Below, one piece after another: positions 1-64,000 of a DNA stretch of 64,000 nucleotides. The position numbers were made by a program, and so were the translations under genes. The DNA comes from an uncultured Chlamydiae bacterium. Lineage in GTDB: Bacteria; Chlamydiota; Chlamydiia; Chlamydiales; SM23-39. Location: assembly GCA_963730605.1 (NCBI GenBank), contig CAVSSM010000007.1, positions 1 through 64,000 on the forward strand, read 5' to 3'. Each line of letters starts with the position of its first letter. Position 1 is the first letter of the stretch. Below the pieces are notes generated by a model that searched no databases, was not told where the DNA came from, and saw only the letters and a list, made by a program, of their open reading frames with translations.

Positions 1-14
1 CTCGCACATCGCGT
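1..14. repeat. End of an IS982-type terminal inverted repeat (element continues outside the window)
   Basis: CTCGCACATCGCGT is identical to the right end of the IS982 element at 57111-57124. Confidence 0.6.
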
Positions 15-298
15 AATTTTGTGTTTTTTTATCCTGCTCATCTTGCCGCCGAAGGCGATCCTCCCGCGAAGCGGATCTTGTTTTTCTTTTTAAGCGATTT
101 ATCATGCAATCTCCCTGATATTGCCCCGCAAGTCTTGAATCGAAAATCGGCTCAAAAGAACCGAAAAATCGACAAAATCTCACATTGTAGACACCCTCTG
201 AACAAATACCGAACTTAGGACAATTGAAAAATCAGTTCATATTACAAAAAATTAATTTAAATGGATTTTAGAGTCTTTATTCTGTATAATTAATTCAA

Positions 299-2440
299 AT
301 GAATTATTTAGATTATGCCCGACATGCGATTTATTTGCCAGATACATATTATCGTCGGTTTGATTTAGATTTAGAGCCGGCACGCGAAACGATCACCCGA
401 GTCGCGCTCGCATCTCTTCCATTTGTTGCTCTTTATCGTCCCGTTAGTGTTGCGCTCTCTCTCGGAATGAATGGAGCGCGTACCCTCACTCATTTGCAAA
501 ATGTGCTTTTGAGCCAAGACCGAAGGGATTGGAGGGCGTGTGCTATTGAGACAGGACAAGCCTCTTTAGCCGCCCTCTCTTTGGCTGCCGCTCTCTACAC
601 CCAAGCAACGGCGCTTTTCATCACGACCGGATGGGACGCTCTCCATGGAGCGGGTGCTTCTTGCCAATCTCTATGGCAAGGGGAGTATTCGAGAGCGTTC
701 GAGGAAGCGCTCCAAGCTTTTGGCTCGGCTGCCTACTTAAGTTTCATGGTGACGGGGGCCCTCGAGGCGATGGTTGCCTTCGCCCTTTTCCAATCATCGG
801 TCTCTCTTTATCAGGCCCGCCATGAGATTGCCCAGGGCCGCTATTTCGAGGGATGCGCGAAGTTCGCTCTGGCTGGCGTCCGCTTACACCAGGCGGGCCA
901 ATATGTGCAAAAGATCCAGCAGCGAAACGCCTACATGGAAATGCAACAAGTCAGAACTCTTTTCTTGAAGATCCTGCGCGGGCGAGAGGGCGCCCATCTC
1001 TTGCGGCATCCTCTTTCTTCTTTGAAAGAAAGCATCGAGACGAAAGAGATGGTGCTGGAGGACGGGAAAGGAAACGAGGTCCGCTTTGGCGCTCATTTTC
1101 ATGGTAATGGCGGCTCTCTTGTCAAAGGGGAAAATCTTGCGTTTCGAACCAAAATCATCGATGGGAAAAAAGTGACGGAGCTCGACTTCAAGGTCAACCA
1201 CGCCTTCCGAGAGGCCATCGATCAGTCGCTGCAAGAGCTCAAATATGTGAGACCGAAGGAAATAGGGGAAATTCTTAAGCTTGCCGGCTCTCACGCCGAG
1301 GGGATTTCGATCGACTCGGGCTCTTTCTTGTCCGGCTCCGATGCAGGATTTTTTTTCGGGCCGGGCGTAGCGCACAAAATCAAAATCGACGGACTTGGCA
1401 CTATTTTGATCGGCTCATCGTCCGATCAGCCGAGCCTCTATGATCGGGTCGTCGTTCGTCTCGATGCAAACCAGACCCTTTTTGAGCTTCACGAGATGCT
1501 TTCGCTCATCGATCTCGACCGGGCGCTATGCCTTTCATTGCCAGAGGATATCGAGAGGCTCAAGATGGGCCATCTTTTCCGCACTTTTTTTCCTAGGGAG
1601 GCAATGCCGTTTGAGAGGAAAGAGGAATTCTTCTCGATGCCGCTGGATCAATTGAAGGCGAAGATGATCGAGAAGGTCCCTGAAATGCAGGGCGTCTTCG
1701 ATACCTATTTCGAGAGGATGCAAGAAGAGCATCTTTTCGACGGCAGGGTCCGCTACCGGATCATCGGATTGGCCGAGGCGGCTCGGGCGCAAGGGGCAAG
1801 AGCCCTTACGGCAGCCATCATGGGAGCCCATCAGGATCAGGAACTCTACGAGCGGGTCGCTTCGATGATCCGGACGGGAATGATTGCCACACAAATCAGG
1901 GATGCGAATGATTTTGGCCATCATGGACTTGGCGGTTCCGGCGTCGACTATTGGTCAGGAGGAGCGGATAGCGTCTATACACAGCTTCTCACAGAAAAAA
2001 ACTGCACGGATGAGATGCCGTTCCACCAACTGAACTATCAAAGCAAAGTGCGGCTTCTCATTTCTCTTGACGCCCTGGAAACCGGGACGTATCAGTATCA
2101 CACCGACAGCTTTGGGAATCGGGTTTATTCCTCCAACTTGGGATGGTGGCAGTACCAAGAAGCCTATGGAAAGCGGGATGGGATCTTGGAATTTATCGAA
2201 AAGGAGCAGGCGACCCCTGTCGTTAACGGCGGGCACGAAGTGATGCTGAAAGAGCGGATAGCACCCTCTTTTTTCACGGGGCTCGTTGTCCAAGACGAAA
2301 AAACGAAAACCAGCCTCGTCGATTACCTCCGCGCCTCTGGCCTCATCCAAAACGATTCCATCCTCAATGCCCCCGTCGACTGGTTCATCCGCGTCGGCAC
2401 CAAAGTCACGAACGAGCTGATCACCCCTATACACAAATGA
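299..2440 (+). CDS. Hypothetical protein, 713 aa, with hydrophobic Ala/Leu-rich N-terminal helices and a soluble C-terminal domain
   Basis: Long ORF with AT-rich upstream region (TATAAT at about 285); no family recognised. Confidence 0.75.
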   Translation: MNYLDYARHAIYLPDTYYRRFDLDLEPARETITRVALASLPFVALYRPVSVALSLGMNGARTLTHLQNVLLSQDRRDWRACAIETGQASLAALSLAAALYTQATALFITTGWDALHGAGASCQSLWQGEYSRAFEEALQAFGSAAYLSFMVTGALEAMVAFALFQSSVSLYQARHEIAQGRYFEGCAKFALAGVRLHQAGQYVQKIQQRNAYMEMQQVRTLFLKILRGREGAHLLRHPLSSLKESIETKEMVLEDGKGNEVRFGAHFHGNGGSLVKGENLAFRTKIIDGKKVTELDFKVNHAFREAIDQSLQELKYVRPKEIGEILKLAGSHAEGISIDSGSFLSGSDAGFFFGPGVAHKIKIDGLGTILIGSSSDQPSLYDRVVVRLDANQTLFELHEMLSLIDLDRALCLSLPEDIERLKMGHLFRTFFPREAMPFERKEEFFSMPLDQLKAKMIEKVPEMQGVFDTYFERMQEEHLFDGRVRYRIIGLAEAARAQGARALTAAIMGAHQDQELYERVASMIRTGMIATQIRDANDFGHHGLGGSGVDYWSGGADSVYTQLLTEKNCTDEMPFHQLNYQSKVRLLISLDALETGTYQYHTDSFGNRVYSSNLGWWQYQEAYGKRDGILEFIEKEQATPVVNGGHEVMLKERIAPSFFTGLVVQDEKTKTSLVDYLRASGLIQNDSILNAPVDWFIRVGTKVTNELITPIHK

Positions 2441-2600
2441 CTTCAAAAGTTGGGAATATGCCGAGGCTATGGACACTTGAAAAAGCTCGGGAGTTCGAGT
2501 TTTTTCAAGGGAAGCAGCCCTGAATTTGAGTCAGGCTTTGCCGACGCCGGATCCGGGGTCCCCAAAAAACGCATCGTCTTTGGGGTGGGGTGCAGGCGGG
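2428..2600 (+). mobile_element. Diverged, internally deleted relative of MITE-A (IS630-like end)
   Basis: Starts TATAC-N9-TTCAAAA like the IS630 ends; GGGAAT..GGACACT-hairpin-GAAGCAGC and GGGGTCCCCAAAAAACGCATCGTCTTTGGGGTGGGG are collinear with the minus strand of MITE-A; no right TIR found. Confidence 0.65.
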
Positions 2601-2637
2601 CTCAAAGGCAGTGGCTGTCCGACGAAGGCAGGTCGAA

Positions 2638-4542
2638 TTAGTCGAATTTGAAGGGTTTTTGGAGCCGGCGCCGTAAGTAGTAGGAAGCGCCGAGCCCGAT
2701 TGCAATCGCACCGCCTACAACGAAGAGGTTCGGGAACGTGAGATGCGGGAACGGCGGCTGGGCCAAGCGTCCCACCCTCGATCCTGGAGGCCAGAATAAG
2801 AAGCTCGGGCCGCCGCGGATATTCTCTTCGGGGACAAAGCCGAACATGCGACTGTCGGCGCTCATGGCATGGTTATCGCCGAGAGCCAGATACATTTTAT
2901 CAGGGATGACAAGCCCGAACTTCCGGATGAAGTCAGCATCGATTTTTCCATCGCTTGTCATTGGAGGCCCCGCATCGTCAAAAGGAAAATAGGGACGAAC
3001 CGAGGTGGACATCGATTGTTTCTGATACTCTTTTTTGAGAAATAAGGTCATCTCAGGATCTGCCGAGAGGACAATCGGAGAGCCAAGTAGATAAAGGTCG
3101 TGGTTGCGGAAGTAGGCATATCGGGAAGGGTGGATACGCCTGCTCTCGGAAGGATTGTAAAAGTTGACGAATTCAATGCCGAGATTGTAGAGGAGTTGAA
3201 CGCGTTCGGGGTCGTTTCGGTAGAGCGGATGGTCCGCGGAAAGTTCTGAGGTGACCCCTCCCCAAAGAACTTTGTAAGCCTTGCCATTTTGGATTTCATA
3301 GGTTCCATCTGGAATATCAGGTAGATGCGGCAAATAGGGAAGGGATGCGGGATTCTTGATATTCATCCCATAGCGGTAGGCAACTCCCTTCTCCATGACA
3401 AAGCGGCAAGTAGTGAGATGACGGAAGATCTTCTTGACGTGTTCTTGAGTCAAAGCCATGAGCGATGCGTGAGTTCCGAAATCAGGCCTCAGGCGGTTGT
3501 TCTCATCTCGGATCATGCTCCCGTTTCGAAAGTTCGGGTGATGCGTAAGGTCTAGAAAAAGGATCCCTTTGCCGATGTCTTGGGTAGAGCCTGGATAGAA
3601 TTTCTCAGCCTGCTCCGGTGTGAGAAGGCGCGCCATGGCATAGTTTTTAAATCCCCAAAGATCGCTGTAGTTTGCAAGGGAGCCTTTCCCTGGCCGAGCT
3701 AGCATTTCTCCTGAAATGACTGCTCCAATCTGATTGAGGGAGAGCTTGGCGACTGGGATGTTCATCTGGTAGAAAGTGGCATCCTTGAAAATGCCTTGTT
3801 TCAAACCGGACGTTTCCACTTTGCCGTCGAAACGGATAAAGGGGATGTGTTCGAGAGACTGCATCCAATCGGGATTGCGCAGCGCGGTGATCTCTTTTCC
3901 TTGGGCGTTGATGCCGTAAATCTGGCCCCCGTAAAAGTAAAGGATGTCTCCCGGTTTTCCTATGAGCCGTTTGACGAACAATTTTTTCCCCGGAAAGAGG
4001 TAGAAATAGGTCGTGTCCCCATCGGCGATATCCATGTTTTCTCCGGAGAAGACAAAAATGCCGCCCCTCTGGACAAGAGTTGGATCGAAGTAAAAATGGG
4101 CGGGGCGCAAAGGGACGTTGATCCCGTAATCGGTTTTGGAAACCACAAGAAAATCGCCCTCTTTCAATGTGGGGCGCATGGAGCCTGTGGGAATGGTGTA
4201 AGGCTCAAACCACATGGTCCGGATCGCCACCGCGACAAGAAGGGCAAATGCGATCGCGCCGACGAAATCCCTCATTTTATCCCAAGCAGTTCTCGGCATG
4301 AGGCGTCTTGCCGTTTTTGAGAGCTGCTCTCCGATCTGAGCGGCAATCGCCGCATCCTTTTGGAGAATGGCCGTCTGAAGGCTTGTCAGGTGCGATTGGA
4401 GCCGCTCTTTTGACGCGGGGTCAAGGGCTTTCGATTTCTTGCGATAAAGGCGGTAGTGCTGCCTTAGCACCCGCTTCATCTTGTTCAGTGTGTAGAGGGA
4501 GGTAACTTTTTTTACGACCATGCGAAAAACGCTCCATTTCAA
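2638..4542 (-). CDS. lepB: Signal peptidase I, long chlamydial type
   Basis: IPTGSMRPTL (catalytic Ser), FVKRLIGKPGD (Lys) and LGDNHAMSADSR motifs; true start may be slightly downstream. Confidence 0.93.
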   Translation of the reverse strand: MKWSVFRMVVKKVTSLYTLNKMKRVLRQHYRLYRKKSKALDPASKERLQSHLTSLQTAILQKDAAIAAQIGEQLSKTARRLMPRTAWDKMRDFVGAIAFALLVAVAIRTMWFEPYTIPTGSMRPTLKEGDFLVVSKTDYGINVPLRPAHFYFDPTLVQRGGIFVFSGENMDIADGDTTYFYLFPGKKLFVKRLIGKPGDILYFYGGQIYGINAQGKEITALRNPDWMQSLEHIPFIRFDGKVETSGLKQGIFKDATFYQMNIPVAKLSLNQIGAVISGEMLARPGKGSLANYSDLWGFKNYAMARLLTPEQAEKFYPGSTQDIGKGILFLDLTHHPNFRNGSMIRDENNRLRPDFGTHASLMALTQEHVKKIFRHLTTCRFVMEKGVAYRYGMNIKNPASLPYLPHLPDIPDGTYEIQNGKAYKVLWGGVTSELSADHPLYRNDPERVQLLYNLGIEFVNFYNPSESRRIHPSRYAYFRNHDLYLLGSPIVLSADPEMTLFLKKEYQKQSMSTSVRPYFPFDDAGPPMTSDGKIDADFIRKFGLVIPDKMYLALGDNHAMSADSRMFGFVPEENIRGGPSFLFWPPGSRVGRLAQPPFPHLTFPNLFVVGGAIAIGLGASYYLRRRLQKPFKFD

Positions 4543-4635
4543 AAAGGATACTGGAACTGTTGGTAAAGGACAAGGTGAAAAATCATGAGTAAATATTTGT
4601 TGATAAGTTTTTTAAGAATTTGAATGCGAGTATGT

Positions 4636-4953
4636 TATACCGCTCGTGATTGAAAAAATCGGTTTTGGTGCGACGCCCCACCCCAAAAACGATGCGTTTC
4701 TGGGGACCCCGGTGGCGGCGTCGGCTTTGACTCGGATTTTTCATCTTCGCTTCCGAGGCAATTCGCTACGCTCATCTGCTCCGCACTGCGAAGGCCCACC
4801 GGACCTTCTCGTGTTTCCGCAGCCTTGCCTTTGGCAAAGTCCCTCGCTCCAGCTGAAAAATCTGAGGAGCTGCTTCGCTCAAAAACAGTCCCCCGGACTG
4901 TTTTTGAGTGTCCACAGTGCCCAATTCCCGTTTTTTCAATCTCTCCCGGTATA
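4636..4953. mobile_element. MITE-A copy 1 (IS630-type, TA duplication)
   Basis: Ends TATACCGCTCGTGATTGAAAAA and TTTTTCAATCTCTCCCGGTATA; near-identical to 30663-30979. Confidence 0.9.
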
Positions 4954-5985
4954 TGGAGATGGGTTCCAAGCGAAGGGCTTGGTAGTTTCAGTGTAGGATT
5001 CGCTGTGGCCGGTGGGGACGATGAGCCAGGTATAGCGATGGGCGGCCTTGAGGACATTCTTCAATTCTTCCTCCGGGATTTCGATCGTGAGGAGGTCTTC
5101 CTTTCCAAGGGTGAGGGTATGGGTGATCGGACAGAGCTCTTTTTCACGGGTAGTGACATCGATCGCGAAGAGATCGAAGTGGCGGAAATATTTTGGGCTT
5201 TTCAAAGAAAGCCTTAGACCGCTTTTGATCTTTTGAGGCTCCCCGACAAACTGGGGGGTCCTTTTGGGAAATTTGCGATAGGGAGAAGGAAAATTTTTGC
5301 CCGTGTCGATCGTCCTGAGAGCCACGTTGGCGTGGGCTGCCTCCACCTGGATCCAAAAGGGGAGAGGGACTTTTCCCGCTCGGTCGAAGTAAAGGATGAC
5401 CGTATTGCCGGAAAGTGGAGATGAATCGAGCGGCCAGGCGGTCTCATAAACGTCGAAATGGACCTTTTCTTGTTTTTTTCCTTCAAATAGGGCAGGAGGC
5501 TCCCAGATTTTTCGGGTATCGATTTCTCCCTGCAGCGGCGGCAGCCCGATCTTGCGCCTTTTCTCCGGAGGGACTGGCTGGAGAGGCAGGTTCAGCAGGG
5601 TGGCCAAGAGGCTTTCGACTGAGGAGATCTGAACCCAAGAAGCTCTTGTAAAGGAATAACACTCAAGGATCTCGCCGCTCACACGGTCGAACTCAATCAT
5701 CGACCAAGACGTATGTCCTGGAGCTTTTGCTTTGATCCACTCGTTCCACGATGCTGGCCGCTTTTTAAGGGTTTCCGATGGAATGCTCACTTCTTCGAGA
5801 ACGATGGACCCGGGTGTGACGGAGCGGATCGATAAGACGGTGATCAGTTTGCCCCCTTCGACCACGAGGTAGTCGCCAGAGGACGCTTTGGCGATCCTAT
5901 CTTGTAAAGAGAACCCGAAAAGAGGGCTCAAAGCCAGGCCCAAGACAAGGATGGCTAAGGCGGTCAAACATCGTAACATACTCAT
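4936..5985 (-). CDS. Conserved chlamydial hypothetical exported protein (probable CT021-like, upstream of lepB)
   Basis: 349-aa ORF with signal-like N-terminus; position next to lepB; last 5 aa are supplied by MITE-A. Confidence 0.7.
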   Translation of the reverse strand: MSMLRCLTALAILVLGLALSPLFGFSLQDRIAKASSGDYLVVEGGKLITVLSIRSVTPGSIVLEEVSIPSETLKKRPASWNEWIKAKAPGHTSWSMIEFDRVSGEILECYSFTRASWVQISSVESLLATLLNLPLQPVPPEKRRKIGLPPLQGEIDTRKIWEPPALFEGKKQEKVHFDVYETAWPLDSSPLSGNTVILYFDRAGKVPLPFWIQVEAAHANVALRTIDTGKNFPSPYRKFPKRTPQFVGEPQKIKSGLRLSLKSPKYFRHFDLFAIDVTTREKELCPITHTLTLGKEDLLTIEIPEEELKNVLKAAHRYTWLIVPTGHSESYTETTKPFAWNPSPYTGRD

Positions 5986-6085
5986 CTAGTGTAATTCACC
6001 TTGCTTTTACATACTACCCCCTTTCTATCCCCTTTTCATTTGCCAAGAGGGGCGAGATAAGATATAGGACAAACTATACATAAAC

Positions 6086-6610
6086 ATGGTTATGAAGCGG
6101 ACGTTTTCGATCACCTTGATCCTTTTTATTTTCGTCTGGGCCTTTGCCGCGCTGGACAGTATCGGCAAAAGGCGGGTCAAACCTGCATCCCTTGGAACGG
6201 GCAGCTCGGCGCAATCTCGGCCCTTCAGGGCCGAGTCAAGCGCCGGGGTCCTCGCAAATGCATCATTTGCGGAGCGGAGAATCTCCCTCCTCTCAGGAGG
6301 GAGTTCTTCCATCCAACTCCTTGCAGACTCTCAAGAGATCCAATTCCTTGCAGAGAACCCGGCGATTGCAGCGCAAGTACAAGAAATCGACCGGCAGATA
6401 ACAGAGTTGCAAGCGATGAAAAGAGGTTTTGAGGCAAGGGCTTTGCGCCATGAAGACTATGCTCAGCGGCTCCAGTTCGAAGACCGTGCGGTGCTGGAGA
6501 CAAGGCGGCATCTTGAACTGGCGGATGAAAACCGGGCAAAAGCCGATCGAGTGCAGCAAGAGATCGATCGGCTCCAGATTGAAAGACGCAAACTCTTGAA
6601 ATCCGGATGA
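6086..6610 (+). CDS. Hypothetical exported coiled-coil protein
   Basis: Signal peptide-like N-terminus and heptad-rich C-terminus; ATGA overlap with pncB. Confidence 0.7.
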   Translation: MVMKRTFSITLILFIFVWAFAALDSIGKRRVKPASLGTGSSAQSRPFRAESSAGVLANASFAERRISLLSGGSSSIQLLADSQEIQFLAENPAIAAQVQEIDRQITELQAMKRGFEARALRHEDYAQRLQFEDRAVLETRRHLELADENRAKADRVQQEIDRLQIERRKLLKSG

Positions 6611-8082
6611 GTCAAGTCGAACGCTCCCCCATCCAAAGCGGCTCGCTGGCCCTTCTCACCGATCTCTATCAATTGACCATGGTATACGGCTATTGGAAGG
6701 CGGGCCTATCGGACAGGCAGGCCGTCTTTCATCTTAACTTCCGCAGGTGGCCCTTTAAGGGAGGCTTTGCTATCGCGGCCGGGTTAAAGACCGCTGTCGA
6801 CTTCCTCCTGAATTTCAAATTTTCCAAAAGCGATCTCGATTATTTAGCGTCTTTGCAAGACGAAGATGGGGATCCCTTATTCGAGAAGGATTTTTTGCTC
6901 TTTCTTTCCTCCTTTAGCTTCAGTTGCGATTTTGATGCGGTGCCCGAAGGAACTCTTGTCTTCCCTTACGAGCCTCTAATCCGGGTTAAAGGGCCGATCT
7001 GGCAAGCGCAACTACTGGAGAGCCCGATGCTCAACTACATCAATTTTCAAACCTTGATCGCTACGAAAGCGGCGCGTATCTGCATGGCGGCCCGGCCTGA
7101 TCCCGTCATTGAATTCGGGATGCGGCGGGCGCAAGGCCCTGATGGAGCGATTTCGGCCAGCCGCGCTGCCTACATCGGCGGTTGCGTAGCAACCTCTGAT
7201 GTGATCGCGGGGAAGCTCTTCGGCATTCCCGTGAAGGGGACGCACGCCCATAGCTGGGTCATGGCGTTCGATGAAGAAAAAGCGGCCTTCGAAATGTTTG
7301 CCGAAATCATGCCTAAGGGTTGCGTGATGCTGATCGACACCTACGATTCGGTGGAAGGGACGAAACGGGCCGTCGAAGTAGGTCGGGAAATGAGAAAGAG
7401 GGGATCCGATCTTTATGGAGTGCGGCTGGATTCGGGAGATTTGGCCCGTTTAAGCATCGAGGTCAGAAAGATCTTGGATCGAGAAGGGTTTGCCGAGACG
7501 GCCATCATGGCCAGCAATGAACTCGACGAATACCTGATCCGCGACCTGAAGCAGCAAGGAGCGAAAATCACGATCTGGGGCGTCGGGACTCATCTTGTAA
7601 CAGGAAATCAGCAGCCTGCCCTCGATGGGGTCTACAAGTTATCGGCGATCCAAAATGCAAAAGGGGAGTGGATTCCAAAGATCAAACTTTCTGAGCAAAC
7701 CGCAAAAGCGACGAACCCGGGGATTTTGCAAATCCGCCGGTTTTTCGACGGAAAGTTCTATGTCGGCGACGGCATCTTCGACGAGCTGACTCGAGTTGAA
7801 GAACCATTCCAGATCGTCGATATCCTCGATCCGAATAATGAAAAGCAGTTTTCCGACGGGATGTCGCACGAGGATCTTCTAGTGCCCATTTTCAGAAAAG
7901 GGAAATTAGTGTACGATTTTCCTTCCCTTTCAGAAATCCAAAGACGCGCTCAGGTAGAATTGTCGCGGCTTCCGCCTAATATGGAGCGGCTTGTAAACCC
8001 GCAACCCTATTTTGCCGGCCTCGAGAAGGGACTGTATCGCAAAAAACTCGAATTGATTCGAAAGTTGAGAGGTGGGCGTTGA
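6607..8082 (+). CDS. pncB: Nicotinate phosphoribosyltransferase
   Basis: LLTDLYQLTM, EFGMRRAQG, GTHAHSWV, LIDTYD, VRLDSGDL and GVYKL motifs. Confidence 0.95.
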   Translation: MSQVERSPIQSGSLALLTDLYQLTMVYGYWKAGLSDRQAVFHLNFRRWPFKGGFAIAAGLKTAVDFLLNFKFSKSDLDYLASLQDEDGDPLFEKDFLLFLSSFSFSCDFDAVPEGTLVFPYEPLIRVKGPIWQAQLLESPMLNYINFQTLIATKAARICMAARPDPVIEFGMRRAQGPDGAISASRAAYIGGCVATSDVIAGKLFGIPVKGTHAHSWVMAFDEEKAAFEMFAEIMPKGCVMLIDTYDSVEGTKRAVEVGREMRKRGSDLYGVRLDSGDLARLSIEVRKILDREGFAETAIMASNELDEYLIRDLKQQGAKITIWGVGTHLVTGNQQPALDGVYKLSAIQNAKGEWIPKIKLSEQTAKATNPGILQIRRFFDGKFYVGDGIFDELTRVEEPFQIVDILDPNNEKQFSDGMSHEDLLVPIFRKGKLVYDFPSLSEIQRRAQVELSRLPPNMERLVNPQPYFAGLEKGLYRKKLELIRKLRGGR

Positions 8083-8711
8083 CCCCAAAAGGAGATTCGA
8101 AGACTTTAATCATCACTGATGTGCAACGGGACTTCATGCCTGGCGGCGCCCTTGGTATCAGCGGAGCGAATTTCATCATCGCTACGATCAATCAGCTCAT
8201 CCCTAAATTCGAGCATGTCGTCGCCGTGCGCGATTGGCATCCGTCCGGACATGTCAGTTTCGCATCGACCCATGGGAAACGGGTTGGGGAGACGGTTCAA
8301 ATTGGGGAGATCGAACAGATTCTCTGGCCTGACCATTGCATCCAAGAGTCTCGCGGGGCGCAACTGGCTGACGGGCTTCAAACCGAGAGAATCGAAGCCA
8401 TCTTCGACAAAGGAACCGATCCCTTGATCGATAGCTACAGCGTTTTTTTCGATACCAACCGCCACCGCTCGACAGGCCTTGCCGATTTTCTGAAAGACCA
8501 TAAGCTCAAAGATCTTTATTTCGTCGGCGTTGCGACTGATTATTGCGTCCTCTATTCGGTCTTGGACGCTCTGCAACTGGGGTTCAAGGTTACGGTCATC
8601 CGAGATGCTTGCCGCTCCATCAACCGGCGGCTCGGCGACGAAACCAAAGCTATCGATGCAATGAAAGCCAAAGGCGCCAAGATGGCCGCCTCCGAAAAAT
8701 TCTTGAAGTGA
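8079..8711 (+). CDS. pncA: Nicotinamidase/pyrazinamidase
   Basis: DVQRDFMPGG, DWHP, WPDHC, KG..YS and GVATDYCV motifs; adjacent to pncB. Confidence 0.93.
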   Translation: MTPKGDSKTLIITDVQRDFMPGGALGISGANFIIATINQLIPKFEHVVAVRDWHPSGHVSFASTHGKRVGETVQIGEIEQILWPDHCIQESRGAQLADGLQTERIEAIFDKGTDPLIDSYSVFFDTNRHRSTGLADFLKDHKLKDLYFVGVATDYCVLYSVLDALQLGFKVTVIRDACRSINRRLGDETKAIDAMKAKGAKMAASEKFLK

Positions 8712-8766
8712 CCAAATTTGCGTTAATAAAAACATGAACAAAGACAGTCGGGATGCTACGCAAAGT

Positions 8767-9085
8767 CCCCAAAGACGATGCGACTTTGGGGATCCCTTTT
8801 TCCCCAAACTCGATGCGACTTTGGGGATCCCTTTTTTCCCCAAACTCGATGCGACTTTGGGGATCCCTTTTTTCCCCAAACTCGATGCGACTTTGGGGAT
8901 CCCTTTTTCCCCAAACTCGATGCGACTTTGGGGGATCCCTTTTTTCCCCAAAGACGATGCGACTTTGGGGATCCCTTTTTTCCCCAAAGACGATGCGACT
9001 TTGGGGATCCCTTTTTTCCCCAAACTCGATGCGACTTTGGGGATCCCTCTTTCCCCAAACTCGATGCGACTTTGGGGACCCCTTT
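8767..9085. repeat. Tandem array of 9 palindromic units of about 35-37 bp: CCCCAAA(CTC/GAC)GATGCGACTTTGGGGATCCC-T5/6
   Basis: Units start at 8767, 8802, 8838, 8874, 8909, 8946, 8982, 9018 and 9053 (last one partial); no spacers. Confidence 0.95.
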
Positions 9086-9446
9086 GCTCCGCCCCTTCCG
9101 CCCAGGTGACCGATTCACTCGGGGGCCTCGCAAATGCATCGTTTGTGGGGTGAGGGTTCCGGCTTCGATAACCAGTCGCGCGAATTACAAGAGCCTCGCT
9201 ACTGCGTGCTCGGCAGAATCGCTTCCTATCGCGCCTTGCTCGTCGTCGTGCAGAGCACGCCTCCCCACTGAATACGGCGCGATTTCTCTTTGCCGGACGC
9301 GGGGATCCCGCTAATCGGTCTCGGGCTGCACTCAGGTTTCCCGCTTCGCGGGTCCCTTCCGAGCGCAGAATAGCCGCGCTACTTCGTGCGCCATTGGAGG
9401 ATTATCGTGGTTATTAACTCCCCCGCAACCACCTGCCCCTCCATCT

Positions 9447-9909
9447 GTGCAGTGCATTTATGGCCAAGCGAATGGGCAGACCTATGACCTGAACTATTAC
9501 CAGGAAGCTGCAAAAACCAATGGGGAGGCGGCTTATTGCCTTGCGCACATGTATCGAACAGGAAAAAATAGAGTAGAAAAATCATTAATTAATGCTTACG
9601 ATTCTTTAAGGCGTTCTGATTTACTGGGATGTAAACAGGCCCGAAAAGAATATTTTGATTGGGCTGATCGAGTAATGAACCTATCCTCCAATTCTTAATG
9701 ATTCATTTATGGTCGATTTTGAGGCGATTTTTCGTCGTCGACCGCCCGAAGTAAATATCGGGACGGTGATCTTTACGAGGGCGGAGGCGCGAAAAGCGCC
9801 CAAAAGCGTGCCGTAAAGGGATCGTGAAGAATTGGAGGATAGGTTCATGACCCAATACTTTGATCATACTCTAAATCCTGAAGAGATCCCTTTAGCCAGA
9901 CATATATAG
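9447..9909 (+). pseudogene. Sel1-like repeat gene fragment interrupted by MITE-B
   Basis: NGEAAYCLAHMYRTGKNRVEKS..A resembles an SLR repeat; removing the MITE plus one AT restores ...DRVMTQYFDHTLNPEEIPLARHI*. Confidence 0.55.
9677..9846. mobile_element. MITE-B copy 1 (170 bp, perfect 20-bp TIR GAACCTATCCTCCAATTCTT)
   Basis: Flanked by AT/AT; reverse complement of 53756-53925. Confidence 0.92.
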
Positions 9910-10103
9910 AATAATACGCGGTTATCCAATCGCTCTTGAATCGTCTGTATGAAATGTAAACCTTGTGGAAACCAAAGAAAACTTAAACTCCTCTGATAGT
10001 CAAGGAGTTAACGCTCTTTGCAATTTTCCTGCGGCTTTAGCCGGTAAGTCATTGACTTTTAATATGCCAGCATTTAAAATCTTACCAAAAAAGAAGAGGT
10101 TTT

Positions 10104-10481
10104 ATGGTAAATTCGCTGCTCTATTGTTCGGCTTTCTATTGCGCTGCAAAAAGCCTTCAACACGCTAGTCATTTTATACCTATAAGAGTAGGCCATACGA
10201 TTAAGGCGCTGTCTAAAGTAGGCGTAACGGTAAATGGGCAGAATATCGGAAATAAAAGCGCTCAAGAGATCGAAGATCTTGTTGTAAAGGAAGCTCTCAA
10301 ACAAGGTTTCAACCCGAAAAAAGCTCCTCAGCAAATCACCACATATAAGTTCACTATCTCAAATTCACTACTTAAAAGAGACTTTCAAATCAATGTGACG
10401 ACATTAAAAAATATTGAAGCTCTTACAAAAGCTTTTTTTTACGGCTTTTGCGCTTACGGCTATATTCAAGCAGTTCGATAG
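10104..10481 (+). CDS. Hypothetical protein, 125 aa
   Basis: ATG-started ORF in an AT-rich region; no family recognised. Confidence 0.5.
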   Translation: MVNSLLYCSAFYCAAKSLQHASHFIPIRVGHTIKALSKVGVTVNGQNIGNKSAQEIEDLVVKEALKQGFNPKKAPQQITTYKFTISNSLLKRDFQINVTTLKNIEALTKAFFYGFCAYGYIQAVR

Positions 10482-10504
10482 AACTGTTCGATCGTGATCG
10501 CTGC

Positions 10505-11747
10505 CAGGGCGAGCGCATCAAAAAAACAGCATTTTTCTAGTCCGTACCTCCCTACTTTATTGACTGTTGAGTAAAAATTTTACGATCATAGACGCCTTTT
10601 TCAGGAGGCACTATGATTCAAGCAACCAACATTAGCATTTACATCGAGATGATTCCCGATCCACGAACCTGTCGGTTGGACCACGACTTCGTTGGTATTG
10701 TGACGATTGCGTTACTGGCCAAGATTTGTGGCGCTGAGGGATGGGAAGATATGGAGGAATTTGGGTTAAGCCGTATCGATTGGCTCCAATCCTTCCTCGA
10801 GTTACGAGCTGGTATCCCATCACCAGACACCTTTCGGCGGGTTATTTGCCACATTGATCCGACCGCATTTCTAGAGGCATTCTTGGAATGGATTAAAGCG
10901 GTACAGAACATCGTTCCTGAATTGATAAATATAGATGGGAAGACTCTCCGATCTGCGTCAAAACGAGGAGAACACTCCCTCCATATTGTCTCTGCCTGGT
11001 GTGATAAAAACCATATGGTTTTGGGACACCTTCGCAATGATTCCAAGTCCAATGAGGTCAAGGCGATCCCCGAGTTGCTCAAGCAACTGGTGTTGCCGGA
11101 AGGTAGCATCGTCACGATAGACGCAGCAGGCACACAGAAAAATATCGCCAGTCAGATACGCGATATGGGAGCGGATTATGTATTAGCCCTGAAGGCAAAT
11201 CAACCCACCCTTCAGGATGAAGTGGCGAATTATTTCGACCAGGCAGCAGAGGCCGGAGATGAATATGCACTGTTGAACATTTTTCAAACGGAGGAGAGAG
11301 GTCATGGACGAATGGAGTTCAGAAAGATTTATGCGACGGATGATTTGGACTGGTTGCCTCAGAAGAACGAGTGGGTGGGCCTACGGTCTATCATCAAATT
11401 AGACTCGGTGAGATGGGCAGAGGGCAAAAGACAACAGGAAATCAAGTATTACATCAGCAGTTTACCACCCGAAGCGGAAACCCTCTCTCGTGTGATTAGA
11501 GGGCATTGGAGCATTGAGAGCAGATGTCATTGGGTATTGGATGTGGTATTCGCCGAAGATCGCAATCCGATAGTAGAAGGGCACGCTCCAGAAAATCTGA
11601 GGGCTGTGAACTTGTTAGCGGCAAAAATGTTGAAAGAGGAAAAATCGTGTAGAAAGGGCATTAGAGCCAAACGGTTTAAGGCGGCGCTTGATAATGACTA
11701 CCTACACAGGGTGTTGCTGGCCGCTAACTTTTGATGCGCTCGCCCTG
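10505..11747 (+). mobile_element. ISAs1-family insertion sequence
   Basis: Perfect TIR CAGGGCGAGCGCATCAAAA / TTTTGATGCGCTCGCCCTG; no target duplication seen; another end-like copy at 11909-11923. Confidence 0.92.
10613..11734 (+). CDS. ISAs1-family transposase
   Basis: IDGKTLR, KSNE, VTIDAAG, LALKANQ, RGHWSIE and HWVLDVVFAED motifs. Confidence 0.95.
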   Translation: MIQATNISIYIEMIPDPRTCRLDHDFVGIVTIALLAKICGAEGWEDMEEFGLSRIDWLQSFLELRAGIPSPDTFRRVICHIDPTAFLEAFLEWIKAVQNIVPELINIDGKTLRSASKRGEHSLHIVSAWCDKNHMVLGHLRNDSKSNEVKAIPELLKQLVLPEGSIVTIDAAGTQKNIASQIRDMGADYVLALKANQPTLQDEVANYFDQAAEAGDEYALLNIFQTEERGHGRMEFRKIYATDDLDWLPQKNEWVGLRSIIKLDSVRWAEGKRQQEIKYYISSLPPEAETLSRVIRGHWSIESRCHWVLDVVFAEDRNPIVEGHAPENLRAVNLLAAKMLKEEKSCRKGIRAKRFKAALDNDYLHRVLLAANF

Positions 11748-11984
11748 CCTCTAAGTTGCCAACAAATGATCGAAAAGTTGCTTTTAAAGAATTTACACCA
11801 AAAAAGAAAAAAACTAAAGAGAAGCCTATATGAAATGTAAACCTCTTGATTCCCAGAGTCAAAGGCCAAGCGCCTATCCTATTTCTGGAGGGTAAAGTTG
11901 ACAGCCGCGATGCTCTCGCCCTGGCCCCTAGGCTCCCCGACAACGCATCGTCGTTGGGGGACTGGGGTTAAGAAGCTCTTCGGC

Positions 11985-12147
11985 TATACGGTGCGCGATT
12001 AGATTTGGTGAATTTTGGCAGCAGATTTTGAGTCCCAGTAGCGTTGCGGAGACACGAAGGAAACTTAAAAAGTGTGCGAGTGTGAGCAATGCGCTGGGGC
12101 GCAAAAGATGCTCACCAAAATTCACCAAAGCTGACCGCGTGCCGTAT
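11985..12147. mobile_element. MITE-D (about 163 bp, imperfect TIR of about 33 bp)
   Basis: Left ATACGGTGCGCGATTAGATTTGGTGAATTTTGG versus right reverse complement ATACGGCACGCGGTCAGCTTTGGTGAATTTTGG; the same right end recurs at 57701-57721. Confidence 0.8.
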
Positions 12148-12165
12148 CTTATGTCTTAGTTTTGC

Positions 12166-13987
12166 TTAAGTTTTTGCGAATTTGCCGAACTTGGGCTCTG
12201 CGAGGAGGATGAGGTCTTTGGAGTTCATGACGATCGATTCGGTGGGCAGTCCGCAATTGAACGCAGCTTGGGGATGGAGAGAGACCTGTTCGTCGAAGTA
12301 GTTATCGAGATTCAAGAGATTCCCGAAAGGCGGAACCCCTCCGACAATCAGTCCAAACCGCTCTTGGATCACTGCAGGATCCTCGAACTCGCATTTTTCT
12401 CCGACGATTTCCGAGGCGGCCTTGATGTCGAGTTTAAGGTGGGAAGGGATGTTGAACTGATAGTTTCTCTTCGATTGCTTGCCGCGTAGGATGAGAGATT
12501 TGACCCCTTCTTCCATCAGCGTTCCGCGGACTCGGGCCGAATCTTGCGAGGTAGGGGTTGGCTCGTGGCTTGTGTGTTTGAATGAGATTCCCTTGTCGCG
12601 GCATCTCCGGATGATTTCGTTGCGGATGTTTTCGCCGCCAAAGAAGATGTGGGCCTTGATCCTGTTGCCGGCGATCCGTTTCGTATCCGAGGGGAAAAGG
12701 CTTGCTTCCCTGATATTTTTTAACTTGAGAAGCGTCATAGTCAGCCGCTCCAGCCCCATGCCAAAGCCCCCATGAGGAGGCATCCCGTATTTGAAAATGC
12801 TCAAATAGTCTTCAAAGTTCGAGGGGTTCATTTCTTTGGAGCGGATCCCCTCGAGCATCGATTCATAGGTATGGCGCCTCTGTCCGCCGGAGGTGATTTC
12901 CGTCCCATTGCAAAGAAGGTCAAAGGTATTGGTCAGTTCTGGGTCAGCTTCATTCGGAAAAGCGTAAAAGGGGCGTTTGGCGGTAATCCAGTCGGTCACG
13001 AACACCAGGTCGGTGCCAGCCGTTTCAGAGGCCCAGAGGCAAAGTTCCCGTTCAGCGGCAGGGCTGAGGTCTGGCTCCTGCCGTTCGTCGTTGCCAGTCC
13101 GCTCGAAATAGATCTCTTGGGCTCTAGCGAAGGTAAGACGCGGAAAAGGAATGCCCTCCGGAGCCTGGACGATCGATCCTTTCAGGGTTTCGATTTCCGC
13201 TTTCGCATGACGGTGGAGATATTGAAGGATGAATTTGATGCACCCTTCCTGGATGTCGAGGATCTCATGCCAGTGGTTGAAAAACCCCATCTCGAATTCA
13301 AATTGCTTTCCTTCCGAAAGATGTCGCGATGTATGCGAGGGCTCGGCGCGGAAAAAAGGCATCAGGGCAAATACCCGCTCGTTGACGCCGACCATGATCT
13401 GCTTATAGAGCTGGCTGCTTTGAGCAAGCGTTGCAGTGTAGCCGAAATAATCGACATTGAAAAATTCGGCGCCTCCTTCGGAAGAGGCGCCGATGATGTT
13501 CGGGGCGAAGTATTCGCTGGCCTGGACTGTGTCATGCATATACAGGCGATAGGCATGGGCGATTTCAGCTTGGATTTTGAAAACGGCTTGGAGCTCACGG
13601 TTTCTTAAGGCGATCGGCCGATGGTCGAGGATGAACTCGAGATCGTTATGGAGCTCCGGTCTATAGTACTCGATCGGCGGGATATCCCGGATCGGGAGTT
13701 TCTACCGTGATCTTTGGGTCGAGGATTTCAACTTTATAGGCGGACTGGGAGTCGGCCGCGCGGCCTATGACCGAAAGGATCGAGCCGGGCTGGAGGGTCG
13801 CTATTTTTGCAAGCTCCTCTTTATTTTCGATGACGATTTGAGAGAGGCCGCTCCGATCGCGCAAAAGGAGAAAGGAAATTTTGCCAAGGGAGCGGAGGTT
13901 GTTCAGCCATCCGCGGATGAGGACTTTTTGGCCGATGCAATTCAAAAGCTCGCGGGCTAATATTCGCTGATTTGCGGATAGGTTCAT
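12166..13987 (-). CDS. aspS: Archaeal/eukaryote-type (short) aspartyl-tRNA synthetase with a C-terminal YbaK/ProX-like domain; frameshifted near 13540-13700
   Basis: OB-fold N-terminus (IRGWLNNLRSLGKISFLLLRD), LAQSSQLYKQ, FFRAEPSHTSRHLSE and GMPPHGGFGMGLERL motifs; C-terminal KSLIL..GGVPPFG; spread over three ORFs. Confidence 0.85.
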
Positions 13988-13991
13988 GCTC

Positions 13992-16110
13992 TTACCGATG
14001 GGCGTGGTGTCCAGCTTCGAGAACGGCGCGGTGGCTCAATTTGATTTGTCCCCGGTCGTTCACATCAAGCACTTTCACGTCGATCTGATCCCCTTCGCGG
14101 AACGGGGCATCATGGATGTTCTGCAGCCGCTGCTGAGAGATTTCCGAAATATGGCAAAGCCCTTCCTTGCCGAAAATCTCAACAAAGTAGCCAAACGGCA
14201 TGATCGATGTGATCTTTCCGTTGTAGATTTTGCCGATTTCCACTTCTGCCGTAAGATTGTGGATGATTTGCTTGGCTCGCTCCATGGCCTCGGGCGCTAT
14301 TTGAGGCAATGCTGATCAAGCCGCTGTCATTGATGTCGATCTGAGCGCCAGTCTCTTCGATGATCGCGCGGATCTGTTTGCCGCCAGGGCCGATGACAGT
14401 GCCGATCTTGCTTGGCTTGATCTGGATCGTTTCGATGCGGGGAGCATAGGAGGACATTTCCTCTTTCGGTTTGGGGCAGATGGCGAGCATCTTGCTGAGG
14501 ATGTGGGTGCGCCCCTCTTTTGCTTGGGCCAGCGCGGCTTGCATGATGGCATGCGTGATCCCTTCCACTTTGATATCCATTTGGAAGGCGGTAATCCCTT
14601 GCTCGTCTCCAGTGATTTTAAAGTCCATGTCGCCGAGGGCATCTTCAGCTCCCAGGATATCGGAGAGGATCGCATGCCTCTCTTCTTCGAGGATCAGGCC
14701 CATCGCGATGCCGGAAACGGGGCGTCTTGATAGGCACGCCAGCATCCATCATGGCAAGGCAGCCGCCGCAGACGGAGGCCATCGAAGAGGAGCCGTTCGA
14801 TTCGGTGATATTCGACTCGAGGCGGATGACGTAAGGGAATGTCTTCCTGTTTGGGAAGGATGGAGGCGAGCGCCCGTTCGGCGAGCTTGCCGTGGCCGAT
14901 TTCTCGTCGTCCCGGGGCTCCCATGCGGCCGACTTCTCCGACAGAGAAGGGAGGGAAGAAATATTGGAGATAGAAACGGGAGAGGCCTTCGCCGTGGAGA
15001 TCTTCATAGCGTTGAGCGGTAGTTTCTCCGCCGAGCGTACAGACGGCAAGCGTTTGCGTTTCGCCGCGCGTAAAGAGGGAGCTGCCATGGGTGCGGGGAA
15101 GGATCGCTTGTTCGATATCGATGGGCCGGATCTCATTGAGTTTGCGCCCATCGATCCGCTGCTTTTCTTCCAGAATCATCTTCCGCATGAGAGAGGATTG
15201 GAGATCTTTGTAAGCGAGGAGGACGTCTGCGCGGGCCTGTTTCGATTCTTCTTCTTCCAGCAAGGAGGGTCTGCAAGACGCTCTCTTTGATCTCGGCGAG
15301 CGTTTTTTCCCTCTCTTGCTTGGAGGAAATCCGAAGAGCCGATTCGAGCAGGGTGGCTGCAGATGCATGGACGGCATTTTTCACTTCATGGGGGATCTTG
15401 TGGAGGGTATCGCGCTTTTTCGGTTTGCCGATTTTTTCTCGCCAATGCGGCGAGTTGTTGGCAAATGCCGGCAATGGCCGCTTGTCCTTTTTCGATCGCC
15501 TCGAGGACTTGGTCTTCAGTCAGGAAGTCGCAAAAACCTTCGATCATGAGGATCGCGTCTTCGGTTCCCGCCAAGATGAGATCGAGACTGCGAGCTTTTC
15601 ATTTCTTCGGCAGTGGGGTTGACGACGAATTCCTCGTCGATCAGGCCCACGCGGACAGCGCCGATCGGTTTAACGAGGGGGATATCAGAAATGACGAGCG
15701 CCGCAGAAGCAGCGCAGATGGCGAGGACGTCGGGCATATGGATTCCATCATAAGAAAAGACATAGGAGAGGAGTTGGACTTCGTTGTAATAGCCATCTTC
15801 GAACATCGGGCGGATGAGGACGGTCGATGAGGCGGCAGGCGAGGATTTCCCTTTCCGTCGGGCGTCCTTCCCGTTTGATGAATCCGCCGGCAGTGCGGCC
15901 GACGGAAGAATATTTTTCTTGATAATCGACTCTTAAAGGGAGAAAATCGATCCCTTCTCCGGCCGCGGGCGATGCGCAAGCAGAAGCGAAAACGACAGTC
16001 TCTCCGCAATGGACCATGACTGAGCCATTGGCTTGCCTGGCAATTTTTCCCGTTTCAAATTTTAAGGTTTGTTTTCCGACATGAACTGTGATCGTCTCTC
16101 TATGCAGCAT
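13992..16110 (-). CDS. pnp: Polynucleotide phosphorylase, broken into about 8 overlapping ORFs by frameshifts
   Basis: [57 protein letters not shown] and S1 segments appear in order in different frames. Confidence 0.9.
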
Positions 16111-16190
16111 TTTGCTTTTTTCTCCATTTATACTAACGTACCAGGGTAAAATATAAATGGTTAAAAGACAAATGGGAAAACCAAAAAGGG

Positions 16191-16296
16191 CAGGGCAACC
16201 TCATTAAAATTAGTAGGATGTAACTTTACTATATAGCCCGCTGGGGCGCGAAGCCCCAGCGGGCTAATTTGATTAAACTTTAATGAGGTTGTCCTG
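16191..16296. mobile_element. 106-bp ISAs1-like MITE or long stem between rpsO and pnp
   Basis: IR CAGGGCAACCTCATTAAA / TTTAATGAGGTTGTCCTG; central 14-bp hairpin; flanks CCAAAAAGGG and TTAAAAAGGG. Confidence 0.65.
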
Positions 16297-16298
16297 TT

Positions 16299-16323
16299 AA
16301 AAAGGGAGGAGAACCCTCCCTCT
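16299..16323 (-). terminator. Probable intrinsic terminator after rpsO
   Basis: GGGAG stem-loop followed by a T-run on the minus strand just after the rpsO stop. Confidence 0.6.
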
Positions 16324-16328
16324 AAATC

Positions 16329-16598
16329 TTATTTTCTGAGATTCAAACGGACAATCAGCGTTTGATACCGTTTGGTGTCCGTAGAATTGAGATAGTCGAG
16401 TAATTTTCTCCTCTGGCCAACGAGCTTTAAGAGGGCAAGCCTTGAGCTGTGGTCCTTTGGAGCCAGCTTGAGGTGTTCTGTCAGTTCAGCGATTCTTTCA
16501 GTTAAAATTGCGATTTGGACATCGGCGGAGCCGGTATCCTTCTCGTGCAACTGAAATTTTTTTGTGATTTCTTCCTTGGTACCTTTATCTAAAGACAT
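16329..16598 (-). CDS. rpsO: 30S ribosomal protein S15
   Basis: [16 protein letters not shown] and [13 protein letters not shown] motifs. Confidence 0.97.
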
Positions 16599-16722
16599 CG
16601 AGGAGGTTCTCCGAGTTAAGTTTTAAGTCAATATACCCATTGTACCCGAATTTGATTAAATGATCAACCGGTTGCCTTTTAGAGGGGTCGCTGCTATGCT
16701 CAAGTTCCGATCAAACCCCTAG

Positions 16723-17382
16723 ATGGATATGAAAAATCAATTTGAAACTATACAGCCATGGATCCCCATGGTCCTGGCCGCGATCAAAAAAGACATTAAA
16801 ACAGACCACTTGCCGGGGAGCCCCCTATTTGTCAGGACCCATTTCGGCAACCGCCCCTTAAGCCGCTTGACTGCGGAAGAAATTTTTGCAGCCTACGAAA
16901 AAGATTTATTGTCAGGGGATGCCGATCTCGCAGAGTGGGTTGTAAACCGGTGGGTGTTCAAGCATGGGGACATCTATTCCCATTTCGCCGATCAGTTAAG
17001 CCAAGTGGCGGAAGATTACAGCGCGATCGTGAACTTGACTATTGAGCAAAGCGAAAAGATCCTAAGCGAATCCGTCGACCGCTTCGGCGCTGTGCACACC
17101 TATCTCTTTTCTGTGCTCAATGGCGTTGTCTTTCCTGAATCGGTCTTCCTGAGGCTGCGCACTTGGGCTGAAAATGAAGAAACGGCGAAAAAGGAAGAAG
17201 AGAAAGGGACGGAAGAGCGGCTCAGCCTCCAGCAACTGACAGAGCGCTACTCCAGGGAGGTCGCGCGGCTGCATGAAAAATATGAAAGCAAAATCTCGGG
17301 CGTGCTGAAAAAATATACGACGGAAGTGGAAGCGCTGAAAAAGCAGATTCGCGCGCTCCAAAAACAGCTAGCTGCGAAATGA
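16723..17382 (+). CDS. Hypothetical protein with C-terminal coiled coil
   Basis: 219-aa ORF with ATGA overlap to tadA. Confidence 0.75.
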   Translation: MDMKNQFETIQPWIPMVLAAIKKDIKTDHLPGSPLFVRTHFGNRPLSRLTAEEIFAAYEKDLLSGDADLAEWVVNRWVFKHGDIYSHFADQLSQVAEDYSAIVNLTIEQSEKILSESVDRFGAVHTYLFSVLNGVVFPESVFLRLRTWAENEETAKKEEEKGTEERLSLQQLTERYSREVARLHEKYESKISGVLKKYTTEVEALKKQIRALQKQLAAK

Positions 17383-17864
17383 AGGAAGATTCTTCCTTCA
17401 TGCGGGAGGCTTTGAAAGAGGCTATGAAAGCGTTCGATGCGGGCGAGGTTCCTGTTGGCGCTGTCCTTGTGCATGAAAATCGGGTCATTGCCCGGGGACA
17501 TAATCAAGTAGAGCTTCTTCAAGACGCCACGGCCCATGCTGAAATGATCTGCCTTACCGCTGGAGCCGCTGTCCTTGGAAACTGGCGCTTGGCCCGAGCC
17601 ACATTGTACTGCACCCTGGAACCGTGCTGCATGTGCGCGGGAGCAATGCTCTCGGCCCGTGTCGAGAGGCTTGTTTGGGCGGCGCCTGATCTCCGGTGCG
17701 GGGCGAACGGGAGCTGGGTTGACCTATTCGCTCAAAAACATCCCATGCACTCACTCGAAATCAAGAGCCATGTCCTTGAAGAGGAGTCAGCCCATTTAAT
17801 GGTCAGTTTTTTCCAAAAACGGAGAAAGGCGAATCGAAAAAAAGATTGTACTCTTGCTGGATGA
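17379..17864 (+). CDS. tadA: tRNA adenosine(34) deaminase
   Basis: GEVPVGAV, HAE and TLEPCCMC motifs. Confidence 0.92.
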   Translation: MKEDSSFMREALKEAMKAFDAGEVPVGAVLVHENRVIARGHNQVELLQDATAHAEMICLTAGAAVLGNWRLARATLYCTLEPCCMCAGAMLSARVERLVWAAPDLRCGANGSWVDLFAQKHPMHSLEIKSHVLEEESAHLMVSFFQKRRKANRKKDCTLAG

Positions 17865-18060
17865 GCTGATTGAGAATCAGAGACGGCATCTATTGAAGGT
17901 AGCGCATCACACCTTGCCGCATCTGACGGATGACGATTTACTTCAGCCGAATGACTTCCCAGAATTGGAGCTTCATCCCCATTTTCGCTACGAAGAGGGT
18001 CTTCTCCACGGCTTCCAAGCGGCAAAAGCCGCCATTTTGGCTGAGATCCGCTGCGACTGA
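17854..18060 (+). CDS. Small conserved hypothetical protein
   Basis: DDLLQPNDFPELE..P.FRYEEG motif recalled from chlamydial small proteins after tadA. Confidence 0.6.
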   Translation: MLDELIENQRRHLLKVAHHTLPHLTDDDLLQPNDFPELELHPHFRYEEGLLHGFQAAKAAILAEIRCD

Positions 18061-18062
18061 GT

Positions 18063-18902
18063 TTACTTCTTCTCGCAAGACTTTTTTTCGGAGATCCGCC
18101 GCATCCTCTTTTTTTCTTCTGGGGTAAGCGAATCTTCTCCATAGAGGGAGATCCTTGCCAGCATCGCATCCATGAATTGATCGTCCTTCAAGACGGGCTC
18201 TCCCGACTTGAAGTCATAGATCTTTGTGTGGCTCACTGGTTTTGTCCGCCAATGCGTCAGCCTCTCCAGGATGCGCAAAATTCCATTTTCCAACCCCGCA
18301 AGGAATGGGAAGGGGCTCAAGATTCGGCATGAGATGACTGTGAAGAGATATCCGAAAAGAGTGGCGCCGATATAGGCAGTCAGGGGGATCCAGTCGGAGC
18401 GCGAAAGGTCGATCAGGAGATTGACTCCGATGAGGCCCATGAGAAGATAGCGCGCTTTAATGGGAAGGGCGAAAAAAAGGAGCATCCGGGCTTCAGGGTT
18501 CAAGATGACCCAGGCAGTAAGAATGGCATAAAGGGCTGGGGAGCTGCCTATTAGAGGAGAAGAGAGCTGAAAGCTGATCATCGCACACCAAGCAAAGAGA
18601 CCGGCGGCTATGGCTGACCCGAAAAAGAGGGTGAAGAATAGCCGCGGGTGGAGACGCTCTATGAGGCTTGTCCCAAACGTCCAGATCAAAAAGAGGTTGA
18701 AGGCCAAGTGGATGATCGCGGCCGGGAAGGGGTGGACGAATACGTAACTTCCGAATTGCCATAGGTAGAGATGGCGGATGCCAGAGGCCGAAAGCGCGAG
18801 ATAGGGCGCCAGATAATAGGAAAAGGCGCTGACGCCAAAAATGGCAAGAAGAAGGATCTTTAAGGACCAAGGAGTAGCCGCTTGCGCGAAGCTTGTTTTC
18901 AT
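18063..18902 (-). CDS. Rhomboid-family membrane protein
   Basis: WQFGSYVFVH, HLAFN and GSS motifs, multiple TM segments; the usual AHxGG reads AYIGA. Confidence 0.75.
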   Translation of the reverse strand: MKTSFAQAATPWSLKILLLAIFGVSAFSYYLAPYLALSASGIRHLYLWQFGSYVFVHPFPAAIIHLAFNLFLIWTFGTSLIERLHPRLFFTLFFGSAIAAGLFAWCAMISFQLSSPLIGSSPALYAILTAWVILNPEARMLLFFALPIKARYLLMGLIGVNLLIDLSRSDWIPLTAYIGATLFGYLFTVISCRILSPFPFLAGLENGILRILERLTHWRTKPVSHTKIYDFKSGEPVLKDDQFMDAMLARISLYGEDSLTPEEKKRMRRISEKKSCEKK

Positions 18903-19006
18903 GACAAATAAATTTTTAGCATAACTTGCGATTTTCTGGAAAAATGTTGTTTTTATCCGATCTCTTCGCTATAGTCGACAGGGTTACAAAATAGCGAGCG
19001 AGCCTT

Positions 19007-19328
19007 ATGAAGAAAAAAACCCATCCTCCCTATCAGGAAGTTCTCTTTATCGATTCCTCAACGGGATCGACTTATGTCATTGGCACTACGCTGCAGCCCA
19101 AAGAAAAGGAAAAATTCGAGGGCAAGGAATACCCCGTTTGCCGGGTTCCGATCTCCTCCTCCTCATCCTTTCTTCACGAAGTCAACGCAATTTATCGACA
19201 CTGAAGGACGCGTCGACAAGTTCGCGAAGAAGTATCAGCGCAAAGTCGAAGAGGTGAAGAAAGAGCAGGATAAAAAGGAAGAGGCGAGAAAAACAAAAGT
19301 CAAAGAGACTAAGCAGAAGAAAAAGTGA
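19007..19328 (+). CDS. rpmE: 50S ribosomal protein L31 (type B), frameshifted at about 19165
   Basis: [20 protein letters not shown] in one frame and [16 protein letters not shown] in another. Confidence 0.9.
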
Positions 19329-20388
19329 TTGAGAAAGTAGAGAAGCTTCTCGGCAGGCTTAAAGAAGTTGAGGACCTGCTAGGCCTTCCCGAAACCCTTT
19401 CCGATCAGAAACAATATCGGTTGCTCACTCAAGAGCATGCTCAGCTTTCCGAACTAAAAGAAACGTGGGATCTTTTCCGTTCTGCGGAAAGGCAGCTCTC
19501 GGAAAATAAGGCTCTCCTCGAGTCGGAATCCGATCTTGAAATGCAGGAAATGTTGAGAGAAGAGATCTCTCGATTGCAGGCGGAACGCGAAGCGGCTCTC
19601 GTCTCCGTACAGAATCTTTTGGTCCCTGCCGATCCCCGCGACAGCCGCAATATCATCCTAGAGCTAAGGGCCGGAACCGGCGGCGACGAGGCGGCTCTTT
19701 TTGTCGCCGACTGCATTCGGATGTATCAAAACTATGCCGATCAAAAAGGGTGGAAAAGCGAAGTCCTCTCCACATCCCCTTCAGAGCTAGGCGGATATAA
19801 GGAATACATCATGTTCATCTCGGGGCACAATGTATTCCGTTTGATGCAATATGAAGCGGGCACGCACCGGGTTCAGCGGGTTCCTGAGACAGAAACCCAA
19901 GGCCGAGTCCATACTTCGGCGATCACCGTCGCCGTCCTTCCCGAGCCCGATGAACGGAAAAGATCCAAATCGACGAAAAGGATCTCCAGATCGACACCTA
20001 TCGCGCCTCAGGCGCCGGCGGCCAGCACGTCAATAGGACCGATTCCGCCGTCCGGATCACCCACATTCCGACTGGGACGGTCGTCGCTTGCCAGGAAGAG
20101 CGGAGCCAGCACAAAAATAAAGAAAAAGCCATGCGCCTCCTCTCCTCGCGCATCGCCGAAGAGCAAAGGCGGAAAGCCGCAGCCGAAATGTCAGCAACGC
20201 GAGCCACCCAAGTTGGAAGCGGGGACCGGTCGGAAAGAATCCGCACCTACAATTTTCCTCAAAACCGCGTGACCGACCATCGGATCAACGTGACGCTTTA
20301 TAAGTTGGACAGAGTTCTGGAAGGGGATCTCGATGACCTGACGATTCCGCTGGTCAACTACTTCTATGCAGAAAAACTGAAATCATGA
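19325..20388 (+). CDS. prfA: Peptide chain release factor 1, frameshifted at about 19954
   Basis: [14 protein letters not shown] and PET motif (RVPETE); GAGGQHVN and [14 protein letters not shown] lie in the shifted frame. Confidence 0.93.
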
Positions 20389-21224
20389 AGACGGTAGGGG
20401 AAATCTTACGTGCAACGTCTGCTTTTTTAGAGAAAAAAAAAGTAGACCGTCCCAAAAGGCTCGCCGAAGAGCTCCTTGCCTTTGCCCTCGGGATGAAACG
20501 GATCGAGCTCTATATGCAGTTTGAAAGGCTGCTCGTCGAGAGTGAACTCGCTCAGATGAGACTCTGGATCAAAAGGGTCGTCTCAGGGGAGCCTCTCGAA
20601 TACATCCTTGGCGAGGTCGAATTTTATGGATGCCGGATCAAAGTCGATCGAAGGGTTCTCATTCCACGGCCTGAGACGGAGATTTTGGTCGACAGCATCG
20701 TGAAAAAGATTGGGAGTCCTCCAAGATCGGTTTGGGATGTCTGCACCGGTTCGGGCTATATCGGCATCGCCCTTAAAAAGAAATTTCCGGAGATTGCCGT
20801 AACTTTATCCGACCTCTCCTCCGATGCATTGGCGTGTGCTGCCGAAAATGCCGCTTTGAATGGGGTGGATGTCGAAATTCTGCAAGGCGATCTTCTTGAG
20901 CCTTTCACGGGTCGGAAAACGGACATTGTAGTGGTCAACCCCCCTTATGTCTCGGAAAATGAATATTTTTCTTTAGACCCATCGGTCCGAGATTTTGAGC
21001 CGAAAATGGCGCTCGTCGGCGGGGAGAAAGGGACCGAATTTTACGAGAGGCTGGAGCGTGATCTACCCAGGTTTTTGAACGCTAGAGGCCGGGTCTTTTT
21101 GGAAATCGGCTCTACCCAAGGGGATGCGGTGCAAAGAATTTTTTCGACACCTATTTGGCGGGAATTGGAACGACTTGCCGATTGGTCTGGAAAAGAGCGC
21201 TTTATTTTCCTTGAAATACAATAA
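20385..21224 (+). CDS. prmC: Release factor glutamine methyltransferase
   Basis: [16 protein letters not shown] and NPPY motifs. Confidence 0.95.
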
Positions 21225-21260
21225 CTTTTTGCAGTATACTCCCATGCTTTAAAGACTTTT

Positions 21261-22592
21261 ATGTTTGGCTCTCTTACTGAAAAATTTCAAAATCTCTTCT
21301 CGGGCCTTTCCGGCAAAAAGACCATGTCCGAAGAAAATATCGGAGATGCAGTCCGCCAGGTTCGCCTTGCCTTGCTCGATGCCGACGTCAATTACAATGT
21401 TGTCAGCCAATTTATCGCAAAAGTTAAGGAAAAGGCGCTGGGCGATGCCGTATTGAAATCGGTAACGCCGGGCCAGCAGTTTATCAAGTTGGTCCACGAC
21501 GAGCTCATCGTCCTGATGGGAACCGATGAGATCCCTCTCGATCTAAAAGGGAAAGTCTCGGTCATCATGGTCTGCGGCCTCCAAGGTTCGGGCAAAACGA
21601 CCTCCTGCGCCAAGTTGGCCGCGTATATCGGGAAGACCGAACCGCACAAAAAGATCCTTCTTGCGGCCTGCGATCTGCAGCGTCCTGCGGCCATTGAGCA
21701 GTTGAAAAAACTGGGAGACGATCTCGGCGTTGCCGTTTTTTCTCAAGAGGGAGAAAAAAATCCTCTCAAAGTCGCGAAGCTGAGCTTCGAAAAAGCCAAG
21801 CAGGAATCGTACGACGTTCTGATTGTCGACACAGCCGGGCGTCTTCATTTGGATGAAGAGCTCATGAAAGAGCTGGAAGAGCTAAAGGCCTTCCTTGCCC
21901 CTCGCGAGACCCTGTTCGTTGCCAGCGCCGCAACTGGCCAAGACGCGGTCCGGACCGCTGCCGAATTCGATAAACGGGTGCAGATTACCGGGACGATTCT
22001 GACGATGCTCGACGGGAGCGCCCGAGCGGGCGCTGCGATCTCGATCCGCGAAGTGACGCAAAAGCCGCTGAAATTCGAAGGGACTGGAGAAAAAGTCGGC
22101 GATTTACAACTTTTCAATCCTCGTTCGATGGCAGACCGGATCCTCGGGATGGGCGATGTGATCAACCTTGTCAAGCGGGCAAAAGAACACATCGATGAAA
22201 AAGAGAGCGAAGAGCTCGAGAAGAAGATCCGCAAAGCAACCTTCACCTATGAAGATTACCTCAAACAGATGGGGATGGTGAAAAAAATGGGGTCTTTCAA
22301 AAGCATCCTGAAAATGATGCCCGGGTTGGGCTCTTTGGGGGATCTCGATTTTTCCGATAAAGAATTCGGCAAAATGGAGGCGATGATCCTCTCTATGACC
22401 CTACGCGAAAGACAAGAAAAAGATGAACTTGAATTTTCTCGGCGCAAACGGGTCGCGAAGGGGAGCGGCGTCGATATCGAAGATGTAAACCGCTTAGTGA
22501 AAGGTTTTAAGAGGGTCAAGCAGCTTTTTAAAAATATGCCGGACCTAAAAGGAAAAATGAAGAAGGGAAGAATAAATGGCATTGATTATTAG
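21261..22592 (+). CDS. ffh: Signal recognition particle protein
   Basis: GLQGSGKTT, DTAGR and RILGMGDV motifs; M domain. Confidence 0.97.
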   Translation: MFGSLTEKFQNLFSGLSGKKTMSEENIGDAVRQVRLALLDADVNYNVVSQFIAKVKEKALGDAVLKSVTPGQQFIKLVHDELIVLMGTDEIPLDLKGKVSVIMVCGLQGSGKTTSCAKLAAYIGKTEPHKKILLAACDLQRPAAIEQLKKLGDDLGVAVFSQEGEKNPLKVAKLSFEKAKQESYDVLIVDTAGRLHLDEELMKELEELKAFLAPRETLFVASAATGQDAVRTAAEFDKRVQITGTILTMLDGSARAGAAISIREVTQKPLKFEGTGEKVGDLQLFNPRSMADRILGMGDVINLVKRAKEHIDEKESEELEKKIRKATFTYEDYLKQMGMVKKMGSFKSILKMMPGLGSLGDLDFSDKEFGKMEAMILSMTLRERQEKDELEFSRRKRVAKGSGVDIEDVNRLVKGFKRVKQLFKNMPDLKGKMKKGRINGIDY

Positions 22593-22902
22593 AATGAGAC
22601 AGCAAGGCGCGAATAGCCGCCAGAGATTCCGGATTGTCGTAACCGACGTCAGATATCCAAGAGACGGCAAATATGTCGAGAAGCTCGGATGGTATAATCC
22701 ATTCGCTCCGAATGAGAAAAACTATTTTCTAGACGTTGCCCGCCTCCAATTTTGGCTCGACAATGGCGCCCAAATCAGCGACCGCGTCCGCTCTCTTGTC
22801 AAGGCGGCGGCTCCTGACATTGTAAAGCAGATGACGGAAAAAGAGGTAGCTAAGCGCGCCAAGGCTAGGGCCAAGCGCAAGAAGAAAACGGAAAAGGACT
22901 AA
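22576..22902 (+). CDS. rpsP: 30S ribosomal protein S16
   Basis: RIVVTD.R.PRDGKYVE.LGWYNP motif. Confidence 0.96.
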   Translation: MALIIRMRQQGANSRQRFRIVVTDVRYPRDGKYVEKLGWYNPFAPNEKNYFLDVARLQFWLDNGAQISDRVRSLVKAAAPDIVKQMTEKEVAKRAKARAKRKKKTEKD

Positions 22903-23140
22903 CCCGGCATTCAAATAGGTGGCAACAAATGGGTCAGCGAGGCAAAGCCAGATCGAAGCGAAGCGTTCCGTACGAGCGACGACCATTGCTGAATAGCAAG
23001 GCAAGCGAGGCTGCGGAAACGCGAGAAGGTCCAGCGGACCTTCGCAGCGCGGAGCAGATGAGCGAATGCGAATCGGCCCGGAGGGATCGATATGGCAAAG
23101 CCGCAGCAAGCCATTTGTCGCCTATTTGGAGGACGGGTTA
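22900..23140. mobile_element. MITE-C (241 bp, TA ends, CTAG site) sharing an internal module with MITE-A
   Basis: TAACCCG-N5-CAAATAGG..ACAAATGG at both ends, inverted; internal GGCTGCGGAAAC..GAAGGTCC-loop-GGACCTTCGCAG..GGAGCAGATGAGCG as in MITE-A. Confidence 0.82.
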
Positions 23141-23147
23141 GTAACCG

Positions 23148-23825
23148 GTGCTGATCGATATCCTGTCGCTTTTTCCCGAATATTTTCGCGGCCCCTTTGA
23201 TGTCAGCATGCTGATCCGGGCCCGGGATAAAGGACTCATCGAGATCCGCCACACGGATATCCGGGATTTCGCTGAGAACAAGCATCAGCGGGTCGACGAC
23301 CGCCCCTTTGGAGGCGGGCCGGGAATGGTGATGAAGCCGGATGCGGTTGTCAGGGCAATCCGGAGCGTTAGGAAACCGGGATCTCGTGTGGTTTTTCTAA
23401 CGCCCCAGGGGTTGACTTTAAGCGCGGCAAAGTGCGAGGAGTTAGCTCGCCATGAACATCTGATCCTCCTTTGCGGGCATTATGAAGGGATCGATGAACG
23501 GGCGATCCAAATCGGAGTAGATGAGGAGATCAGCATTGGCGATTACGTGCTGACGAATGGGTGCGCCGCCGCGATCGTCTTAGTAGACGCCGTTTCCCGC
23601 TTTATCCCTGGGGTGATCGGGCACCCGGATGCAGTCCGCGAGGATTCATTCCAAAACGGGATCTTCGACGCGCCGCATTACACGCGCCCTGAGGTGTTCG
23701 AAGGGTTAAGTGTGCCTCCTGTCTTGCTCGGGGGGAACCATGCCGAGATCCAGAAATGGCGAAAAAAAGAAGCTATAAAAAAAACAAGCCGGATACGGCC
23801 TGAACTAGTTAAGGAGAGACCATGA
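23148..23825 (+). CDS. trmD: tRNA (guanine-N1)-methyltransferase
   Basis: VDDRPFGGGPGM, LCGHYEGIDER and SIGDYVL motifs. Confidence 0.97.
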   Translation: MLIDILSLFPEYFRGPFDVSMLIRARDKGLIEIRHTDIRDFAENKHQRVDDRPFGGGPGMVMKPDAVVRAIRSVRKPGSRVVFLTPQGLTLSAAKCEELARHEHLILLCGHYEGIDERAIQIGVDEEISIGDYVLTNGCAAAIVLVDAVSRFIPGVIGHPDAVREDSFQNGIFDAPHYTRPEVFEGLSVPPVLLGGNHAEIQKWRKKEAIKKTSRIRPELVKERP

Positions 23826-24235
23826 GCCGCAACCCTGCGATCGTAGAGATCGAAGCTCACTATTTGAAAAAAGAAGTTCCCATTTTTAAGATCGGCGATA
23901 CAGTCCGCGTCAATACGCGGATCGTCGAAGGGGATAAGGAACGGATTCAGGCCTTTACCGGCACTGTGATCGCAAAGAAGGGCACCGGCCTTTCAGAATC
24001 ATTCACGATCTACCGCACCGCTTATGGTTCGAGCATGGACCGGGTTTTCTTGATCCACAGCCCGCGCATTGCGAGCGTGGAGGTGATCCGTTCCGGCAAA
24101 GTGCGCCGCGCGAAACTTTACTACTTGCGCGGAAAAGCGGGCAAAGCGACGAAACTCCGCGAATTATACGTTGCGGAAGGCGAAGAAGCCGCTGCCGCTC
24201 CGCCGCAAGCCGAATCCGCTCCTTCTGAAAATTAA
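23822..24235 (+). CDS. rplS: 50S ribosomal protein L19
   Basis: GDTVRV..RIQAF.G and VRRAKLYYLR motifs. Confidence 0.97.
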   Translation: MSRNPAIVEIEAHYLKKEVPIFKIGDTVRVNTRIVEGDKERIQAFTGTVIAKKGTGLSESFTIYRTAYGSSMDRVFLIHSPRIASVEVIRSGKVRRAKLYYLRGKAGKATKLRELYVAEGEEAAAAPPQAESAPSEN

Positions 24236-24274
24236 TTCTTTTTTTAAAAGCTCCGCCCGTTTTAGATTTGCTGC

Positions 24275-24967
24275 ATGTGGCAAGTTATTTCCAAGGCGGA
24301 GCTTTCTCGTCTACAAGCCATGTCCATGTATGAAAAGCGTCTGATCGCAGATGGATATACTCTCATCGCAGGAATCGACGAGGCGGGCCGAGGGCCCTTA
24401 GCGGGACCGGTCGTCGCCGCGGCCTGCATTCTTCCCCAAAAGGCGATGTTCGAGCATCTCAATGACAGCAAGCAACTCACGCCAGAAAGGCGCGAGCTCC
24501 TTTACGCCGAAATCACAACGCATCCGGAAACTCATTATGGGTTAGGGCTCATCGATGTCGAAACGATCGACCGCGTCAATATTTTGCAAGCGACCTTTTT
24601 GGCCATGCAGCAAGCGGTCTCTCAGTTAAAGATTGTCCCCGATCATCTTTTGATCGACGGCAACCAGTTGCCTTCCTTCGCAATCCCGGCTCTTGGCGTT
24701 GTAGAAGGGGATGCTCATTCCATTTCCATTGCGGCCGCTTCCATCCTAGCAAAAGTGACCCGCGATCGGCTGATGGTGCAATGGGATAGCAAATGGCCCG
24801 AATATGGGTTCAAAAAGCATAAAGGCTACGCGACTCCGGAACATGTGGAAGCTCTTCGCAAGTACGGACCCTGTCCGCTCCATCGGAAATCGTTCGAACC
24901 TGTGAAATCAGAGTTTAGCTCTTCGCTCAAGGCAGTACTGCGCAAAAAGCGATGCATAGAGGCATGA
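24275..24967 (+). CDS. rnhB: Ribonuclease HII
   Basis: GIDEAGRGPLAGPV, DSKQL, IAAASILAKVTRD and HKGY motifs. Confidence 0.96.
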   Translation: MWQVISKAELSRLQAMSMYEKRLIADGYTLIAGIDEAGRGPLAGPVVAAACILPQKAMFEHLNDSKQLTPERRELLYAEITTHPETHYGLGLIDVETIDRVNILQATFLAMQQAVSQLKIVPDHLLIDGNQLPSFAIPALGVVEGDAHSISIAAASILAKVTRDRLMVQWDSKWPEYGFKKHKGYATPEHVEALRKYGPCPLHRKSFEPVKSEFSSSLKAVLRKKRCIEA

Positions 24968-25202
24968 GAGTGCCACTTGCAAGGCAAAGAACAACACAAG
25001 GCAGAGAAATGATGAGATGGTTTCTTTCTGTCACTTCACTCGCTTGAATTCTTTTTGCTTCAGCCTTTGGCATCCAATCCATCGCTGCCAAGGTAGATAG
25101 GACTAGTGCTGTCCTTGCAGAATTTTGGATCACTGCTGATGCAGGATTGAAACCTGCAGAGTATCCGGCATGATTTGTTAAACTAACACCTGATGATAAC
25201 AT
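24927..25202 (-). CDS. Small secreted-type protein with twin CX3C motif
   Basis: GGAGG RBS upstream; hydrophobic segment ending MPKAEA; CVVLC-X9-CIAFC. Confidence 0.6.
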   Translation of the reverse strand: MLSSGVSLTNHAGYSAGFNPASAVIQNSARTALVLSTLAAMDWMPKAEAKRIQASEVTERNHLIISLPCVVLCLASGTLMPLCIAFCAVLP

Positions 25203-25417
25203 AGCATCCTCCTTTTAAGGGCTAGAAAAGCTTACAATATGCCTCGATTTATCGCAAACGAAAATGTAATCGATTCAATATCAAAATATTGACGCTGGGC
25301 GCCGCGATAGAGTTGCCGCCCTGCTCGATCTTTCATGAGCTCATGTATGTTCAGATGGATTTCATTGACATGGATGCGATATCTACTCTAGTATAGGCAA
25401 AATGGTGGAATAGTCTC

Positions 25418-26290
25418 ATGCTAGCCAGCATGACGGGCTTCGGGCGCGCGGGTCTAGATGCTCCTTTCGGGAGGCTGGTCGCCGAGATCCAGTCAGTCAA
25501 TCGCAAATATCTGGAAATTTTCGTCTCCTTGCCGAAGGAATTCGGAAGGTTCGAATACGACACTCGCACATGGGTTGGTGAAAAGATCTCAAGAGGCCAA
25601 ATTTCCGTGCGTCTCCATGTGATTCCAAGCGAAGGCGCCGTCCTGCAGCAGCTTCCCGATCCCAAGCAGCTTAAGGCTTTGAAGCGAGGTTGGGAGAAGA
25701 TTGCAAAGACCCTTGGCTACGATCCCGCAAAAATCGACCTCCCTTTCCTCATGCTCTATTCTCCCATCGAACAAAAATCGTTTGCGGAAGACAAGGACCT
25801 ACCCTTCATAGAAAAGTGTGTGAAAGAGGCAATGGATGGTTTATGCAAGATGAAGGTCAAAGAAGGAAAGGCGCTCGCAGCGGACGTGTCGAAGCGGCTC
25901 GCCTCCCTGAAGAAAAATCTCAAAGAGATCGAATCGCTCGCCCCCGAAGCCGCGGATCGGATGAGGAAAAGTCTTCAGGGCAAAATGAAAGAGCTACAAG
26001 AGAGCTCTGAGCTTGATGAGAGGATTCTGAGGGAAACCCTTCTTTTTGCAGACCGGATCGATATCACAGAAGAGATCACGCGGCTCTCCTCTCATTTCAA
26101 TCAGTTTCTTGGAATGTTGAACACAAAAGAAAAAACGATCGGCAGGAAGATGGATTTTTTAATCCAAGAGATGGGGCGAGAAATCAATACCATCGGTTCA
26201 AAATCGCTTGATGCAAAAATCTCCTATCTTGTCGTCGAAATGAAGAGCGAACTCGAAAAAATCCGGGAACAAATACAGAATATTGAATGA
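25418..26290 (+). CDS. yicC: YicC/YloC-family endoribonuclease
   Basis: SMTGFG, SVNRKYLE and GRKMDFLIQEMGREINTIGSK..REQIQNIE motifs. Confidence 0.93.
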   Translation: MLASMTGFGRAGLDAPFGRLVAEIQSVNRKYLEIFVSLPKEFGRFEYDTRTWVGEKISRGQISVRLHVIPSEGAVLQQLPDPKQLKALKRGWEKIAKTLGYDPAKIDLPFLMLYSPIEQKSFAEDKDLPFIEKCVKEAMDGLCKMKVKEGKALAADVSKRLASLKKNLKEIESLAPEAADRMRKSLQGKMKELQESSELDERILRETLLFADRIDITEEITRLSSHFNQFLGMLNTKEKTIGRKMDFLIQEMGREINTIGSKSLDAKISYLVVEMKSELEKIREQIQNIE

Positions 26291-26877
26291 AGCTGCTCGG
26301 TGGATTAGATCAGGGGCTGATTTTCGTCGTGAGCGCCCCCGCGGGAACAGGGAAGACGACATTAGTCCGGATGCTCACTCATGAGTTCGATTGCGTCGTG
26401 GAGAGTGTTTCGTACACGACGCGCAAGATCCGGCCCAATGAAATTGAGGGCCGCGACTACCATTTTGTGAGTGACGCTGAATTCCAAAAAATGGCAGCCG
26501 CAGGGGAGTTCCTTGAGCATGCCCAAGTGTTCGGCAATCACTATGGAACATCGCAAAAAGCAGTCCAAAAGTGGATAAGACAAGGAAAGCATGTCGTCCT
26601 CGTCATCGATACGCAAGGAGCCCAGCTTCTCAAACCTAACCTGAAAGCGGTCTATATTTTTATCTGCCCCCCCAATTTCGAGGAGCTTAAAAAAAGGCTG
26701 CATGGAAGGCAATCGGAGAACCATGAATCGATCTCGACCCGCCTTTCCTGGGCCGAGAAGGAGATGGAGGCCGCCAAGCACTACGACTATCAGATCGTAA
26801 ATGAAAATTTGAAACTGGCCTACGAGATCTTTCGTTCCATCTTTATCGCCGAGGAACATAGAATTAGGTTGAAGTAA
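26287..26877 (+). CDS. gmk: Guanylate kinase
   Basis: SAPAGTGKTT, SYTTR..R..E..G.DYHF and YGT motifs. Confidence 0.96.
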   Translation: MKLLGGLDQGLIFVVSAPAGTGKTTLVRMLTHEFDCVVESVSYTTRKIRPNEIEGRDYHFVSDAEFQKMAAAGEFLEHAQVFGNHYGTSQKAVQKWIRQGKHVVLVIDTQGAQLLKPNLKAVYIFICPPNFEELKKRLHGRQSENHESISTRLSWAEKEMEAAKHYDYQIVNENLKLAYEIFRSIFIAEEHRIRLK

Positions 26878-26916
26878 ACCCTATTTTCGCCGATGCTATC
26901 TGCAAAGGTGAAAAAA

Positions 26917-27093
26917 ATGTACCCAGATTCCTTAACGACCGAGCGTTTAAGAAAGAAGTTTAAAAACAACTTCAACCTCTGCAATTTCGCCATTAATGTT
27001 GGCCGAAATATTATTATGGGCGGCACCCAGTCGAGTTTGGGGGAGATATTAAATGCCGTAGAGGCCCGTGCCGATGAAGAGGCCAAAAAATAG
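26917..27093 (+). CDS. rpoZ: Probable RNA polymerase omega subunit (chlamydial type)
   Basis: Lies between gmk and metG; LTTERL.K.F...F.L.N pattern as recalled for chlamydial omega. Confidence 0.65.
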   Translation: MYPDSLTTERLRKKFKNNFNLCNFAINVGRNIIMGGTQSSLGEILNAVEARADEEAKK

Positions 27094-27103
27094 GCGGTCG
27101 TTC

Positions 27104-29137
27104 GTGAAAAGAGTCCTCATCACTTCGGCTTTGCCTTACGCGAATGGGCCTCTTCACTTTGGCCATATTGCCGGGGCCTATCTCCCTGCAGATTGCTATG
27201 CCCGCTTTCAGCGCCTCATCGGGAGTGAAGTTCTCTATATCTGCGGCTCCGATGAATTCGGGGTTGCCATAACACTGAGCGCCGACCTCGCTAAGCGGAC
27301 TCCCAAGGACCACGTCGACCTATTCCACGGGATCATTAAAGCCCTCTTTGAAAAACTCCATTTTTCATTTAACTACTACAGCCGGACCACTTGGCCAGGG
27401 CATATCCCAGTCGTTCAAGAATTTTTTAAAGCCTTGGAAGATAAGGGATACATCGAAGAAAAAACCGAAAACCATCTCTATTCGGAAACGGAAGCAAGGT
27501 TCCTGGCCGACCGCTACGTTGTAGGAACTTGTCCCAAATGCGGCTTTGAGGAAGCCCGCGGTGATGAATGCCAAAGATGCGCTAGCTCCTTTGAGGCGAC
27601 CGATTTGAAAAATCCCCGCTCCAAGCTGACCGGATCGCCGCTGGTATTGAAACCGAGCACGCACCTCTACCTCCGGTATGACCTGTTCAAGGAGCGGCTG
27701 GCCAAGTGGATTCAATCCAAGGACTGGAAAGAAAGCGTCGTTAATTTTGCTATGCGTTACGTCGAAGACCTAAAGCCCCGCGCGATTACCCGCGACTCCG
27801 AATGGGGTGTTCCTGTCCCCGGGCGTCCTGGAAAAGTATTTTATGTCTGGTTCGACGCAGTGATCGGGTATGTCTCCGCGACCAAGGAATGGGCGGAAAA
27901 TTTAGGCAAGCCCGACCGCTGGAAGGATTTTTGGCTGGAGCCTAAGACAAAGCTCATTCAATTCATCGGCAAAGACAACATCCCGTTTCACGCGGTCTTT
28001 TTCCCCGCGATGCTGATGGCTCAGGACTTGCCCTACAAACTTCCTGACGAGATCCCCGCCAACGAATTCCTCCTGCTTGAAGGAAGGCAATTTTCCAAGT
28101 CTGACGGATGGATGATCGACCTTGACGATTTTTTTGCCAAATACACCCCTGACCAAGCCCGCTACGCGCTCGCTGCGAACGCGCCCGAAACAGCCGATTC
28201 TGAATTTAGCTGGAAAGATTTTCAAAAACGATGCAATGCCGAGCTGCTTGGAAAGTTCGGGAACTTCATCAACAGGGTTCTTGTCTTCGCAAAAACTCAC
28301 TCTGCCTCCATTGTGCCGCCTCTCGGCGAGCTCCAGGCCGAAGATAAGCATTTTCTCAATGAGATCTCTTTGATCCTGGAACTGATCTCCGGCAGCTATT
28401 CCGCTTTCCACTTAAGGAAGGCGTGCCAGCATCTGATGGAGCTTGCCCAGTTGGGGAACACCTATTTCGACGCGAAAAAGCCATGGGCGTTAGTGAAAGA
28501 CCCATCCCAGCGCGCAGCTCTCGACACGACCATCGCCGCCAGCATCTCTTGCATCATCCGGTTAGCATTAGCCGTCTCTCCGATCATCCCTGAGACGGCT
28601 CAGAAAATTTGGCATATGCTCGGTTTCAAGACCGATCTTGCTAAACAAAATTGGCAAACGATTCAGTCGATGCCCCATCCTGTCGGCATGAAACTTGGGG
28701 AGCCTGAGATCCTCTTCCGCAAGGTGGAAGATGAGGAAGTCGAAGAGCAAATCGCCAAACTCGGCAGCATTGCAAAGCAGCCGCTGAAACCCCAAACAAG
28801 TATGCATCCAGTAAAAGCCCCTATTCAATTTGACCAGATTGAAAAACTCGATCTCCGCATTGCGCAAATCCTCGAAGCGGTAAAAGTTCCGAAGTCAAAA
28901 AAGCTTCTCAAGCTCCTCCTCGACCTCGGCTTTGAGAAGAGGACGGTCGTTTCAGGGATCGCCCTTTCTTACGAGCCCGCGCAACTTGTCGGCAAAAAAG
29001 TCATTCTTGTCGCCAACCTTGCGCCCTCTACGATCATGGGGATCGAAAGCCAGGGGATGATTCTCGCCGCATCCTTTGATTCAGGTCTGGAGCTCCCGCT
29101 GATCCAAGCTCTTCCCCCCGGCAGCTCGGTCTCTTAG
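27104..29137 (+). CDS. metG: Methionyl-tRNA synthetase with C-terminal tRNA-binding domain
   Basis: TSALPYANGPLHFGH, Zn knuckles, WFDA, FSKS and C-terminal OB fold; GTG start inferred. Confidence 0.96.
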   Translation: MKRVLITSALPYANGPLHFGHIAGAYLPADCYARFQRLIGSEVLYICGSDEFGVAITLSADLAKRTPKDHVDLFHGIIKALFEKLHFSFNYYSRTTWPGHIPVVQEFFKALEDKGYIEEKTENHLYSETEARFLADRYVVGTCPKCGFEEARGDECQRCASSFEATDLKNPRSKLTGSPLVLKPSTHLYLRYDLFKERLAKWIQSKDWKESVVNFAMRYVEDLKPRAITRDSEWGVPVPGRPGKVFYVWFDAVIGYVSATKEWAENLGKPDRWKDFWLEPKTKLIQFIGKDNIPFHAVFFPAMLMAQDLPYKLPDEIPANEFLLLEGRQFSKSDGWMIDLDDFFAKYTPDQARYALAANAPETADSEFSWKDFQKRCNAELLGKFGNFINRVLVFAKTHSASIVPPLGELQAEDKHFLNEISLILELISGSYSAFHLRKACQHLMELAQLGNTYFDAKKPWALVKDPSQRAALDTTIAASISCIIRLALAVSPIIPETAQKIWHMLGFKTDLAKQNWQTIQSMPHPVGMKLGEPEILFRKVEDEEVEEQIAKLGSIAKQPLKPQTSMHPVKAPIQFDQIEKLDLRIAQILEAVKVPKSKKLLKLLLDLGFEKRTVVSGIALSYEPAQLVGKKVILVANLAPSTIMGIESQGMILAASFDSGLELPLIQALPPGSSVS

Positions 29138-29274
29138 AACCTGTCCTAAAACCCTGAGTTACCGTCTTCGGTCCCTTTTCGCGATCTTTCGCTTTCCGAC
29201 ACCTCATCAAGCAAGCGAAATTTCATCGAAAATGGCTGCCGAATCCGGCAGACTGATGGTTTTAGGACAGGTTC
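29137..29274. mobile_element. MITE-B-related element (138 bp, TIR GAACCTGTCCTAAAACC, TTA duplication)
   Basis: Perfect 17-bp TIR; TTA on both sides; end resembles GAACCTATCCT of MITE-B. Confidence 0.82.
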
Positions 29275-29289
29275 TTAGGGCACGCTTCA

Positions 29290-31788
29290 TCAGAGCCTAA
29301 ACTCCAGTTGCCGGATTTTGGGTTGGAGCGGCGCTCCTGCCACCTCTCTCAAAGCCGCTTCGAGTCCCGTATGCCTCTTTTGGACTTGATCGTTGTGGAT
29401 GGCTATCCCGATCGCCTTTTTCGTCCCGACGAGATAGACCTGTTTTTTTCCCCTTGTGACCGCTGTGTAGAGCAAGTTGCGCTGAAGCAGCTTGAAATGG
29501 GAGGGATGGATGGGCATTACGATGCAAGGGGCTTCGCTCCCTTGGTATTTATGGACGGAAGTAGCGTAAGCCAAGATCAAGTCGTCCAATTCGGTAAAGT
29601 CATACTCGACCGCTTTATCATCGAAGACAACGGTCAGCTTCTGCTCTGCCGCATCGATTCCCGCGATCCGCCCGATATCGCCGTTATAGACGTTTTTGTC
29701 ATAGTCGTTGCGGATCTGCATGACCTTGTCCGAAACATGGAAGCGGCGCCCTGCCCGGAAAAGGGGCTGGCTACTGGGATTCAATAAGGCTTGGATAGCA
29801 TCGTTTAGCAACTCGACGCCCACTGTCCCTCTTTTCATAGGAGAAAGGACCTGGATCTCGTCTATGGAATCGAATTTCCACTTTTGGGGGATTTCTTTTG
29901 CCACAAGTTCCAAAATGATTTCTTTGATCGCCTCGGGCGTTTCCGCCTCGATGAAGTGGAAGTCGCTCTCTCTCGGCGTTTCTAGCGATGGGAACTCCCC
30001 ATGATTGATCCTATGGGCATTGGTGATGATCTTCGACCCCTTGGCCTGGCGGAAAATTTCGGTCAGCCGGGTGACTCCTACAAGCTCTGAGGCGATCAAA
30101 TCCCGCAGCGCCGTGCCAGGGCCGACGCTGGGAAGCTGGTCGATATCTCCCACGAGCAAAAGCCTTGCGTGAGTCGGCATGGCCCTGAGCAAATGAAAGA
30201 ATAGCGGTGTGTCGATCATGCTGGCCTCATCGACGATCATTAAGTCGCAATCGACGGGGTTGTCTCGCCCCCGTTTGAACCCGCCTGTCTTAAAGTCCAT
30301 TTCCAATAGAGCGTGGATCGTGAACGCTTTCCGGCGGGTGATCTGAGTGAGCCTCTTTGCGGCTCGCCCTGTCGGGGCGGCAAGAAAAATCTTCCCTGTC
30401 CGTTTCTCCATGATCCGCAAGATCGCGTTCGTGATCGTGCTTTTGCCCGTTCCGGGGCCGCCCGTGATGACGTGAACCTTGTCCATCAGGGAACGGATCA
30501 CGGCTTCCTTTTGCCCATCGGCAAAGCGGATCCTGAGCTGCTCTTCCGCCCAGTCGGCCGCCTTCGGCCCATCGATCGGTCGGATCGCCTCGAGGCCGCT
30601 TTTCAACCTTGCCAAGTCTTTCGCAATGCTCTGCTCATAGCTAAAAAAGGGCCCCAGCCATATATACCGCTCGTGATTGAAAAATCGGTTTTGGTGCGAC
30701 GCCCCACCCCAAAAACGATGCGTTTCTGGGGACCCCGGTGGCGGCGTCGGCTTTGACTCAGATTTTTCATCTTCGCTTCCGAGGCAATTCGCTGCGCTCA
30801 TCTGCTCCGCACTGCGAAGGTCCACCGGACCTTCTCGTGTTTCCGCAGCCTTGCCTTTGGCAATGTCCTTCTCTCCAGCTGAAAAATCTGAGGAGCTGCT
30901 TCGCTCAAAAACAGTCCGGGGGACTGTTTTTGAGTGTCCGCAGTGCCCAATTCCCGTTTTTTCAATCACTCCCGGTATAAAGTCCTCTTTGCACACTAAA
31001 ATTCTCTTTTCGGCCAGGGCGGCTATTTCAGCTTCCAAAAGCTCAGCCTTCACTTCAAGAGCAGAGATCGCCAAAGGGAGGAAATCCTTTTGCGGGAAGC
31101 ACGTATGCCCCTCTCCCGCAAGTTCCCAAAGGACGAACTGGATGCCAGCCGCCAGCCGCTCCGGCGAGTGGAGCGCGAACCCCAATTTTTGCGCGACTAG
31201 GTCGGCGAGCTTAAAGCCGATCCCGGCGATGTCTTTGGCTAGTCTATAGGGGTTTTCCTTGACCTTTTCGATGCTCTGGTCCCCGTAGGTCTTATAAATC
31301 CGCTGCGCGTACGCGGGGCTGACGCCGTGAGTTCTCAAAAAGATCATAATATCGCGAATGGAGCGCTGCTGTCGCCAGCCCTCCAACAGATGCTCGATCT
31401 TCTTTTCCCCAAGGCCTGCGATCTCGTAGAGCCTCTCTGGCATCTCTTCGATCACTTTCAGGGTATCGGATCCGAACCGGGAGACGATCTTTTTCGCAAA
31501 GACGGGGCCGATCCCTTTGGCGAGGCCCGATTCAAGATATTTTTGGATGCCGGCCAAGTCGCTGGGCGTTTCGACCGTGTAGTCGGCCACCTCGAACTGC
31601 CGCCCGTGCGAGGGGTGCATCTTCCATGACCCGCTGCACGATATGGTTTCACCCGGCTGCAGGGAGGGGAGGGTGCCTACGATGACTGTAAAATCCTTTT
31701 TGCCCGCCTCTTTGAGCCTAGCGACGGTGAACCCGTTTTCCGGCTGGGTATAGACGATCGCCGCGACGCTCCCTCTCAGCTCTTCCAT
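29290..31788 (-). CDS. recD2: RecD2-like ATP-dependent DNA helicase with a 105-aa in-frame MITE insertion
   Basis: HhH repeats, GGPGTGKST, APTGRAA, VDEASM, GDIDQLPSVG, SVHKYQGSE and LLYTAVTRGK motifs; start at MEELRG inferred. Confidence 0.93.
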   Translation of the reverse strand: MEELRGSVAAIVYTQPENGFTVARLKEAGKKDFTVIVGTLPSLQPGETISCSGSWKMHPSHGRQFEVADYTVETPSDLAGIQKYLESGLAKGIGPVFAKKIVSRFGSDTLKVIEEMPERLYEIAGLGEKKIEHLLEGWRQQRSIRDIMIFLRTHGVSPAYAQRIYKTYGDQSIEKVKENPYRLAKDIAGIGFKLADLVAQKLGFALHSPERLAAGIQFVLWELAGEGHTCFPQKDFLPLAISALEVKAELLEAEIAALAEKRILVCKEDFIPGVIEKTGIGHCGHSKTVPRTVFERSSSSDFSAGEKDIAKGKAAETREGPVDLRSAEQMSAANCLGSEDEKSESKPTPPPGSPETHRFWGGASHQNRFFNHERYIWLGPFFSYEQSIAKDLARLKSGLEAIRPIDGPKAADWAEEQLRIRFADGQKEAVIRSLMDKVHVITGGPGTGKSTITNAILRIMEKRTGKIFLAAPTGRAAKRLTQITRRKAFTIHALLEMDFKTGGFKRGRDNPVDCDLMIVDEASMIDTPLFFHLLRAMPTHARLLLVGDIDQLPSVGPGTALRDLIASELVGVTRLTEIFRQAKGSKIITNAHRINHGEFPSLETPRESDFHFIEAETPEAIKEIILELVAKEIPQKWKFDSIDEIQVLSPMKRGTVGVELLNDAIQALLNPSSQPLFRAGRRFHVSDKVMQIRNDYDKNVYNGDIGRIAGIDAAEQKLTVVFDDKAVEYDFTELDDLILAYATSVHKYQGSEAPCIVMPIHPSHFKLLQRNLLYTAVTRGKKQVYLVGTKKAIGIAIHNDQVQKRHTGLEAALREVAGAPLQPKIRQLEFRL
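30663..30979. mobile_element. MITE-A copy 2, in-frame within recD2
   Basis: TATACCGCTCGTGATTGAAAAA...TTTTTCAATCACTCCCGGTATA; 317 bp including both TA, 315 bp net. Confidence 0.93.
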
Positions 31789-31898
31789 AGAAAATTTTTT
31801 CCTGCAGCGCATACAGTACCACGTATCTCCATCATCCTCAAGGAGAATTTCAGTTGAGAAAAAATGGGATTCAAAGATACGATGGCAGTTCTTTTTGA

Positions 31899-31970
31899 TC
31901 CGGGTTAGCTCAGTGGTAGAGCAGTGGACTGTTAATCCATTGGTCGCAAGTTCGAATCTTGCACCCGGAG
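31899..31970 (+). tRNA. tRNA-Asn(GTT)
   Basis: TCCGGGT/ACCCGGA acceptor stem, AGCTCAGTGGTAGAGC D-arm, CTGTTAA anticodon loop, GTTCGAATC T-loop; CCA not encoded. Confidence 0.97.
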
Positions 31971-31976
31971 AATTTT
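31927..31976 (+). repeat. attL core (50 bp)
   Basis: GACTGTTAATCC...CCCGGAGAATTTT is identical to 56003-56052. Confidence 0.95.
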
Positions 31977-31985
31977 GTCTTTCAG

Positions 31986-32016
31986 GCACTTAAGACACAA
32001 ATCTTAGGTGCTTTTT
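31986..32016 (+). terminator. Intrinsic terminator after tRNA-Asn, supplied by the element
   Basis: GCACTTAAGA / TCTTAGGTGC stem followed by TTTTT. Confidence 0.7.
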
Positions 32017-32279
32017 CGTTTTTAAGACTTGAATTTTCCCCATTTTTTTCCCACCTGCTCACAACAGTACACAACAACCAAAACATCGGTAAGAGTCGTG
32101 TTGAAAACGAGCATTCAAATCAGCTTTTTCATAAGGAAATGTGAAAAAATTGGGGAAAACACATGTTCTCATTCCAAAATTCATTGGGAAAAACTGGTTG
32201 AAGAACATGAGATATGCAATCTCCTGTTGCTTAGTTTTCGGCTCTTACGGTACACTTTTTCAACTACTTAGGGGAGCAT

Positions 32280-33341
32280 ATGGCATCGATCAAACAACGC
32301 AAAACGAAAGACGGTAAAACTCGCTACTACGTACAGGTGAGACTGAAAGGGCAAGATCATCAGTGCGCCAGCTTTGAAAGAATCACGGATGCAAAAAAAT
32401 GGATTCAAAATATGGAGTCAGACATTCGATCTGGGCGCCATTTCAAAACGGCAGAGTCCAAGAAGCATTCTCTTGGCGAGATGATCGACAGGTACATGGA
32501 AAACGTTCTTCCCCTAAAGGAAAAGTGCCTCAAGCGGCAGGGGGCGCAACTCCTCTGGTGGAAAGAGCAACTGGGGAATAAATTGCTTGCGGATATCACT
32601 CCTGGGTTGATTGGTGAGTTCAGGGACAAGCTTCTGAAAGAAACTACCGTACGAAAGAAGCTCCGAGCCCCTGCCACAGTCGTTAGATATTTAGCGGCTC
32701 TGAGCCACGCTTTTTCTATTTGCGTGGATGAATGGGGCTGGTTGGATGATTCTCCGATGAGAAAAGTGACAAAGCCTAAAGAGCCTCGGGGGCGTGTTCG
32801 TTACCTTTCGACAGAGGAAAGAATGAGTTTGCTCAATGCTTGTAAAGAGAGTTCGAATAAATATCTTTACCCCATTGTGGTCATCGCATTGTCAACAGGG
32901 ATGAGATTGTCCGAGATCATGGGCCTATGCTGGTCCGATATCGACTTCGAAAAGGGAAGAATTGTTCTCGAACAGCAAAAAAACGGTGATCGATCTACGA
33001 TTCCTGTTGCCGGATTGGCATTGCAGCTTCTAAAAGAATATAGCCAACGTCGATCAATCGCCAGTTGGCTACTCTTCCCTAGCAAAGAAAATCCCAATAA
33101 GCCAATCGATATACGCTTCCCCTGGGAAAAGGCTTTGAAACTCTCAGGTGTTAAAAATTTTTCATTTCACTGCCTGAGGCACTCGGCGGCTTCTTATCTC
33201 GCGATGAATGGGTGCAGTCTTATTGAAATCCAAAAAATCCTCCGACACAAGGCTATTTCTCAAACAGTCCGATATTCCCACCTGTCAGATGATCACATGG
33301 GAGAAGCTATGGCACGCATGAACGAAAAGATTTTTGGATAA
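32280..33341 (+). CDS. Tyrosine integrase
   Basis: TGMRLSE, HCLRH, LRH and RYSH catalytic residues; adjacent to attL. Confidence 0.95.
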   Translation: MASIKQRKTKDGKTRYYVQVRLKGQDHQCASFERITDAKKWIQNMESDIRSGRHFKTAESKKHSLGEMIDRYMENVLPLKEKCLKRQGAQLLWWKEQLGNKLLADITPGLIGEFRDKLLKETTVRKKLRAPATVVRYLAALSHAFSICVDEWGWLDDSPMRKVTKPKEPRGRVRYLSTEERMSLLNACKESSNKYLYPIVVIALSTGMRLSEIMGLCWSDIDFEKGRIVLEQQKNGDRSTIPVAGLALQLLKEYSQRRSIASWLLFPSKENPNKPIDIRFPWEKALKLSGVKNFSFHCLRHSAASYLAMNGCSLIEIQKILRHKAISQTVRYSHLSDDHMGEAMARMNEKIFG

Positions 33342-34306
33342 CCGATTATGAAATCCGTGATGTCGAAGTTTTTTGTAGAGAAGCAATATGTCCATGATGG
33401 CGGGCTGTTATTGAAATTTTCTGAAGAAGAAATGAGGCAATGGGAAGAGGCGCTTTTACAAGATCGTCTAACTGTTGATGATTATAATATTCTATTACCG
33501 CTTTGGTGTTGGGAATTGGGATTCATTCCATTCATTCTAAATGGCTTAAAAGTATTTAAGATTTCTCTTGGAGACTGCGAGGGGGATGAACCAAATCTTC
33601 CCCCTTCCTCCAATCGCGTTATTCCCGTTTTTCTGAAAGCATGGGAGGCTATCCAACAAGGAAATTTGTTGGTCGAAAAAAGTAATAGATCAGTTCAGAT
33701 ATCCATTTCTGAGGCAATTCATCGACCTCGAAGTGTTGTCTCTAATAAATTAATAAATGAATTTTGTAATAATGCAGGCGATTTTTGCACGGAAATTAAA
33801 TCTTCAAAAGTAATTGAGTGGGCTATTTTAAATAATATTCAGATGGATAAGACGTTGTTGACCTTGCTGTCCCTATACCAGGACCCTCCTATAGAGGAAT
33901 TGTGTGAGGAGACTATAGGCAATCGCACCTATCGGAAAAAAATAATTAAAGAGTCGAAAGTAACAAATCCAGAAAAATATGAAGTAGAATATCTAGCTGC
34001 GGCTCAAATGCTTTGGTCTCAATACAAAAGAAGGAATAAATCACAAATTGCCAGCAACCTGTTAATGCGAGAATTTGGCCCTCCAGGCGGATATAGCAAA
34101 GAGGGTGGCAATATCCTAAAGAAACTGAGTATCATTGATCCTTTTGAGCAAAAAAAAGGGCGAGGACGACGACCAAAACCAGAAGAGAAAGAATTCGCTC
34201 TGCTTCCAATCCCAGGAATTGTCATTCAGGAAGATGGCAATAGGAAAATTGATTTAAAAAGATCAAAAGTTGCATTTTTTGCATTTATTCAGATGCTTAA
34301 AAAAAT

Positions 34307-35427
34307 TATACCGCTCGTGATTCAAAATTTTGATGCGTGAAAATTTCCCTTGACTGCACAATGGCTGCGTGAATTTTTTAACCGACTCAGAACGACAGGA
34401 ACTCAAACTCCGGCACCGGGGGGACCGCGATGGGCGGGTGCGTGATCGAATAAAGGCTGTTCTCCTCTATGATGAGGGGTGGGCTCCCAAAGACATTGCC
34501 AGGGTTCTGTTGATTTCTGACGAAGCAGTTCGTCACCATGTTGACGCATACAAAACGTCGAAAAAATTGCGCCCCGAAAGCGGCGGCTCCGAGGAGAAAC
34601 TATCCCAAACGCAGTCCGAGCAACTTGAGGCTCATCTTCAAGAACACACGTACCTTTACGTCAAGGATATCGTCGCATATGTAGAAGTGACTTTCGGTAT
34701 TGTCTATACCGTCCACGGATTGAGGGATTGGCTGCGAAGACACGGATTTTCCTACAAAAAACCCGCCGTTGTACCCGGGAAAGCCAACAAAGAGCAGCAA
34801 CAAAAGTGGCTCGCCGGATACGAGAAACTCAAGGCAGAACTCCTCGAGGATGAGACTATCTGCTTTATTGACGGCGTTCATCCAACGCACAATGTGCAGC
34901 CTGCTTATGGGTGGATCAAAAAAGGCGTGCGTAAAGAGATCCCAGCAAACACAGGACGTGCCAGGCTCAATCTTTCAGGGAGCATCGATGTCATCACCCA
35001 CAGTGTGGTAATCCAAGAAGACGAGACTTTAAACGCAGAATCGATAATCCGGTTTTTCCAAAAGATCGAAGAATTTTACCCGAGTAAACGAAAGATCCAT
35101 GTATTTTGCGATAATGCACCGTACTATCGGAATAGGGCTGTGAGGCAGTACCTAGAAACGGCAAAAGTTTGTTTGCACTTTTTACCGCCCTATAGCCCCA
35201 ATCTAAACCCGATAGAACGACTGTGGAAATGGATGAAGGAGCGGGTAGTTTACAATACTTATTACGAGTACTTTGAAGACTTTAGAGGAGCGATTCTTGG
35301 TTTTTTCGCTGTATTGGCGACTGTGACCGCGGAGTCAACTTTAGGCCGGGATTTAAGAAGCCGGGTTAGGGATAAATTTAGTCCCTTTCAGGCACCTGCT
35401 GCCAAGTTTTGAATTTCCTTGGGTATA
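34307..35427 (+). mobile_element. IS630-family insertion sequence with TA duplication
   Basis: Ends TATACCGCTCGTGATTCAAAA and TTTTGAATTTCCTTGGGTATA. Confidence 0.93.
34369..35412 (+). CDS. IS630-family transposase (single intact ORF)
   Basis: N-terminal HTH, GFSYKKP, FIDG, CDNAPYY and LPPYSPNLNPIERLW motifs. Confidence 0.95.
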   Translation: MNFLTDSERQELKLRHRGDRDGRVRDRIKAVLLYDEGWAPKDIARVLLISDEAVRHHVDAYKTSKKLRPESGGSEEKLSQTQSEQLEAHLQEHTYLYVKDIVAYVEVTFGIVYTVHGLRDWLRRHGFSYKKPAVVPGKANKEQQQKWLAGYEKLKAELLEDETICFIDGVHPTHNVQPAYGWIKKGVRKEIPANTGRARLNLSGSIDVITHSVVIQEDETLNAESIIRFFQKIEEFYPSKRKIHVFCDNAPYYRNRAVRQYLETAKVCLHFLPPYSPNLNPIERLWKWMKERVVYNTYYEYFEDFRGAILGFFAVLATVTAESTLGRDLRSRVRDKFSPFQAPAAKF

Positions 35428-35755
35428 AGACGGAAATTCAAGCCGATGAAGTGTGGGATCACCAAGTCATTAAATTTTACTTCTCCGATCTTCACCCTCT
35501 CGTCCAAGACATATTCAAAGAGTGGTTGAACGATTTAGTCGTTTTGAAAGAGCCATTCAAATCTAAGCGAACTATCGTGGAAACAAATCGAAGCTAACAG
35601 GGCTTGTTTTGGCTGGATTCCGGGGCCTTTGTTAATTCCTATTTTCAGATTTTACCGTTCTAAAATCAGGAATTTTTGCGATATCACCAGTGCCTTACAC
35701 TGGTGTTGTTGAGTAATGCACAATATTCCAAAAATTTTTAGGAGGGACATGGCTA

Positions 35756-36016
35756 ATGCAAGAGATGAATGATCAACAAAAAGCACTATCCTATAGAGAA
35801 CCGGCGAAATACCTGACTTGTGCTCAGTGGATTGCAAAGTATGGGTTTCCAACGATAGGCGGATTGAGATGGTGGATTTTTAAGGCTAAGAATGACCCTG
35901 CTTTGAGAAAGATTTTCATTCGAGTTCGAAGGCGCGTGTTACTGAAGGAAGATGAAGTTCTTCGATATCTGGAAGAGATGAATGAGAAGGATTTGGCCGG
36001 AGGGAGGAAAAAATGA
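35756..36016 (+). CDS. Small DNA-binding protein (excisionase/AlpA-like)
   Basis: Size, basic wing RVRRRVLL, position before the replication gene. Confidence 0.6.
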   Translation: MQEMNDQQKALSYREPAKYLTCAQWIAKYGFPTIGGLRWWIFKAKNDPALRKIFIRVRRRVLLKEDEVLRYLEEMNEKDLAGGRKK

Positions 36017-38106
36017 CAGCCTCCCCAAAAATCAAACCCACTCCTGACAGAGTGGGTTTAGACAAAACTAGCGAAGTTTTTCCAGCTCATCATGTCGCAT
36101 CACCCATTTGTTTGTCATCATTTTTAGATTCAACTCATTGTAATGAGACAATCAGAATTGAAGGACAGGTAGAAGACACAAATCGCATTGAATCTCTCAT
36201 TACCGATTCCAAAGGATCTGAATGGGTTTCAGAAGCCCCTCCAATAGGTGAGTCGAGACGCAAAATCGAGTTCTTGATTATTCCGAACACTCTGACCGCA
36301 AAGAATCAGTTAGAGGCTCTCGTTAAGACCGAGAAAGAGCGCCTTTCCCTCATTTGGCGAGGAGCAAATAAATTACCAAACGGTAAGTGGCCGAAATCCG
36401 ATACCCCGTATTACAGCGTTTCAAAGGAAAAAAGGGACGATTTATTGCGCACTTTCAAGAAGTTCGAAATTCCACAGGAAGAGATCGAAATCCGTGAAAT
36501 TCCTGTCCCTCCTCCCATCCCAAAACATCTGAAGAAAGCGCAGAAGATACAGGCTCTTGGCGACCAATATCACGAGGCGCTCAAGGTGATTGAAACGAAG
36601 GAGGCGGAGGAGCTGGCAGACACCAAACAGCGGTTCGTCGAAGAAGACATTTCCGCCACTGATTATGCGAGCCGGACAAAAGAAATTCGGGACAGGTACG
36701 CGAAGGAAAAAGAATTTCTCTCTTGCAACGCGAACCGAAACTACCGGGCCGCCGACGTTATTCATGATGATGGGGAAGGGACAAGCAGCGGCGACCAGAC
36801 GGAAGAAGAAGTTGTTAGAGAGTTCAACTCACGATTCTCTATCTTAGAAAACCCTTTCTGCATTCTTGAGTATCACGAGGATACTTTTTCACTCCAAAAA
36901 AAACGGGACTTTAGAGACCGTTACCAGAACCAAAAAATTCAAATCGAGGAAAAAAAATCGAAATGCAAGGCAGATGTTTGGCTTGATTCACTGATCAGGA
37001 ATACGTTTTTTAAAATGGAGTTTCGTCCCGACAAACTTCCAAGAGAATATTATGAGGGAGAGAGAAAATATCTCAACCTCTGGAATGGATTCGGCATAAC
37101 ACCAAAACAGGGGTGCTGCGAGAAAATCAAACGGCACATGCTCGAGGTTATCTGTGGCGGCGTCAAGCGCGATTTCGACTACCTCTGGAAACTGGAAAGC
37201 ACATGGGTTCAGCACCCAGAGAGAAGAACTACCGTTCCGGTTCTGACATCTCCCCATGGCGCAGGAAAAGGGCGGCACGTAGACATGTTCGCGAAAATTT
37301 TCGGAAATGCCTTTTATGAGACAAGCTGTCCTGACCATGTGTTTGGCAACTTTAACGCGGCGGTCGCAAACAAGGTTCTAGTTCACCTGGACGACGCTCT
37401 CTTCGGCGGGGACAAACGGCTCATGGGACGCCTCAAGACCTTTTCCACAGCGGATCAAATCACCATTGAATACAAGGGGAGAGATCCGATTTTAGTACGG
37501 AACCCACGAAAGCTGATAATCTCTTCAAACGAAACCTTCGCAATTCCTATAGAGCCAACAGAAAGAAGATATCTTTTTCTGACAGTAGCCTCACATCGCG
37601 TCGGAGACAAGACGTATTTCGTTGAACTCACACACGAGATTGAAAACGGCGGAGTGGAAGGTTTTCTTTACGAGTTGCTTCAGACAGACTTGACCGAGTT
37701 TAATCCGAGATTTTTGCCGGAAGGCTCCCAAGGCGGTTTTGAGAACAAAATCGAATCCTCAAGCACATTCACGCAATATGTATTCCAGGCACTAAAAGCC
37801 GGAACGTTCTTTTTGCAAGACACCGCCGGACAATGGAAATCTGAGATTCGCACAGATTTGCTTTACGAAAGTGGATACCTTGAGTTTTGCAACCGCCGGA
37901 AAATCCACAGACCTGTTACGGACGAAATGGGAGGGAAAGAGCTCGGATCAATCCTCAAAGGATCAGAATTTAAGCGCGTGCGCCGTCGCGCTGAGGGAAC
38001 TCGATTCTATTCGTACGAGTTCCCGAACCTCGCGTCTTGCCAATCCGCCTTCGCCAAGCACTTCAACACGCATAAAGACATAATTTTCCCAGACGATGAA
38101 GACTAA
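36013..38106 (+). CDS. Replication protein with C-terminal SF3 (DUF5906/primase-associated) helicase
   Basis: LNLWNGF, HGAGKG Walker A, LVHLDD Walker B, IEYKG, IISSN and ERRY motifs. Confidence 0.8.
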   Translation: MTASPKIKPTPDRVGLDKTSEVFPAHHVASPICLSSFLDSTHCNETIRIEGQVEDTNRIESLITDSKGSEWVSEAPPIGESRRKIEFLIIPNTLTAKNQLEALVKTEKERLSLIWRGANKLPNGKWPKSDTPYYSVSKEKRDDLLRTFKKFEIPQEEIEIREIPVPPPIPKHLKKAQKIQALGDQYHEALKVIETKEAEELADTKQRFVEEDISATDYASRTKEIRDRYAKEKEFLSCNANRNYRAADVIHDDGEGTSSGDQTEEEVVREFNSRFSILENPFCILEYHEDTFSLQKKRDFRDRYQNQKIQIEEKKSKCKADVWLDSLIRNTFFKMEFRPDKLPREYYEGERKYLNLWNGFGITPKQGCCEKIKRHMLEVICGGVKRDFDYLWKLESTWVQHPERRTTVPVLTSPHGAGKGRHVDMFAKIFGNAFYETSCPDHVFGNFNAAVANKVLVHLDDALFGGDKRLMGRLKTFSTADQITIEYKGRDPILVRNPRKLIISSNETFAIPIEPTERRYLFLTVASHRVGDKTYFVELTHEIENGGVEGFLYELLQTDLTEFNPRFLPEGSQGGFENKIESSSTFTQYVFQALKAGTFFLQDTAGQWKSEIRTDLLYESGYLEFCNRRKIHRPVTDEMGGKELGSILKGSEFKRVRRRAEGTRFYSYEFPNLASCQSAFAKHFNTHKDIIFPDDED

Positions 38107-38116
38107 CCACGATCAG

Positions 38117-38406
38117 GCTGTCCCTAGCTACCTAGGGACAGCAGTTTTTGCTAGGGACACTCAAGTTACTAAGCCTATAAGTCTAGCCCTAGTGTCCCTA
38201 GTGTCCCAAGCTAAAACACACGTTCTTGCGTGCATGAAAGATGTGGTGGTGATGGAGTGGGCAAAAAACACAAAGTTTCTATTGCCTCGCCTAAAAGAAT
38301 ATTCATTTTTCCTAGGGACGGGGGGGACACTAGGGACAGAAATTGATAATCAATTGGTTATGAAACAATTTGCTAGGGACAGAGCTAGGGACATGCTAGG
38401 GACAGC
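38117..38406. promoter_or_regulatory. Putative replication origin with CTAGGGAC iterons
   Basis: 7 forward and 2 reverse exact copies plus variants, directly after the helicase gene. Confidence 0.75.
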
Positions 38407-38433
38407 ATTGAAATTTGCTCAAGCGAGGCTATC

Positions 38434-40050
38434 ATGATCCACCTCCGCCTCCGCGATTATCAATTCCAATGCCTCGAGGCGATCGCCTCCAATCGCGCCG
38501 CCGGGATCATGCGCCAAATCATCAACTTGCCAACAGCCGCAGGCAAGACAGTGATTTTCGCCTCGCTCATCGCCCAGGCCATCCAGCAAGATCCAACAAT
38601 CCGAGTCCTGATCCTGGCATTTTCGTGCGACCTTCTTAGCCAGGCCCGTGATAAGATCCACATGATTAACTCAAGCCTCGATGTTGGGTTCGTCGACGCC
38701 AGCCATAAGGAATTCGACAGGCAAATCGTGGTCTCCTCCATCCAAAGCGCCCGAATCCCCGGAAACTTGGAGCGATTGCAATCCCAAGGGTTCACGATCT
38801 GCATTGCGGACGAATGCCATCACTTCGCCAGCGATAGCGCACGCCTCGTACTCCGCGAGCTCGGATTCGACGCCGAATGCACTGCACAAGGCCGCTTGTT
38901 AGTCGGATTCTCGGCCACGGCCGCCAGAAACGACGATCGGGGACTCGGAGAGGTGTTCGAGCGTATCGTTTACAGCAAATCAATCAGCGAATTGATTGAC
39001 GGCGGGTATCTTGTGCGGCCGTCCGGCGTCAAGGCAATGACCGATTTGGATCTTGGAAAGGTCCTGTTGGATCAAAGCGGGGACTACTCCGCTGCCAGCC
39101 TGTCTGACGTCATGGACACACCAGAGATGCTAGACCTCGTTGTTCGCTCATTTGAAGAAAAAGGAATGGGCAGGAAGCGGACGATAGCCTTCTGTACTTC
39201 GATTGCCCATTCCGAGCATTTAGCGGCCTGTTTTAGGCGCTCTGGCGTCAACGCCTGCGCGATTCATAGCAACCTGCCAAACAACGAAAGAAAAGCCATC
39301 CTAAAGCGTTTTAGAGACGGCGAGCTGGAAGTTCTGACGAATCCGCTTTTGCTTACGGAAGGGTTCGATTGCCCTGAGATCGACTGCGTCATCGTATCGA
39401 GGCCGACGAAGTCGGTTGGACTGTATACGCAGATGGTTGGGCGTGGGCTTCGTTTGTTCCCCGGCAAGGACGACTGCCTCATCATTGATTTTTGCGATAA
39501 GGCGCACAGTCTTTGCAGCGTGGCAATCCTGACCGGAGACGTTGACCAAGAAAAAATTGAAATCGTCCGGGAAAAACAAATTGAGGAAACTATTGGCAAA
39601 TTGCCTCCTACCCTCAATCAAAAGCTAAAATCCGCTCTTATGGAATTCGACCCAATCGGGAAATCGTTCACCTGGGCGAAAGAATTCGACGGAAGCTATT
39701 CCATGAAAGGCGCCGGGGAAATTTTCCTTAAAATAATTCCTGCTGAGAATTCGAAATACACAGTCATCGTAGAAGGAATTTCCGGTTCGCAAACCCTCTC
39801 GGATGGACTCGATTTTGAATGGGCGTTCAGCACAGCCGAGGATTTTGCCAGGGAAAATAAATCGCGGTTCACGATCTCCGACTTAAACGCGTCTTGGAGA
39901 GATTTGCCGATCAGCGAAAAACAAATGGCCGTGTTCCGATCTTCCGGATTTCGATCTGGGATCGGTGACTTAACGAGGGGCCAGGCATCGCTGATTATCG
40001 GAAGTGGAGTGTTAAAAAAAAGAACTGGAAAGAATCGGAAAAATTGGTAA
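38434..40050 (+). CDS. SF2 DExH helicase (Irc3/RadD-like)
   Basis: LRDYQ, PTAAGKT, DECHH, SAT, TEGFD and QMVGRGLR motifs. Confidence 0.9.
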   Translation: MIHLRLRDYQFQCLEAIASNRAAGIMRQIINLPTAAGKTVIFASLIAQAIQQDPTIRVLILAFSCDLLSQARDKIHMINSSLDVGFVDASHKEFDRQIVVSSIQSARIPGNLERLQSQGFTICIADECHHFASDSARLVLRELGFDAECTAQGRLLVGFSATAARNDDRGLGEVFERIVYSKSISELIDGGYLVRPSGVKAMTDLDLGKVLLDQSGDYSAASLSDVMDTPEMLDLVVRSFEEKGMGRKRTIAFCTSIAHSEHLAACFRRSGVNACAIHSNLPNNERKAILKRFRDGELEVLTNPLLLTEGFDCPEIDCVIVSRPTKSVGLYTQMVGRGLRLFPGKDDCLIIDFCDKAHSLCSVAILTGDVDQEKIEIVREKQIEETIGKLPPTLNQKLKSALMEFDPIGKSFTWAKEFDGSYSMKGAGEIFLKIIPAENSKYTVIVEGISGSQTLSDGLDFEWAFSTAEDFARENKSRFTISDLNASWRDLPISEKQMAVFRSSGFRSGIGDLTRGQASLIIGSGVLKKRTGKNRKNW

Positions 40051-40242
40051 TCGGTTTTTTGCTAAACAAACATTTTTTATTTATACTTACGATTGATTAA
40101 TGTGAGTTCAATATGCCACAAGAATTAGAAGAACAAAAAATCCATAGCCAGCAACCGGATTTTCTCAAAAACCTCGCGCCAGAAGAATGGCGCAGCATTC
40201 TCAATACAATCGACAATACAAGCGAACTTGCGGGAGAACTCT

Positions 40243-40668
40243 ATGCCAGCACGTCGAACTAAACGCCAACCGCATGAAGATCCTGGCGGCCGACCTCAAG
40301 TTTATACCGACACCTGGATCGAAGAAGAGGCGGATCGCCTCCTTGCCTGGATGGAATTGCCTGAGTCTATATTTCTTAAGTCATTCGCAGTGGAGAGAAA
40401 ATATCATCCGAATCGCCTGCAAGAATTCGCTGACAAAAACCAGAAGTTTTCGGGAGTTTTAGAATTAGCTAAGTCTTGGCAAGAATCAAGACTTATTACC
40501 TATTCCCTTTTTAATAAGATCAATTGCGGGATGACTAAGTTTGTTTTGGCGAATCATCACGGTTATTGTGAAAAGACCCAAGTTTCAGGAGACGTGTCCA
40601 ATCCGCTCGCTTTGGCCATGACCAGGGCCGACGGCTCCTCTAAGGCTCTCGTCAATGATGGCAAATGA
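40243..40668 (+). CDS. Terminase small subunit (P22 gp3-like)
   Basis: GGRP..Y N-terminus, F.L.N..G C-terminus; directly upstream of and overlapping TerL. Confidence 0.75.
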   Translation: MPARRTKRQPHEDPGGRPQVYTDTWIEEEADRLLAWMELPESIFLKSFAVERKYHPNRLQEFADKNQKFSGVLELAKSWQESRLITYSLFNKINCGMTKFVLANHHGYCEKTQVSGDVSNPLALAMTRADGSSKALVNDGK

Positions 40669-42208
40669 ACTCGACCACATTATCCTCGATCCGCTTCTGC
40701 GTCTAAACCGTCTTTACTCCATCATTGATAAAGGCGGCCAAAAACAGATATTTCGCCTCAATTGGGCGCAGCGCCAGCTTTACGACTCTATGCACTTTTG
40801 CAATATCATCTTGAAGGCGAGACAGCTGGGCATAAGCACCTTTATCTGCCTCCTCTTCCTCGACAGATGCCTCTTTAATTCGAATTTAGCGGCCGGGATC
40901 ATTTGCCACACACGAGAGGACGCGGAACACATGTTTAAGCGCGTGAAATTCGCCTACGACGCCCTGCCCCAAGCGATTCGCTCCCTTCGCACCGCCACCG
41001 TCGATAGCGCCCGCGAGCTGGTCTTCAGCAACGGGAGCAGTCTCCGCGTCGGCACATCGATGCGCGGATCTACTCTCAACTACCTCCACGTGAGCGAATT
41101 TGGAAAGATCTGTTCGCATTACCCTGAGAAGGCGCGAGAGATCATCACGGGATCGCTCAACACCCTATCCCCAGGGCAATATTGCTTTATCGAAAGCACG
41201 GCCGAGGGCCGGGACGGCCACTTCTTCGAGATGAGCCGCAAGGCCCAGGCCATGCGGGATGCAAAGGAACCTCTCTCCAAGCTCGACTTCCGCTTCCATT
41301 TCTTCCCTTGGTGGCGCTGCCCGGATTATGCCCTCGACCGCCTAATCCCTGTCCCTCCCGAGCTGGCAAAGTATTTCGAGTCTCTTGCCGAGATCGGCAT
41401 CGCGCTGACGCCCCAGCAAAAATCCTGGTACGCAGCCAAGCAATCCGTTCAGCAAGACGATATGCGCAGAGAATTCCCCTCCACGCCAGCCGAGAGCTTC
41501 GAGACGTCCGCACAAGGCGCATACTATGCCCAGCAGCTTGCCACAGCACGGCATCAGGGGCGTATCAGCAACGTGCCCTATGACGAAGATGTTCCGGTTC
41601 ATACGGCATGGGATTTGGGTTATGGCGATTCAACGAGCATCTGGTGGTTTCAAATCGTCGGCAAGGAAATTCACATCCTCGAATATCATGAGGAGAGCCA
41701 GAAGGCATTGACGTATTATCTCAAGCTCGTGAAAAGCAAAGACTATAGCTATGGCAAACATCTGGCTCCCTTCGATATCAGTGTTCATGAGTATTCCAGT
41801 GGGCATTCCAGGCAGGAGCTAGCAGCCAGGCACGGCGTTAACTTTATCCGCGTCCCCGATGTTGGCATCGATGAAGGCATCGACGCCGCGCGGCTCCTGT
41901 TCCCTCGCCTTTGGTTCGATGAAAGGCGGTGCGAGCTGGGCTTAAAAAGCCTCGACAGCTACCGCCGTCAATGGAACGAAAAGCAAGGCTGCTGGGGAGC
42001 AAAGCCCCTCCACAATTTCGCCAGTCATGGCGCCGACGCCTTCCGAATGCTGGCCGTCGGTCTCAATCTGATCGTCGGAGATGGAGAAATGAACGAGGCG
42101 AAGGCTGCTGCGCTTGAGCGAAAGGCAATGTATGGCAAAGAGGGGTTCAATATTGATCTAGAAGAATCCCATCCTCTTTACGCTGGTTACGCCAGACTGA
42201 ATTACTGA
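40655..42208 (+). CDS. Terminase large subunit
   Basis: ILKARQLGIST, LHVSEFG, IESTAEG and nuclease WDLG..D and HGADAFR motifs. Confidence 0.92.
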   Translation: MMANELDHIILDPLLRLNRLYSIIDKGGQKQIFRLNWAQRQLYDSMHFCNIILKARQLGISTFICLLFLDRCLFNSNLAAGIICHTREDAEHMFKRVKFAYDALPQAIRSLRTATVDSARELVFSNGSSLRVGTSMRGSTLNYLHVSEFGKICSHYPEKAREIITGSLNTLSPGQYCFIESTAEGRDGHFFEMSRKAQAMRDAKEPLSKLDFRFHFFPWWRCPDYALDRLIPVPPELAKYFESLAEIGIALTPQQKSWYAAKQSVQQDDMRREFPSTPAESFETSAQGAYYAQQLATARHQGRISNVPYDEDVPVHTAWDLGYGDSTSIWWFQIVGKEIHILEYHEESQKALTYYLKLVKSKDYSYGKHLAPFDISVHEYSSGHSRQELAARHGVNFIRVPDVGIDEGIDAARLLFPRLWFDERRCELGLKSLDSYRRQWNEKQGCWGAKPLHNFASHGADAFRMLAVGLNLIVGDGEMNEAKAAALERKAMYGKEGFNIDLEESHPLYAGYARLNY

Positions 42209-42843
42209 AGTCTTAAATTTACAGCTCTATTGTCATGTACTTGGCGATCGTGCTTTTGGCGGCGGGAAAACTTGGGTAGTCTTAGTCTTGAAAACCAACT
42301 CTGGTGCAAGAAAACCAATCCGGCGATGGAAGTGATAAGTTGTCTGAGTTCCTCAAACTTCACCAGGTTGGGTTCCCTTGAGACGTACGAGCCGGTAGCC
42401 AAATCTTCCAGTAGGTCAATGGAAGCTCTGTAAGCTCGCATTTCATTATTCCTTACGGCGCGCATTCTGGCCTCATGAGCCTTAATAGCCGACTCTAACC
42501 ATTTCAGATGGTCTGCGATTCCGGGTGCCGTTCCGTGCAGCACCATTAACCCTGTTCGCAACTTTTTCACGGAGGCAAATACGTTCTTTTGGAATTCAAA
42601 CTGTTCCCCATCCGGTTTGCTTGCCTTGAAACGCCAAAAAAGGGAATTTATAGACTCCTCTGCAACATCCAATAATTCAAGCACTTTCCAAGAGTTTTCG
42701 TTAGCATTTTCTATGCGCTTCTGACGTAGAAAACGCTGCCAAAAGAAAGGCAGCCCGGTTAGCACCAGCAAAACGCCAATAATCGCGGCGATGTTGGCGC
42801 CAATAGAAAATATTTCGCTCCAAGTCATCGAGGTTTCCATCAT
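42202..42843 (-). CDS. Hypothetical protein with N-terminal transmembrane helix
   Basis: 213-aa ORF coupled to the upstream HTH gene. Confidence 0.6.
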   Translation of the reverse strand: MMETSMTWSEIFSIGANIAAIIGVLLVLTGLPFFWQRFLRQKRIENANENSWKVLELLDVAEESINSLFWRFKASKPDGEQFEFQKNVFASVKKLRTGLMVLHGTAPGIADHLKWLESAIKAHEARMRAVRNNEMRAYRASIDLLEDLATGSYVSREPNLVKFEELRQLITSIAGLVFLHQSWFSRLRLPKFSRRQKHDRQVHDNRAVNLRLQ

Positions 42844-43052
42844 GGGCGCTTGTTTTGCTTGCTTTCACTTAGCCTTTTGCGGATCCAATTTTCTATCGCC
42901 GTCCGCTCGAATTTCCAGTCACGACCCATCTTAAATGCCCGGATCTCTCCGGATTTCACTAATTTATAGAGGGAAAGCCGCTTCGTCTTCAATAGGGCGC
43001 ACGCCTCTTTGGTCGTTAGGATTTCCATTTCAAACATCCAGTATAAGCTCAT
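42840..43052 (-). CDS. Excisionase-like HTH protein
   Basis: LTTKEAC.LL....LYKLV..GEI.AFK.GR.WKF pattern. Confidence 0.85.
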   Translation of the reverse strand: MSLYWMFEMEILTTKEACALLKTKRLSLYKLVKSGEIRAFKMGRDWKFERTAIENWIRKRLSESKQNKRP

Positions 43053-43110
43053 TCATACATTAAAAAACTAATTCGTACAAGACGAAAATTCGCAGCCTCT
43101 CTATGATTTC

Positions 43111-43578
43111 ATGACGAAAACATCACGTCTTCGAAAATACGAAAGCCAACAACGTGAGATCAAGATGAGAGCAAGACATTTATCTATAATTATTTTTACA
43201 ACTTTTTTAAGCGGATGTGCTACCGCATATCAAAAAGAAGGGTTCTTCAATGGAGGATACTCGGAAATAGTAGCGGGACCGGATTCCTTTATTGTGACAT
43301 TTAGAGGAAATTCATCTACATCTAGAGAAAGAGTGTCGAAACTCTCTCTGCTAAGAGCTTCTGAATTGACCCTTCAAAATGGCTACAAGTATTTTGTCAT
43401 TCTTTCCTCATCTGATGCATCTTCCAGAACTAGTGTCTCTACGCCGCTTTACGGCACATATTATACAAGTACATATGAACAACCTGGGAGCAGCATCCGA
43501 ATCAAATGTTTTAAAAAAGATCCAAATCTTACAGAGGCGATTGATGCAAATTACTACTGGGCCGCGAATCACGAATAA
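43111..43578 (+). CDS. Lipoprotein
   Basis: Lipobox LSGC; GYSE..F.V.F.GN and LLRA.ELTL..GY.YF pattern (CC0125-like as recalled); start may be at MRARH. Confidence 0.7.
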   Translation: MTKTSRLRKYESQQREIKMRARHLSIIIFTTFLSGCATAYQKEGFFNGGYSEIVAGPDSFIVTFRGNSSTSRERVSKLSLLRASELTLQNGYKYFVILSSSDASSRTSVSTPLYGTYYTSTYEQPGSSIRIKCFKKDPNLTEAIDANYYWAANHE

Positions 43579-43653
43579 ATGGCCTCAATTCATCAAAACT
43601 CGGCCGGCTGTAGGGCAAGATTGCGGCCTTCCTACTGATTTTCCTAGAAGGCA

Positions 43654-44031
43654 TCAAGCGTGCAATCTTTTTAGATTTGTGTTCTTCGTAACATGAATCG
43701 ATGGAATGACTGCCTTCCCCAAAGTCGGTTTGATCTCAAGATCGCATCCCAGGCAAATCAGATAATTCATTAATCTCTCGATTGTAAATTCTGATAACAG
43801 ACCTCTCACAATCCTTGAAACCTTGGGTTGGTCTACTTTCATTAATTTTGCGGCCTGTGACTGAGTTAATTTTCTCTGTTTAATGATTTTTCTAATCAAT
43901 AATGCAAGGTCAGACTTTGCGTTCGCTTCTTTTGGATGTTTAAAGCCAAAATCTTCAAATATATTGCCCGAGCTAACTTCGTACTCAACTTTCTCGGATA
44001 TAAGTTCTTTAACTTTTCTTTTTCTTCCCAT
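43654..44031 (-). CDS. XRE-family HTH antitoxin (HigA-like)
   Basis: SSGNIFED.G and LTQSQAA.L....QP.VS motifs; downstream of the toxin. Confidence 0.85.
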   Translation of the reverse strand: MGRKRKVKELISEKVEYEVSSGNIFEDFGFKHPKEANAKSDLALLIRKIIKQRKLTQSQAAKLMKVDQPKVSRIVRGLLSEFTIERLMNYLICLGCDLEIKPTLGKAVIPSIHVTKNTNLKRLHA

Positions 44032-44389
44032 ACTGCTCCTTATAAATTTGATCTGCCCATTTGATCCTTTGCTCAATTAATTCTTTATCTTCTTTTGGAA
44101 CTTCTGATCTCTTTTTGCTCTTTTTTTGAAAAATGTGAATCACAAAAACCACTTCCTTATAGCGTACCGTGTACACCTCTCTAAATGTAGAATTACGATA
44201 ATCGCCTACCACTTCAAAAACACCGCTCCCATGATGCCTGTATGACTTTGCATCTTCGTGCGTTTCTCCATTGAGAGCTAGCTTCAAGGCGGTTGAAAAT
44301 AAATCTTTTATCTCTTGCGGCAGCTTCTCAGCATCCTTTTTTGAAGACCCCAGGTAAATAAGGTCTCGGTTCTTTTTAGGGTCGCTCAT
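44009..44389 (-). CDS. RelE/ParE-superfamily (Gp49-like) toxin
   Basis: GSSKKD, GVFEV, R.VYTV and VIHIFQKKS motifs; toxin-first order. Confidence 0.85.
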   Translation of the reverse strand: MSDPKKNRDLIYLGSSKKDAEKLPQEIKDLFSTALKLALNGETHEDAKSYRHHGSGVFEVVGDYRNSTFREVYTVRYKEVVFVIHIFQKKSKKRSEVPKEDKELIEQRIKWADQIYKEQYGKKKKS

Positions 44390-44409
44390 TCCTATTCCTT
44401 ATATTCTAT

Positions 44410-44438
44410 ATTATGCCACTACTAGCATAATTTGTCAA
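44410..44438 (-). promoter_or_regulatory. Promoter of the TA operon with overlapping palindromic operator
   Basis: TTGACA-N17-CATAAT on the minus strand; ATTATGC-N8-GCATAAT at 44410-44431. Confidence 0.72.
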
Positions 44439-44488
44439 TGCTTTGTTGTAAAATTCATGTCGTTTTAATTGGCATAACTGGCTTGTTG

Positions 44489-45046
44489 TCATGGCTTTAA
44501 GTATTGATATACCGTCTCTCTTGTTATCCCGAAATCCTTTGCTATCCTGGTCTTGGATACTCCCAGCCTATTTTTCTCCTTCAGATCGGCCACTTGTGCC
44601 GCCGTGAGCTTTGGCCTTCCTCCTCGATAGAGTCCCTTTGCCTTCGCGATGGCAATCCCTTCCCTTTGCCGCTCCAACATCAGGGATCGCTCGAATTGAG
44701 CGAAAGCTCCCATCATGTCGAGCATTAGCTGGGACATTGGATCGGCTATTCCCTTCGAGAAGGTCAGATTCTCTTTCAGAAACTTCACCACAACGCCCTT
44801 ATCCGTCAGCGTCTTTACCGTGTTTCTCAAATCCCCAAGATTTCTTGCCAACCGATCCAGGCTATGCACCGTCAGCGTGTCGCCGTCTCTTAAAAACTTC
44901 ATCATTTCATCAAACTGCGGACGATCGAGGTCTTTGCCCGAACACTTATCCTCGAACAGGCGATCAAATTCTAAGCCGTCGAGCTGTCTGTCCAGCGTTT
45001 GCGTCGCCATGCTCACTCTTCGATATCCAATATTTTTCCCCAACAC
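44489..45046 (-). CDS. Small serine recombinase (resolvase/invertase)
   Basis: GY.RVS, DRP, SLDRLAR and ERQREGI motifs; C-terminal HTH. Confidence 0.93.
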   Translation of the reverse strand: MLGKNIGYRRVSMATQTLDRQLDGLEFDRLFEDKCSGKDLDRPQFDEMMKFLRDGDTLTVHSLDRLARNLGDLRNTVKTLTDKGVVVKFLKENLTFSKGIADPMSQLMLDMMGAFAQFERSLMLERQREGIAIAKAKGLYRGGRPKLTAAQVADLKEKNRLGVSKTRIAKDFGITRETVYQYLKP

Positions 45047-45262
45047 GAGCTTTCTCCTTTTTGAACGGAGAGAATATAAGATGTGGGCGCAAAAATGTCC
45101 AATGAATGCGAAAACAGACTTTCATCTGACGCATTTTGGATTGTTAGGACAGATCATGGTCTGATCTTACACTGAAAAATGGATCATTTTTTCAAAATCA
45201 ATCTGATTATAAATTTTTATTCTTCTGATATAATCGAATAAGCAACACAAATTAGGTAAATT

Positions 45263-45952
45263 ATGCCTCAGATACAAATCTTGCCATACGTCCCATCTTT
45301 CGGAGAGCAACTCGCTCCAGTTCTAGCCCAAGCCCTCGGCGATGTCGGAAAGGGATTGCTACAACGCTCCGTAAATAAGAGAGATGAGACGATCATCGGC
45401 AAAATGTTTTCTCCAGATCTGACGGATCTCCAAAGAATCGAGCTTTCCTTGAAACTCTCACCAGAGCGCCGGGATTCATTTTACAAGGCTGTTGGCGCAT
45501 CGACCAAGGCAGAACAATTCGGCTACCAAAAATCTAGGGAAAAGCGTCTCGCCCATGCAGATCTTCTTGGCGCTTACGACAAAAAAATTTCTCAGATCAA
45601 CAACGACCTGAAGGAAACTGCGAGTAGGGAAGAGCGCAAGCGGCTTCGGGATCTGAAGGATAATCTCACAAGGGAACAAGCAGCAAACAGAACCCGCCTC
45701 CGGGGCGGAGAGCAGCCCGAATTTAAATATCTCGAAATGCAAGAGGCTCAAGCTCCCGCGCAAGCACCTCAGCCAATCCAACCCCAGACAGCCGCACCCC
45801 AGCCACAAGCCCCCATGACGCAGCCTATGGCACAAAGGATAAAATGGGACCCAAGAAACCCCGATCACATTGCCAGGCGAAATGCGGTACTGAATCAGGT
45901 TGGCAACAATCGCCAAGCTGCCCAACAGATTTTATCTGAGGAATTTGAGTAA
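45263..45952 (+). CDS. Hypothetical Gln/Pro-rich helical protein, possible ejection/internal virion protein
   Basis: TAATG coupling to the 1570-aa gene; function inferred from composition and context only. Confidence 0.6.
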   Translation: MPQIQILPYVPSFGEQLAPVLAQALGDVGKGLLQRSVNKRDETIIGKMFSPDLTDLQRIELSLKLSPERRDSFYKAVGASTKAEQFGYQKSREKRLAHADLLGAYDKKISQINNDLKETASREERKRLRDLKDNLTREQAANRTRLRGGEQPEFKYLEMQEAQAPAQAPQPIQPQTAAPQPQAPMTQPMAQRIKWDPRNPDHIARRNAVLNQVGNNRQAAQQILSEEFE

Positions 45953-48900
45953 TGGCAACGGCTCCAGATTTCTTCTCTGATCTTTCACAAAAACCAGAAG
46001 CGAATAAATTTTTCTCCGACATTCCTCAACAAGCCCCGGTTGTGAAGCCCAAGACGTCGCCAACCATGCAGATGGCTCCTGTGAATTTCTTTGCCGATTT
46101 AGAAGGGCAGCCATCCCTCCAAGATCAGCAAGCAAAGCCTCCCGGTTTTTTAGATAGGCTCGGTCAAGCATTTGCATATCAAATGCAATCTGGAGGACCC
46201 GCCGGCGCACCCTCTCTTTCTCCTGATCAAGCTAAGAAAGTTGCTGCCGAAGCCGGAACTCAAATTGCCATAGGAGAAGCATTCGCCCCATTGAAGATAC
46301 TGGCAACCGCATCGAAATACGCCCCTGGATTCCTTCGCTCCCTCGTCAACATCTCTCAGGCCGGAACCACAGGCGCCGCCATTCCAGCCGTCGAATCGCT
46401 CACGGAGAAAGGGGAATTGCCATCCAAGGGAGAATTGCTCAAACACGGAGCCATTTGGGCGGGGATTGACGCGGCAATCCAACTCACTCATGCCGGCGCT
46501 GAATTCGGTGTGATCGTCAATAAACTCAAAGCTGAAACCGGCCTTCCTACGCGTGAAGTTCTCAACCGCTTATGGCAGGGAGCGAAAAAACATTACGGCT
46601 GGAAGCATCCTCCAACCGATCCTGAAACTGGGGCCGCTATCATCGCCCCAGAGCAGATCGAAGCAATGGCCGATCTTGCTGTGAAAGAGCCGGAGACGAT
46701 CATTGAAGCTACGGTCAAAGAAAAAGGTCCTTCCCCAATACCCGAGCCAAAGGCTGCCCAAGAGCCGAAAGTGCGTGATTTCGAAAATATTGACGATGTT
46801 CGGGCGATGCTTTCAGATACCGACAAGAAAATCAAAGCACTTGAGGCACTAGGGCCCAGAGCTAATGCAAACGATGAAAGATTGCTCAATACACTGAGGA
46901 AAACCCGCCCTGGTTTGGTTGAAGTGTTGAAAGAACTAGAAACTAGAGGCAAGCCGTCCTATCTGGAGCCAGAGCCAGAAAAGTCCGTCACGACCGAAGC
47001 GCCTAAGCCAGTATCCGGCTATGTTCGGAAGCCAGAACCAAAAACCGTTCCAGAAAAGATTGCTCACTTATCGCAGAAGGTGAAAGAGAGCGAAGCCCAT
47101 GTCGAAAACATGCGCGAAGCCATAGATCAGCAAAAACAACTCATCGAAGACCTAAAGAAGAGAGAAAGCCAACTATCTCCCATTTCTTACCTACACCCTA
47201 CCAAAGAACAAAGAGACACCGAGCTGAGGAAAGCGAAAGAAAGAGGCGAGATCAAGGCATCCATCATGGGAGCAAAGGACAATCTGGAACAAAAAAGAGA
47301 TGGCTTGTCCTCTGAGAAAGACTATCTTGCCCAGCTGAAAGCCGGGCTAAGAGACTTAAAAGAAAAAAAAGAGGCATCCCGCTACGAAGTTCCACTGGGA
47401 AGAGGCGGTGCTTTAGAGAAAAAAGTCCGTATAAGGCCAGCCGAGAAGGAATTGGCAGAGAAGCAACCCAGCATCATGGGCAAGAAACAGGCGATCGCCC
47501 GCAGTGAAATTCTCAACCTGTTCCGCAAAGCATTCACCGATCCTATCCGTCTAGGTAAATTCGGACAGCGGGCATCAGGCATCCACAAACTGTGGTCCAG
47601 AGTCACCCGCCTCCTCAAGGACAACGATATCGAGACGGCGGCGCATGAGATCGGACATAACTTGCATACGACCCTATACGGCGGGGATGCCAAAACTCAT
47701 GTCGAACAGAGAGAAAACATCAATGCCGCCCTCCGTCCCTACCTCGACGAGCTGAAACCGCTCGCCCTCTATGAACCTTTTGGCATGGAAGGGTTCGCCG
47801 AGTTCACCCGTCTATATGTCACTAACCCGGACACGGCTCTAAAACTGGCCCCAAAGTTTTACGCCAAGTTCGACGCCGACCTGGAGGCACAATATCCCGA
47901 GCTACGCAACGCTCTTTTGGAAGCGCGAGACTACTACGAGCAGTACTTGCAAGGCACACCAGAATCGCGTATTCGTGCCCAAACCGACTATGGCGACGAT
48001 TCTTCTAAACTCGACAATCTGGTTGATTGGGTGAAATCCAGCCTTGACATGGACAAGCTGAAGACAAACTTCCTAGACGATGTCTTCCCGGCAAAGCGGT
48101 TGGTCGCAGAGGCGTTCGGAATATCCTTGTCCGAGGTTGAGAACCTCAAAGACCCGCGCAACCTCTATCGCTCTCTCCGCGTCCTGAAAGGGGCGATAGG
48201 AAGGGCTGATGTCTTCCTCACTCACGAGACCTTCGATGCCAAGACTCTGAAGCGAAAAGGAAGGGGCCTGCGCCAGATCCTCCGCAAGCTCAAAACTCCC
48301 GAGGAGTACAAGGAATTTAACGATTATTTGATCGCCCGCAGAGTTATGGAAAAAGGAAAACAGAACATCGAGACGGGGATCAACTACGGCGATGCCATCG
48401 TAACGGAAAGGAACCTGGCTCCAAAATATAAGAAACTAGCTGTCCTCCTGGATCATTACAATGATGCGCTCCTCACCTATGCCCGAGATGGTGGGGTTCT
48501 CTCCAATGAGCAGTATGCAGCCATCAAGAAAGCGAACATGATGTATGTCCCATTCCAGCGCGTCATCGAGAAACCAGCTGGGGTAGCGGCAATAGGCGGA
48601 CGGCTGCAAGCCGGAAAGCCGATCAAGCGCATGAAAGGCAGCACGCGGGATATAATTGCCCCTATAGAATCTGTCATCAAGAATACATACGCGATCATCG
48701 TCAACGCCGAGAAGAATCTTTCCGGCCAAGCGCTTGCAGAATTGGCAAAAATGAGAGGAATTGGACGGCTTGTGGAATATGTGCCCGCTCCAATAGAACT
48801 CAAGGCCAAGATTTCGCGGGAAGAAGCGCTCAAGCAGATGGAAGCTCTGCTAAAACAGAGCGGCTGGATTACCGAAGGCGGCGGTGGCTTAGGCGAGGAA

Positions 48901-50664
48901 AAGCTTGAGGACTTTGGGATTAAGCTCGCTGAAATCATGCCTGATTTCTTCTTGCGCTTCGGTCCAGGCACTTATCCTGCCGGGGAAAACATCATCACCG
49001 TATTCCATGAAGGCAAGCCGAGCTACTTTGAAGTTTCCCCAGAGATTTACCAGATGTGGACGAAGGGGATCGCTCCTTACACCGCCGACATCATCACCAA
49101 AATCCTCCGCATTCCAGCCAGGGCATTGCGCGCCGGTGCCATTCTCAACCCAAAATTCATGATGAAAAACATCGTGCGCGATACATGGGGCGGCTTTCTC
49201 TTCACCAAGTATGGGAAGAACATCAAGGACCCCCCTGCGCTGTTCCTGGACACTCTTTACGCCCCGCTTGCTCAATTGGGCATCGCAGCCAAACAAGCCA
49301 AGCTCTACGTCGAATGGATGAAATCGGGCGGCGGCATGTCTACCATGCAGTCGATGGATCGGGAAGCGATTATCAAGAAGCTCAAAGAAGTGCGAGACGG
49401 GTTGCAACCGCACCAAGTGATCCGGTGGCTCAGAAAGGTCGCCGAAATCTCGGAAGAGGCTAATCGGCTTGCTGAGTTCGGCCGCGCTTTGAATGTAGAG
49501 GGAGAGACGCGCTTGGGTAAAGAAATCGCCGCTTTCGCTTCCCGAGACCTGAGCATTGATTTCGCTAAGATGGGTCTGCAAACCAAGGCGTTAAACCAGA
49601 TCATCCCTTTCTGGAATGCAACTGTACAAGGCGGAGACAAGCTCATCAGAACGCTCGCCAGCGACCAGGATCGAGCCGAATTCATTGCCAGGGCAGTTGG
49701 GTTCATCCTCATCCCATCGCTAATCCTCGCCTGGATGAACCAGGATGATGAACGGGTCAAAGAATTCTACGAAGAAGAGAAAGACTTCAACTTCATCTCC
49801 TTCATCGGCGATACTGCTATCAAGATCCCCGTCCCCTTCGAAACCGGAGTCCTCGTCCACGGCCTGACGCAGCGTATGTATAACCACTTCATCAAGAAAG
49901 ATCCCCATGCCTTCGAAGGGTTCATAGGCAGCATTGCCTCTGCCATGCTCCCGAACTTCGTGCCCGCTTTCGCTAATCCGTTCGTAGAAGCGGCGGCGAA
50001 CCGGAATTTCTTTACCGGCGCGCCTATCATTCCTCGGGCTAAAGAAGGGCTAGTAGCCAAGTACCAATACAAGAATAACAGCTCGGCGACCGCCAGGCTT
50101 CTTGGCCGCGCCATGACCTACATGATGGGCCAGGACACGCGATCGAAAGCCGCCTCTCCTGCCGTCATCGACCACTTCATAAATTCGTGGGGAGCGGGCC
50201 TTGGACGGCTTGTCGTCTCTCTTGCCGATGCTGGATTGGAAGCCGCTGGACTGAGCGATAAGATCCCAGGGCCGGAGAAGACCATTACAGAAAGACTGGG
50301 TCTCGATGCGTTCGTTTCCCGGTACCCAAGAGCGTCTGCTAGGAACATCGAGAAGTTCTACGACATGTATGCCGATGCCACAGCTCGGCGCCGCTCCATT
50401 AAACAGGCTGAGAAGGTCGAGCTTGAGGAGCCGGAAGCGATCGAAGAGGCTTATGAGCGGGTCGAATCGCTTTACGACTACCCGACCTTACAGCGAGCCT
50501 ACAAGGCCATGCAGAAGAACCAGCGGGCGATCAACGAGATTTGGCAGAACCCCGATATCGACGAGAAGACCAAGAGGACCATGATCGACGATCTTTACTT
50601 GCAGCAAATCCAGTTCGCCAAAGAAGCCGTTGAGGATATCGAGAAATATCGCCTTGCTGGCTAA
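45952..50664 (+). CDS. Large polyvalent protein with HExxH metallopeptidase-like motif and LPD38-like C-terminus
   Basis: AAHEIGH..EGFAEF; DFAKMG..NQIIPFWNA..QG..K, IKIPVPFE.G and PFVE...NRNFFTG.PI segments. Confidence 0.75.
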   Translation: MATAPDFFSDLSQKPEANKFFSDIPQQAPVVKPKTSPTMQMAPVNFFADLEGQPSLQDQQAKPPGFLDRLGQAFAYQMQSGGPAGAPSLSPDQAKKVAAEAGTQIAIGEAFAPLKILATASKYAPGFLRSLVNISQAGTTGAAIPAVESLTEKGELPSKGELLKHGAIWAGIDAAIQLTHAGAEFGVIVNKLKAETGLPTREVLNRLWQGAKKHYGWKHPPTDPETGAAIIAPEQIEAMADLAVKEPETIIEATVKEKGPSPIPEPKAAQEPKVRDFENIDDVRAMLSDTDKKIKALEALGPRANANDERLLNTLRKTRPGLVEVLKELETRGKPSYLEPEPEKSVTTEAPKPVSGYVRKPEPKTVPEKIAHLSQKVKESEAHVENMREAIDQQKQLIEDLKKRESQLSPISYLHPTKEQRDTELRKAKERGEIKASIMGAKDNLEQKRDGLSSEKDYLAQLKAGLRDLKEKKEASRYEVPLGRGGALEKKVRIRPAEKELAEKQPSIMGKKQAIARSEILNLFRKAFTDPIRLGKFGQRASGIHKLWSRVTRLLKDNDIETAAHEIGHNLHTTLYGGDAKTHVEQRENINAALRPYLDELKPLALYEPFGMEGFAEFTRLYVTNPDTALKLAPKFYAKFDADLEAQYPELRNALLEARDYYEQYLQGTPESRIRAQTDYGDDSSKLDNLVDWVKSSLDMDKLKTNFLDDVFPAKRLVAEAFGISLSEVENLKDPRNLYRSLRVLKGAIGRADVFLTHETFDAKTLKRKGRGLRQILRKLKTPEEYKEFNDYLIARRVMEKGKQNIETGINYGDAIVTERNLAPKYKKLAVLLDHYNDALLTYARDGGVLSNEQYAAIKKANMMYVPFQRVIEKPAGVAAIGGRLQAGKPIKRMKGSTRDIIAPIESVIKNTYAIIVNAEKNLSGQALAELAKMRGIGRLVEYVPAPIELKAKISREEALKQMEALLKQSGWITEGGGGLGEEKLEDFGIKLAEIMPDFFLRFGPGTYPAGENIITVFHEGKPSYFEVSPEIYQMWTKGIAPYTADIITKILRIPARALRAGAILNPKFMMKNIVRDTWGGFLFTKYGKNIKDPPALFLDTLYAPLAQLGIAAKQAKLYVEWMKSGGGMSTMQSMDREAIIKKLKEVRDGLQPHQVIRWLRKVAEISEEANRLAEFGRALNVEGETRLGKEIAAFASRDLSIDFAKMGLQTKALNQIIPFWNATVQGGDKLIRTLASDQDRAEFIARAVGFILIPSLILAWMNQDDERVKEFYEEEKDFNFISFIGDTAIKIPVPFETGVLVHGLTQRMYNHFIKKDPHAFEGFIGSIASAMLPNFVPAFANPFVEAAANRNFFTGAPIIPRAKEGLVAKYQYKNNSSATARLLGRAMTYMMGQDTRSKAASPAVIDHFINSWGAGLGRLVVSLADAGLEAAGLSDKIPGPEKTITERLGLDAFVSRYPRASARNIEKFYDMYADATARRRSIKQAEKVELEEPEAIEEAYERVESLYDYPTLQRAYKAMQKNQRAINEIWQNPDIDEKTKRTMIDDLYLQQIQFAKEAVEDIEKYRLAG

Positions 50665-50696
50665 TGCCGGATGCAAGGCGATTTTTATCAAAGACT

Positions 50697-51395
50697 TCAA
50701 GAGCTGGGTTTTAAATGTAGAGAGAGTCTTTGATCAATCTGGTTGCGGAGCGCTTTGACGAGTTCCTCCGCAAACCAATCAGGTCGATTATAGTGAGGGC
50801 CAATGCTCGCCAGGCAGATGGTGGTTGCCTGGGAAGGTGGAACATCACAACTGCTTGCCAAAAATCGTCCCGCAAAGCGCAACAGTTCTGTCACGGCTGC
50901 GGCTTTATTTGCATCGCTCAAATTTGATAGCTTGTATCCAGAGATGAAATGAGCCGCTAAAGCTCGTGTGTCTTCGAGCTCTGCCTTATAATCGCTCATG
51001 TATTTAGCTGGATCGGATGTGGTCATCAAACCTTGAGGCCTCCAGGAGGCATCAACGTCATTTTTAAGCTGATCAACTCCGTAACAAAGATCCGCGTCAA
51101 TTTGTTTGAGAGCTTGTTCTGCGCGTTCATAATGTTCATCTGTCCATCCAGAGGGGAGATCGATAGCTTTGTCAAGAGAGTATTGGACGTCTTGGGACGT
51201 TATTGACTGCTGTTTAAATGTCGACACCTGAGATTGCCATTTACGGAAGATATTGTCGGCATCACGTTTGAGCTGTTCTTTTTTGCGGAAACGTACCTGT
51301 TTTTCTACATTTGATATCTGGGTCATAACGAATTTTCTCCATGGTTTACTAACTTTTGAAGAAATACCATAACCAAGAAAGCTCGGAATTGTCAA
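50697..51395 (-). CDS. Hypothetical protein
   Basis: 232-aa ORF; likely start at MTQIS. Confidence 0.6.
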   Translation of the reverse strand: MTIPSFLGYGISSKVSKPWRKFVMTQISNVEKQVRFRKKEQLKRDADNIFRKWQSQVSTFKQQSITSQDVQYSLDKAIDLPSGWTDEHYERAEQALKQIDADLCYGVDQLKNDVDASWRPQGLMTTSDPAKYMSDYKAELEDTRALAAHFISGYKLSNLSDANKAAAVTELLRFAGRFLASSCDVPPSQATTICLASIGPHYNRPDWFAEELVKALRNQIDQRLSLHLKPSS

Positions 51396-51398
51396 CCT

Positions 51399-51611
51399 TT
51401 ACGTAAGAGAGAAGAAGAGTATCGCATCTACAAGCAGCCGTAGTCCAATCGTCACCAAACAAAGGCCTGTCACTCTTCTCCATGAGAAAAAAGGCATAAG
51501 CTTTTTGAAATCAAACATGTGTATCCCGCTGCACAAGCATAATGATCCTAAAAATATCCTCACCAGCAAGAGGATTATCATTCCTAAAGGACTGAGCATT
51601 ATTTCTTTCAT
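51399..51611 (-). CDS. Small hypothetical membrane protein
   Basis: Two hydrophobic segments. Confidence 0.5.
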   Translation of the reverse strand: MKEIMLSPLGMIILLLVRIFLGSLCLCSGIHMFDFKKLMPFFSWRRVTGLCLVTIGLRLLVDAILFFSLT

Positions 51612-51619
51612 TGAACCGC

Positions 51620-51991
51620 CTAGCTTGATTTTTTCTTGTTTTTGAATACGTCAATCACCCCACAACCAACGTAGCACAGGAGTCTCAGGAGCTCTGCGTC
51701 GACTTTATCGCAGGCATTCATGCATTTAATGAAACCATCCCGCTGCCAATCAGTCATGCCAGGAACAGGTTTGCCCATGCTTGGCATGGATTTGCCTTCT
51801 ACAGCAGGAACATTAGATAGCGCATACAAAGCAACGAGCGGCACTGATAGTTTTGAAATAGCGCTGGCTACTTGAAGCAATGCGGGCGCTGCTAAGGGCC
51901 CAAATACTCCGGGGCGAACTCCGTATTGAGAGATTGCTAAGGAACTCATGAGATCCTCAAGGTTGAAGGGTTTTAGAAAAAGGGAAGACAC
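51620..51991 (-). CDS. Small secreted-type protein with twin CX3C motif
   Basis: LSNVPAVEG followed by CMNAC-X11-CYVGC. Confidence 0.65.
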   Translation of the reverse strand: MSSLFLKPFNLEDLMSSLAISQYGVRPGVFGPLAAPALLQVASAISKLSVPLVALYALSNVPAVEGKSMPSMGKPVPGMTDWQRDGFIKCMNACDKVDAELLRLLCYVGCGVIDVFKNKKKSS

Positions 51992-52083
51992 TAAGACACA
52001 AAAAATTTAGACGCAAGCCTAAATAAATAGTTTACAAACGTAGTATTTTTTAATTTAGTTTGAAAAATTCTGCATAGTTCTTA

Positions 52084-52698
52084 TTGTTGATGAATTTTCA
52101 AAAGCCAAGGAGGTTTTTTATGGCACTTCAAGCAGTAGGGACGAGCAACTTTCTTTCTGCATCCCTCGGAAATAACCCAATCCAAACACTCGGAATGCTC
52201 AGCATTACAATGCTGGCTGTAAACACTTTGTCAAATTTGCCAATGGCAAAAGCAGATGAAGGCGGATTCCCTTGGAGAGAATATTGCGAGGTTCAGTGCA
52301 CGCCAATTACTGGAGAAAAAACTGTCACACATCAAATCTGCGTCGAGACATGTCTAGTGGGAAAAGAAATGATTAAAACCACAACAGAACAGGCATTGAA
52401 GAATGGAAAATGGGAAGTTGTAAAACAACTCGGGAAAGTGGTGACGGCGATAAAACCAATTGGAGATGGCATAGATTGCTACTCAATTTGTAATAATCCA
52501 CTTTCAGCTGGTAGTAGGATGGCTGGAGATCTATTCATGGCTGGCTATAGTCTATGGAGCAAAAATTTACCTGATGCTGGTAGTTACGGTAAAAGTGCTG
52601 CTGCTAAAGCAGGGTGTGTTGCTCTTCTAATTACGCCAGCCGGAATTCCTGGTTGCCTGGCGTGTTGCGCAGGAACAAAGTACATCGGGGTTAATTAA
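52084..52698 (+). CDS. Cys-rich secreted-type protein with several CX3C motifs
   Basis: LSNLPMAKA followed by CEVQC-X13-CVETC, CYSIC and CLACC; likely start at MALQA after GGAGG. Confidence 0.7.
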   Translation: MLMNFQKPRRFFMALQAVGTSNFLSASLGNNPIQTLGMLSITMLAVNTLSNLPMAKADEGGFPWREYCEVQCTPITGEKTVTHQICVETCLVGKEMIKTTTEQALKNGKWEVVKQLGKVVTAIKPIGDGIDCYSICNNPLSAGSRMAGDLFMAGYSLWSKNLPDAGSYGKSAAAKAGCVALLITPAGIPGCLACCAGTKYIGVN

Positions 52699-52715
52699 AA
52701 AAGGAAATGTAATTT

Positions 52716-53000
52716 ATGAAAACAGCCAATTCCATTCAGATAAGAGAACAAACGCACCACTCTAGTAATCAGATTAGTAAATTTTTAGAAAAACACCCCA
52801 TTACAAGAAAGCTTATTCTTTGTGGGTCAATTATAATTACTGGTGGATTTATCATAGCAAAACAGATCTCGTCGAGAACATTCACACCGAGCTTTACACT
52901 TCAAGAAGCAGTTGCTTTGACAGTTATGAATATCTTCTCACAGGAAATGTTGCGTTACGATCGCTCATTGGAAAACAAAAAAATCGAGCGCATCTCCTAA
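52716..53000 (+). CDS. Small hypothetical membrane protein
   Basis: 94-aa ORF with a hydrophobic segment, downstream of the previous gene. Confidence 0.5.
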   Translation: MKTANSIQIREQTHHSSNQISKFLEKHPITRKLILCGSIIITGGFIIAKQISSRTFTPSFTLQEAVALTVMNIFSQEMLRYDRSLENKKIERIS

Positions 53001-53462
53001 TGGGGCGCTTTTCTCTTAACGAACTGCAAGCCCAGAAAATCGATCGACTAGCCTGACGGCTACCCTTCATATGCCTCGACTTGCGATAATAGATTCTAGA
53101 CCCAACCGACGAGGCGACCGAAGAGCGGTATCATGACGCGATAGATGCGATTAGGGGGAAGGATTAGCCTTGCGACGAACGAGCAGGAATGAATCGTTTT
53201 TCTGTGGGAGCCGGAAGCTGATGAGGCTCCAATGAAGTATTTCAATCATAACCTGCTATAAAATCATTATCTCATCCCTACTCCGGGCTTCTGCTTATAG
53301 GGCGCTAGGGCGAGGTTTTTCGAAGAATGCTTCTCTAATGCAAGTAAAATTTCTGATATAAATAGTTATTAATTAAACCATTCTTTTATTTCTGATTTGT
53401 GTATTATCTGCTCTGATTTTATATAAGTTGTTAGAAACTTTTCAAAACAAAATTGGAGATTT

Positions 53463-54708
53463 ATGCAAGCAGTATCAAAAGTAGAAATCTTAGATGTTCA
53501 ACCAAACATTCTCACGCAACCGATCAAAGCGACAGACGTTAATTCAACGGTAGGGAACATCAATGGCGGTTCCCAAAAAGCGACATTCCGCAAATTCGCT
53601 GCGGAACAGGCTCTTCAGCCTCAAGTTCAATTTGAGCAAAGCTTAACGGATCGTTTTAATTCAGGTTTGTTACAGAACGATATCCTAGTTAAGAAGATTA
53701 ACCCACATACCATGATCCATAAAGCAATCTTGGAAAATTCCCCTGTAGTAATCAGGAACCTATCCTCCAATTCTTCACGATCCCTTTACGGCACGCTTTT
53801 GGGCGCTTTTCGCGCCTCCGCCCTCGTAAAGATCACCGTCCCGATATTTACTTCGGGCGGTCGACGACGAAAAATCGCCTCAAAATCGACCATAAATGAA
53901 TCATTAAGAATTGGAGGATAGGTTCAGGTTTCTCCTAGCTCAAGGCGTGAGTGTCGATTATCCGGATTCTGATGGGATGTCACCACTTACTGTTGCACTA
54001 CTGAATCGATGCGACTATGCAGTTGATGTGTTGTTGGAGCATGGTGCCAATGTCAATCCAAAGATTCAGTGGAATGGAATGACTCTGCTGGAGATCGCAT
54101 TTTTAATGAAAGACCATAAATCAGTTCTCGCATTGCTGAAGCATGGTGCTGATATTAAGATAAATGAGATTGAACAAAGTGCTTTAGTTCAGGCAATCTG
54201 TTTAGCTCATGATTTCAAAACTAGATCTGAATGGGAAAAGATTGTTGAATTATTGATAGAAAAAGGATCAGATATTCATTCAAACAATTCCACTAGCAGT
54301 CCATTTTACGAATCCATTTTTCTTGCCCAACAAGGAGATTTCTTTGTTCTTGAACTCTTGCTTCGCAAGGGGGCCGATGTAAATATGAAGGTAGGTGGGG
54401 GTATTCCTTCTCTTTTTCTAGCTCTCAAATGGGGATCTCTAAATCCAAATTGGTGTATCCCTTTAATTGAATTGTTTATTGAAAATGGGGTTGATGTGAA
54501 TCAAGAGCATCAGAGCATGGGTACGCTTCTCCATTTAGCGATATCGGATTCTCGGTTTGATTTAGTGAAATTATTTATTGAAAATGGTGCCGATTTAAAT
54601 AAAAAATCGAAGGTGCAGGGTGAAATTCAATCTCCTTTAACCTTGGCTCTTAAACTACATGAGGTAGAAATCGTGCAGTACCTCGTGCAACATGGCGCAA
54701 AAGCCTAA
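53463..54708 (+). pseudogene. Ankyrin-repeat protein split by MITE-B
   Basis: Removing the MITE plus AG restores VVIRFLLAQGVSVDYPD, matching the paralog at 54775. Confidence 0.88.
53756..53925. mobile_element. MITE-B copy 2
   Basis: Same 170-bp element as 9677-9846 in opposite orientation; AG/AG flanks. Confidence 0.92.
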
Positions 54709-54774
54709 TCAAGCAAGCGGGGCCGTTTCGTGCGTTTCCGCTTCTATTTATTTTTAAAATAAAAATGGAGACTT

Positions 54775-55731
54775 ATGCAAACGCAAAGAATAGAGAAAAT
54801 AGATGTTCGAGATAACATTGTTCAACCACTCTTTTTGGTTCAGGGAGAAAAAGCCGCTGCCATTAAAATCGACGGTTCCCCAAAAGCTGCATTCCGCAAA
54901 TTTGCTGCTGAAAATACTCCTCAGCCCAAAGCTCAATTTGAGCAGAGCTTAACGGATCGGTTCAATTCGGGTTCCTTACAAGAAGACGTTCGCTTAAAGA
55001 AGATCAATCCTCATACCCTGATTCACAAAGCGATTTTGGAGAATAATCCAGCCGTAATACGTTTCCTTTTGGCCCAAGGGGTAAGCGTCGATTATCCAGA
55101 TCAAAATGGAATGTCGCCATTGACGATCGCGATCTTGAATTGTTGCGATTATGCTGTGGAAATATTGCTTAAAAATGGCGCCAACACGAACCCAAAGGTT
55201 AAATGGAATGACATGGGTTTGCTGGAAACAGCCATATTCATGAAAGATCACAAAACTGCGAAATCGCTGATTGATCATGGTGTTAATTTGAATGAGAAAG
55301 CTGGCAATAAAGGTTCGCTTGAATTAGCGATCCACACAAGCCAAACATCTCAAGAGTATATTGAAATTGCTCTTTTAATGATCGAAAAGGGAGCAAATAT
55401 TCATTCAAACGAACCAGAAAACTGTCCTTTATTTGAAACCATCCTTGCTTATAATGGAAATGTAGCAATTCTAAATTCTTTAATTAAAAAAGGTGTCGAT
55501 TTAAATATGGAATTCAAGAAAAGCGCTAATGGCGGACAAACCGCCCTCACTGTAGCCATTGCAATAGGTGGAAGTTTGGATGTTATTGATCTTCTTGTTC
55601 AATCAGGTGCAGATGTAAACAGAAAAACACCATACCTTGGCATGGGTAATAAATCTCCTCTGCAATTAGCTATGCAAACACAGCAACCAGAAATCGTTCA
55701 ATATCTCTTGCAACACGGCGCAAAAGCCTAA
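54775..55731 (+). CDS. Ankyrin-repeat protein
   Basis: Repeated G.SPL..A......V..LL..GA.VN units. Confidence 0.9.
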   Translation: MQTQRIEKIDVRDNIVQPLFLVQGEKAAAIKIDGSPKAAFRKFAAENTPQPKAQFEQSLTDRFNSGSLQEDVRLKKINPHTLIHKAILENNPAVIRFLLAQGVSVDYPDQNGMSPLTIAILNCCDYAVEILLKNGANTNPKVKWNDMGLLETAIFMKDHKTAKSLIDHGVNLNEKAGNKGSLELAIHTSQTSQEYIEIALLMIEKGANIHSNEPENCPLFETILAYNGNVAILNSLIKKGVDLNMEFKKSANGGQTALTVAIAIGGSLDVIDLLVQSGADVNRKTPYLGMGNKSPLQLAMQTQQPEIVQYLLQHGAKA

Positions 55732-56002
55732 CCTTCACTATAAAAGGGCGGCTTCAGAACCTGCCGCTCCCTTTTCGATGGCACAATTTTGACACACTGG
55801 CTTGCAAAATCTTACGGTTTCTCCGGGTATGCTATGAAAAAGGCTTCCTTTCTCTGCCTTGAGCAATTCCCCAAAATTTCCCCACTGGCTCACAAAAGTG
55901 ACCAATAATCAACAATTTCCATCAACTGTGAAAAAGTCCTTAACAATTTAATTCTATTGTTGTTAAGCTTTGATCATCGTTGTGGAAAGTGGAAATGAAT
56001 GA

Positions 56003-56052
56003 GACTGTTAATCCATTGGTCGCAAGTTCGAATCTTGCACCCGGAGAATTTT
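56003..56052 (+). repeat. attR core (50-bp duplication of the tRNA-Asn 3' part)
   Basis: Identical to 31927-31976. Confidence 0.95.
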
Positions 56053-56210
56053 AGATTTAGGCAGTTACGGCGAGAGCTATAACTGCCATTTTTGTACCAT
56101 GGTGCACTCCTGGTGCACTTCGCCGCAAAAAATGGCAACAGCTCTTGTTGCCAACCCCAGCCTTCATCTTAGGGACAATTGGGACAAAAGGGACAAAAGG
56201 GACAAAACTA

Positions 56211-57124
56211 ACGCGATGTGCGAGTTTCCGAAGCGGAAAATCGCACATGATTAATGATGGACAAGATGCTCAAATTGCAAAGGCTCGTTCCTTATGCTCA
56301 AGCTAAGCTTTATGCTGGCCGTATGTGCCAGTAATTTTCTCCAAAACCTAGAGCATTGATGCCATAGATCTCAAGCCCGCACTTTCTCAATGTGAAATCG
56401 CTCAGTCAATTGTCCTATAACTGTTTCAACAAGACGTCGAGTCCCCATCATCCATCTCAAAAAATCTTTTGGTCGATCATCCTTACATATTTTCTCGTAA
56501 GGGGGTCTCCAAATTCAATCCATGCCCCTTAAGTTGACCCTGCAATTCAGGGACGAATATATCCCTTGTCTCCTAGTAGAAGCCCTTTGATTGTCTCGAC
56601 CAGTTCAGGACACGCATCCCGTTCATCAATATTTGCCTTTGTAAATGTGGCCCCTGTTATCACCCCGGTCGAACTGATCACAATGTGTCCTCGAAAACCG
56701 TAGTAACGTTCTTTTTTGGTAGCACAATAACCGTATGCAGCATCCCCCTTAAAAATGTGACTGAAGTGAGCTCTCGCAAAATTTGATCTGTCTGGGATTT
56801 TCGGGAAAAAATGAGACCAATGCCTTTTGAAATATTCCCAAATGGTTTTATCGCAATCCATCCCCAGGAATTCCCCCACGATTTCGATAGCGATTACCTC
56901 ACTGTCTTTCAGTCCTGGCCCAGGACCTCTCTGACGCAGTTTTTTCCCTCTAAGAATTTTTTCTAGTTCATCGTCTACTAGACAAAAGACAGATATGATA
57001 AAGTCGTCGATCGACATGCCTTGCGCTCCTGTTTGGTTTAAGCGCAAAACAGTGTGCAGAACGGCATGTCATTTTTCAATTATTTCATGTGCGATTTCCC
57101 GCTTCGGAAACTCGCACATCGCGT
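56211..57124 (-). mobile_element. IS982-family element with a decayed transposase
   Basis: TIR of about 40 bp ACGCGATGTGCGAGTTTCCGAAGCGG(A/G)AAATCGCACATGA; DSEVIAI, YYGFRGH, LLGDKGY and RRLVETVIGQL motifs with a deletion, frameshifts and stops. Confidence 0.88.
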
Positions 57125-57539
57125 TAAAGTTGCTCGTGGAATGACAGGAGAAAGAAGCGACCTGAGAATGAATGAAGTGTCAGCATTGCTCTCCGCCCTG
57201 AGACCGAAGGATGAGACGGAAGCGATGCTTCTTGGACAATTCATTGCTCTGCAAGATTCAGGCATGAAATGTCTTAGACACGCCAACCTGCCGGAACAGG
57301 GATTCTACCACGAAGAGAGACTTTTTCTTCTTGCCAATAAGCTGTTTAATACAGCCAACCAGACCATGCAGACCATCTTGAAATATCGATCAGGCGGCCA
57401 ACAGACGGTGCAGGTGGTCCATGTTCACAACGAGGGCCAAGCGATTGTAGCCCAGAACCTCTCTCATTCAACCCCGGGGAGGGGATGCAAAAAAAATCTG
57501 AGAACTGAACCCCTTGGATCATTATGGCGCAGTGTGTAG
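57125..57539 (+). pseudogene. 5'-truncated hypothetical gene upstream of an HGGxSTG gene
   Basis: LRPKDETEAML and QTVQVVHVH..GQAIV pattern; N-terminus replaced by the IS end. Confidence 0.55.
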
Positions 57540-57730
57540 CAAAAAGTAAAAGATCAGAGGAGCAGTGTCAAAAATTGGCTGTTCGTGGAAGAACGACTTG
57601 TCATATGCATGGAGGTACTTCAAAAGGCCCGAAAACGAAAGCAGGAAGAGAACACTCTCGCTTGGCAGTGTTAAAGCATGGGGGGTGTACGAAAGAAGCT
57701 AAAGCTGACCGCGTGCCGTATAACAATTAG
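57524..57730 (+). pseudogene. HGGxSTG-domain protein, truncated by a MITE-D end
   Basis: C.AKSKRS...C.......C.MHGGTSKGPKT..G..KHG; 57701-57721 matches the MITE-D right end. Confidence 0.7.
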
Positions 57731-57876
57731 GGGGCCAGACAAGCTCTTCAAAACACCTGATGAGCCCATTGTTAGGGCTGGTTTCGTCATGGTAGTAAGA
57801 GCGAAAATATGACATCCTTAACTCTTTTATAAACAGTCGGTTAATGTTGTTAGTTAAGAGTTTTTTAGTTATTTTA

Positions 57877-57905
57877 TTGATAAAAAAGCTTCATCTTTAT
57901 ATAAT
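57877..57905 (+). promoter_or_regulatory. Sigma70-type promoter of the purH-his operon
   Basis: TTGATA-N17-TATAAT. Confidence 0.75.
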
Positions 57906-57945
57906 GGGGCTATAAAGGATAGATTTATCCTGAGAGAGATGAATT

Positions 57946-58074
57946 ATGAAACAAGATTTTAACACTACTTTGTGGCTGTGCCGAGGGCAATCCTCACAGG
58001 CGCTCGCTGCAACAATTCTTCCTTCATTCGTTCTTGTCACCTCTCATTCTCACCATCATCATCACCATTCCTAA
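57946..58074 (+). CDS. hisL: Histidine operon leader peptide, 42 aa ending SHSHHHHHHS
   Basis: 7 His codons among the last 9, between the promoter and the operon, followed by a hairpin and T-rich tracts; absent from the ORF track. Confidence 0.85.
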   Translation: MKQDFNTTLWLCRGQSSQALAATILPSFVLVTSHSHHHHHHS

Positions 58075-58193
58075 TATTTTTTATTCGTTGTTCTACAGCA
58101 ACGAGTAAATTGCCGAATTTTTATTTTTAAATTTTTTATCGACTTGCTGTTTTTACAGTTGGTTGTTTTTAACAATTTTTATTTTGGATTGGT

Positions 58194-59645
58194 ATGAAAA
58201 AAGCAATTATTTCTGTTTCTGACAAGTCTGGATTATTGGATTTTGTCAGAATATTAGCTCTGCAATTTGAGATTTTATCAACTGCTGGAACTTTTCAGTT
58301 TTTGAAAAGTGAGGGAATTCCTGCTCAAAAAATAGAGGATTACACGGGGATTCCAGAGCTGCTTGGTGGTAAGGTGAAGACGCTTCATCCGAAAATTTTT
58401 GCGGGTATTTTAAGCACTGAAGATTCGGTTCAAATTCCAGCGATTCGCCTCGTCGTTGCTAATCTCTACTCGATGGAGTTGGGGGAGATTGACATTGGCG
58501 GCTCGGCGCTTTTGCGTGCCGCTGCCAAAAATTATGAAAATGTCCTGGTTGTGTGCGATCCCGGTGATTACAAAGAAGTGGCCCAAAGATTAGCCACAAA
58601 CAGGATTGATCTTGAGTTTAGAAAGGCCATGGCAGCCAAAGCCTTTCGATTGACCGCCGCTTACGATGCAAGGGTAGCCTCTTCTATGGGTGAGGATGCT
58701 TTCCCCGATCTGTTCACTCTCTCTTTTTCAAAAGCAAGAGAGCTGGCTTATGGAGAAAATCCCTCCACGCAAGCAGCTCTTTACCTGGACGGCAATGGTA
58801 GCCAAGAAACAGCAGCCGGGGCATTGCAATTGCAGGGGAAACCGTTGTCTTACAACAATATTCTCGATGCGAATTCTGCTCTTGAGCTCGTAAGAAAGTT
58901 CAACGGGCCAGCATGCGCCATTATCAAACACAATAATCCTTGCGGAGTCGCCATAAAAGAGACCCCTGCCAAGGCATTTATCGAAGCGTTCGAGGCAGAC
59001 CCTCTTTGCGCTTTTGGAGGGATTGTTGCTTTCAATTGCCGCGTGGATTTTGAGACAGCTGAAGCCATGAGAAAAAGATTTTTCGATCTGGTTATTGCAC
59101 CCGACTATGACGAGAAGGCGATTGAATGTCTCAAGGGAAAAATCAATTTAAGAGTGTTAAAAACTGGCGCTTTTTCATCCTCCTTCAAACCGACAGCCTT
59201 TAAAGAAATTGCTGGAGGGTTATTGGTTCAAACAAACGAACCATTTCCAATTCAAGAGAGAGAGTGGCAAGTAGTCACTGATAAAAAGCCTACAGACGAG
59301 CAAATCCAAGACCTTCTCTTCGCCGCTAAGGTCAATCAAGAGGTGAAAAGCAATAGCAGCGTCGTCGCTAAAGATGGAGTAACGGTCGGCATCGGAGCAG
59401 GACAAATGAGTCGGATTGATAGCGTTTTTCTGGCGCTTCGCAAAGCAAAAGAGAGAGCGAAGGGATCGGTTCTGTCGAGCGATGGGTTTTTCCCTTTTGC
59501 AGATTCGATTGATTCAGCGGCTAAGGCTGGCATCACTGCCATCATACAGCCAGGAGGATCTAAGAAGGATCAAGAGGTGATTGACGCTTGCAACGCTCAT
59601 GGGATTGCTATGATTTTTACGGGGAAAAGGCTTTTTAAACACTAA
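58194..59645 (+). CDS. purH: AICAR transformylase/IMP cyclohydrolase
   Basis: ISVSDK, VKTLHP, IDIGG, YGENP, KHNNPCG, GAGQMSR, SDGFFPF and IQPGGS motifs. Confidence 0.96.
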   Translation: MKKAIISVSDKSGLLDFVRILALQFEILSTAGTFQFLKSEGIPAQKIEDYTGIPELLGGKVKTLHPKIFAGILSTEDSVQIPAIRLVVANLYSMELGEIDIGGSALLRAAAKNYENVLVVCDPGDYKEVAQRLATNRIDLEFRKAMAAKAFRLTAAYDARVASSMGEDAFPDLFTLSFSKARELAYGENPSTQAALYLDGNGSQETAAGALQLQGKPLSYNNILDANSALELVRKFNGPACAIIKHNNPCGVAIKETPAKAFIEAFEADPLCAFGGIVAFNCRVDFETAEAMRKRFFDLVIAPDYDEKAIECLKGKINLRVLKTGAFSSSFKPTAFKEIAGGLLVQTNEPFPIQEREWQVVTDKKPTDEQIQDLLFAAKVNQEVKSNSSVVAKDGVTVGIGAGQMSRIDSVFLALRKAKERAKGSVLSSDGFFPFADSIDSAAKAGITAIIQPGGSKKDQEVIDACNAHGIAMIFTGKRLFKH

Positions 59646-59658
59646 GGAGAAGGAAGTT

Positions 59659-59982
59659 ATGTTGCAGTTAGATTTTGACAAAGGAAGGGGTTTACTCCCT
59701 GTGATTATTCAAGAAGAGGGCACAAACGAGGTGCTGATGCTTGGATTCATGAACCGAGAGGCTTGGAAGAAGACGCAAGAAGAGGGAAAGGTTTGGTTTT
59801 ATAGCCGTTCCAAGAAGCGTCTTTGGATGAAGGGTGAAACATCAGGAAATACCCTGCAAGTGCGGGGAATTGCGATGGATTGCGACCGAGATACATTGCT
59901 CATTTGGGTCGATGTCGAGGGAATGGTGTGTCACCTGGGAACGAAGAGCTGTTTTTCAAGCCTTCAAGGAGAGAAAAAATGA
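59659..59982 (+). CDS. hisI: Phosphoribosyl-AMP cyclohydrolase
   Basis: YSRS...LW.KGETSG, DCD.D and CH.G..SCF motifs. Confidence 0.95.
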   Translation: MLQLDFDKGRGLLPVIIQEEGTNEVLMLGFMNREAWKKTQEEGKVWFYSRSKKRLWMKGETSGNTLQVRGIAMDCDRDTLLIWVDVEGMVCHLGTKSCFSSLQGEKK

Positions 59983-60830
59983 TTAAACTGGGACTGCCCA
60001 ATAAGGGGCGATTGAGCGATAAGAGCCTGGAACTTTTGACGCAAGCAGGATTCCAGATTCAAACCAAGGAGCGAAAGCTCTCGGCTTTTTGCGAAAATTT
60101 CACGATGGAGGTGATTTTTGCACGAGCAGGGGACATTCCTGGCTTTATTCAGGAAGGGATCATCGATCTTGGGATTACGGGACAGGATTTGGTCGAAGAA
60201 AAAGGTGTTGAGATCGAGCAAATCTTAGAATTGGACTTTGGGAAGGCAGAGCTTGTCTTGGCTGTTTCAAAGGACTTTTGCAAAGAGGACCTCTTTACAA
60301 AGCGATTGAAGATCGCCACCTCATATCCAAAAACTACCAGAGCATTTTGTGACAGAGAAGGCATTCAAGCGGACATCATTGATATGTCAGGCGCAGTAGA
60401 ACTGGCTCCCAAATTGGGACTTGCGGATGCGATCGTCGATCTGACTTCTTCAGGAGAGACTTTGAAGATGAACGACCTCGTTTCGGTGATGACTCTTTTT
60501 GAGACGAAGGCGTGCCTATTTGCCAACAAGGAAAAAGCTCGGACTGAAAGGAAGAAATTCGACCAGATCATCATGGCCCTTCAATCGGTTTTGATGGCGA
60601 AGAACCAAAAGTTTTTGATCGCCAATCTCCCGAAGAAGAGCTTAATGGATTTGTCTGCTGTCGTGCCTGGTTTGAGTGGGCCGACGGTAATGTCGATTTT
60701 AGGTCGCGATGATCTTTGTGCGATCCAGGTCGTGGTGGACGATCGGGAAATGACCGGAGTCATCAATCACCTAAAGATGCTGGGAGCCAGCGGAATTTTA
60801 GTGACAAACATTGAACAGATGGTGCCCTAA
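59979..60830 (+). CDS. hisG: ATP phosphoribosyltransferase (long form)
   Basis: LPNKGRL, DLGITG.D, IATSYP, GAVE.AP, IVD..SSG.TL motifs and PG..GPT regulatory domain. Confidence 0.95.
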   Translation: MIKLGLPNKGRLSDKSLELLTQAGFQIQTKERKLSAFCENFTMEVIFARAGDIPGFIQEGIIDLGITGQDLVEEKGVEIEQILELDFGKAELVLAVSKDFCKEDLFTKRLKIATSYPKTTRAFCDREGIQADIIDMSGAVELAPKLGLADAIVDLTSSGETLKMNDLVSVMTLFETKACLFANKEKARTERKKFDQIIMALQSVLMAKNQKFLIANLPKKSLMDLSAVVPGLSGPTVMSILGRDDLCAIQVVVDDREMTGVINHLKMLGASGILVTNIEQMVP

Positions 60831-61124
60831 ATGAGCCAGATTTTTAAGGATTTAGAACAAATCATTGCAGAAAGGCAGAAGCAAAATGAGTCTCAGTTCT
60901 ACACGTGTCGTCTTTTGACTGAAGGGACGCTTGTGGAACGGAAAGTAAGTGAAGAGGCGTACGAGCTCATTGAGGCTGCATTCAAAGGAGACCGAGCAGC
61001 CATTCTCTATGAGAGTTGCGATCTTGTGTTCCATGTTCTGGTTCTCTTGCGCAAATACAATATTTCCCTTGAGGAGATTGAGAAAGAGCTGCTGAGCCGG
61101 AGGAAGAACGATGAAGACAATTGA
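60831..61124 (+). CDS. hisE: Phosphoribosyl-ATP pyrophosphatase
   Basis: YT..L, KV.EEA.E and E..DL.FH motifs. Confidence 0.92.
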   Translation: MSQIFKDLEQIIAERQKQNESQFYTCRLLTEGTLVERKVSEEAYELIEAAFKGDRAAILYESCDLVFHVLVLLRKYNISLEEIEKELLSRRKNDEDN

Positions 61125-62373
61125 ACACCCTACTCGAGAAGCTCTCACACTCCTGAAGGAGCGAAAGATCGATTTTAGCTTGATCGTCGACAAGATGCGA
61201 CCTGTGGTTCGAGACGTCAGAGAGCAGGGAGATTCTGCCATCAGGCGATTTACCAGGCAGTTTGATCAGCGAGAACTGCTAAATCTTGCTGTGACAGAGG
61301 AAAGAAGAAAGGCTGCTCGAGATCAAGTATCGCTTCGCTTGAAAGAGGCTCTTAGATTCGCGCGTGAAAACATCTTGAAATTTCATGCTGAACAAAAGCC
61401 GAAGGAATGGTGGATTGAGGTTCTTCCAGGCATTGAGGCGGGACAGCTCGTTCGTCCCCTCGAAAAAGTGGGATGCTACATTCCTGGTGGAAGATATCCG
61501 CTTGTCTCTACGGTTTTAATGACGGTTCTGCCTGCTCGCATTGCAGGAGTGAAAGAGGTCATCGTTTGCACCCCGAAAGCGTCGCCAGAAATCTTATTCG
61601 CCTGCGAGCTCTGTGGCGTCGACCAGGTTTTTGAAGTCGGCGGCGCGATGGCCATTGCAGCAATGGCCTATGGAACGGAAACGATCCCCAAAGTGGATAA
61701 AATCGTAGGCCCAGGAAATCTTTATGTCTCGGCTGCCAAGAAAATCGTCTACGGCGATGTAGGGATCGATTTCATTGCAGGTCCGAGCGAAGTCGTCATC
61801 ATCGCCGATGAAAATGCCAATCCGTCCTATATCGCGGCAGATTTGCTCGCACAGGCAGAGCACGATGTGACATCCATGGCCATATGCATCACTCCTTCAA
61901 GAAAGCTGGGAGCTGAAGTCATTCAGGCAGTGGAGAACATGCTCGAGAAACTGCCCACGAAAGAAGTTGCGCGAGCGTCAATGGAGGCCCGTGGAGCGGT
62001 GATTCTCGTGGAATCCCTGGAAGAGGCATTTGCCACAGCCAACTTTTTTGCGCCGGAACACTTGGAAATCCAGGTTGACGATTCCACTGCATGGCTCCCT
62101 TTTGTAGAGAATGCCGGCTCGGTATTTTTAGGGGAAAATGCGCCGGAGGCAGCTGGCGATTATGCCAGCGGACCCAATCACGTATTGCCGACCGGAGGAT
62201 TTGCAGCTGCGCAATCGGGATTGAGCGTAAGGGACTTCATCAAAACCCCGACCGTGCAGCGCCTTTCCAAAGAGGGCTTAAGAGAGATCGCTCCAACAAT
62301 CATTGCCCTGGCAGAAGCTGAAGGGCTGGCAGGACACGCTGAATCAGTCAAAGTGAGGATAGAAAGATGTTAA
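61111..62373 (+). CDS. hisD: Histidinol dehydrogenase
   Basis: YIPGG, GPGN, AGPSE, QAEH, PEHL, GDYASGPNHVLPT and EGL.GH motifs. Confidence 0.96.
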   Translation: MKTIEHPTREALTLLKERKIDFSLIVDKMRPVVRDVREQGDSAIRRFTRQFDQRELLNLAVTEERRKAARDQVSLRLKEALRFARENILKFHAEQKPKEWWIEVLPGIEAGQLVRPLEKVGCYIPGGRYPLVSTVLMTVLPARIAGVKEVIVCTPKASPEILFACELCGVDQVFEVGGAMAIAAMAYGTETIPKVDKIVGPGNLYVSAAKKIVYGDVGIDFIAGPSEVVIIADENANPSYIAADLLAQAEHDVTSMAICITPSRKLGAEVIQAVENMLEKLPTKEVARASMEARGAVILVESLEEAFATANFFAPEHLEIQVDDSTAWLPFVENAGSVFLGENAPEAAGDYASGPNHVLPTGGFAAAQSGLSVRDFIKTPTVQRLSKEGLREIAPTIIALAEAEGLAGHAESVKVRIERC

Positions 62374-64000
62374 CTCCAAAGGAAACCATTCAAAAAATGG
62401 CCCCCTATTCAGATCTCGGCGAGGGAAGAATGGGAGCAATACGTCTCGACTTCAACGAGAACCTTCTCGGCGCAAGCCAGAAGGTGATGGAAGCAATCGG
62501 AAAAATCTCGAGAGAGGAATGCGGCTGTTATCCTGAATATGCAGACTTGAATAAAGCTCTGTCGCAATTCTTAAGCGTCAGAGAGGAATGTGTCATTGCG
62601 AGCAATGGGAGCGACGAAGCGATCAAGACGATTTTTGATGCGTATGTGGATAAAGGGGACGAGGTGATTTTGCTAACCCCCAGTTATTCGATGTATGAGC
62701 TCTATGCCCAAGTGGCAGGGGCTAAAATTATCTGGGTTCCCTATGGGAGCGACGGCTTCTCTTTTCCCATAGAGGAAATTTTGGAGGCAATTCGCCCGAA
62801 TACTCGGTTGATTGCATTGGCAAACCCCAATAACCCGACTGGTACTCTGATTGACCGGGAAGATCTCATAAAAATCATCGAAGCGAATCCAAAAATGGCG
62901 GTTCTCATCGATGAAGCTTACGGCCTTTACGCTCGGACGACCAACATCGATTTGGTAGAGCAGTATGGCAATGTTCTGGTCACGCAAACATTCTCTAAAG
63001 CGCACGGGTTAGCCGGATTGCGAATCGGGTATTTGATCTCTCGGAAAGAAAATATCGAAGTGATTTCCAAGATCCTTAGGCCCTCGTATAGCGTGGATTG
63101 CTTGAGCGCAGCTGCAGCGATCGCAGCGATTGAAGACAAGGCCTACGTGAGCACTTACGTCGATGAAGTTGTCGCTACTCGTGAGCAATTCGTTAAGGAC
63201 ATAGAAAATCTGGGATTCCAGGTGATCCCCAGCAAAGCCAATTTTGTTTTGATTCGCTTTGGCCAGTGGGCAGATAAAATCAAATCTGTTCTCGCCGAGC
63301 AGAAAATCCTCGTTAGGGAAAGGTCAGACCTCAAAGGTTTTTTGCGGTTTACCATTGGAACTTCGGCGCAAATGCAAAAGGTTTTGGCCATTTTAGAACC
63401 TCTTTGCTCTAACCCTGTGCTGATTTTCGATATGGATGGCGTACTCGTCGATGAAGGTGGATCGTATCGGCCATGCATTGTGAGAACCGCAGAATCGATC
63501 TTGGCCAGAGCAATCGATCCAGAGCTTATCCAAACCCTGAAGGCAAAGGGGGGCTACAACAACGATTACGACTGCGTAGAGGCCGTTCTCGCTGCCTATG
63601 GCGTTCAATCCAAGCGAGAAGAGGTGACCCTGCGGTTCGACGCTTATTATGAGAATTTCAAGCTAAGAGAAACATGGCTCCTTGACGAGCAGCTCCTCCT
63701 CAAGCTCAAGCAAAAATTTCGATTAGCCATTTTTACTGGCAGGCCAAAGAAAGATGCTCTTGAAGCTTTGAAGCGTTTTGGCAAGGAGGGCCTGTTTGAG
63801 GTGGTAATTACGGACGATGATGTGAAACAAAGAAAACCCAGCCCTGAAGGATTGATCCTCGCTTTAAAGCGCCTTGGAGCCAGCAAGGCGATCTATTTTG
63901 GCGACAGCAAAGATGATGCAGAGGCCGCTCGCTTCGCCTCTATCAAGTTCATTGGGGTTGTTCCGCCAGGCGGCAACTCGGAAACCCTCCGACAGGCAGG
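62367..64000 (+). CDS. hisC: Histidinol-phosphate aminotransferase fused to a C-terminal HAD phosphatase (truncated by the window end)
   Basis: LDFNEN, NGSDE, NPNNPTG, DEAY and TFSKAHGLAGLRIG, then in the same open frame FDMDGVL, GGYNND, TGR, KPSP and GD..DD. Confidence 0.9.
   Translation, partial: MLTPKETIQKMAPYSDLGEGRMGAIRLDFNENLLGASQKVMEAIGKISREECGCYPEYADLNKALSQFLSVREECVIASNGSDEAIKTIFDAYVDKGDEVILLTPSYSMYELYAQVAGAKIIWVPYGSDGFSFPIEEILEAIRPNTRLIALANPNNPTGTLIDREDLIKIIEANPKMAVLIDEAYGLYARTTNIDLVEQYGNVLVTQTFSKAHGLAGLRIGYLISRKENIEVISKILRPSYSVDCLSAAAAIAAIEDKAYVSTYVDEVVATREQFVKDIENLGFQVIPSKANFVLIRFGQWADKIKSVLAEQKILVRERSDLKGFLRFTIGTSAQMQKVLAILEPLCSNPVLIFDMDGVLVDEGGSYRPCIVRTAESILARAIDPELIQTLKAKGGYNNDYDCVEAVLAAYGVQSKREEVTLRFDAYYENFKLRETWLLDEQLLLKLKQKFRLAIFTGRPKKDALEALKRFGKEGLFEVVITDDDVKQRKPSPEGLILALKRLGASKAIYFGDSKDDAEAARFASIKFIGVVPPGGNSETLRQA

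Follow-up and report, generated by a model that had tools for sequence, protein, structure and literature searches.

An IS630-type miniature element lies in frame within the recD2 helicase gene of an uncultured Chlamydiae bacterium

The closest described counterparts of the element reported here are the palindromic elements of Rickettsia (RPEs), dispersed repeats that, in the portions of PMC10969869, PMC3184786 and PMC1458961 on which we drew, lie in frame in unrelated protein genes; those portions give 526 RPEs for R. bellii, of which 53 are in genes, and RPE sizes of about 105-146 bp are found in the table of PMC3184786. The part of that table consulted also covers Correia, RUP and ERIC, bacterial TA-targeting MITEs that are described as mostly intergenic. 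Repeats fused to protein sequences are outlined in the same source for Bordetella, where BRE is fused internally into about 9 protein genes, and for pneumococcus, where BOX is a variable-length MITE-like element fused to ORFs (PMC3184786). In Coxiella, the account available to us describes QMITE1 and QMITE2 as overlapping gene ends and supplying stop codons, with mid-gene in-frame copies in hypothetical proteins (PMC5896051).

We analyzed a 64,000-nucleotide stretch of an uncultured Chlamydiae bacterium (GCA_963730605.1, contig CAVSSM010000007.1, positions 1 to 64,000; hereafter the window), in which a 317-bp element of a family that we call family A lies at 30663-30979 (minus strand) inside recD2. 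Like RPEs, it is a palindromic dispersed repeat in a lineage of intracellular lifestyle, and the same peptide is read in frame in unrelated genes. It differs from RPEs in adding 315 bp net rather than about 105-150 bp, which agrees with the original prediction of a parallel to RPEs at larger size, and also in its clear terminal repeats, TA duplication, co-resident IS630 and modular interior, and in number, with about 12 two-ended copies here against the 526 RPEs given for R. bellii in the text consulted. The recD2 element works like RPEs and is set beside them by description, with no Pfam or Rfam match; because its size differs and the likeness described is one of behaviour, we do not class it as an RPE. 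With Correia, RUP and ERIC, which are linked to IS630, it has in common a non-autonomous nature, terminal inverted repeats, TA duplication, stable hairpin RNA and IS-type ends, but those elements are mostly intergenic as far as they are described, whereas more than half of the two-ended copies here are in frame within genes. BRE and BOX, the latter with a 45-bp boxB module, are likewise repeats fused into protein genes, although in another phylum, and are likened to the element by description. The Coxiella QMITEs, as described in the part of the account used, are MITEs as well, come from an intracellular bacterium, overlap the ends of genes and give stop codons; their mid-gene hosts are hypothetical proteins, whereas those found here are conserved genes, for example recD2 and a secretin gene. 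The present case contributes its large insert, a transposase candidate and a direct estimate of how neutrally the peptide drifts.

The recD2 gene (29290-31788, minus strand) starts at ATG 31788 and encodes 832 residues; the list of open reading frames gave 899 residues by way of an upstream GTG, but the starts of orthologues agree with ATG 31788. Its assignment to RecD2 is made at the sequence level, from a TIGR01448 score of 846 bits (cutoff 500), an OB/HhH N-terminus and intact helicase motifs, with Pfam matches to OB_YrrC, HHH_RecD2, AAA_30, SH3_13 and UvrD_C_2. The insert corresponds to residues 271-375 (105 codons), upstream of the Walker A motif at residue 443, and the later helicase motifs are intact. 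The protein reads KEDF-IPGV...NHERY-IWLG, and in silico removal of 315 bp leaves 727 residues reading EDFIW. The analysis thereby reproduced what had been claimed for the structure of the locus: terminal inverted repeats, a TA duplication and a net gain of 315 bp without a stop in the 832-residue frame, placed before Walker A, whose removal restores the shorter protein.

The element has the features of a MITE: it is short, has no transposase, carries terminal inverted repeats, duplicates TA and occurs in multiple dispersed copies (12 two-ended, 163-318 bp). TATA is found at both ends of the 317 bp, which include both TA copies, and the terminal inverted repeats, each with its TA target copy, are at 30663-30688 (left) and 30954-30979 (right, from the inverted-repeat comparison), 26 nt long and 85% complementary. 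Between them lies a mosaic of hairpin modules, and copies differ by blocks of 51, 45 and 66 bp and by a net 42-bp block. The 45-bp hairpin module (30695-30741) is missing from some copies, occurs in tandem in a second family (family B) and stands alone in many places; the hairpin module of about 66 bp (30788-30854) is common to another MITE family, where it has the same peptide frame; and a perfect 14-bp hairpin (30904-30934) belongs to a 51-bp module that is missing from the 266- and 221-bp copies. The whole element folds at -142.8 kcal/mol (z = -8.0), which none of 100 shuffles equalled. One of its six frames is open, and reading enters it where the T of the target falls at the third codon position and the right end leads. 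When the element was resampled 5000 times with a first-order Markov model, 43% of the resamplings had at least one open frame, and we rejected the notion that an open frame is surprising by itself. A family-B element at G000:C1:317547-318081 (G000 being this genome) has about five tandem 45-bp modules. By-eye counting found CA or AA instead of the outer TA at 7 of 44 ends, drawn from the 22 two-ended small elements and the one-ended relatives listed; loss of the outer T might stop re-excision.

Comparison with relatives, all 40 of which had a RecD match when searched, shows that this is an insertion. The segment at the insert site has 9-17 residues in all 19 aligned RecD2 orthologues against 114 here, and the check on orthologues suggested by the original prediction thus found the insert in 0 of 19 and one exact empty site, in the relative G002. 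The G002 site reads TTT ATA TGG with a single TA, the same as the empty site obtained by slicing out the element, and because the two are identical we conclude that one TA was duplicated at recD2. Another relative, G003, is without the element in its genes for the secretin (264 bp added here) and the TLC-type transporter (315 bp added here), as well as in its sulfatase, 1030-residue protein and RlmM-like genes. In contigs from sequencing runs, the left junction is crossed by record 19 of X3 (30607-30776) with 0 differences and, in another study, by record 27 of X5 (30495-30753) with 10 differences in 259 nt; no joint that skips the whole element is among those listed, and none of the pieces listed bridges the right junction by at least 31 letters. 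When metagenome contigs were searched with exact patterns from the left junction and the right end, there were 0 matches in a collection that may leave out this genome's own records. The best-matching sequencing runs are soil metagenomes, none of which contains half of the sampled words, and no RNA run containing the sequence is among the runs listed. At the level of DNA, the recD2 element is real and its support is good.

A likely mobilizer lies 3.3 kb away. An intact, autonomous IS630 of 1121 bp (34307-35427, plus strand) carries an ORF for a 347-residue transposase at 34369-35412 (NF033545, 218 bits, cutoff 100) and is present in 14 copies in the genome that differ by 0-1 base. The left end of the MITE is identical to that of the resident IS630 at 20 of 21 bases, and the right end matches at only 17 of 30 positions; because of this weaker right end, the true mobilizer may be a relative of the resident IS630. 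In the IS630 of G053 (68% identical), an end matches the left end of the MITE at 25 of 30 positions, and a G088 IS630 relative matches at 23 of 30. The TA target and the ends common with IS630 support the original designation as an IS630-type MITE, and the element was likely moved in trans by an IS630 transposase. The claim of a traceable transposon origin stands for the ends but not for the interior, for which the best match to the resident IS630 had E = 0.15; derivation of the interior from IS630 by internal deletion was rejected on this lack of a significant match. The IS630 copy in the window sits in the 3' end of an ORF at 33348-34340, and the stretch 31899-35427 holds a tRNA-Asn gene followed by a phage-type integrase gene (32280-33341) and a low-GC island. 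Inside the island, 45952-50664 encodes a 1570-residue protein with an LPD38 (large polyvalent protein) domain, adjoining genes for a DUF5906 protein and a ResIII-type helicase. Elsewhere, the IS630 copy at G000:C2:321423-322543 (L130) splits a long, repeat-rich protein gene.

A terminal-motif search of the genome returned 22 two-ended small elements together with the 14 copies of the 1121-bp element. The genome-wide count of in-frame intragenic copies that had been proposed as a check gave 7 of 12 two-ended family-A copies; the other five are intergenic or at stop codons, and there were 0 gene-internal breaks. Every in-frame family-A copy uses one frame, the only open one. The hosts are recD2 (mid-gene), a TLC/MFS-type transporter (following codon 3), an RlmK-like methyltransferase (following codon 2, counted from the start that orthologues indicate), a sulfatase, a secretin (directly after the hydrophobic N-terminus), a 1030-residue protein without a Pfam match, and an RlmM-like gene, whose copy has an extra A in this assembly. 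Three of these seven copies are at gene starts, where an internal ATG of the element could bypass them, and the RlmM-like protein P0008 of another assembly, otherwise identical, starts at an ATG inside the element. In that gene the old start now precedes a stop, and P0008 gains its new ATG from the element; at the junction of the SpoU-family and RlmM-like genes, the copy at G000:C7:123653-123964 (L060:654-965) also supplies the stop codon of the upstream gene. Two one-ended remnants are in frame, in dnaX and in a gene for a 436-residue hypothetical protein. Relatives of the element thus lie in no fewer than eight genes besides recD2. The dnaX remnant (G000:C2 ~90200; L062 ~605) lies in a linker; against all three orthologues compared, dnaX has a 2-bp gap that splits it, probably an assembly error.

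The second family-A copy in the window (318 bp, 4636-4953, minus strand) is 96% identical to the recD2 copy and lies at the 3' end of a CT021-family gene, whose frame ends YTGRD-stop inside the element and whose presence points to a chlamydia. Its extra A, reported in the original prediction, was confirmed, but the suggestion that only a variant of 3n length was tolerated, and hence selected, at recD2 failed: 317 bp (net 315) is the commonest full length in the family (4 of 6 full-length copies here, plus the G003 copy), and the internal frame of the 4636-4953 copy is irrelevant because it sits at the stop codon of the CT021-family gene. The 3' end of this gene carries different MITE subfamilies in the window and in G003 (G003:C19 ~7427; L134), which suggests independent insertion at the same spot.

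The idea behind the 3n argument, a filtering of coding insertions by selection, does hold genome-wide on separate evidence. Of the TA sites, 27.9% lie between genes, 13.8% are compatible with the frame and 58.3% would be disruptive, and under random landing at TA the probability of at most 1 disruptive copy of 12 is 5e-4, a crude null in that the gene set is a hexamer-based prediction. The null is crude also in that, of the 14 copies of even the young IS630, only 2 to 6 interrupt an ORF, below the 72% expected. Among the 22 two-ended MITEs with this end, those of 3n net length are in frame in genes in 7 of 12 cases versus 0 of 10 for the others (p = 0.005), a comparison that is partly circular and in which a 312-bp copy is counted as 311 on the evidence of another assembly. 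The peptide frame is broken in 4 of 5 non-coding family-A copies (Fisher p = 0.01-0.07), on which we place little weight because three of the breaks are single-A homopolymer changes and may be assembly errors; the assembly appears to contain small indel errors.

Evidence on recD2 itself comes from record 25 of X5, a 542-nt contig downstream of the insert from a strain about 4% divergent. Its codons differ by 19 silent and 5 replacement changes (P = 4e-8 versus neutrality); all 25 of its differences were covered, and 40 of 79 differences were among those listed. Because of these changes recD2 looks alive and appears still to be under purifying selection, which speaks against the decay that the original prediction had named as a possible objection; the signal assumes a single insert-bearing strain, the X5 contigs being physically unlinked. 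Between G000 and G003, 321 codons of recD2 give a dN/dS of 0.14; the branch to G000 has 8 amino-acid changes and that to G003 has 15, so that replacements are not in excess on the former, in a comparison mostly older than the insertion (dS of 0.36, whereas the recD2 copy is 1.9% from the family majority). The insert peptide drifts neutrally: relative to the family majority, pN/pS is 0.91 for the seven in-frame copies, like the 0.98 of six others including the G003 copy, and its amino-acid sequence is therefore not conserved. With a GRAVY of -0.96 and a mean hydropathy of 0.393, below the disorder boundary of 0.417, the peptide is hydrophilic and predicted to fall on the disordered side of the charge-hydropathy boundary. 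It lies where the N-terminal region ends, ahead of the motor, in a stretch whose length varies, and because of this variation among orthologues and the composition of the peptide we infer that it forms a surface loop. In a HMMER alignment the site falls at TGEG|RIYL of D. radiodurans RecD2 (3E1S). The insert site may be the wing of a winged helix. No terminator-like site was found on the sense strand within the element.

We therefore favour, with good though not full confidence, a non-autonomous MITE with IS630-type ends, in frame in recD2, which an IS630 transposase likely moved there and which is likely translated into a neutral loop of 105 residues, predicted to be disordered, in a helicase that likely still works. 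An IS630 transposase would have inserted the element in trans at a TA spanning a codon boundary of recD2, in the single read-through orientation, with the target T at codon position 3 and the right end first. The landing site would be tolerant, as a length-variable stretch before the motor and a putative surface loop; selection would remove out-of-frame copies, retaining the frame and not the peptide sequence, and the loop would be translated within a RecD2 that stays active.

The most serious alternative, although an unlikely one, is that the insertion disabled or weakened RecD2 and that the gene persists by drift in a weakly selected symbiont. The 105 residues do lie between the N-terminal region and the motor, and the N-terminal domain matters in vivo according to the part of PMC12143592 consulted; a RecD paralogue is also present (G000:C9:90222-91334, 34% identity), and the insertion is recent compared with the divergence from G003. 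Against such a loss, the motifs are intact without stop or frameshift, the length of the site varies among orthologues, and the excess of silent changes comes from a strain in a run that also contains the junction. Slightly less probable still is co-option of the peptide, whether in RecD2 or in other hosts, as a functional module that would serve as a tag, a linker or a surface for interaction. One frame is common to all in-frame copies, the element gives the RlmM-like gene a new start codon in another assembly, and in-frame copies are not rarer than intergenic ones (7:5 versus 0.49:1 expected, not significant), yet the pN/pS of 0.91 does not differ from that of non-coding copies, other in-frame copies are without blocks of 15-32 residues, the host genes are unrelated and none of the 19 orthologues has the insert.

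Normal RecD2 might also be restored after transcription or translation, by skipping of an RNA hairpin, splicing or intein-like excision, and the RNA is indeed predicted to fold with both ends paired. We consider this improbable, since loss at the RNA level needs no open frame, yet every gene-internal copy is in frame; moreover, the absence of an Rfam match in the element and of a Pfam match for the peptide leaves no known splicing domain, and the ends of the peptide are unlike those of inteins as generally known. Only 1 of 110 predicted pairs has a two-sided change, with an unfavourable covariation term (+1.26), and selection on the RNA structure of the element was rejected on this count. Least probable of all, with hardly any weight left to it, is a repeat mis-joined into recD2 during assembly. 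Small indel errors are apparent (the 2-bp dnaX gap, and an extra A in another copy that is not in P0008), and the exact 832-residue protein was not found in the protein collection, but the TA duplication is exact at a site matching orthologue codons, the recD2 copy has substitutions of its own, and, with respect to the artefact that the original prediction had considered, runs of two studies have contigs across the left junction and no whole-element skip is listed.

If the favoured reading of a translated, tolerated MITE insertion holds, this would be a clean and well-controlled case in which selfish DNA lengthens a conserved DNA-repair enzyme by about 100 residues and does no visible harm, while sister genomes offer empty sites and a likely transposase lies close by. 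Neutral drift of the peptide argues that such inserts ride along as passengers and are not new domains. Taken together, the copies amount to a natural screen of where chlamydial proteins tolerate insertions, marking gene starts, the end of a signal peptide, linkers and variable loops, and such inserts matter for annotation, as they inflate protein lengths and can shift start codons. If the IS630 partner moves the element, the origin of RPE-like coding repeats becomes open to experiment. We also put forward, tentatively and as a doubtful reading, a chlamydial MITE lineage adapted to life inside proteins, which combines IS630-type ends with swappable hairpin cassettes of 3n length; as an equally tentative part of it, the cassettes would share a single hydrophilic reading frame, fitted to the TA phase that is commonest in coding sequence. 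The module lengths of 42, 45, 51 and 66 bp are all multiples of three (chance 1 in 81), but spread between genes is also seen in sublineages that are not 3n, namely the copies of 205 and 163 bp and the greater part of family B. Were it true, frame-keeping variants would out-propagate others, and with an identifiable transposase the birth of RPE-type peptides would be testable in the laboratory.

Our literature search found no report of in-frame MITEs in Chlamydiae, in a coverage that largely leaves aside subscription journals and supplements and with a search term, 'MITE', that collides with the animal name. A profile search with the peptide matched 8 of 1.84 billion proteins, a protein search yielded 4 proteins among 197 candidates, all matching host genes of this genome, a scan of genome contigs confirmed 2 of 148 candidate stretches, and the ESM Atlas gave no usable match to the peptide. 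Pieces of the element match 50 of 103 genomes of the family (this one included), and a full-length copy elsewhere was found only in G003. That genome has 18 distinct elements (19 end matches), of which four appear in frame in long ORFs, all four of 3n net length. Comparison of the present genome with itself gave 342 repeated segments, 34 of them inside predicted genes and some being ordinary low-complexity or protein repeats, and further MITE families are in frame in genes for dehydrogenase E1, dehydrogenase E2, a prephenate dehydratase fusion and a BacA protein. A separate TA-flanked family of 113-236 bp (G000:C1:495565-495800 and 6 copies) has the 66-bp hairpin module and reads YRAQEGF...NLTERG, in frame in several genes that include dehydrogenase E1 and the start of a Mur-ligase-family gene. 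In G006, a related element is in frame in truA (L037 ~1397-1602), in a frame different from that of family A. In G112, domains of a GT2 glycosyltransferase and a nucleotidyltransferase flank a related element of 259 bp (L043:1378-1636) within one 683-residue ORF, which may be a gene fusion made by a MITE.

Follow-up and report, generated by a model that had tools for sequence, protein, structure and literature searches.

A capsid-less tRNA-Asn island with a complete terminase pair and predicted ejection proteins, a probable phage satellite from a chlamydial genome

The 24-kb island lying between two att sites in the analysed stretch of DNA (64,000 nucleotides, hereafter the window) is probably a PICI-like satellite, one that would use a terminase of its own to fill the heads of a helper phage with its DNA and would supply its own DNA-entry proteins. 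Since other genomes and circular contigs show the same layout, the island is likely to be a parasite borrowing the shell of a little-known tailed chlamydial phage. The original prediction, an element with its own motor and DNA-entry proteins that takes heads and tails from a helper, is supported, with packaging by the helper as its presumed part. Three amendments are needed: insertions break two of the accessory genes, the ejection pair is optional, and for satellites with DNA-transfer-like genes EcCIMP1 provides a published precedent. The host of the element is probably chlamydial, and the support for this part of the prediction is indirect only.

Boundaries and overall make-up of the island

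31899-31970, + strand: tRNA-Asn(GTT), integration target (ARAGORN)
31927-31976, + strand: attL core, 50 bp, 3' part of tRNA-Asn, identical to attR
56003-56052, + strand: attR core, 50 bp, identical to attL

The att pair was found intact as predicted: attL and attR agree at 50 of 50 positions, and the 50-bp sequence occurs only twice in the whole genome, one copy covering the 3' part of tRNA-Asn(GTT). A portal, capsid, tail or lysis gene had been reported as unrecognizable between the att sites, and comparison of 29 ORFs with Pfam and PHROGs gave no match to a head, portal or tail gene or to a convincing lysis gene, the sole lysis row being a holin match (E 0.009) on a HigB-like gene. By sequence comparison no ORF of the window resembles a capsid or portal protein, the second finding that had been named beforehand as refuting the prediction, and those left without a family placement are all too short for a portal of ~700 aa. 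The portal-scaffold-capsid-adaptor-nozzle block that follows terL in prophages of the 36-44-kb podophages was not detected in the window. The core genes are open; the claim that all ORFs are apparently intact failed for two accessory genes, one broken by an IS630 element and the other by a MITE.

Integration and replication arm

32280-33341, + strand: tyrosine integrase, 353 aa (PF00589 E 3.9e-33, phrog_1)
33348-34340, + strand: gene after int with no assigned function, 330 aa as read, broken near its 3' end by IS630
34306-35429, + strand: IS630-family element (DDE_3 E 3e-34)
35756-36016, + strand: 86-aa AlpA/Xis-like regulator, predicted from position (no family match)
36013-38106, + strand: SF3-type replication helicase (primase-helicase family), 697 aa (DUF5906 E 2e-17; phrog_1156 E 1.7e-24)
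38119-38404, no strand: predicted origin, a cluster of nine CTAGGGAC iterons (seven on the + strand, two on the - strand)
38434-40050, + strand: SF2 helicase (ResIII/RadD-like), 538 aa (PF04851, PF00271, phrog_16)

The integrase, the SF3 helicase followed by iterons and the SF2 helicase (ResIII/Helicase_C matches) were all confirmed by family matches. The integrase matches that of the tRNA-Asn island of genome G088 at 65%. The 330-aa gene after it has no match in Pfam, PHROG, NCBIfam or PADLOC and finds only hypotheticals in the Atlas; in relatives this position is held by unrelated genes of 290-390 aa. The IS630 element has 13 further full-length genomic copies at 99.8-100% identity, and its insertion is recent.

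The xis-like assignment of the 86-aa gene rests on position, with 30-40% homologues at the same place in G228, G033 and G194 and no real family match; the excisionase-family match (HTH_17, phrog_66) belongs to a different gene at 42840-43052. In the 697-aa protein the helicase part was matched, and a primase domain was not among the matches. The nine copies of the iteron compare with an expectation for a 7-mer of 0.02 per 340 bp, and a 113-aa ORF spanning them is probably not a gene. In G228, G044 and G402-G404 the iteron position is filled by other repeat units.

Terminase pair

40243-40668, + strand: terminase small subunit (TerS), P22 gp3 type (PF16677, 31.7 bits, cut-off 29.4)
40655-42208, + strand: terminase large subunit (TerL), 517 aa (phrog_2 E 5e-29, phrog_2472; T4 gp17 match E 4e-5)

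Both predicted terminase subunits were thus recovered by family models. TerS has 141 aa if read from the ATG at 40243, or 146 aa from the TTG at 40228, and matches phage TerS at 40%. TerL matches the phage contigs found through it at 50-60%. In the alignment K54, R56, Q57, E148, E180-S181-T182-A183 and D320 are invariant and D461 nearly so; as aligned, the window TerL keeps the ATPase and nuclease residues as the phage versions do. Its closest relative (78%) is encoded on contig C63 of G375, where no portal was found in the 4.9 kb after terL, nor elsewhere in that genome.

In the proposed dN/dS check on terL and the large gene, terL is under strong purifying selection among portal-less relatives (dN/dS 0.055-0.088 in five unsaturated pairs), and one pair gave 0.17 for EJ3 and 0.21 for EJ2, the ejection genes described below. 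The comparisons involving terL and EJ3 of the window are all saturated at synonymous sites, so that they do not reveal selection on the window copy after its capture.

Predicted ejection proteins

45263-45952, + strand: predicted ejection protein EJ2 (second of the trio), 229 aa, analogous by position to T7 gp15 / P22 gp20
45952-50664, + strand: 1570-aa predicted large ejection protein EJ3 (LPD38 domain, PF18857 E 2e-38)

The two ORFs overlap by one base, in line with the coupling claimed for them. They correspond to the second and third genes of a predicted ejection trio lying between the nozzle and fibre genes of the 36-44-kb podophages, and the original guess at their function is backed by this homology and by the arrangement of the genes in entire podophage genomes. 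An HMM of seven complete-phage EJ2 proteins matched the 229-aa protein (E 5e-13), which aligns with EJ2 of phage L198 at 27.5% over 225 aa. The 1570-aa protein has a variable N-terminus, a zincin-like HEIGH...EGFAE motif and one hydrophobic helix near aa 1241; H565, E566, H569, E613 and E617 are invariant in the alignment, and aa 500-1570 align with EJ3 of whole podophages at 60-71%. Homologues of EJ3 follow internal-virion genes in phages Lederberg and VvAW1, and an LPD38 protein is reported to have been detected in phi24B virions (10.64898/2026.04.10.717836). The predicted ejection proteins had no sequence match in PDB. The HMM of EJ1, the first gene of the trio, had no match in the window, i.e. 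two of the three ejection genes are kept. On the strength of these comparisons the two products are predicted to act as DNA-injection proteins, putative analogues of T7 gp15/gp16 and P22 gp20/gp16. In the wider family of terS-terL islands the pair is an optional module, present in 5 of 400 genomes.

Cargo

42202-45046, no strand: cargo between terL and the ejection genes (GC 0.42 vs 0.51-0.54 for terL and the ejection genes)
50697-51395, - strand: 232-aa protein without assignment, candidate satellite function (50% homologue in G250)
51399-55731, no strand: right-arm cargo of small membrane- or secreted-looking proteins without assignment and two ankyrin-repeat genes
53756-53925: MITE, 170 bp, interrupting the first ankyrin gene (13 further genomic copies)

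About 8 kb of the island is cargo that the original prediction had left unmentioned, comprising a HigBA-like pair, a resolvase, a lipoprotein and ankyrins. The segment after terL encodes a 213-aa protein without assignment, the HTH_17 excisionase-like protein, a CC0125-family lipoprotein, the HigBA-like toxin-antitoxin pair and a serine resolvase. The homologue of the 232-aa protein sits directly upstream of terS in the G250 island.

Related islands and podophages

TerL was found in 40 of 401 genomes of the phylum and the phrog_156 portal in 14 of 401. The two sets overlap in six genomes, in which TerL is distant (32-45%), and a phrog_156 portal was found in none of the 23 other genomes with a near-full TerL at 47-78%. 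Roughly 6% of the sampled genomes have a near-full island-type terL. Twelve att-bounded terL islands were delimited; they occupy six types of tRNA gene and span 10-30 kb, apart from a 39-kb tandem. A set of 220 island ORFs gave no head or tail match in PHROGs except one NUDIX domain. PHROGs matched the portal and capsid of the control and missed its scaffold, adaptor, nozzle and ejection genes, so that a small divergent structural gene may have gone unnoticed.

A clean att-bounded unit, 17.8 kb in G228, reads int-alpA-pri-SF2-terS-terL-EJ2-EJ3, and in G228, G095 and G401 EJ2 begins only 71-110 bp after terL. Four records from IMG/VR, of 19.1, 19.5, 23.0 and 30.2 kb and ending in terminal repeats, carry terS-terL-EJ2-EJ3 and have no portal or capsid, for both of which a 39-kb control was positive. 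Two circular contigs have attP-like sites; in G404, 46 of 46 bp of the 3' part of tRNA-Phe lie before the integrase, and G402 has a part of tRNA-Tyr. The circular contigs demonstrate episomes, not encapsidation. Some relatives are decayed: terL and EJ3 are split in G323, G088 retains a terL remnant and in L277 terL is absent between terS and EJ2. The three closest EJ3 relatives of the window (P0002-P0004) are on contigs of 21, 24 and 37 kb.

Related uncultured podophages of 36-44 kb (G405, L192-L202 and a prophage in G285) have a phrog_156 portal and a phrog_1357-type capsid; Lederberg, VvAW1 and phi24B are more distant. The G285 prophage is whole and lies among host genes in a chromosome of the phylum. 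TerS, TerL, EJ2 and EJ3 of these podophages are homologous to those of the element and stand in the same order, whereas the element has no detectable portal, scaffold, capsid, adaptor, nozzle, EJ1 or fibre gene.

This order minus the head-tail block could also be left by deletion, i.e. a temperate podophage at tRNA-Asn could have lost its portal-to-EJ1 block, perhaps via the resolvase-bearing cargo between terL and EJ2. The low-GC cargo with its resolvase lies at the gap, and the IS630 and MITE insertions indicate some decay. Plain deletion of phage head genes does occur in the phylum: contig C25 of G124 is a head-less phage derivative in which terL is joined to nozzle, EJ1-3 and fibre. In the trees, TerL clades free of portals, with 8, 13 and 4 members, are supported at SH-aLRT 98-100; the TerL and EJ3 of the window fall outside the main satellite clades, TerL grouping near phage TerLs (SH-aLRT 84.7). 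However, of the window genes only terS, terL, the resolvase, EJ2 and EJ3 matched any of 32 phage loci, and no homologue of the integrase, SF3, SF2 or AlpA-like gene of the left arm was found in these loci, most of which are partial and one of which is the whole 39-kb G405. The closest TerL relative, in G375, likewise yielded no portal, the same gap is seen in G228, G095, G323 and four circles from other clades, and the selection on portal-less terL also argues against a remnant. Portal and capsid genes after terL in homologous elements had been named beforehand as the mark of a deleted prophage, and none were found in the 23 close-TerL genomes, the 12 islands and the 4 circles. Deletion is therefore largely ruled out at the family level and is unlikely for the island itself.

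Other explanations

It is less probable still that the island is a self-replicating island or plasmid that keeps its terminase and ejection genes mainly for anti-phage interference, as a competing motor and as mismatched ejection proteins spoiling helper particles, with little packaging of itself. The loss of EJ1 from the trio and the plasmid-like, ParA-bearing circles of G401 and G403 would fit such a role, and PLE satellites are described as disturbing tail assembly (PMC12987554). Decoys, however, would need neither the conserved ATPase and nuclease residues of TerL nor a full-length EJ3 with HEXXH, and islands spread over many tRNA types and across families with no conjugation gene seen need another transfer route. 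Interference is compatible with the satellite reading and does not exclude it.

Least credible is that the island belongs to a gene-transfer agent or injection device domesticated by the host, the structural genes of which would lie elsewhere in the chromosome: split GTA loci are known and the genome is only 83% complete, but the intact att pair, the integrase, the own origin and the patchy presence at different tRNAs speak against it, as do the negative searches for a family portal or capsid in the window genome and the 23 close-TerL genomes and for a phrog_156 portal in the complete-looking relatives of 1-4 contigs (G228, G044, G147, G238 and G253).

Proposed mode of transfer

In the favoured satellite reading, infection by a helper would lead to excision of the element, and the excised circle would replicate from the iterons. 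TerS would recognise a pac site of the element, and its TerL would dock on the helper portal and fill normal heads with a headful concatemer. Such heads would be built by a podophage with a P22-type portal and would hold about 1.6 copies of the 24-kb element per ~40-kb head; a normal head size is assumed because no capsid-size gene was recognised. EJ2 and EJ3, loaded into these heads, may replace or join the helper copies and form a channel across the cell envelope; EJ1 and the tail and lysis functions would be borrowed. A whole motor of its own would free the element from matching the TerS-TerL interface of the helper. The search for a helper prophage in the window genome (83% complete) found none: it has a single terL, no phrog_156 portal and no phrog_1357 capsid.

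We lean, by a modest margin over doubt, towards a broader view in which an undescribed family of satellites in Chlamydiota takes nothing but the shell from tailed podophages; it would bring a complete motor and, in several lineages independently, ejection proteins of its own to build chimeric virions. The linked 36-44-kb podophages would then infect these obligate intracellular bacteria as tailed phages and could carry the cargo of the island, ankyrin proteins included, by transduction.

Comparison with known systems

PMC5010888 names Chlamydiamicrovirus as the isolated chlamydial phages; it also mentions, without explaining it, a terL carried by a tRNA-Thr island of Protochlamydia. In the accessible text of PMC10085698, 'Chlamyd' has no occurrence and the host phylum is not mentioned. 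A satellite with a motor without head plus ejection genes was not found reported in the open full-text literature searched.

Like Gram-negative PICIs and SaPIs, the element is tRNA-integrated, with integrase, a putative AlpA-like regulator, primase/helicase, origin and TerS and no portal, tail or lysis gene; unlike PICIs it has TerL and ejection genes and no recognised capsid-morphogenesis gene, and measures 24 kb against a PICI median of 9.5 kb (PMC10085698). From the PICI core set of SatelliteFinder the window carries the integrase with att sites at a chromosomal target, a primase-replicase with origin (the DUF5906/phrog_1156 helicase and nine iterons) and a small terminase (PF16677 above cut-off); for the AlpA/MerR/Stl regulator of the set, the 86-aa gene is a candidate by position, and no window sequence matched the capsid-morphogenesis gene; the core set excludes TerL and other phage structural genes, whereas the window carries TerL and two predicted virion-internal proteins. 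TerL is listed in PMC10085698 as a component specific to cf-PICIs, which share with the element TerS and TerL of their own on a PICI-like left arm. In contrast, cf-PICIs also bring a capsid, portal, protease and head-tail connectors of their own and take just the tails from the helper (PMC10085698). No capsid, portal, protease, head-tail connector or adaptor was found in the window, the 220 island ORFs or the four circles, the element being a motor without a head.

Partial precedents in print are EcCIMP1 of E. coli MP1 and PLE. The former, a PICI mobilised by podophage Kapi1, has helper DNA-transfer-like genes downstream of its primase and no capsid gene, but no terminase gene that could be identified; what its DNA-transfer-like genes do is left unsettled in that report, and the likeness to the element is one of description (PMC11773190). 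The PLE of Vibrio cholerae brings its own DNA-delivery part (tape measure, chaperone and baseplate hub) into chimeric particles, as was shown experimentally. PLE differs in having a myophage helper and contributing tail parts rather than podophage ejection proteins, and the available text describes no TerL of its own (PMC12987554). Marine VEIMEs are likewise integrative and capsid-less, are packaged as concatemers in full-size heads and in some cases have TerS, but their TerL is presumed to be helper-derived and ejection genes are not mentioned in the available text (PMC9618062).

Described satellites either borrow TerL (PICI, VEIME) or encode it alongside a capsid and portal of their own (cf-PICI), and a motor without a head combined with ejection proteins represents a different division of labour. 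It is open to test, with a foreign TerL on the helper portal and ejection proteins swapped into the head of another phage, and the candidate helper genomes and islands named here make tailed-phage infection and transduction in environmental chlamydiae directly examinable.

Anatomy and integrity of the element

The att-bounded element at tRNA-Asn has the following features, from left to right:

31899-31970, tRNA-Asn gene, the integration target
left arm, tyrosine integrase, 86-aa gene, 697-aa SF3-type helicase, iterons, SF2 helicase
onward, P22-gp3-type TerS, TerL, 3 kb of low-GC cargo, coupled genes for 229-aa and 1570-aa proteins
right end, about 5 kb of further cargo including two ankyrin genes

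The last 50 bp of the tRNA-Asn gene are exactly duplicated at 56003-56052, and a third copy is absent from the genome. The iteron CTAGGGAC occurs nine times in the element against 0.02 expected. The att pair, the integrase, the SF3 helicase with its iterons, the SF2 helicase, TerS, TerL and the 229/1570-aa pair of the original prediction were all recovered, and sequence comparison revealed that TerL and its phage relatives have their ATPase and nuclease residues in common. The claim that every ORF is intact had to be abandoned: the gene following int is broken by a recent IS630 and the first ankyrin gene by a MITE (53756-53925; 170 bp with terminal inverted repeats, 13 more near-identical copies in the genome). 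The predicted lack of head, portal and tail genes between the att sites held in sequence searches, in which no element ORF matched such a family; an ORF long enough for the ~700-aa portal of the podophage family with 36-44-kb genomes was absent among the unassigned ORFs. ESM Atlas assigned the 330-aa and 232-aa window proteins to hypothetical clusters only, with low recognition scores. The 232-aa protein (50697-51395) shows a 50% match to L126:2828-3538, near the terS of another island, with dN/dS of 0.39, and is a candidate interference or regulatory gene.

Other loci in the window and its genome

Just outside attR, at 56209-57126 and 57054-57539, a DDE-transposase remnant with 42-bp inverted repeats overlaps a 161-aa gene, homologues of which occur in other islands of the same genome. 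A short tandem-repeat array at 8106-9314 generates repetitive open frames on both strands. Between 12166 and 16700 host genes, which we take to be aspS-like and pnp-like, seem split into several ORFs by frameshifts or assembly errors.

Elsewhere in the genome, a lone terS (C11:94229-94714, 47% to that of the window) and a toxin-antitoxin-like pair directly follow tRNA-Glu/Lys; this locus is what is left of a second terS-terL family island. At least five further related integrase islands were found (C9:239915, C1:6732-7796, C2:278879, C12:26492 and C7:195000-218000); four adjoin tRNA genes, several have helicase/primase-like genes without terL, and some are decayed.

The 229/1570-aa pair

The original prediction regarded the coupled pair as putative ejection proteins, a role that is well supported by homology and by gene position in phage genomes. 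The homologue of the 1570-aa protein in Pelagibacter phage Lederberg is the last gene of the internal-virion block before the fibre, and in Vibrio phage VvAW1 it is the large gene two places after an annotated DNA-ejection gene. Closer relatives (60-71% over residues 500-1570) are encoded by uncultured 36-44-kb phages with the gene order portal, scaffold, capsid, adaptor, nozzle, EJ1, EJ2, EJ3, fibre, EJ1-EJ3 being the predicted ejection trio. The 1570-aa protein, equated with EJ3, contains an LPD38 domain, and its zincin-like motif HEIGH...EGFAE is invariant. The 229-aa protein matches a profile built on seven EJ2 proteins of these phages (E 5e-13). An EJ1 profile had no match in the window, and PDB sequence searches with EJ3 and with TerS gave none.

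Recurrence of the terminase and ejection genes

Among the phylum genomes, islands with terminase and EJ2 occur in G228, G095 and G323 besides the window. A further EJ2 profile, built in part from these very genes, matched in 7 of 400 genomes. Five of the matches are islands (the window, G228, G095, G323 and G088), one is the whole prophage of G285 and one a head-less phage derivative in G124. The G228 island is a 17.8-kb att-bounded unit with 110 bp between terL and the EJ2 start; the corresponding gap in G095 is 88 bp, and its third gene is different (767 aa). In G124 (C25, L371, 2743-15717) terL overlaps the nozzle gene and is followed by EJ1-EJ3 and fibre-like genes, the portal-to-adaptor block being missing; the candidate readings are a deletion remnant and a tail-carrying satellite.

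In IMG/VR, four records of 19.1-30.2 kb that have terminal repeats contain terS, terL, EJ2 and EJ3, and searches of them for portal and capsid found none, the 39-kb whole-phage control (G405) being positive. In two of them the 3' part of a tRNA precedes the integrase, as expected of excised circles, one of these parts being 46/46 identical to tRNA-Phe of the window's own genome; the other two bear ParA and are plasmid-like. IMG/VR scans with single EJ3 or P0003 queries gave no match. The scan with a TerL alignment returned at least 80 loci, mostly other phages, and 6 of the best 80 were examined in full. Seven loci whose surroundings were examined and are portal-less or island-like cluster in the EJ3 tree (FastTree support 0.79), together with contigs mostly of 14-28 kb and one of 42 kb; one of the seven is a fragment in which no terL was seen. 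The window stands on a separate branch with contigs of 21 and 24 kb. Its integrase, SF3 and SF2 helicases and 86-aa gene had no homologue in 32 phage loci, mostly partial, with G405 whole.

Two portal-less variants (L266, 3975-9312; L328, 9535-13541) seemingly have all three ejection genes, EJ1 being clear in L266 and weak in L328. The terS-terL element L280 bears ParA and is devoid of ejection genes.

Part of the stretch was present in soil DNA, in five runs that belong to two studies, with no RNA run among those listed; one of the runs may be the source sample of the window. Four runs examined gave near-identical short contigs across the element at a depth of 1-6. One X2 contig joins the att core to the 5' half of tRNA-Asn, compatible with either attL or an unoccupied site. 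Among the contigs listed no attP joint occurred, and the 20 kb compared with reads included attR only.

TerL islands in the phylum

The window TerL was matched in 40 of 401 phylum genomes. Flanks were examined in 35 of the 39 others, and 23 of those genomes encode a near-full TerL (47-78% identity), usually in the layout tRNA, int, 290-390-aa unknown, small regulator, primase/helicase of several types, terS, terL and variable cargo. Att repeats of 25-75 bp at Ser, Tyr, Met, Leu, Lys/Phe or Thr tRNAs delimit twelve of these islands, which measure 10-30 kb, plus one 39-kb tandem. The cargo of five loci in relatives (L116, L115, L132, L121, L112) presumably includes an ABC transporter accompanied by acetyltransferases, operons of a biotin-like and a potassium-transport-like type, a set resembling type I R-M and a TerY-P-like triad.

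The PHROG scan covered 220 of the 251 larger island ORFs, the other 31 being judged by eye host-like cargo or fragments; ORFs below 90 aa and those already identified as integrase, terminase, IS, resolvase, toxin-antitoxin or ankyrin genes were also set aside. It gave no head or tail match except one NUDIX domain. Since control portal and capsid genes were matched and control tail and ejection genes were missed, the islands were also compared by BLAST with phage structural genes, again with no match.

According to the original prediction, portal and capsid genes consistently following terL in homologous elements would make this element a deleted prophage. The phylum portal search matched 14 of 401 genomes and none of the 23 with near-full TerL; a deleted prophage is considered unlikely, though G124 is a real deletion derivative and several relatives are decaying, both of which count against a satellite. 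The dN/dS of terL among portal-less relatives is 0.055-0.088 (five unsaturated pairs); four more pairs, the window's included, are saturated. The TerL tree contains three portal-free clades, of 8, 13 and 4 members, with SH-aLRT values of 98-100; the window and G375:C63 form a branch of their own, and four islands fall among phages. A single origin of portal-less TerL was rejected marginally (p-AU 0.048; quick 48-row tree, with six short or outgroup rows omitted). Because this value is borderline, several captures of TerL by portal-less elements are likely but not firm.

Host and candidate helper

The assignment of the host to Chlamydiota is supported indirectly by an Hc1 (chlamydial histone-like) family match in the genome (E 2e-15; also 1 of 14 controls), a record named Parachlamydiales, L277, in which an island of this kind occurs, and a terL island at tRNA-Thr published for Protochlamydia (PMC5010888, accessible part). 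The OmcB family was not found in this genome, and the names of PurH homologues pointed to no phylum.

Tblastn and family searches of the 83%-complete genome revealed a single terL and neither the phrog_156 portal nor the phrog_1357 capsid of the podophage family, the capsid family having matched in G405, the positive control being external to this search. A candidate helper type is the whole ~35-kb podophage prophage that host genes flank on a contig of 137 kb (G285:C1, ~44000-78000; L169, L165, L166), with terS, split terL, portal, scaffold, capsid, adaptor, nozzle, three ejection genes and fibre-like genes; the integrase queries used had no match in it. Phage-like contigs with portal and capsid-like genes are also putatively placed by binning in phylum genomes (G139:C101, G149:C102, G252:C19, G303:C10, G217:C16 and G106:C22).

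Proposed mode of transfer

The element is quite probably a phage satellite. Helper infection would trigger excision, and the excised circle would replicate from the iterons. The island TerS and TerL would cut the concatemer and pump it into helper proheads by headful packaging. The island EJ2 and EJ3, which would either replace the helper copies in the particle or join them, would convey the DNA through the envelope, while EJ1, tail and lysis would come from the helper. In PLE the satellite tape measure enters chimeric tails and is required for transfer (PMC12987554, accessible part), a precedent suggesting that the helper's own EJ2 and EJ3 may be disfavoured or blocked. Against a satellite also count the failure to find a helper in the 83%-complete genome, the saturated window terL pairs and the lack of junction evidence in reads.

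A module serving interference only is very improbable. PADLOC on the window returned generic helicase and ankyrin matches only. That the element is part of a GTA is hardly to be expected.

Comparison with known systems

The island would work like PICIs and VEIMEs (PMC10085698, PMC9618062). As far as the accessible text describes these groups, it differs from PICIs in possessing TerL and virion genes and from cf-PICIs in the absence of head genes (PMC10085698). EcCIMP1 combines DNA-transfer-like genes with a podophage helper but has no terminase (PMC11773190), and the Pseudomonas AH14b satellite, unlike the island, is also described without one (PMC4936722). Phage terminases are recorded on chlamydial plasmids (PMC7846284). 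The open text of the literature, supplements aside, yielded no report of a head-less satellite with TerL and ejection genes, or of tailed-phage satellites in chlamydiae. What is new is the union of terminase and ejection genes in one module, the circular forms of this module and a concrete candidate helper family.
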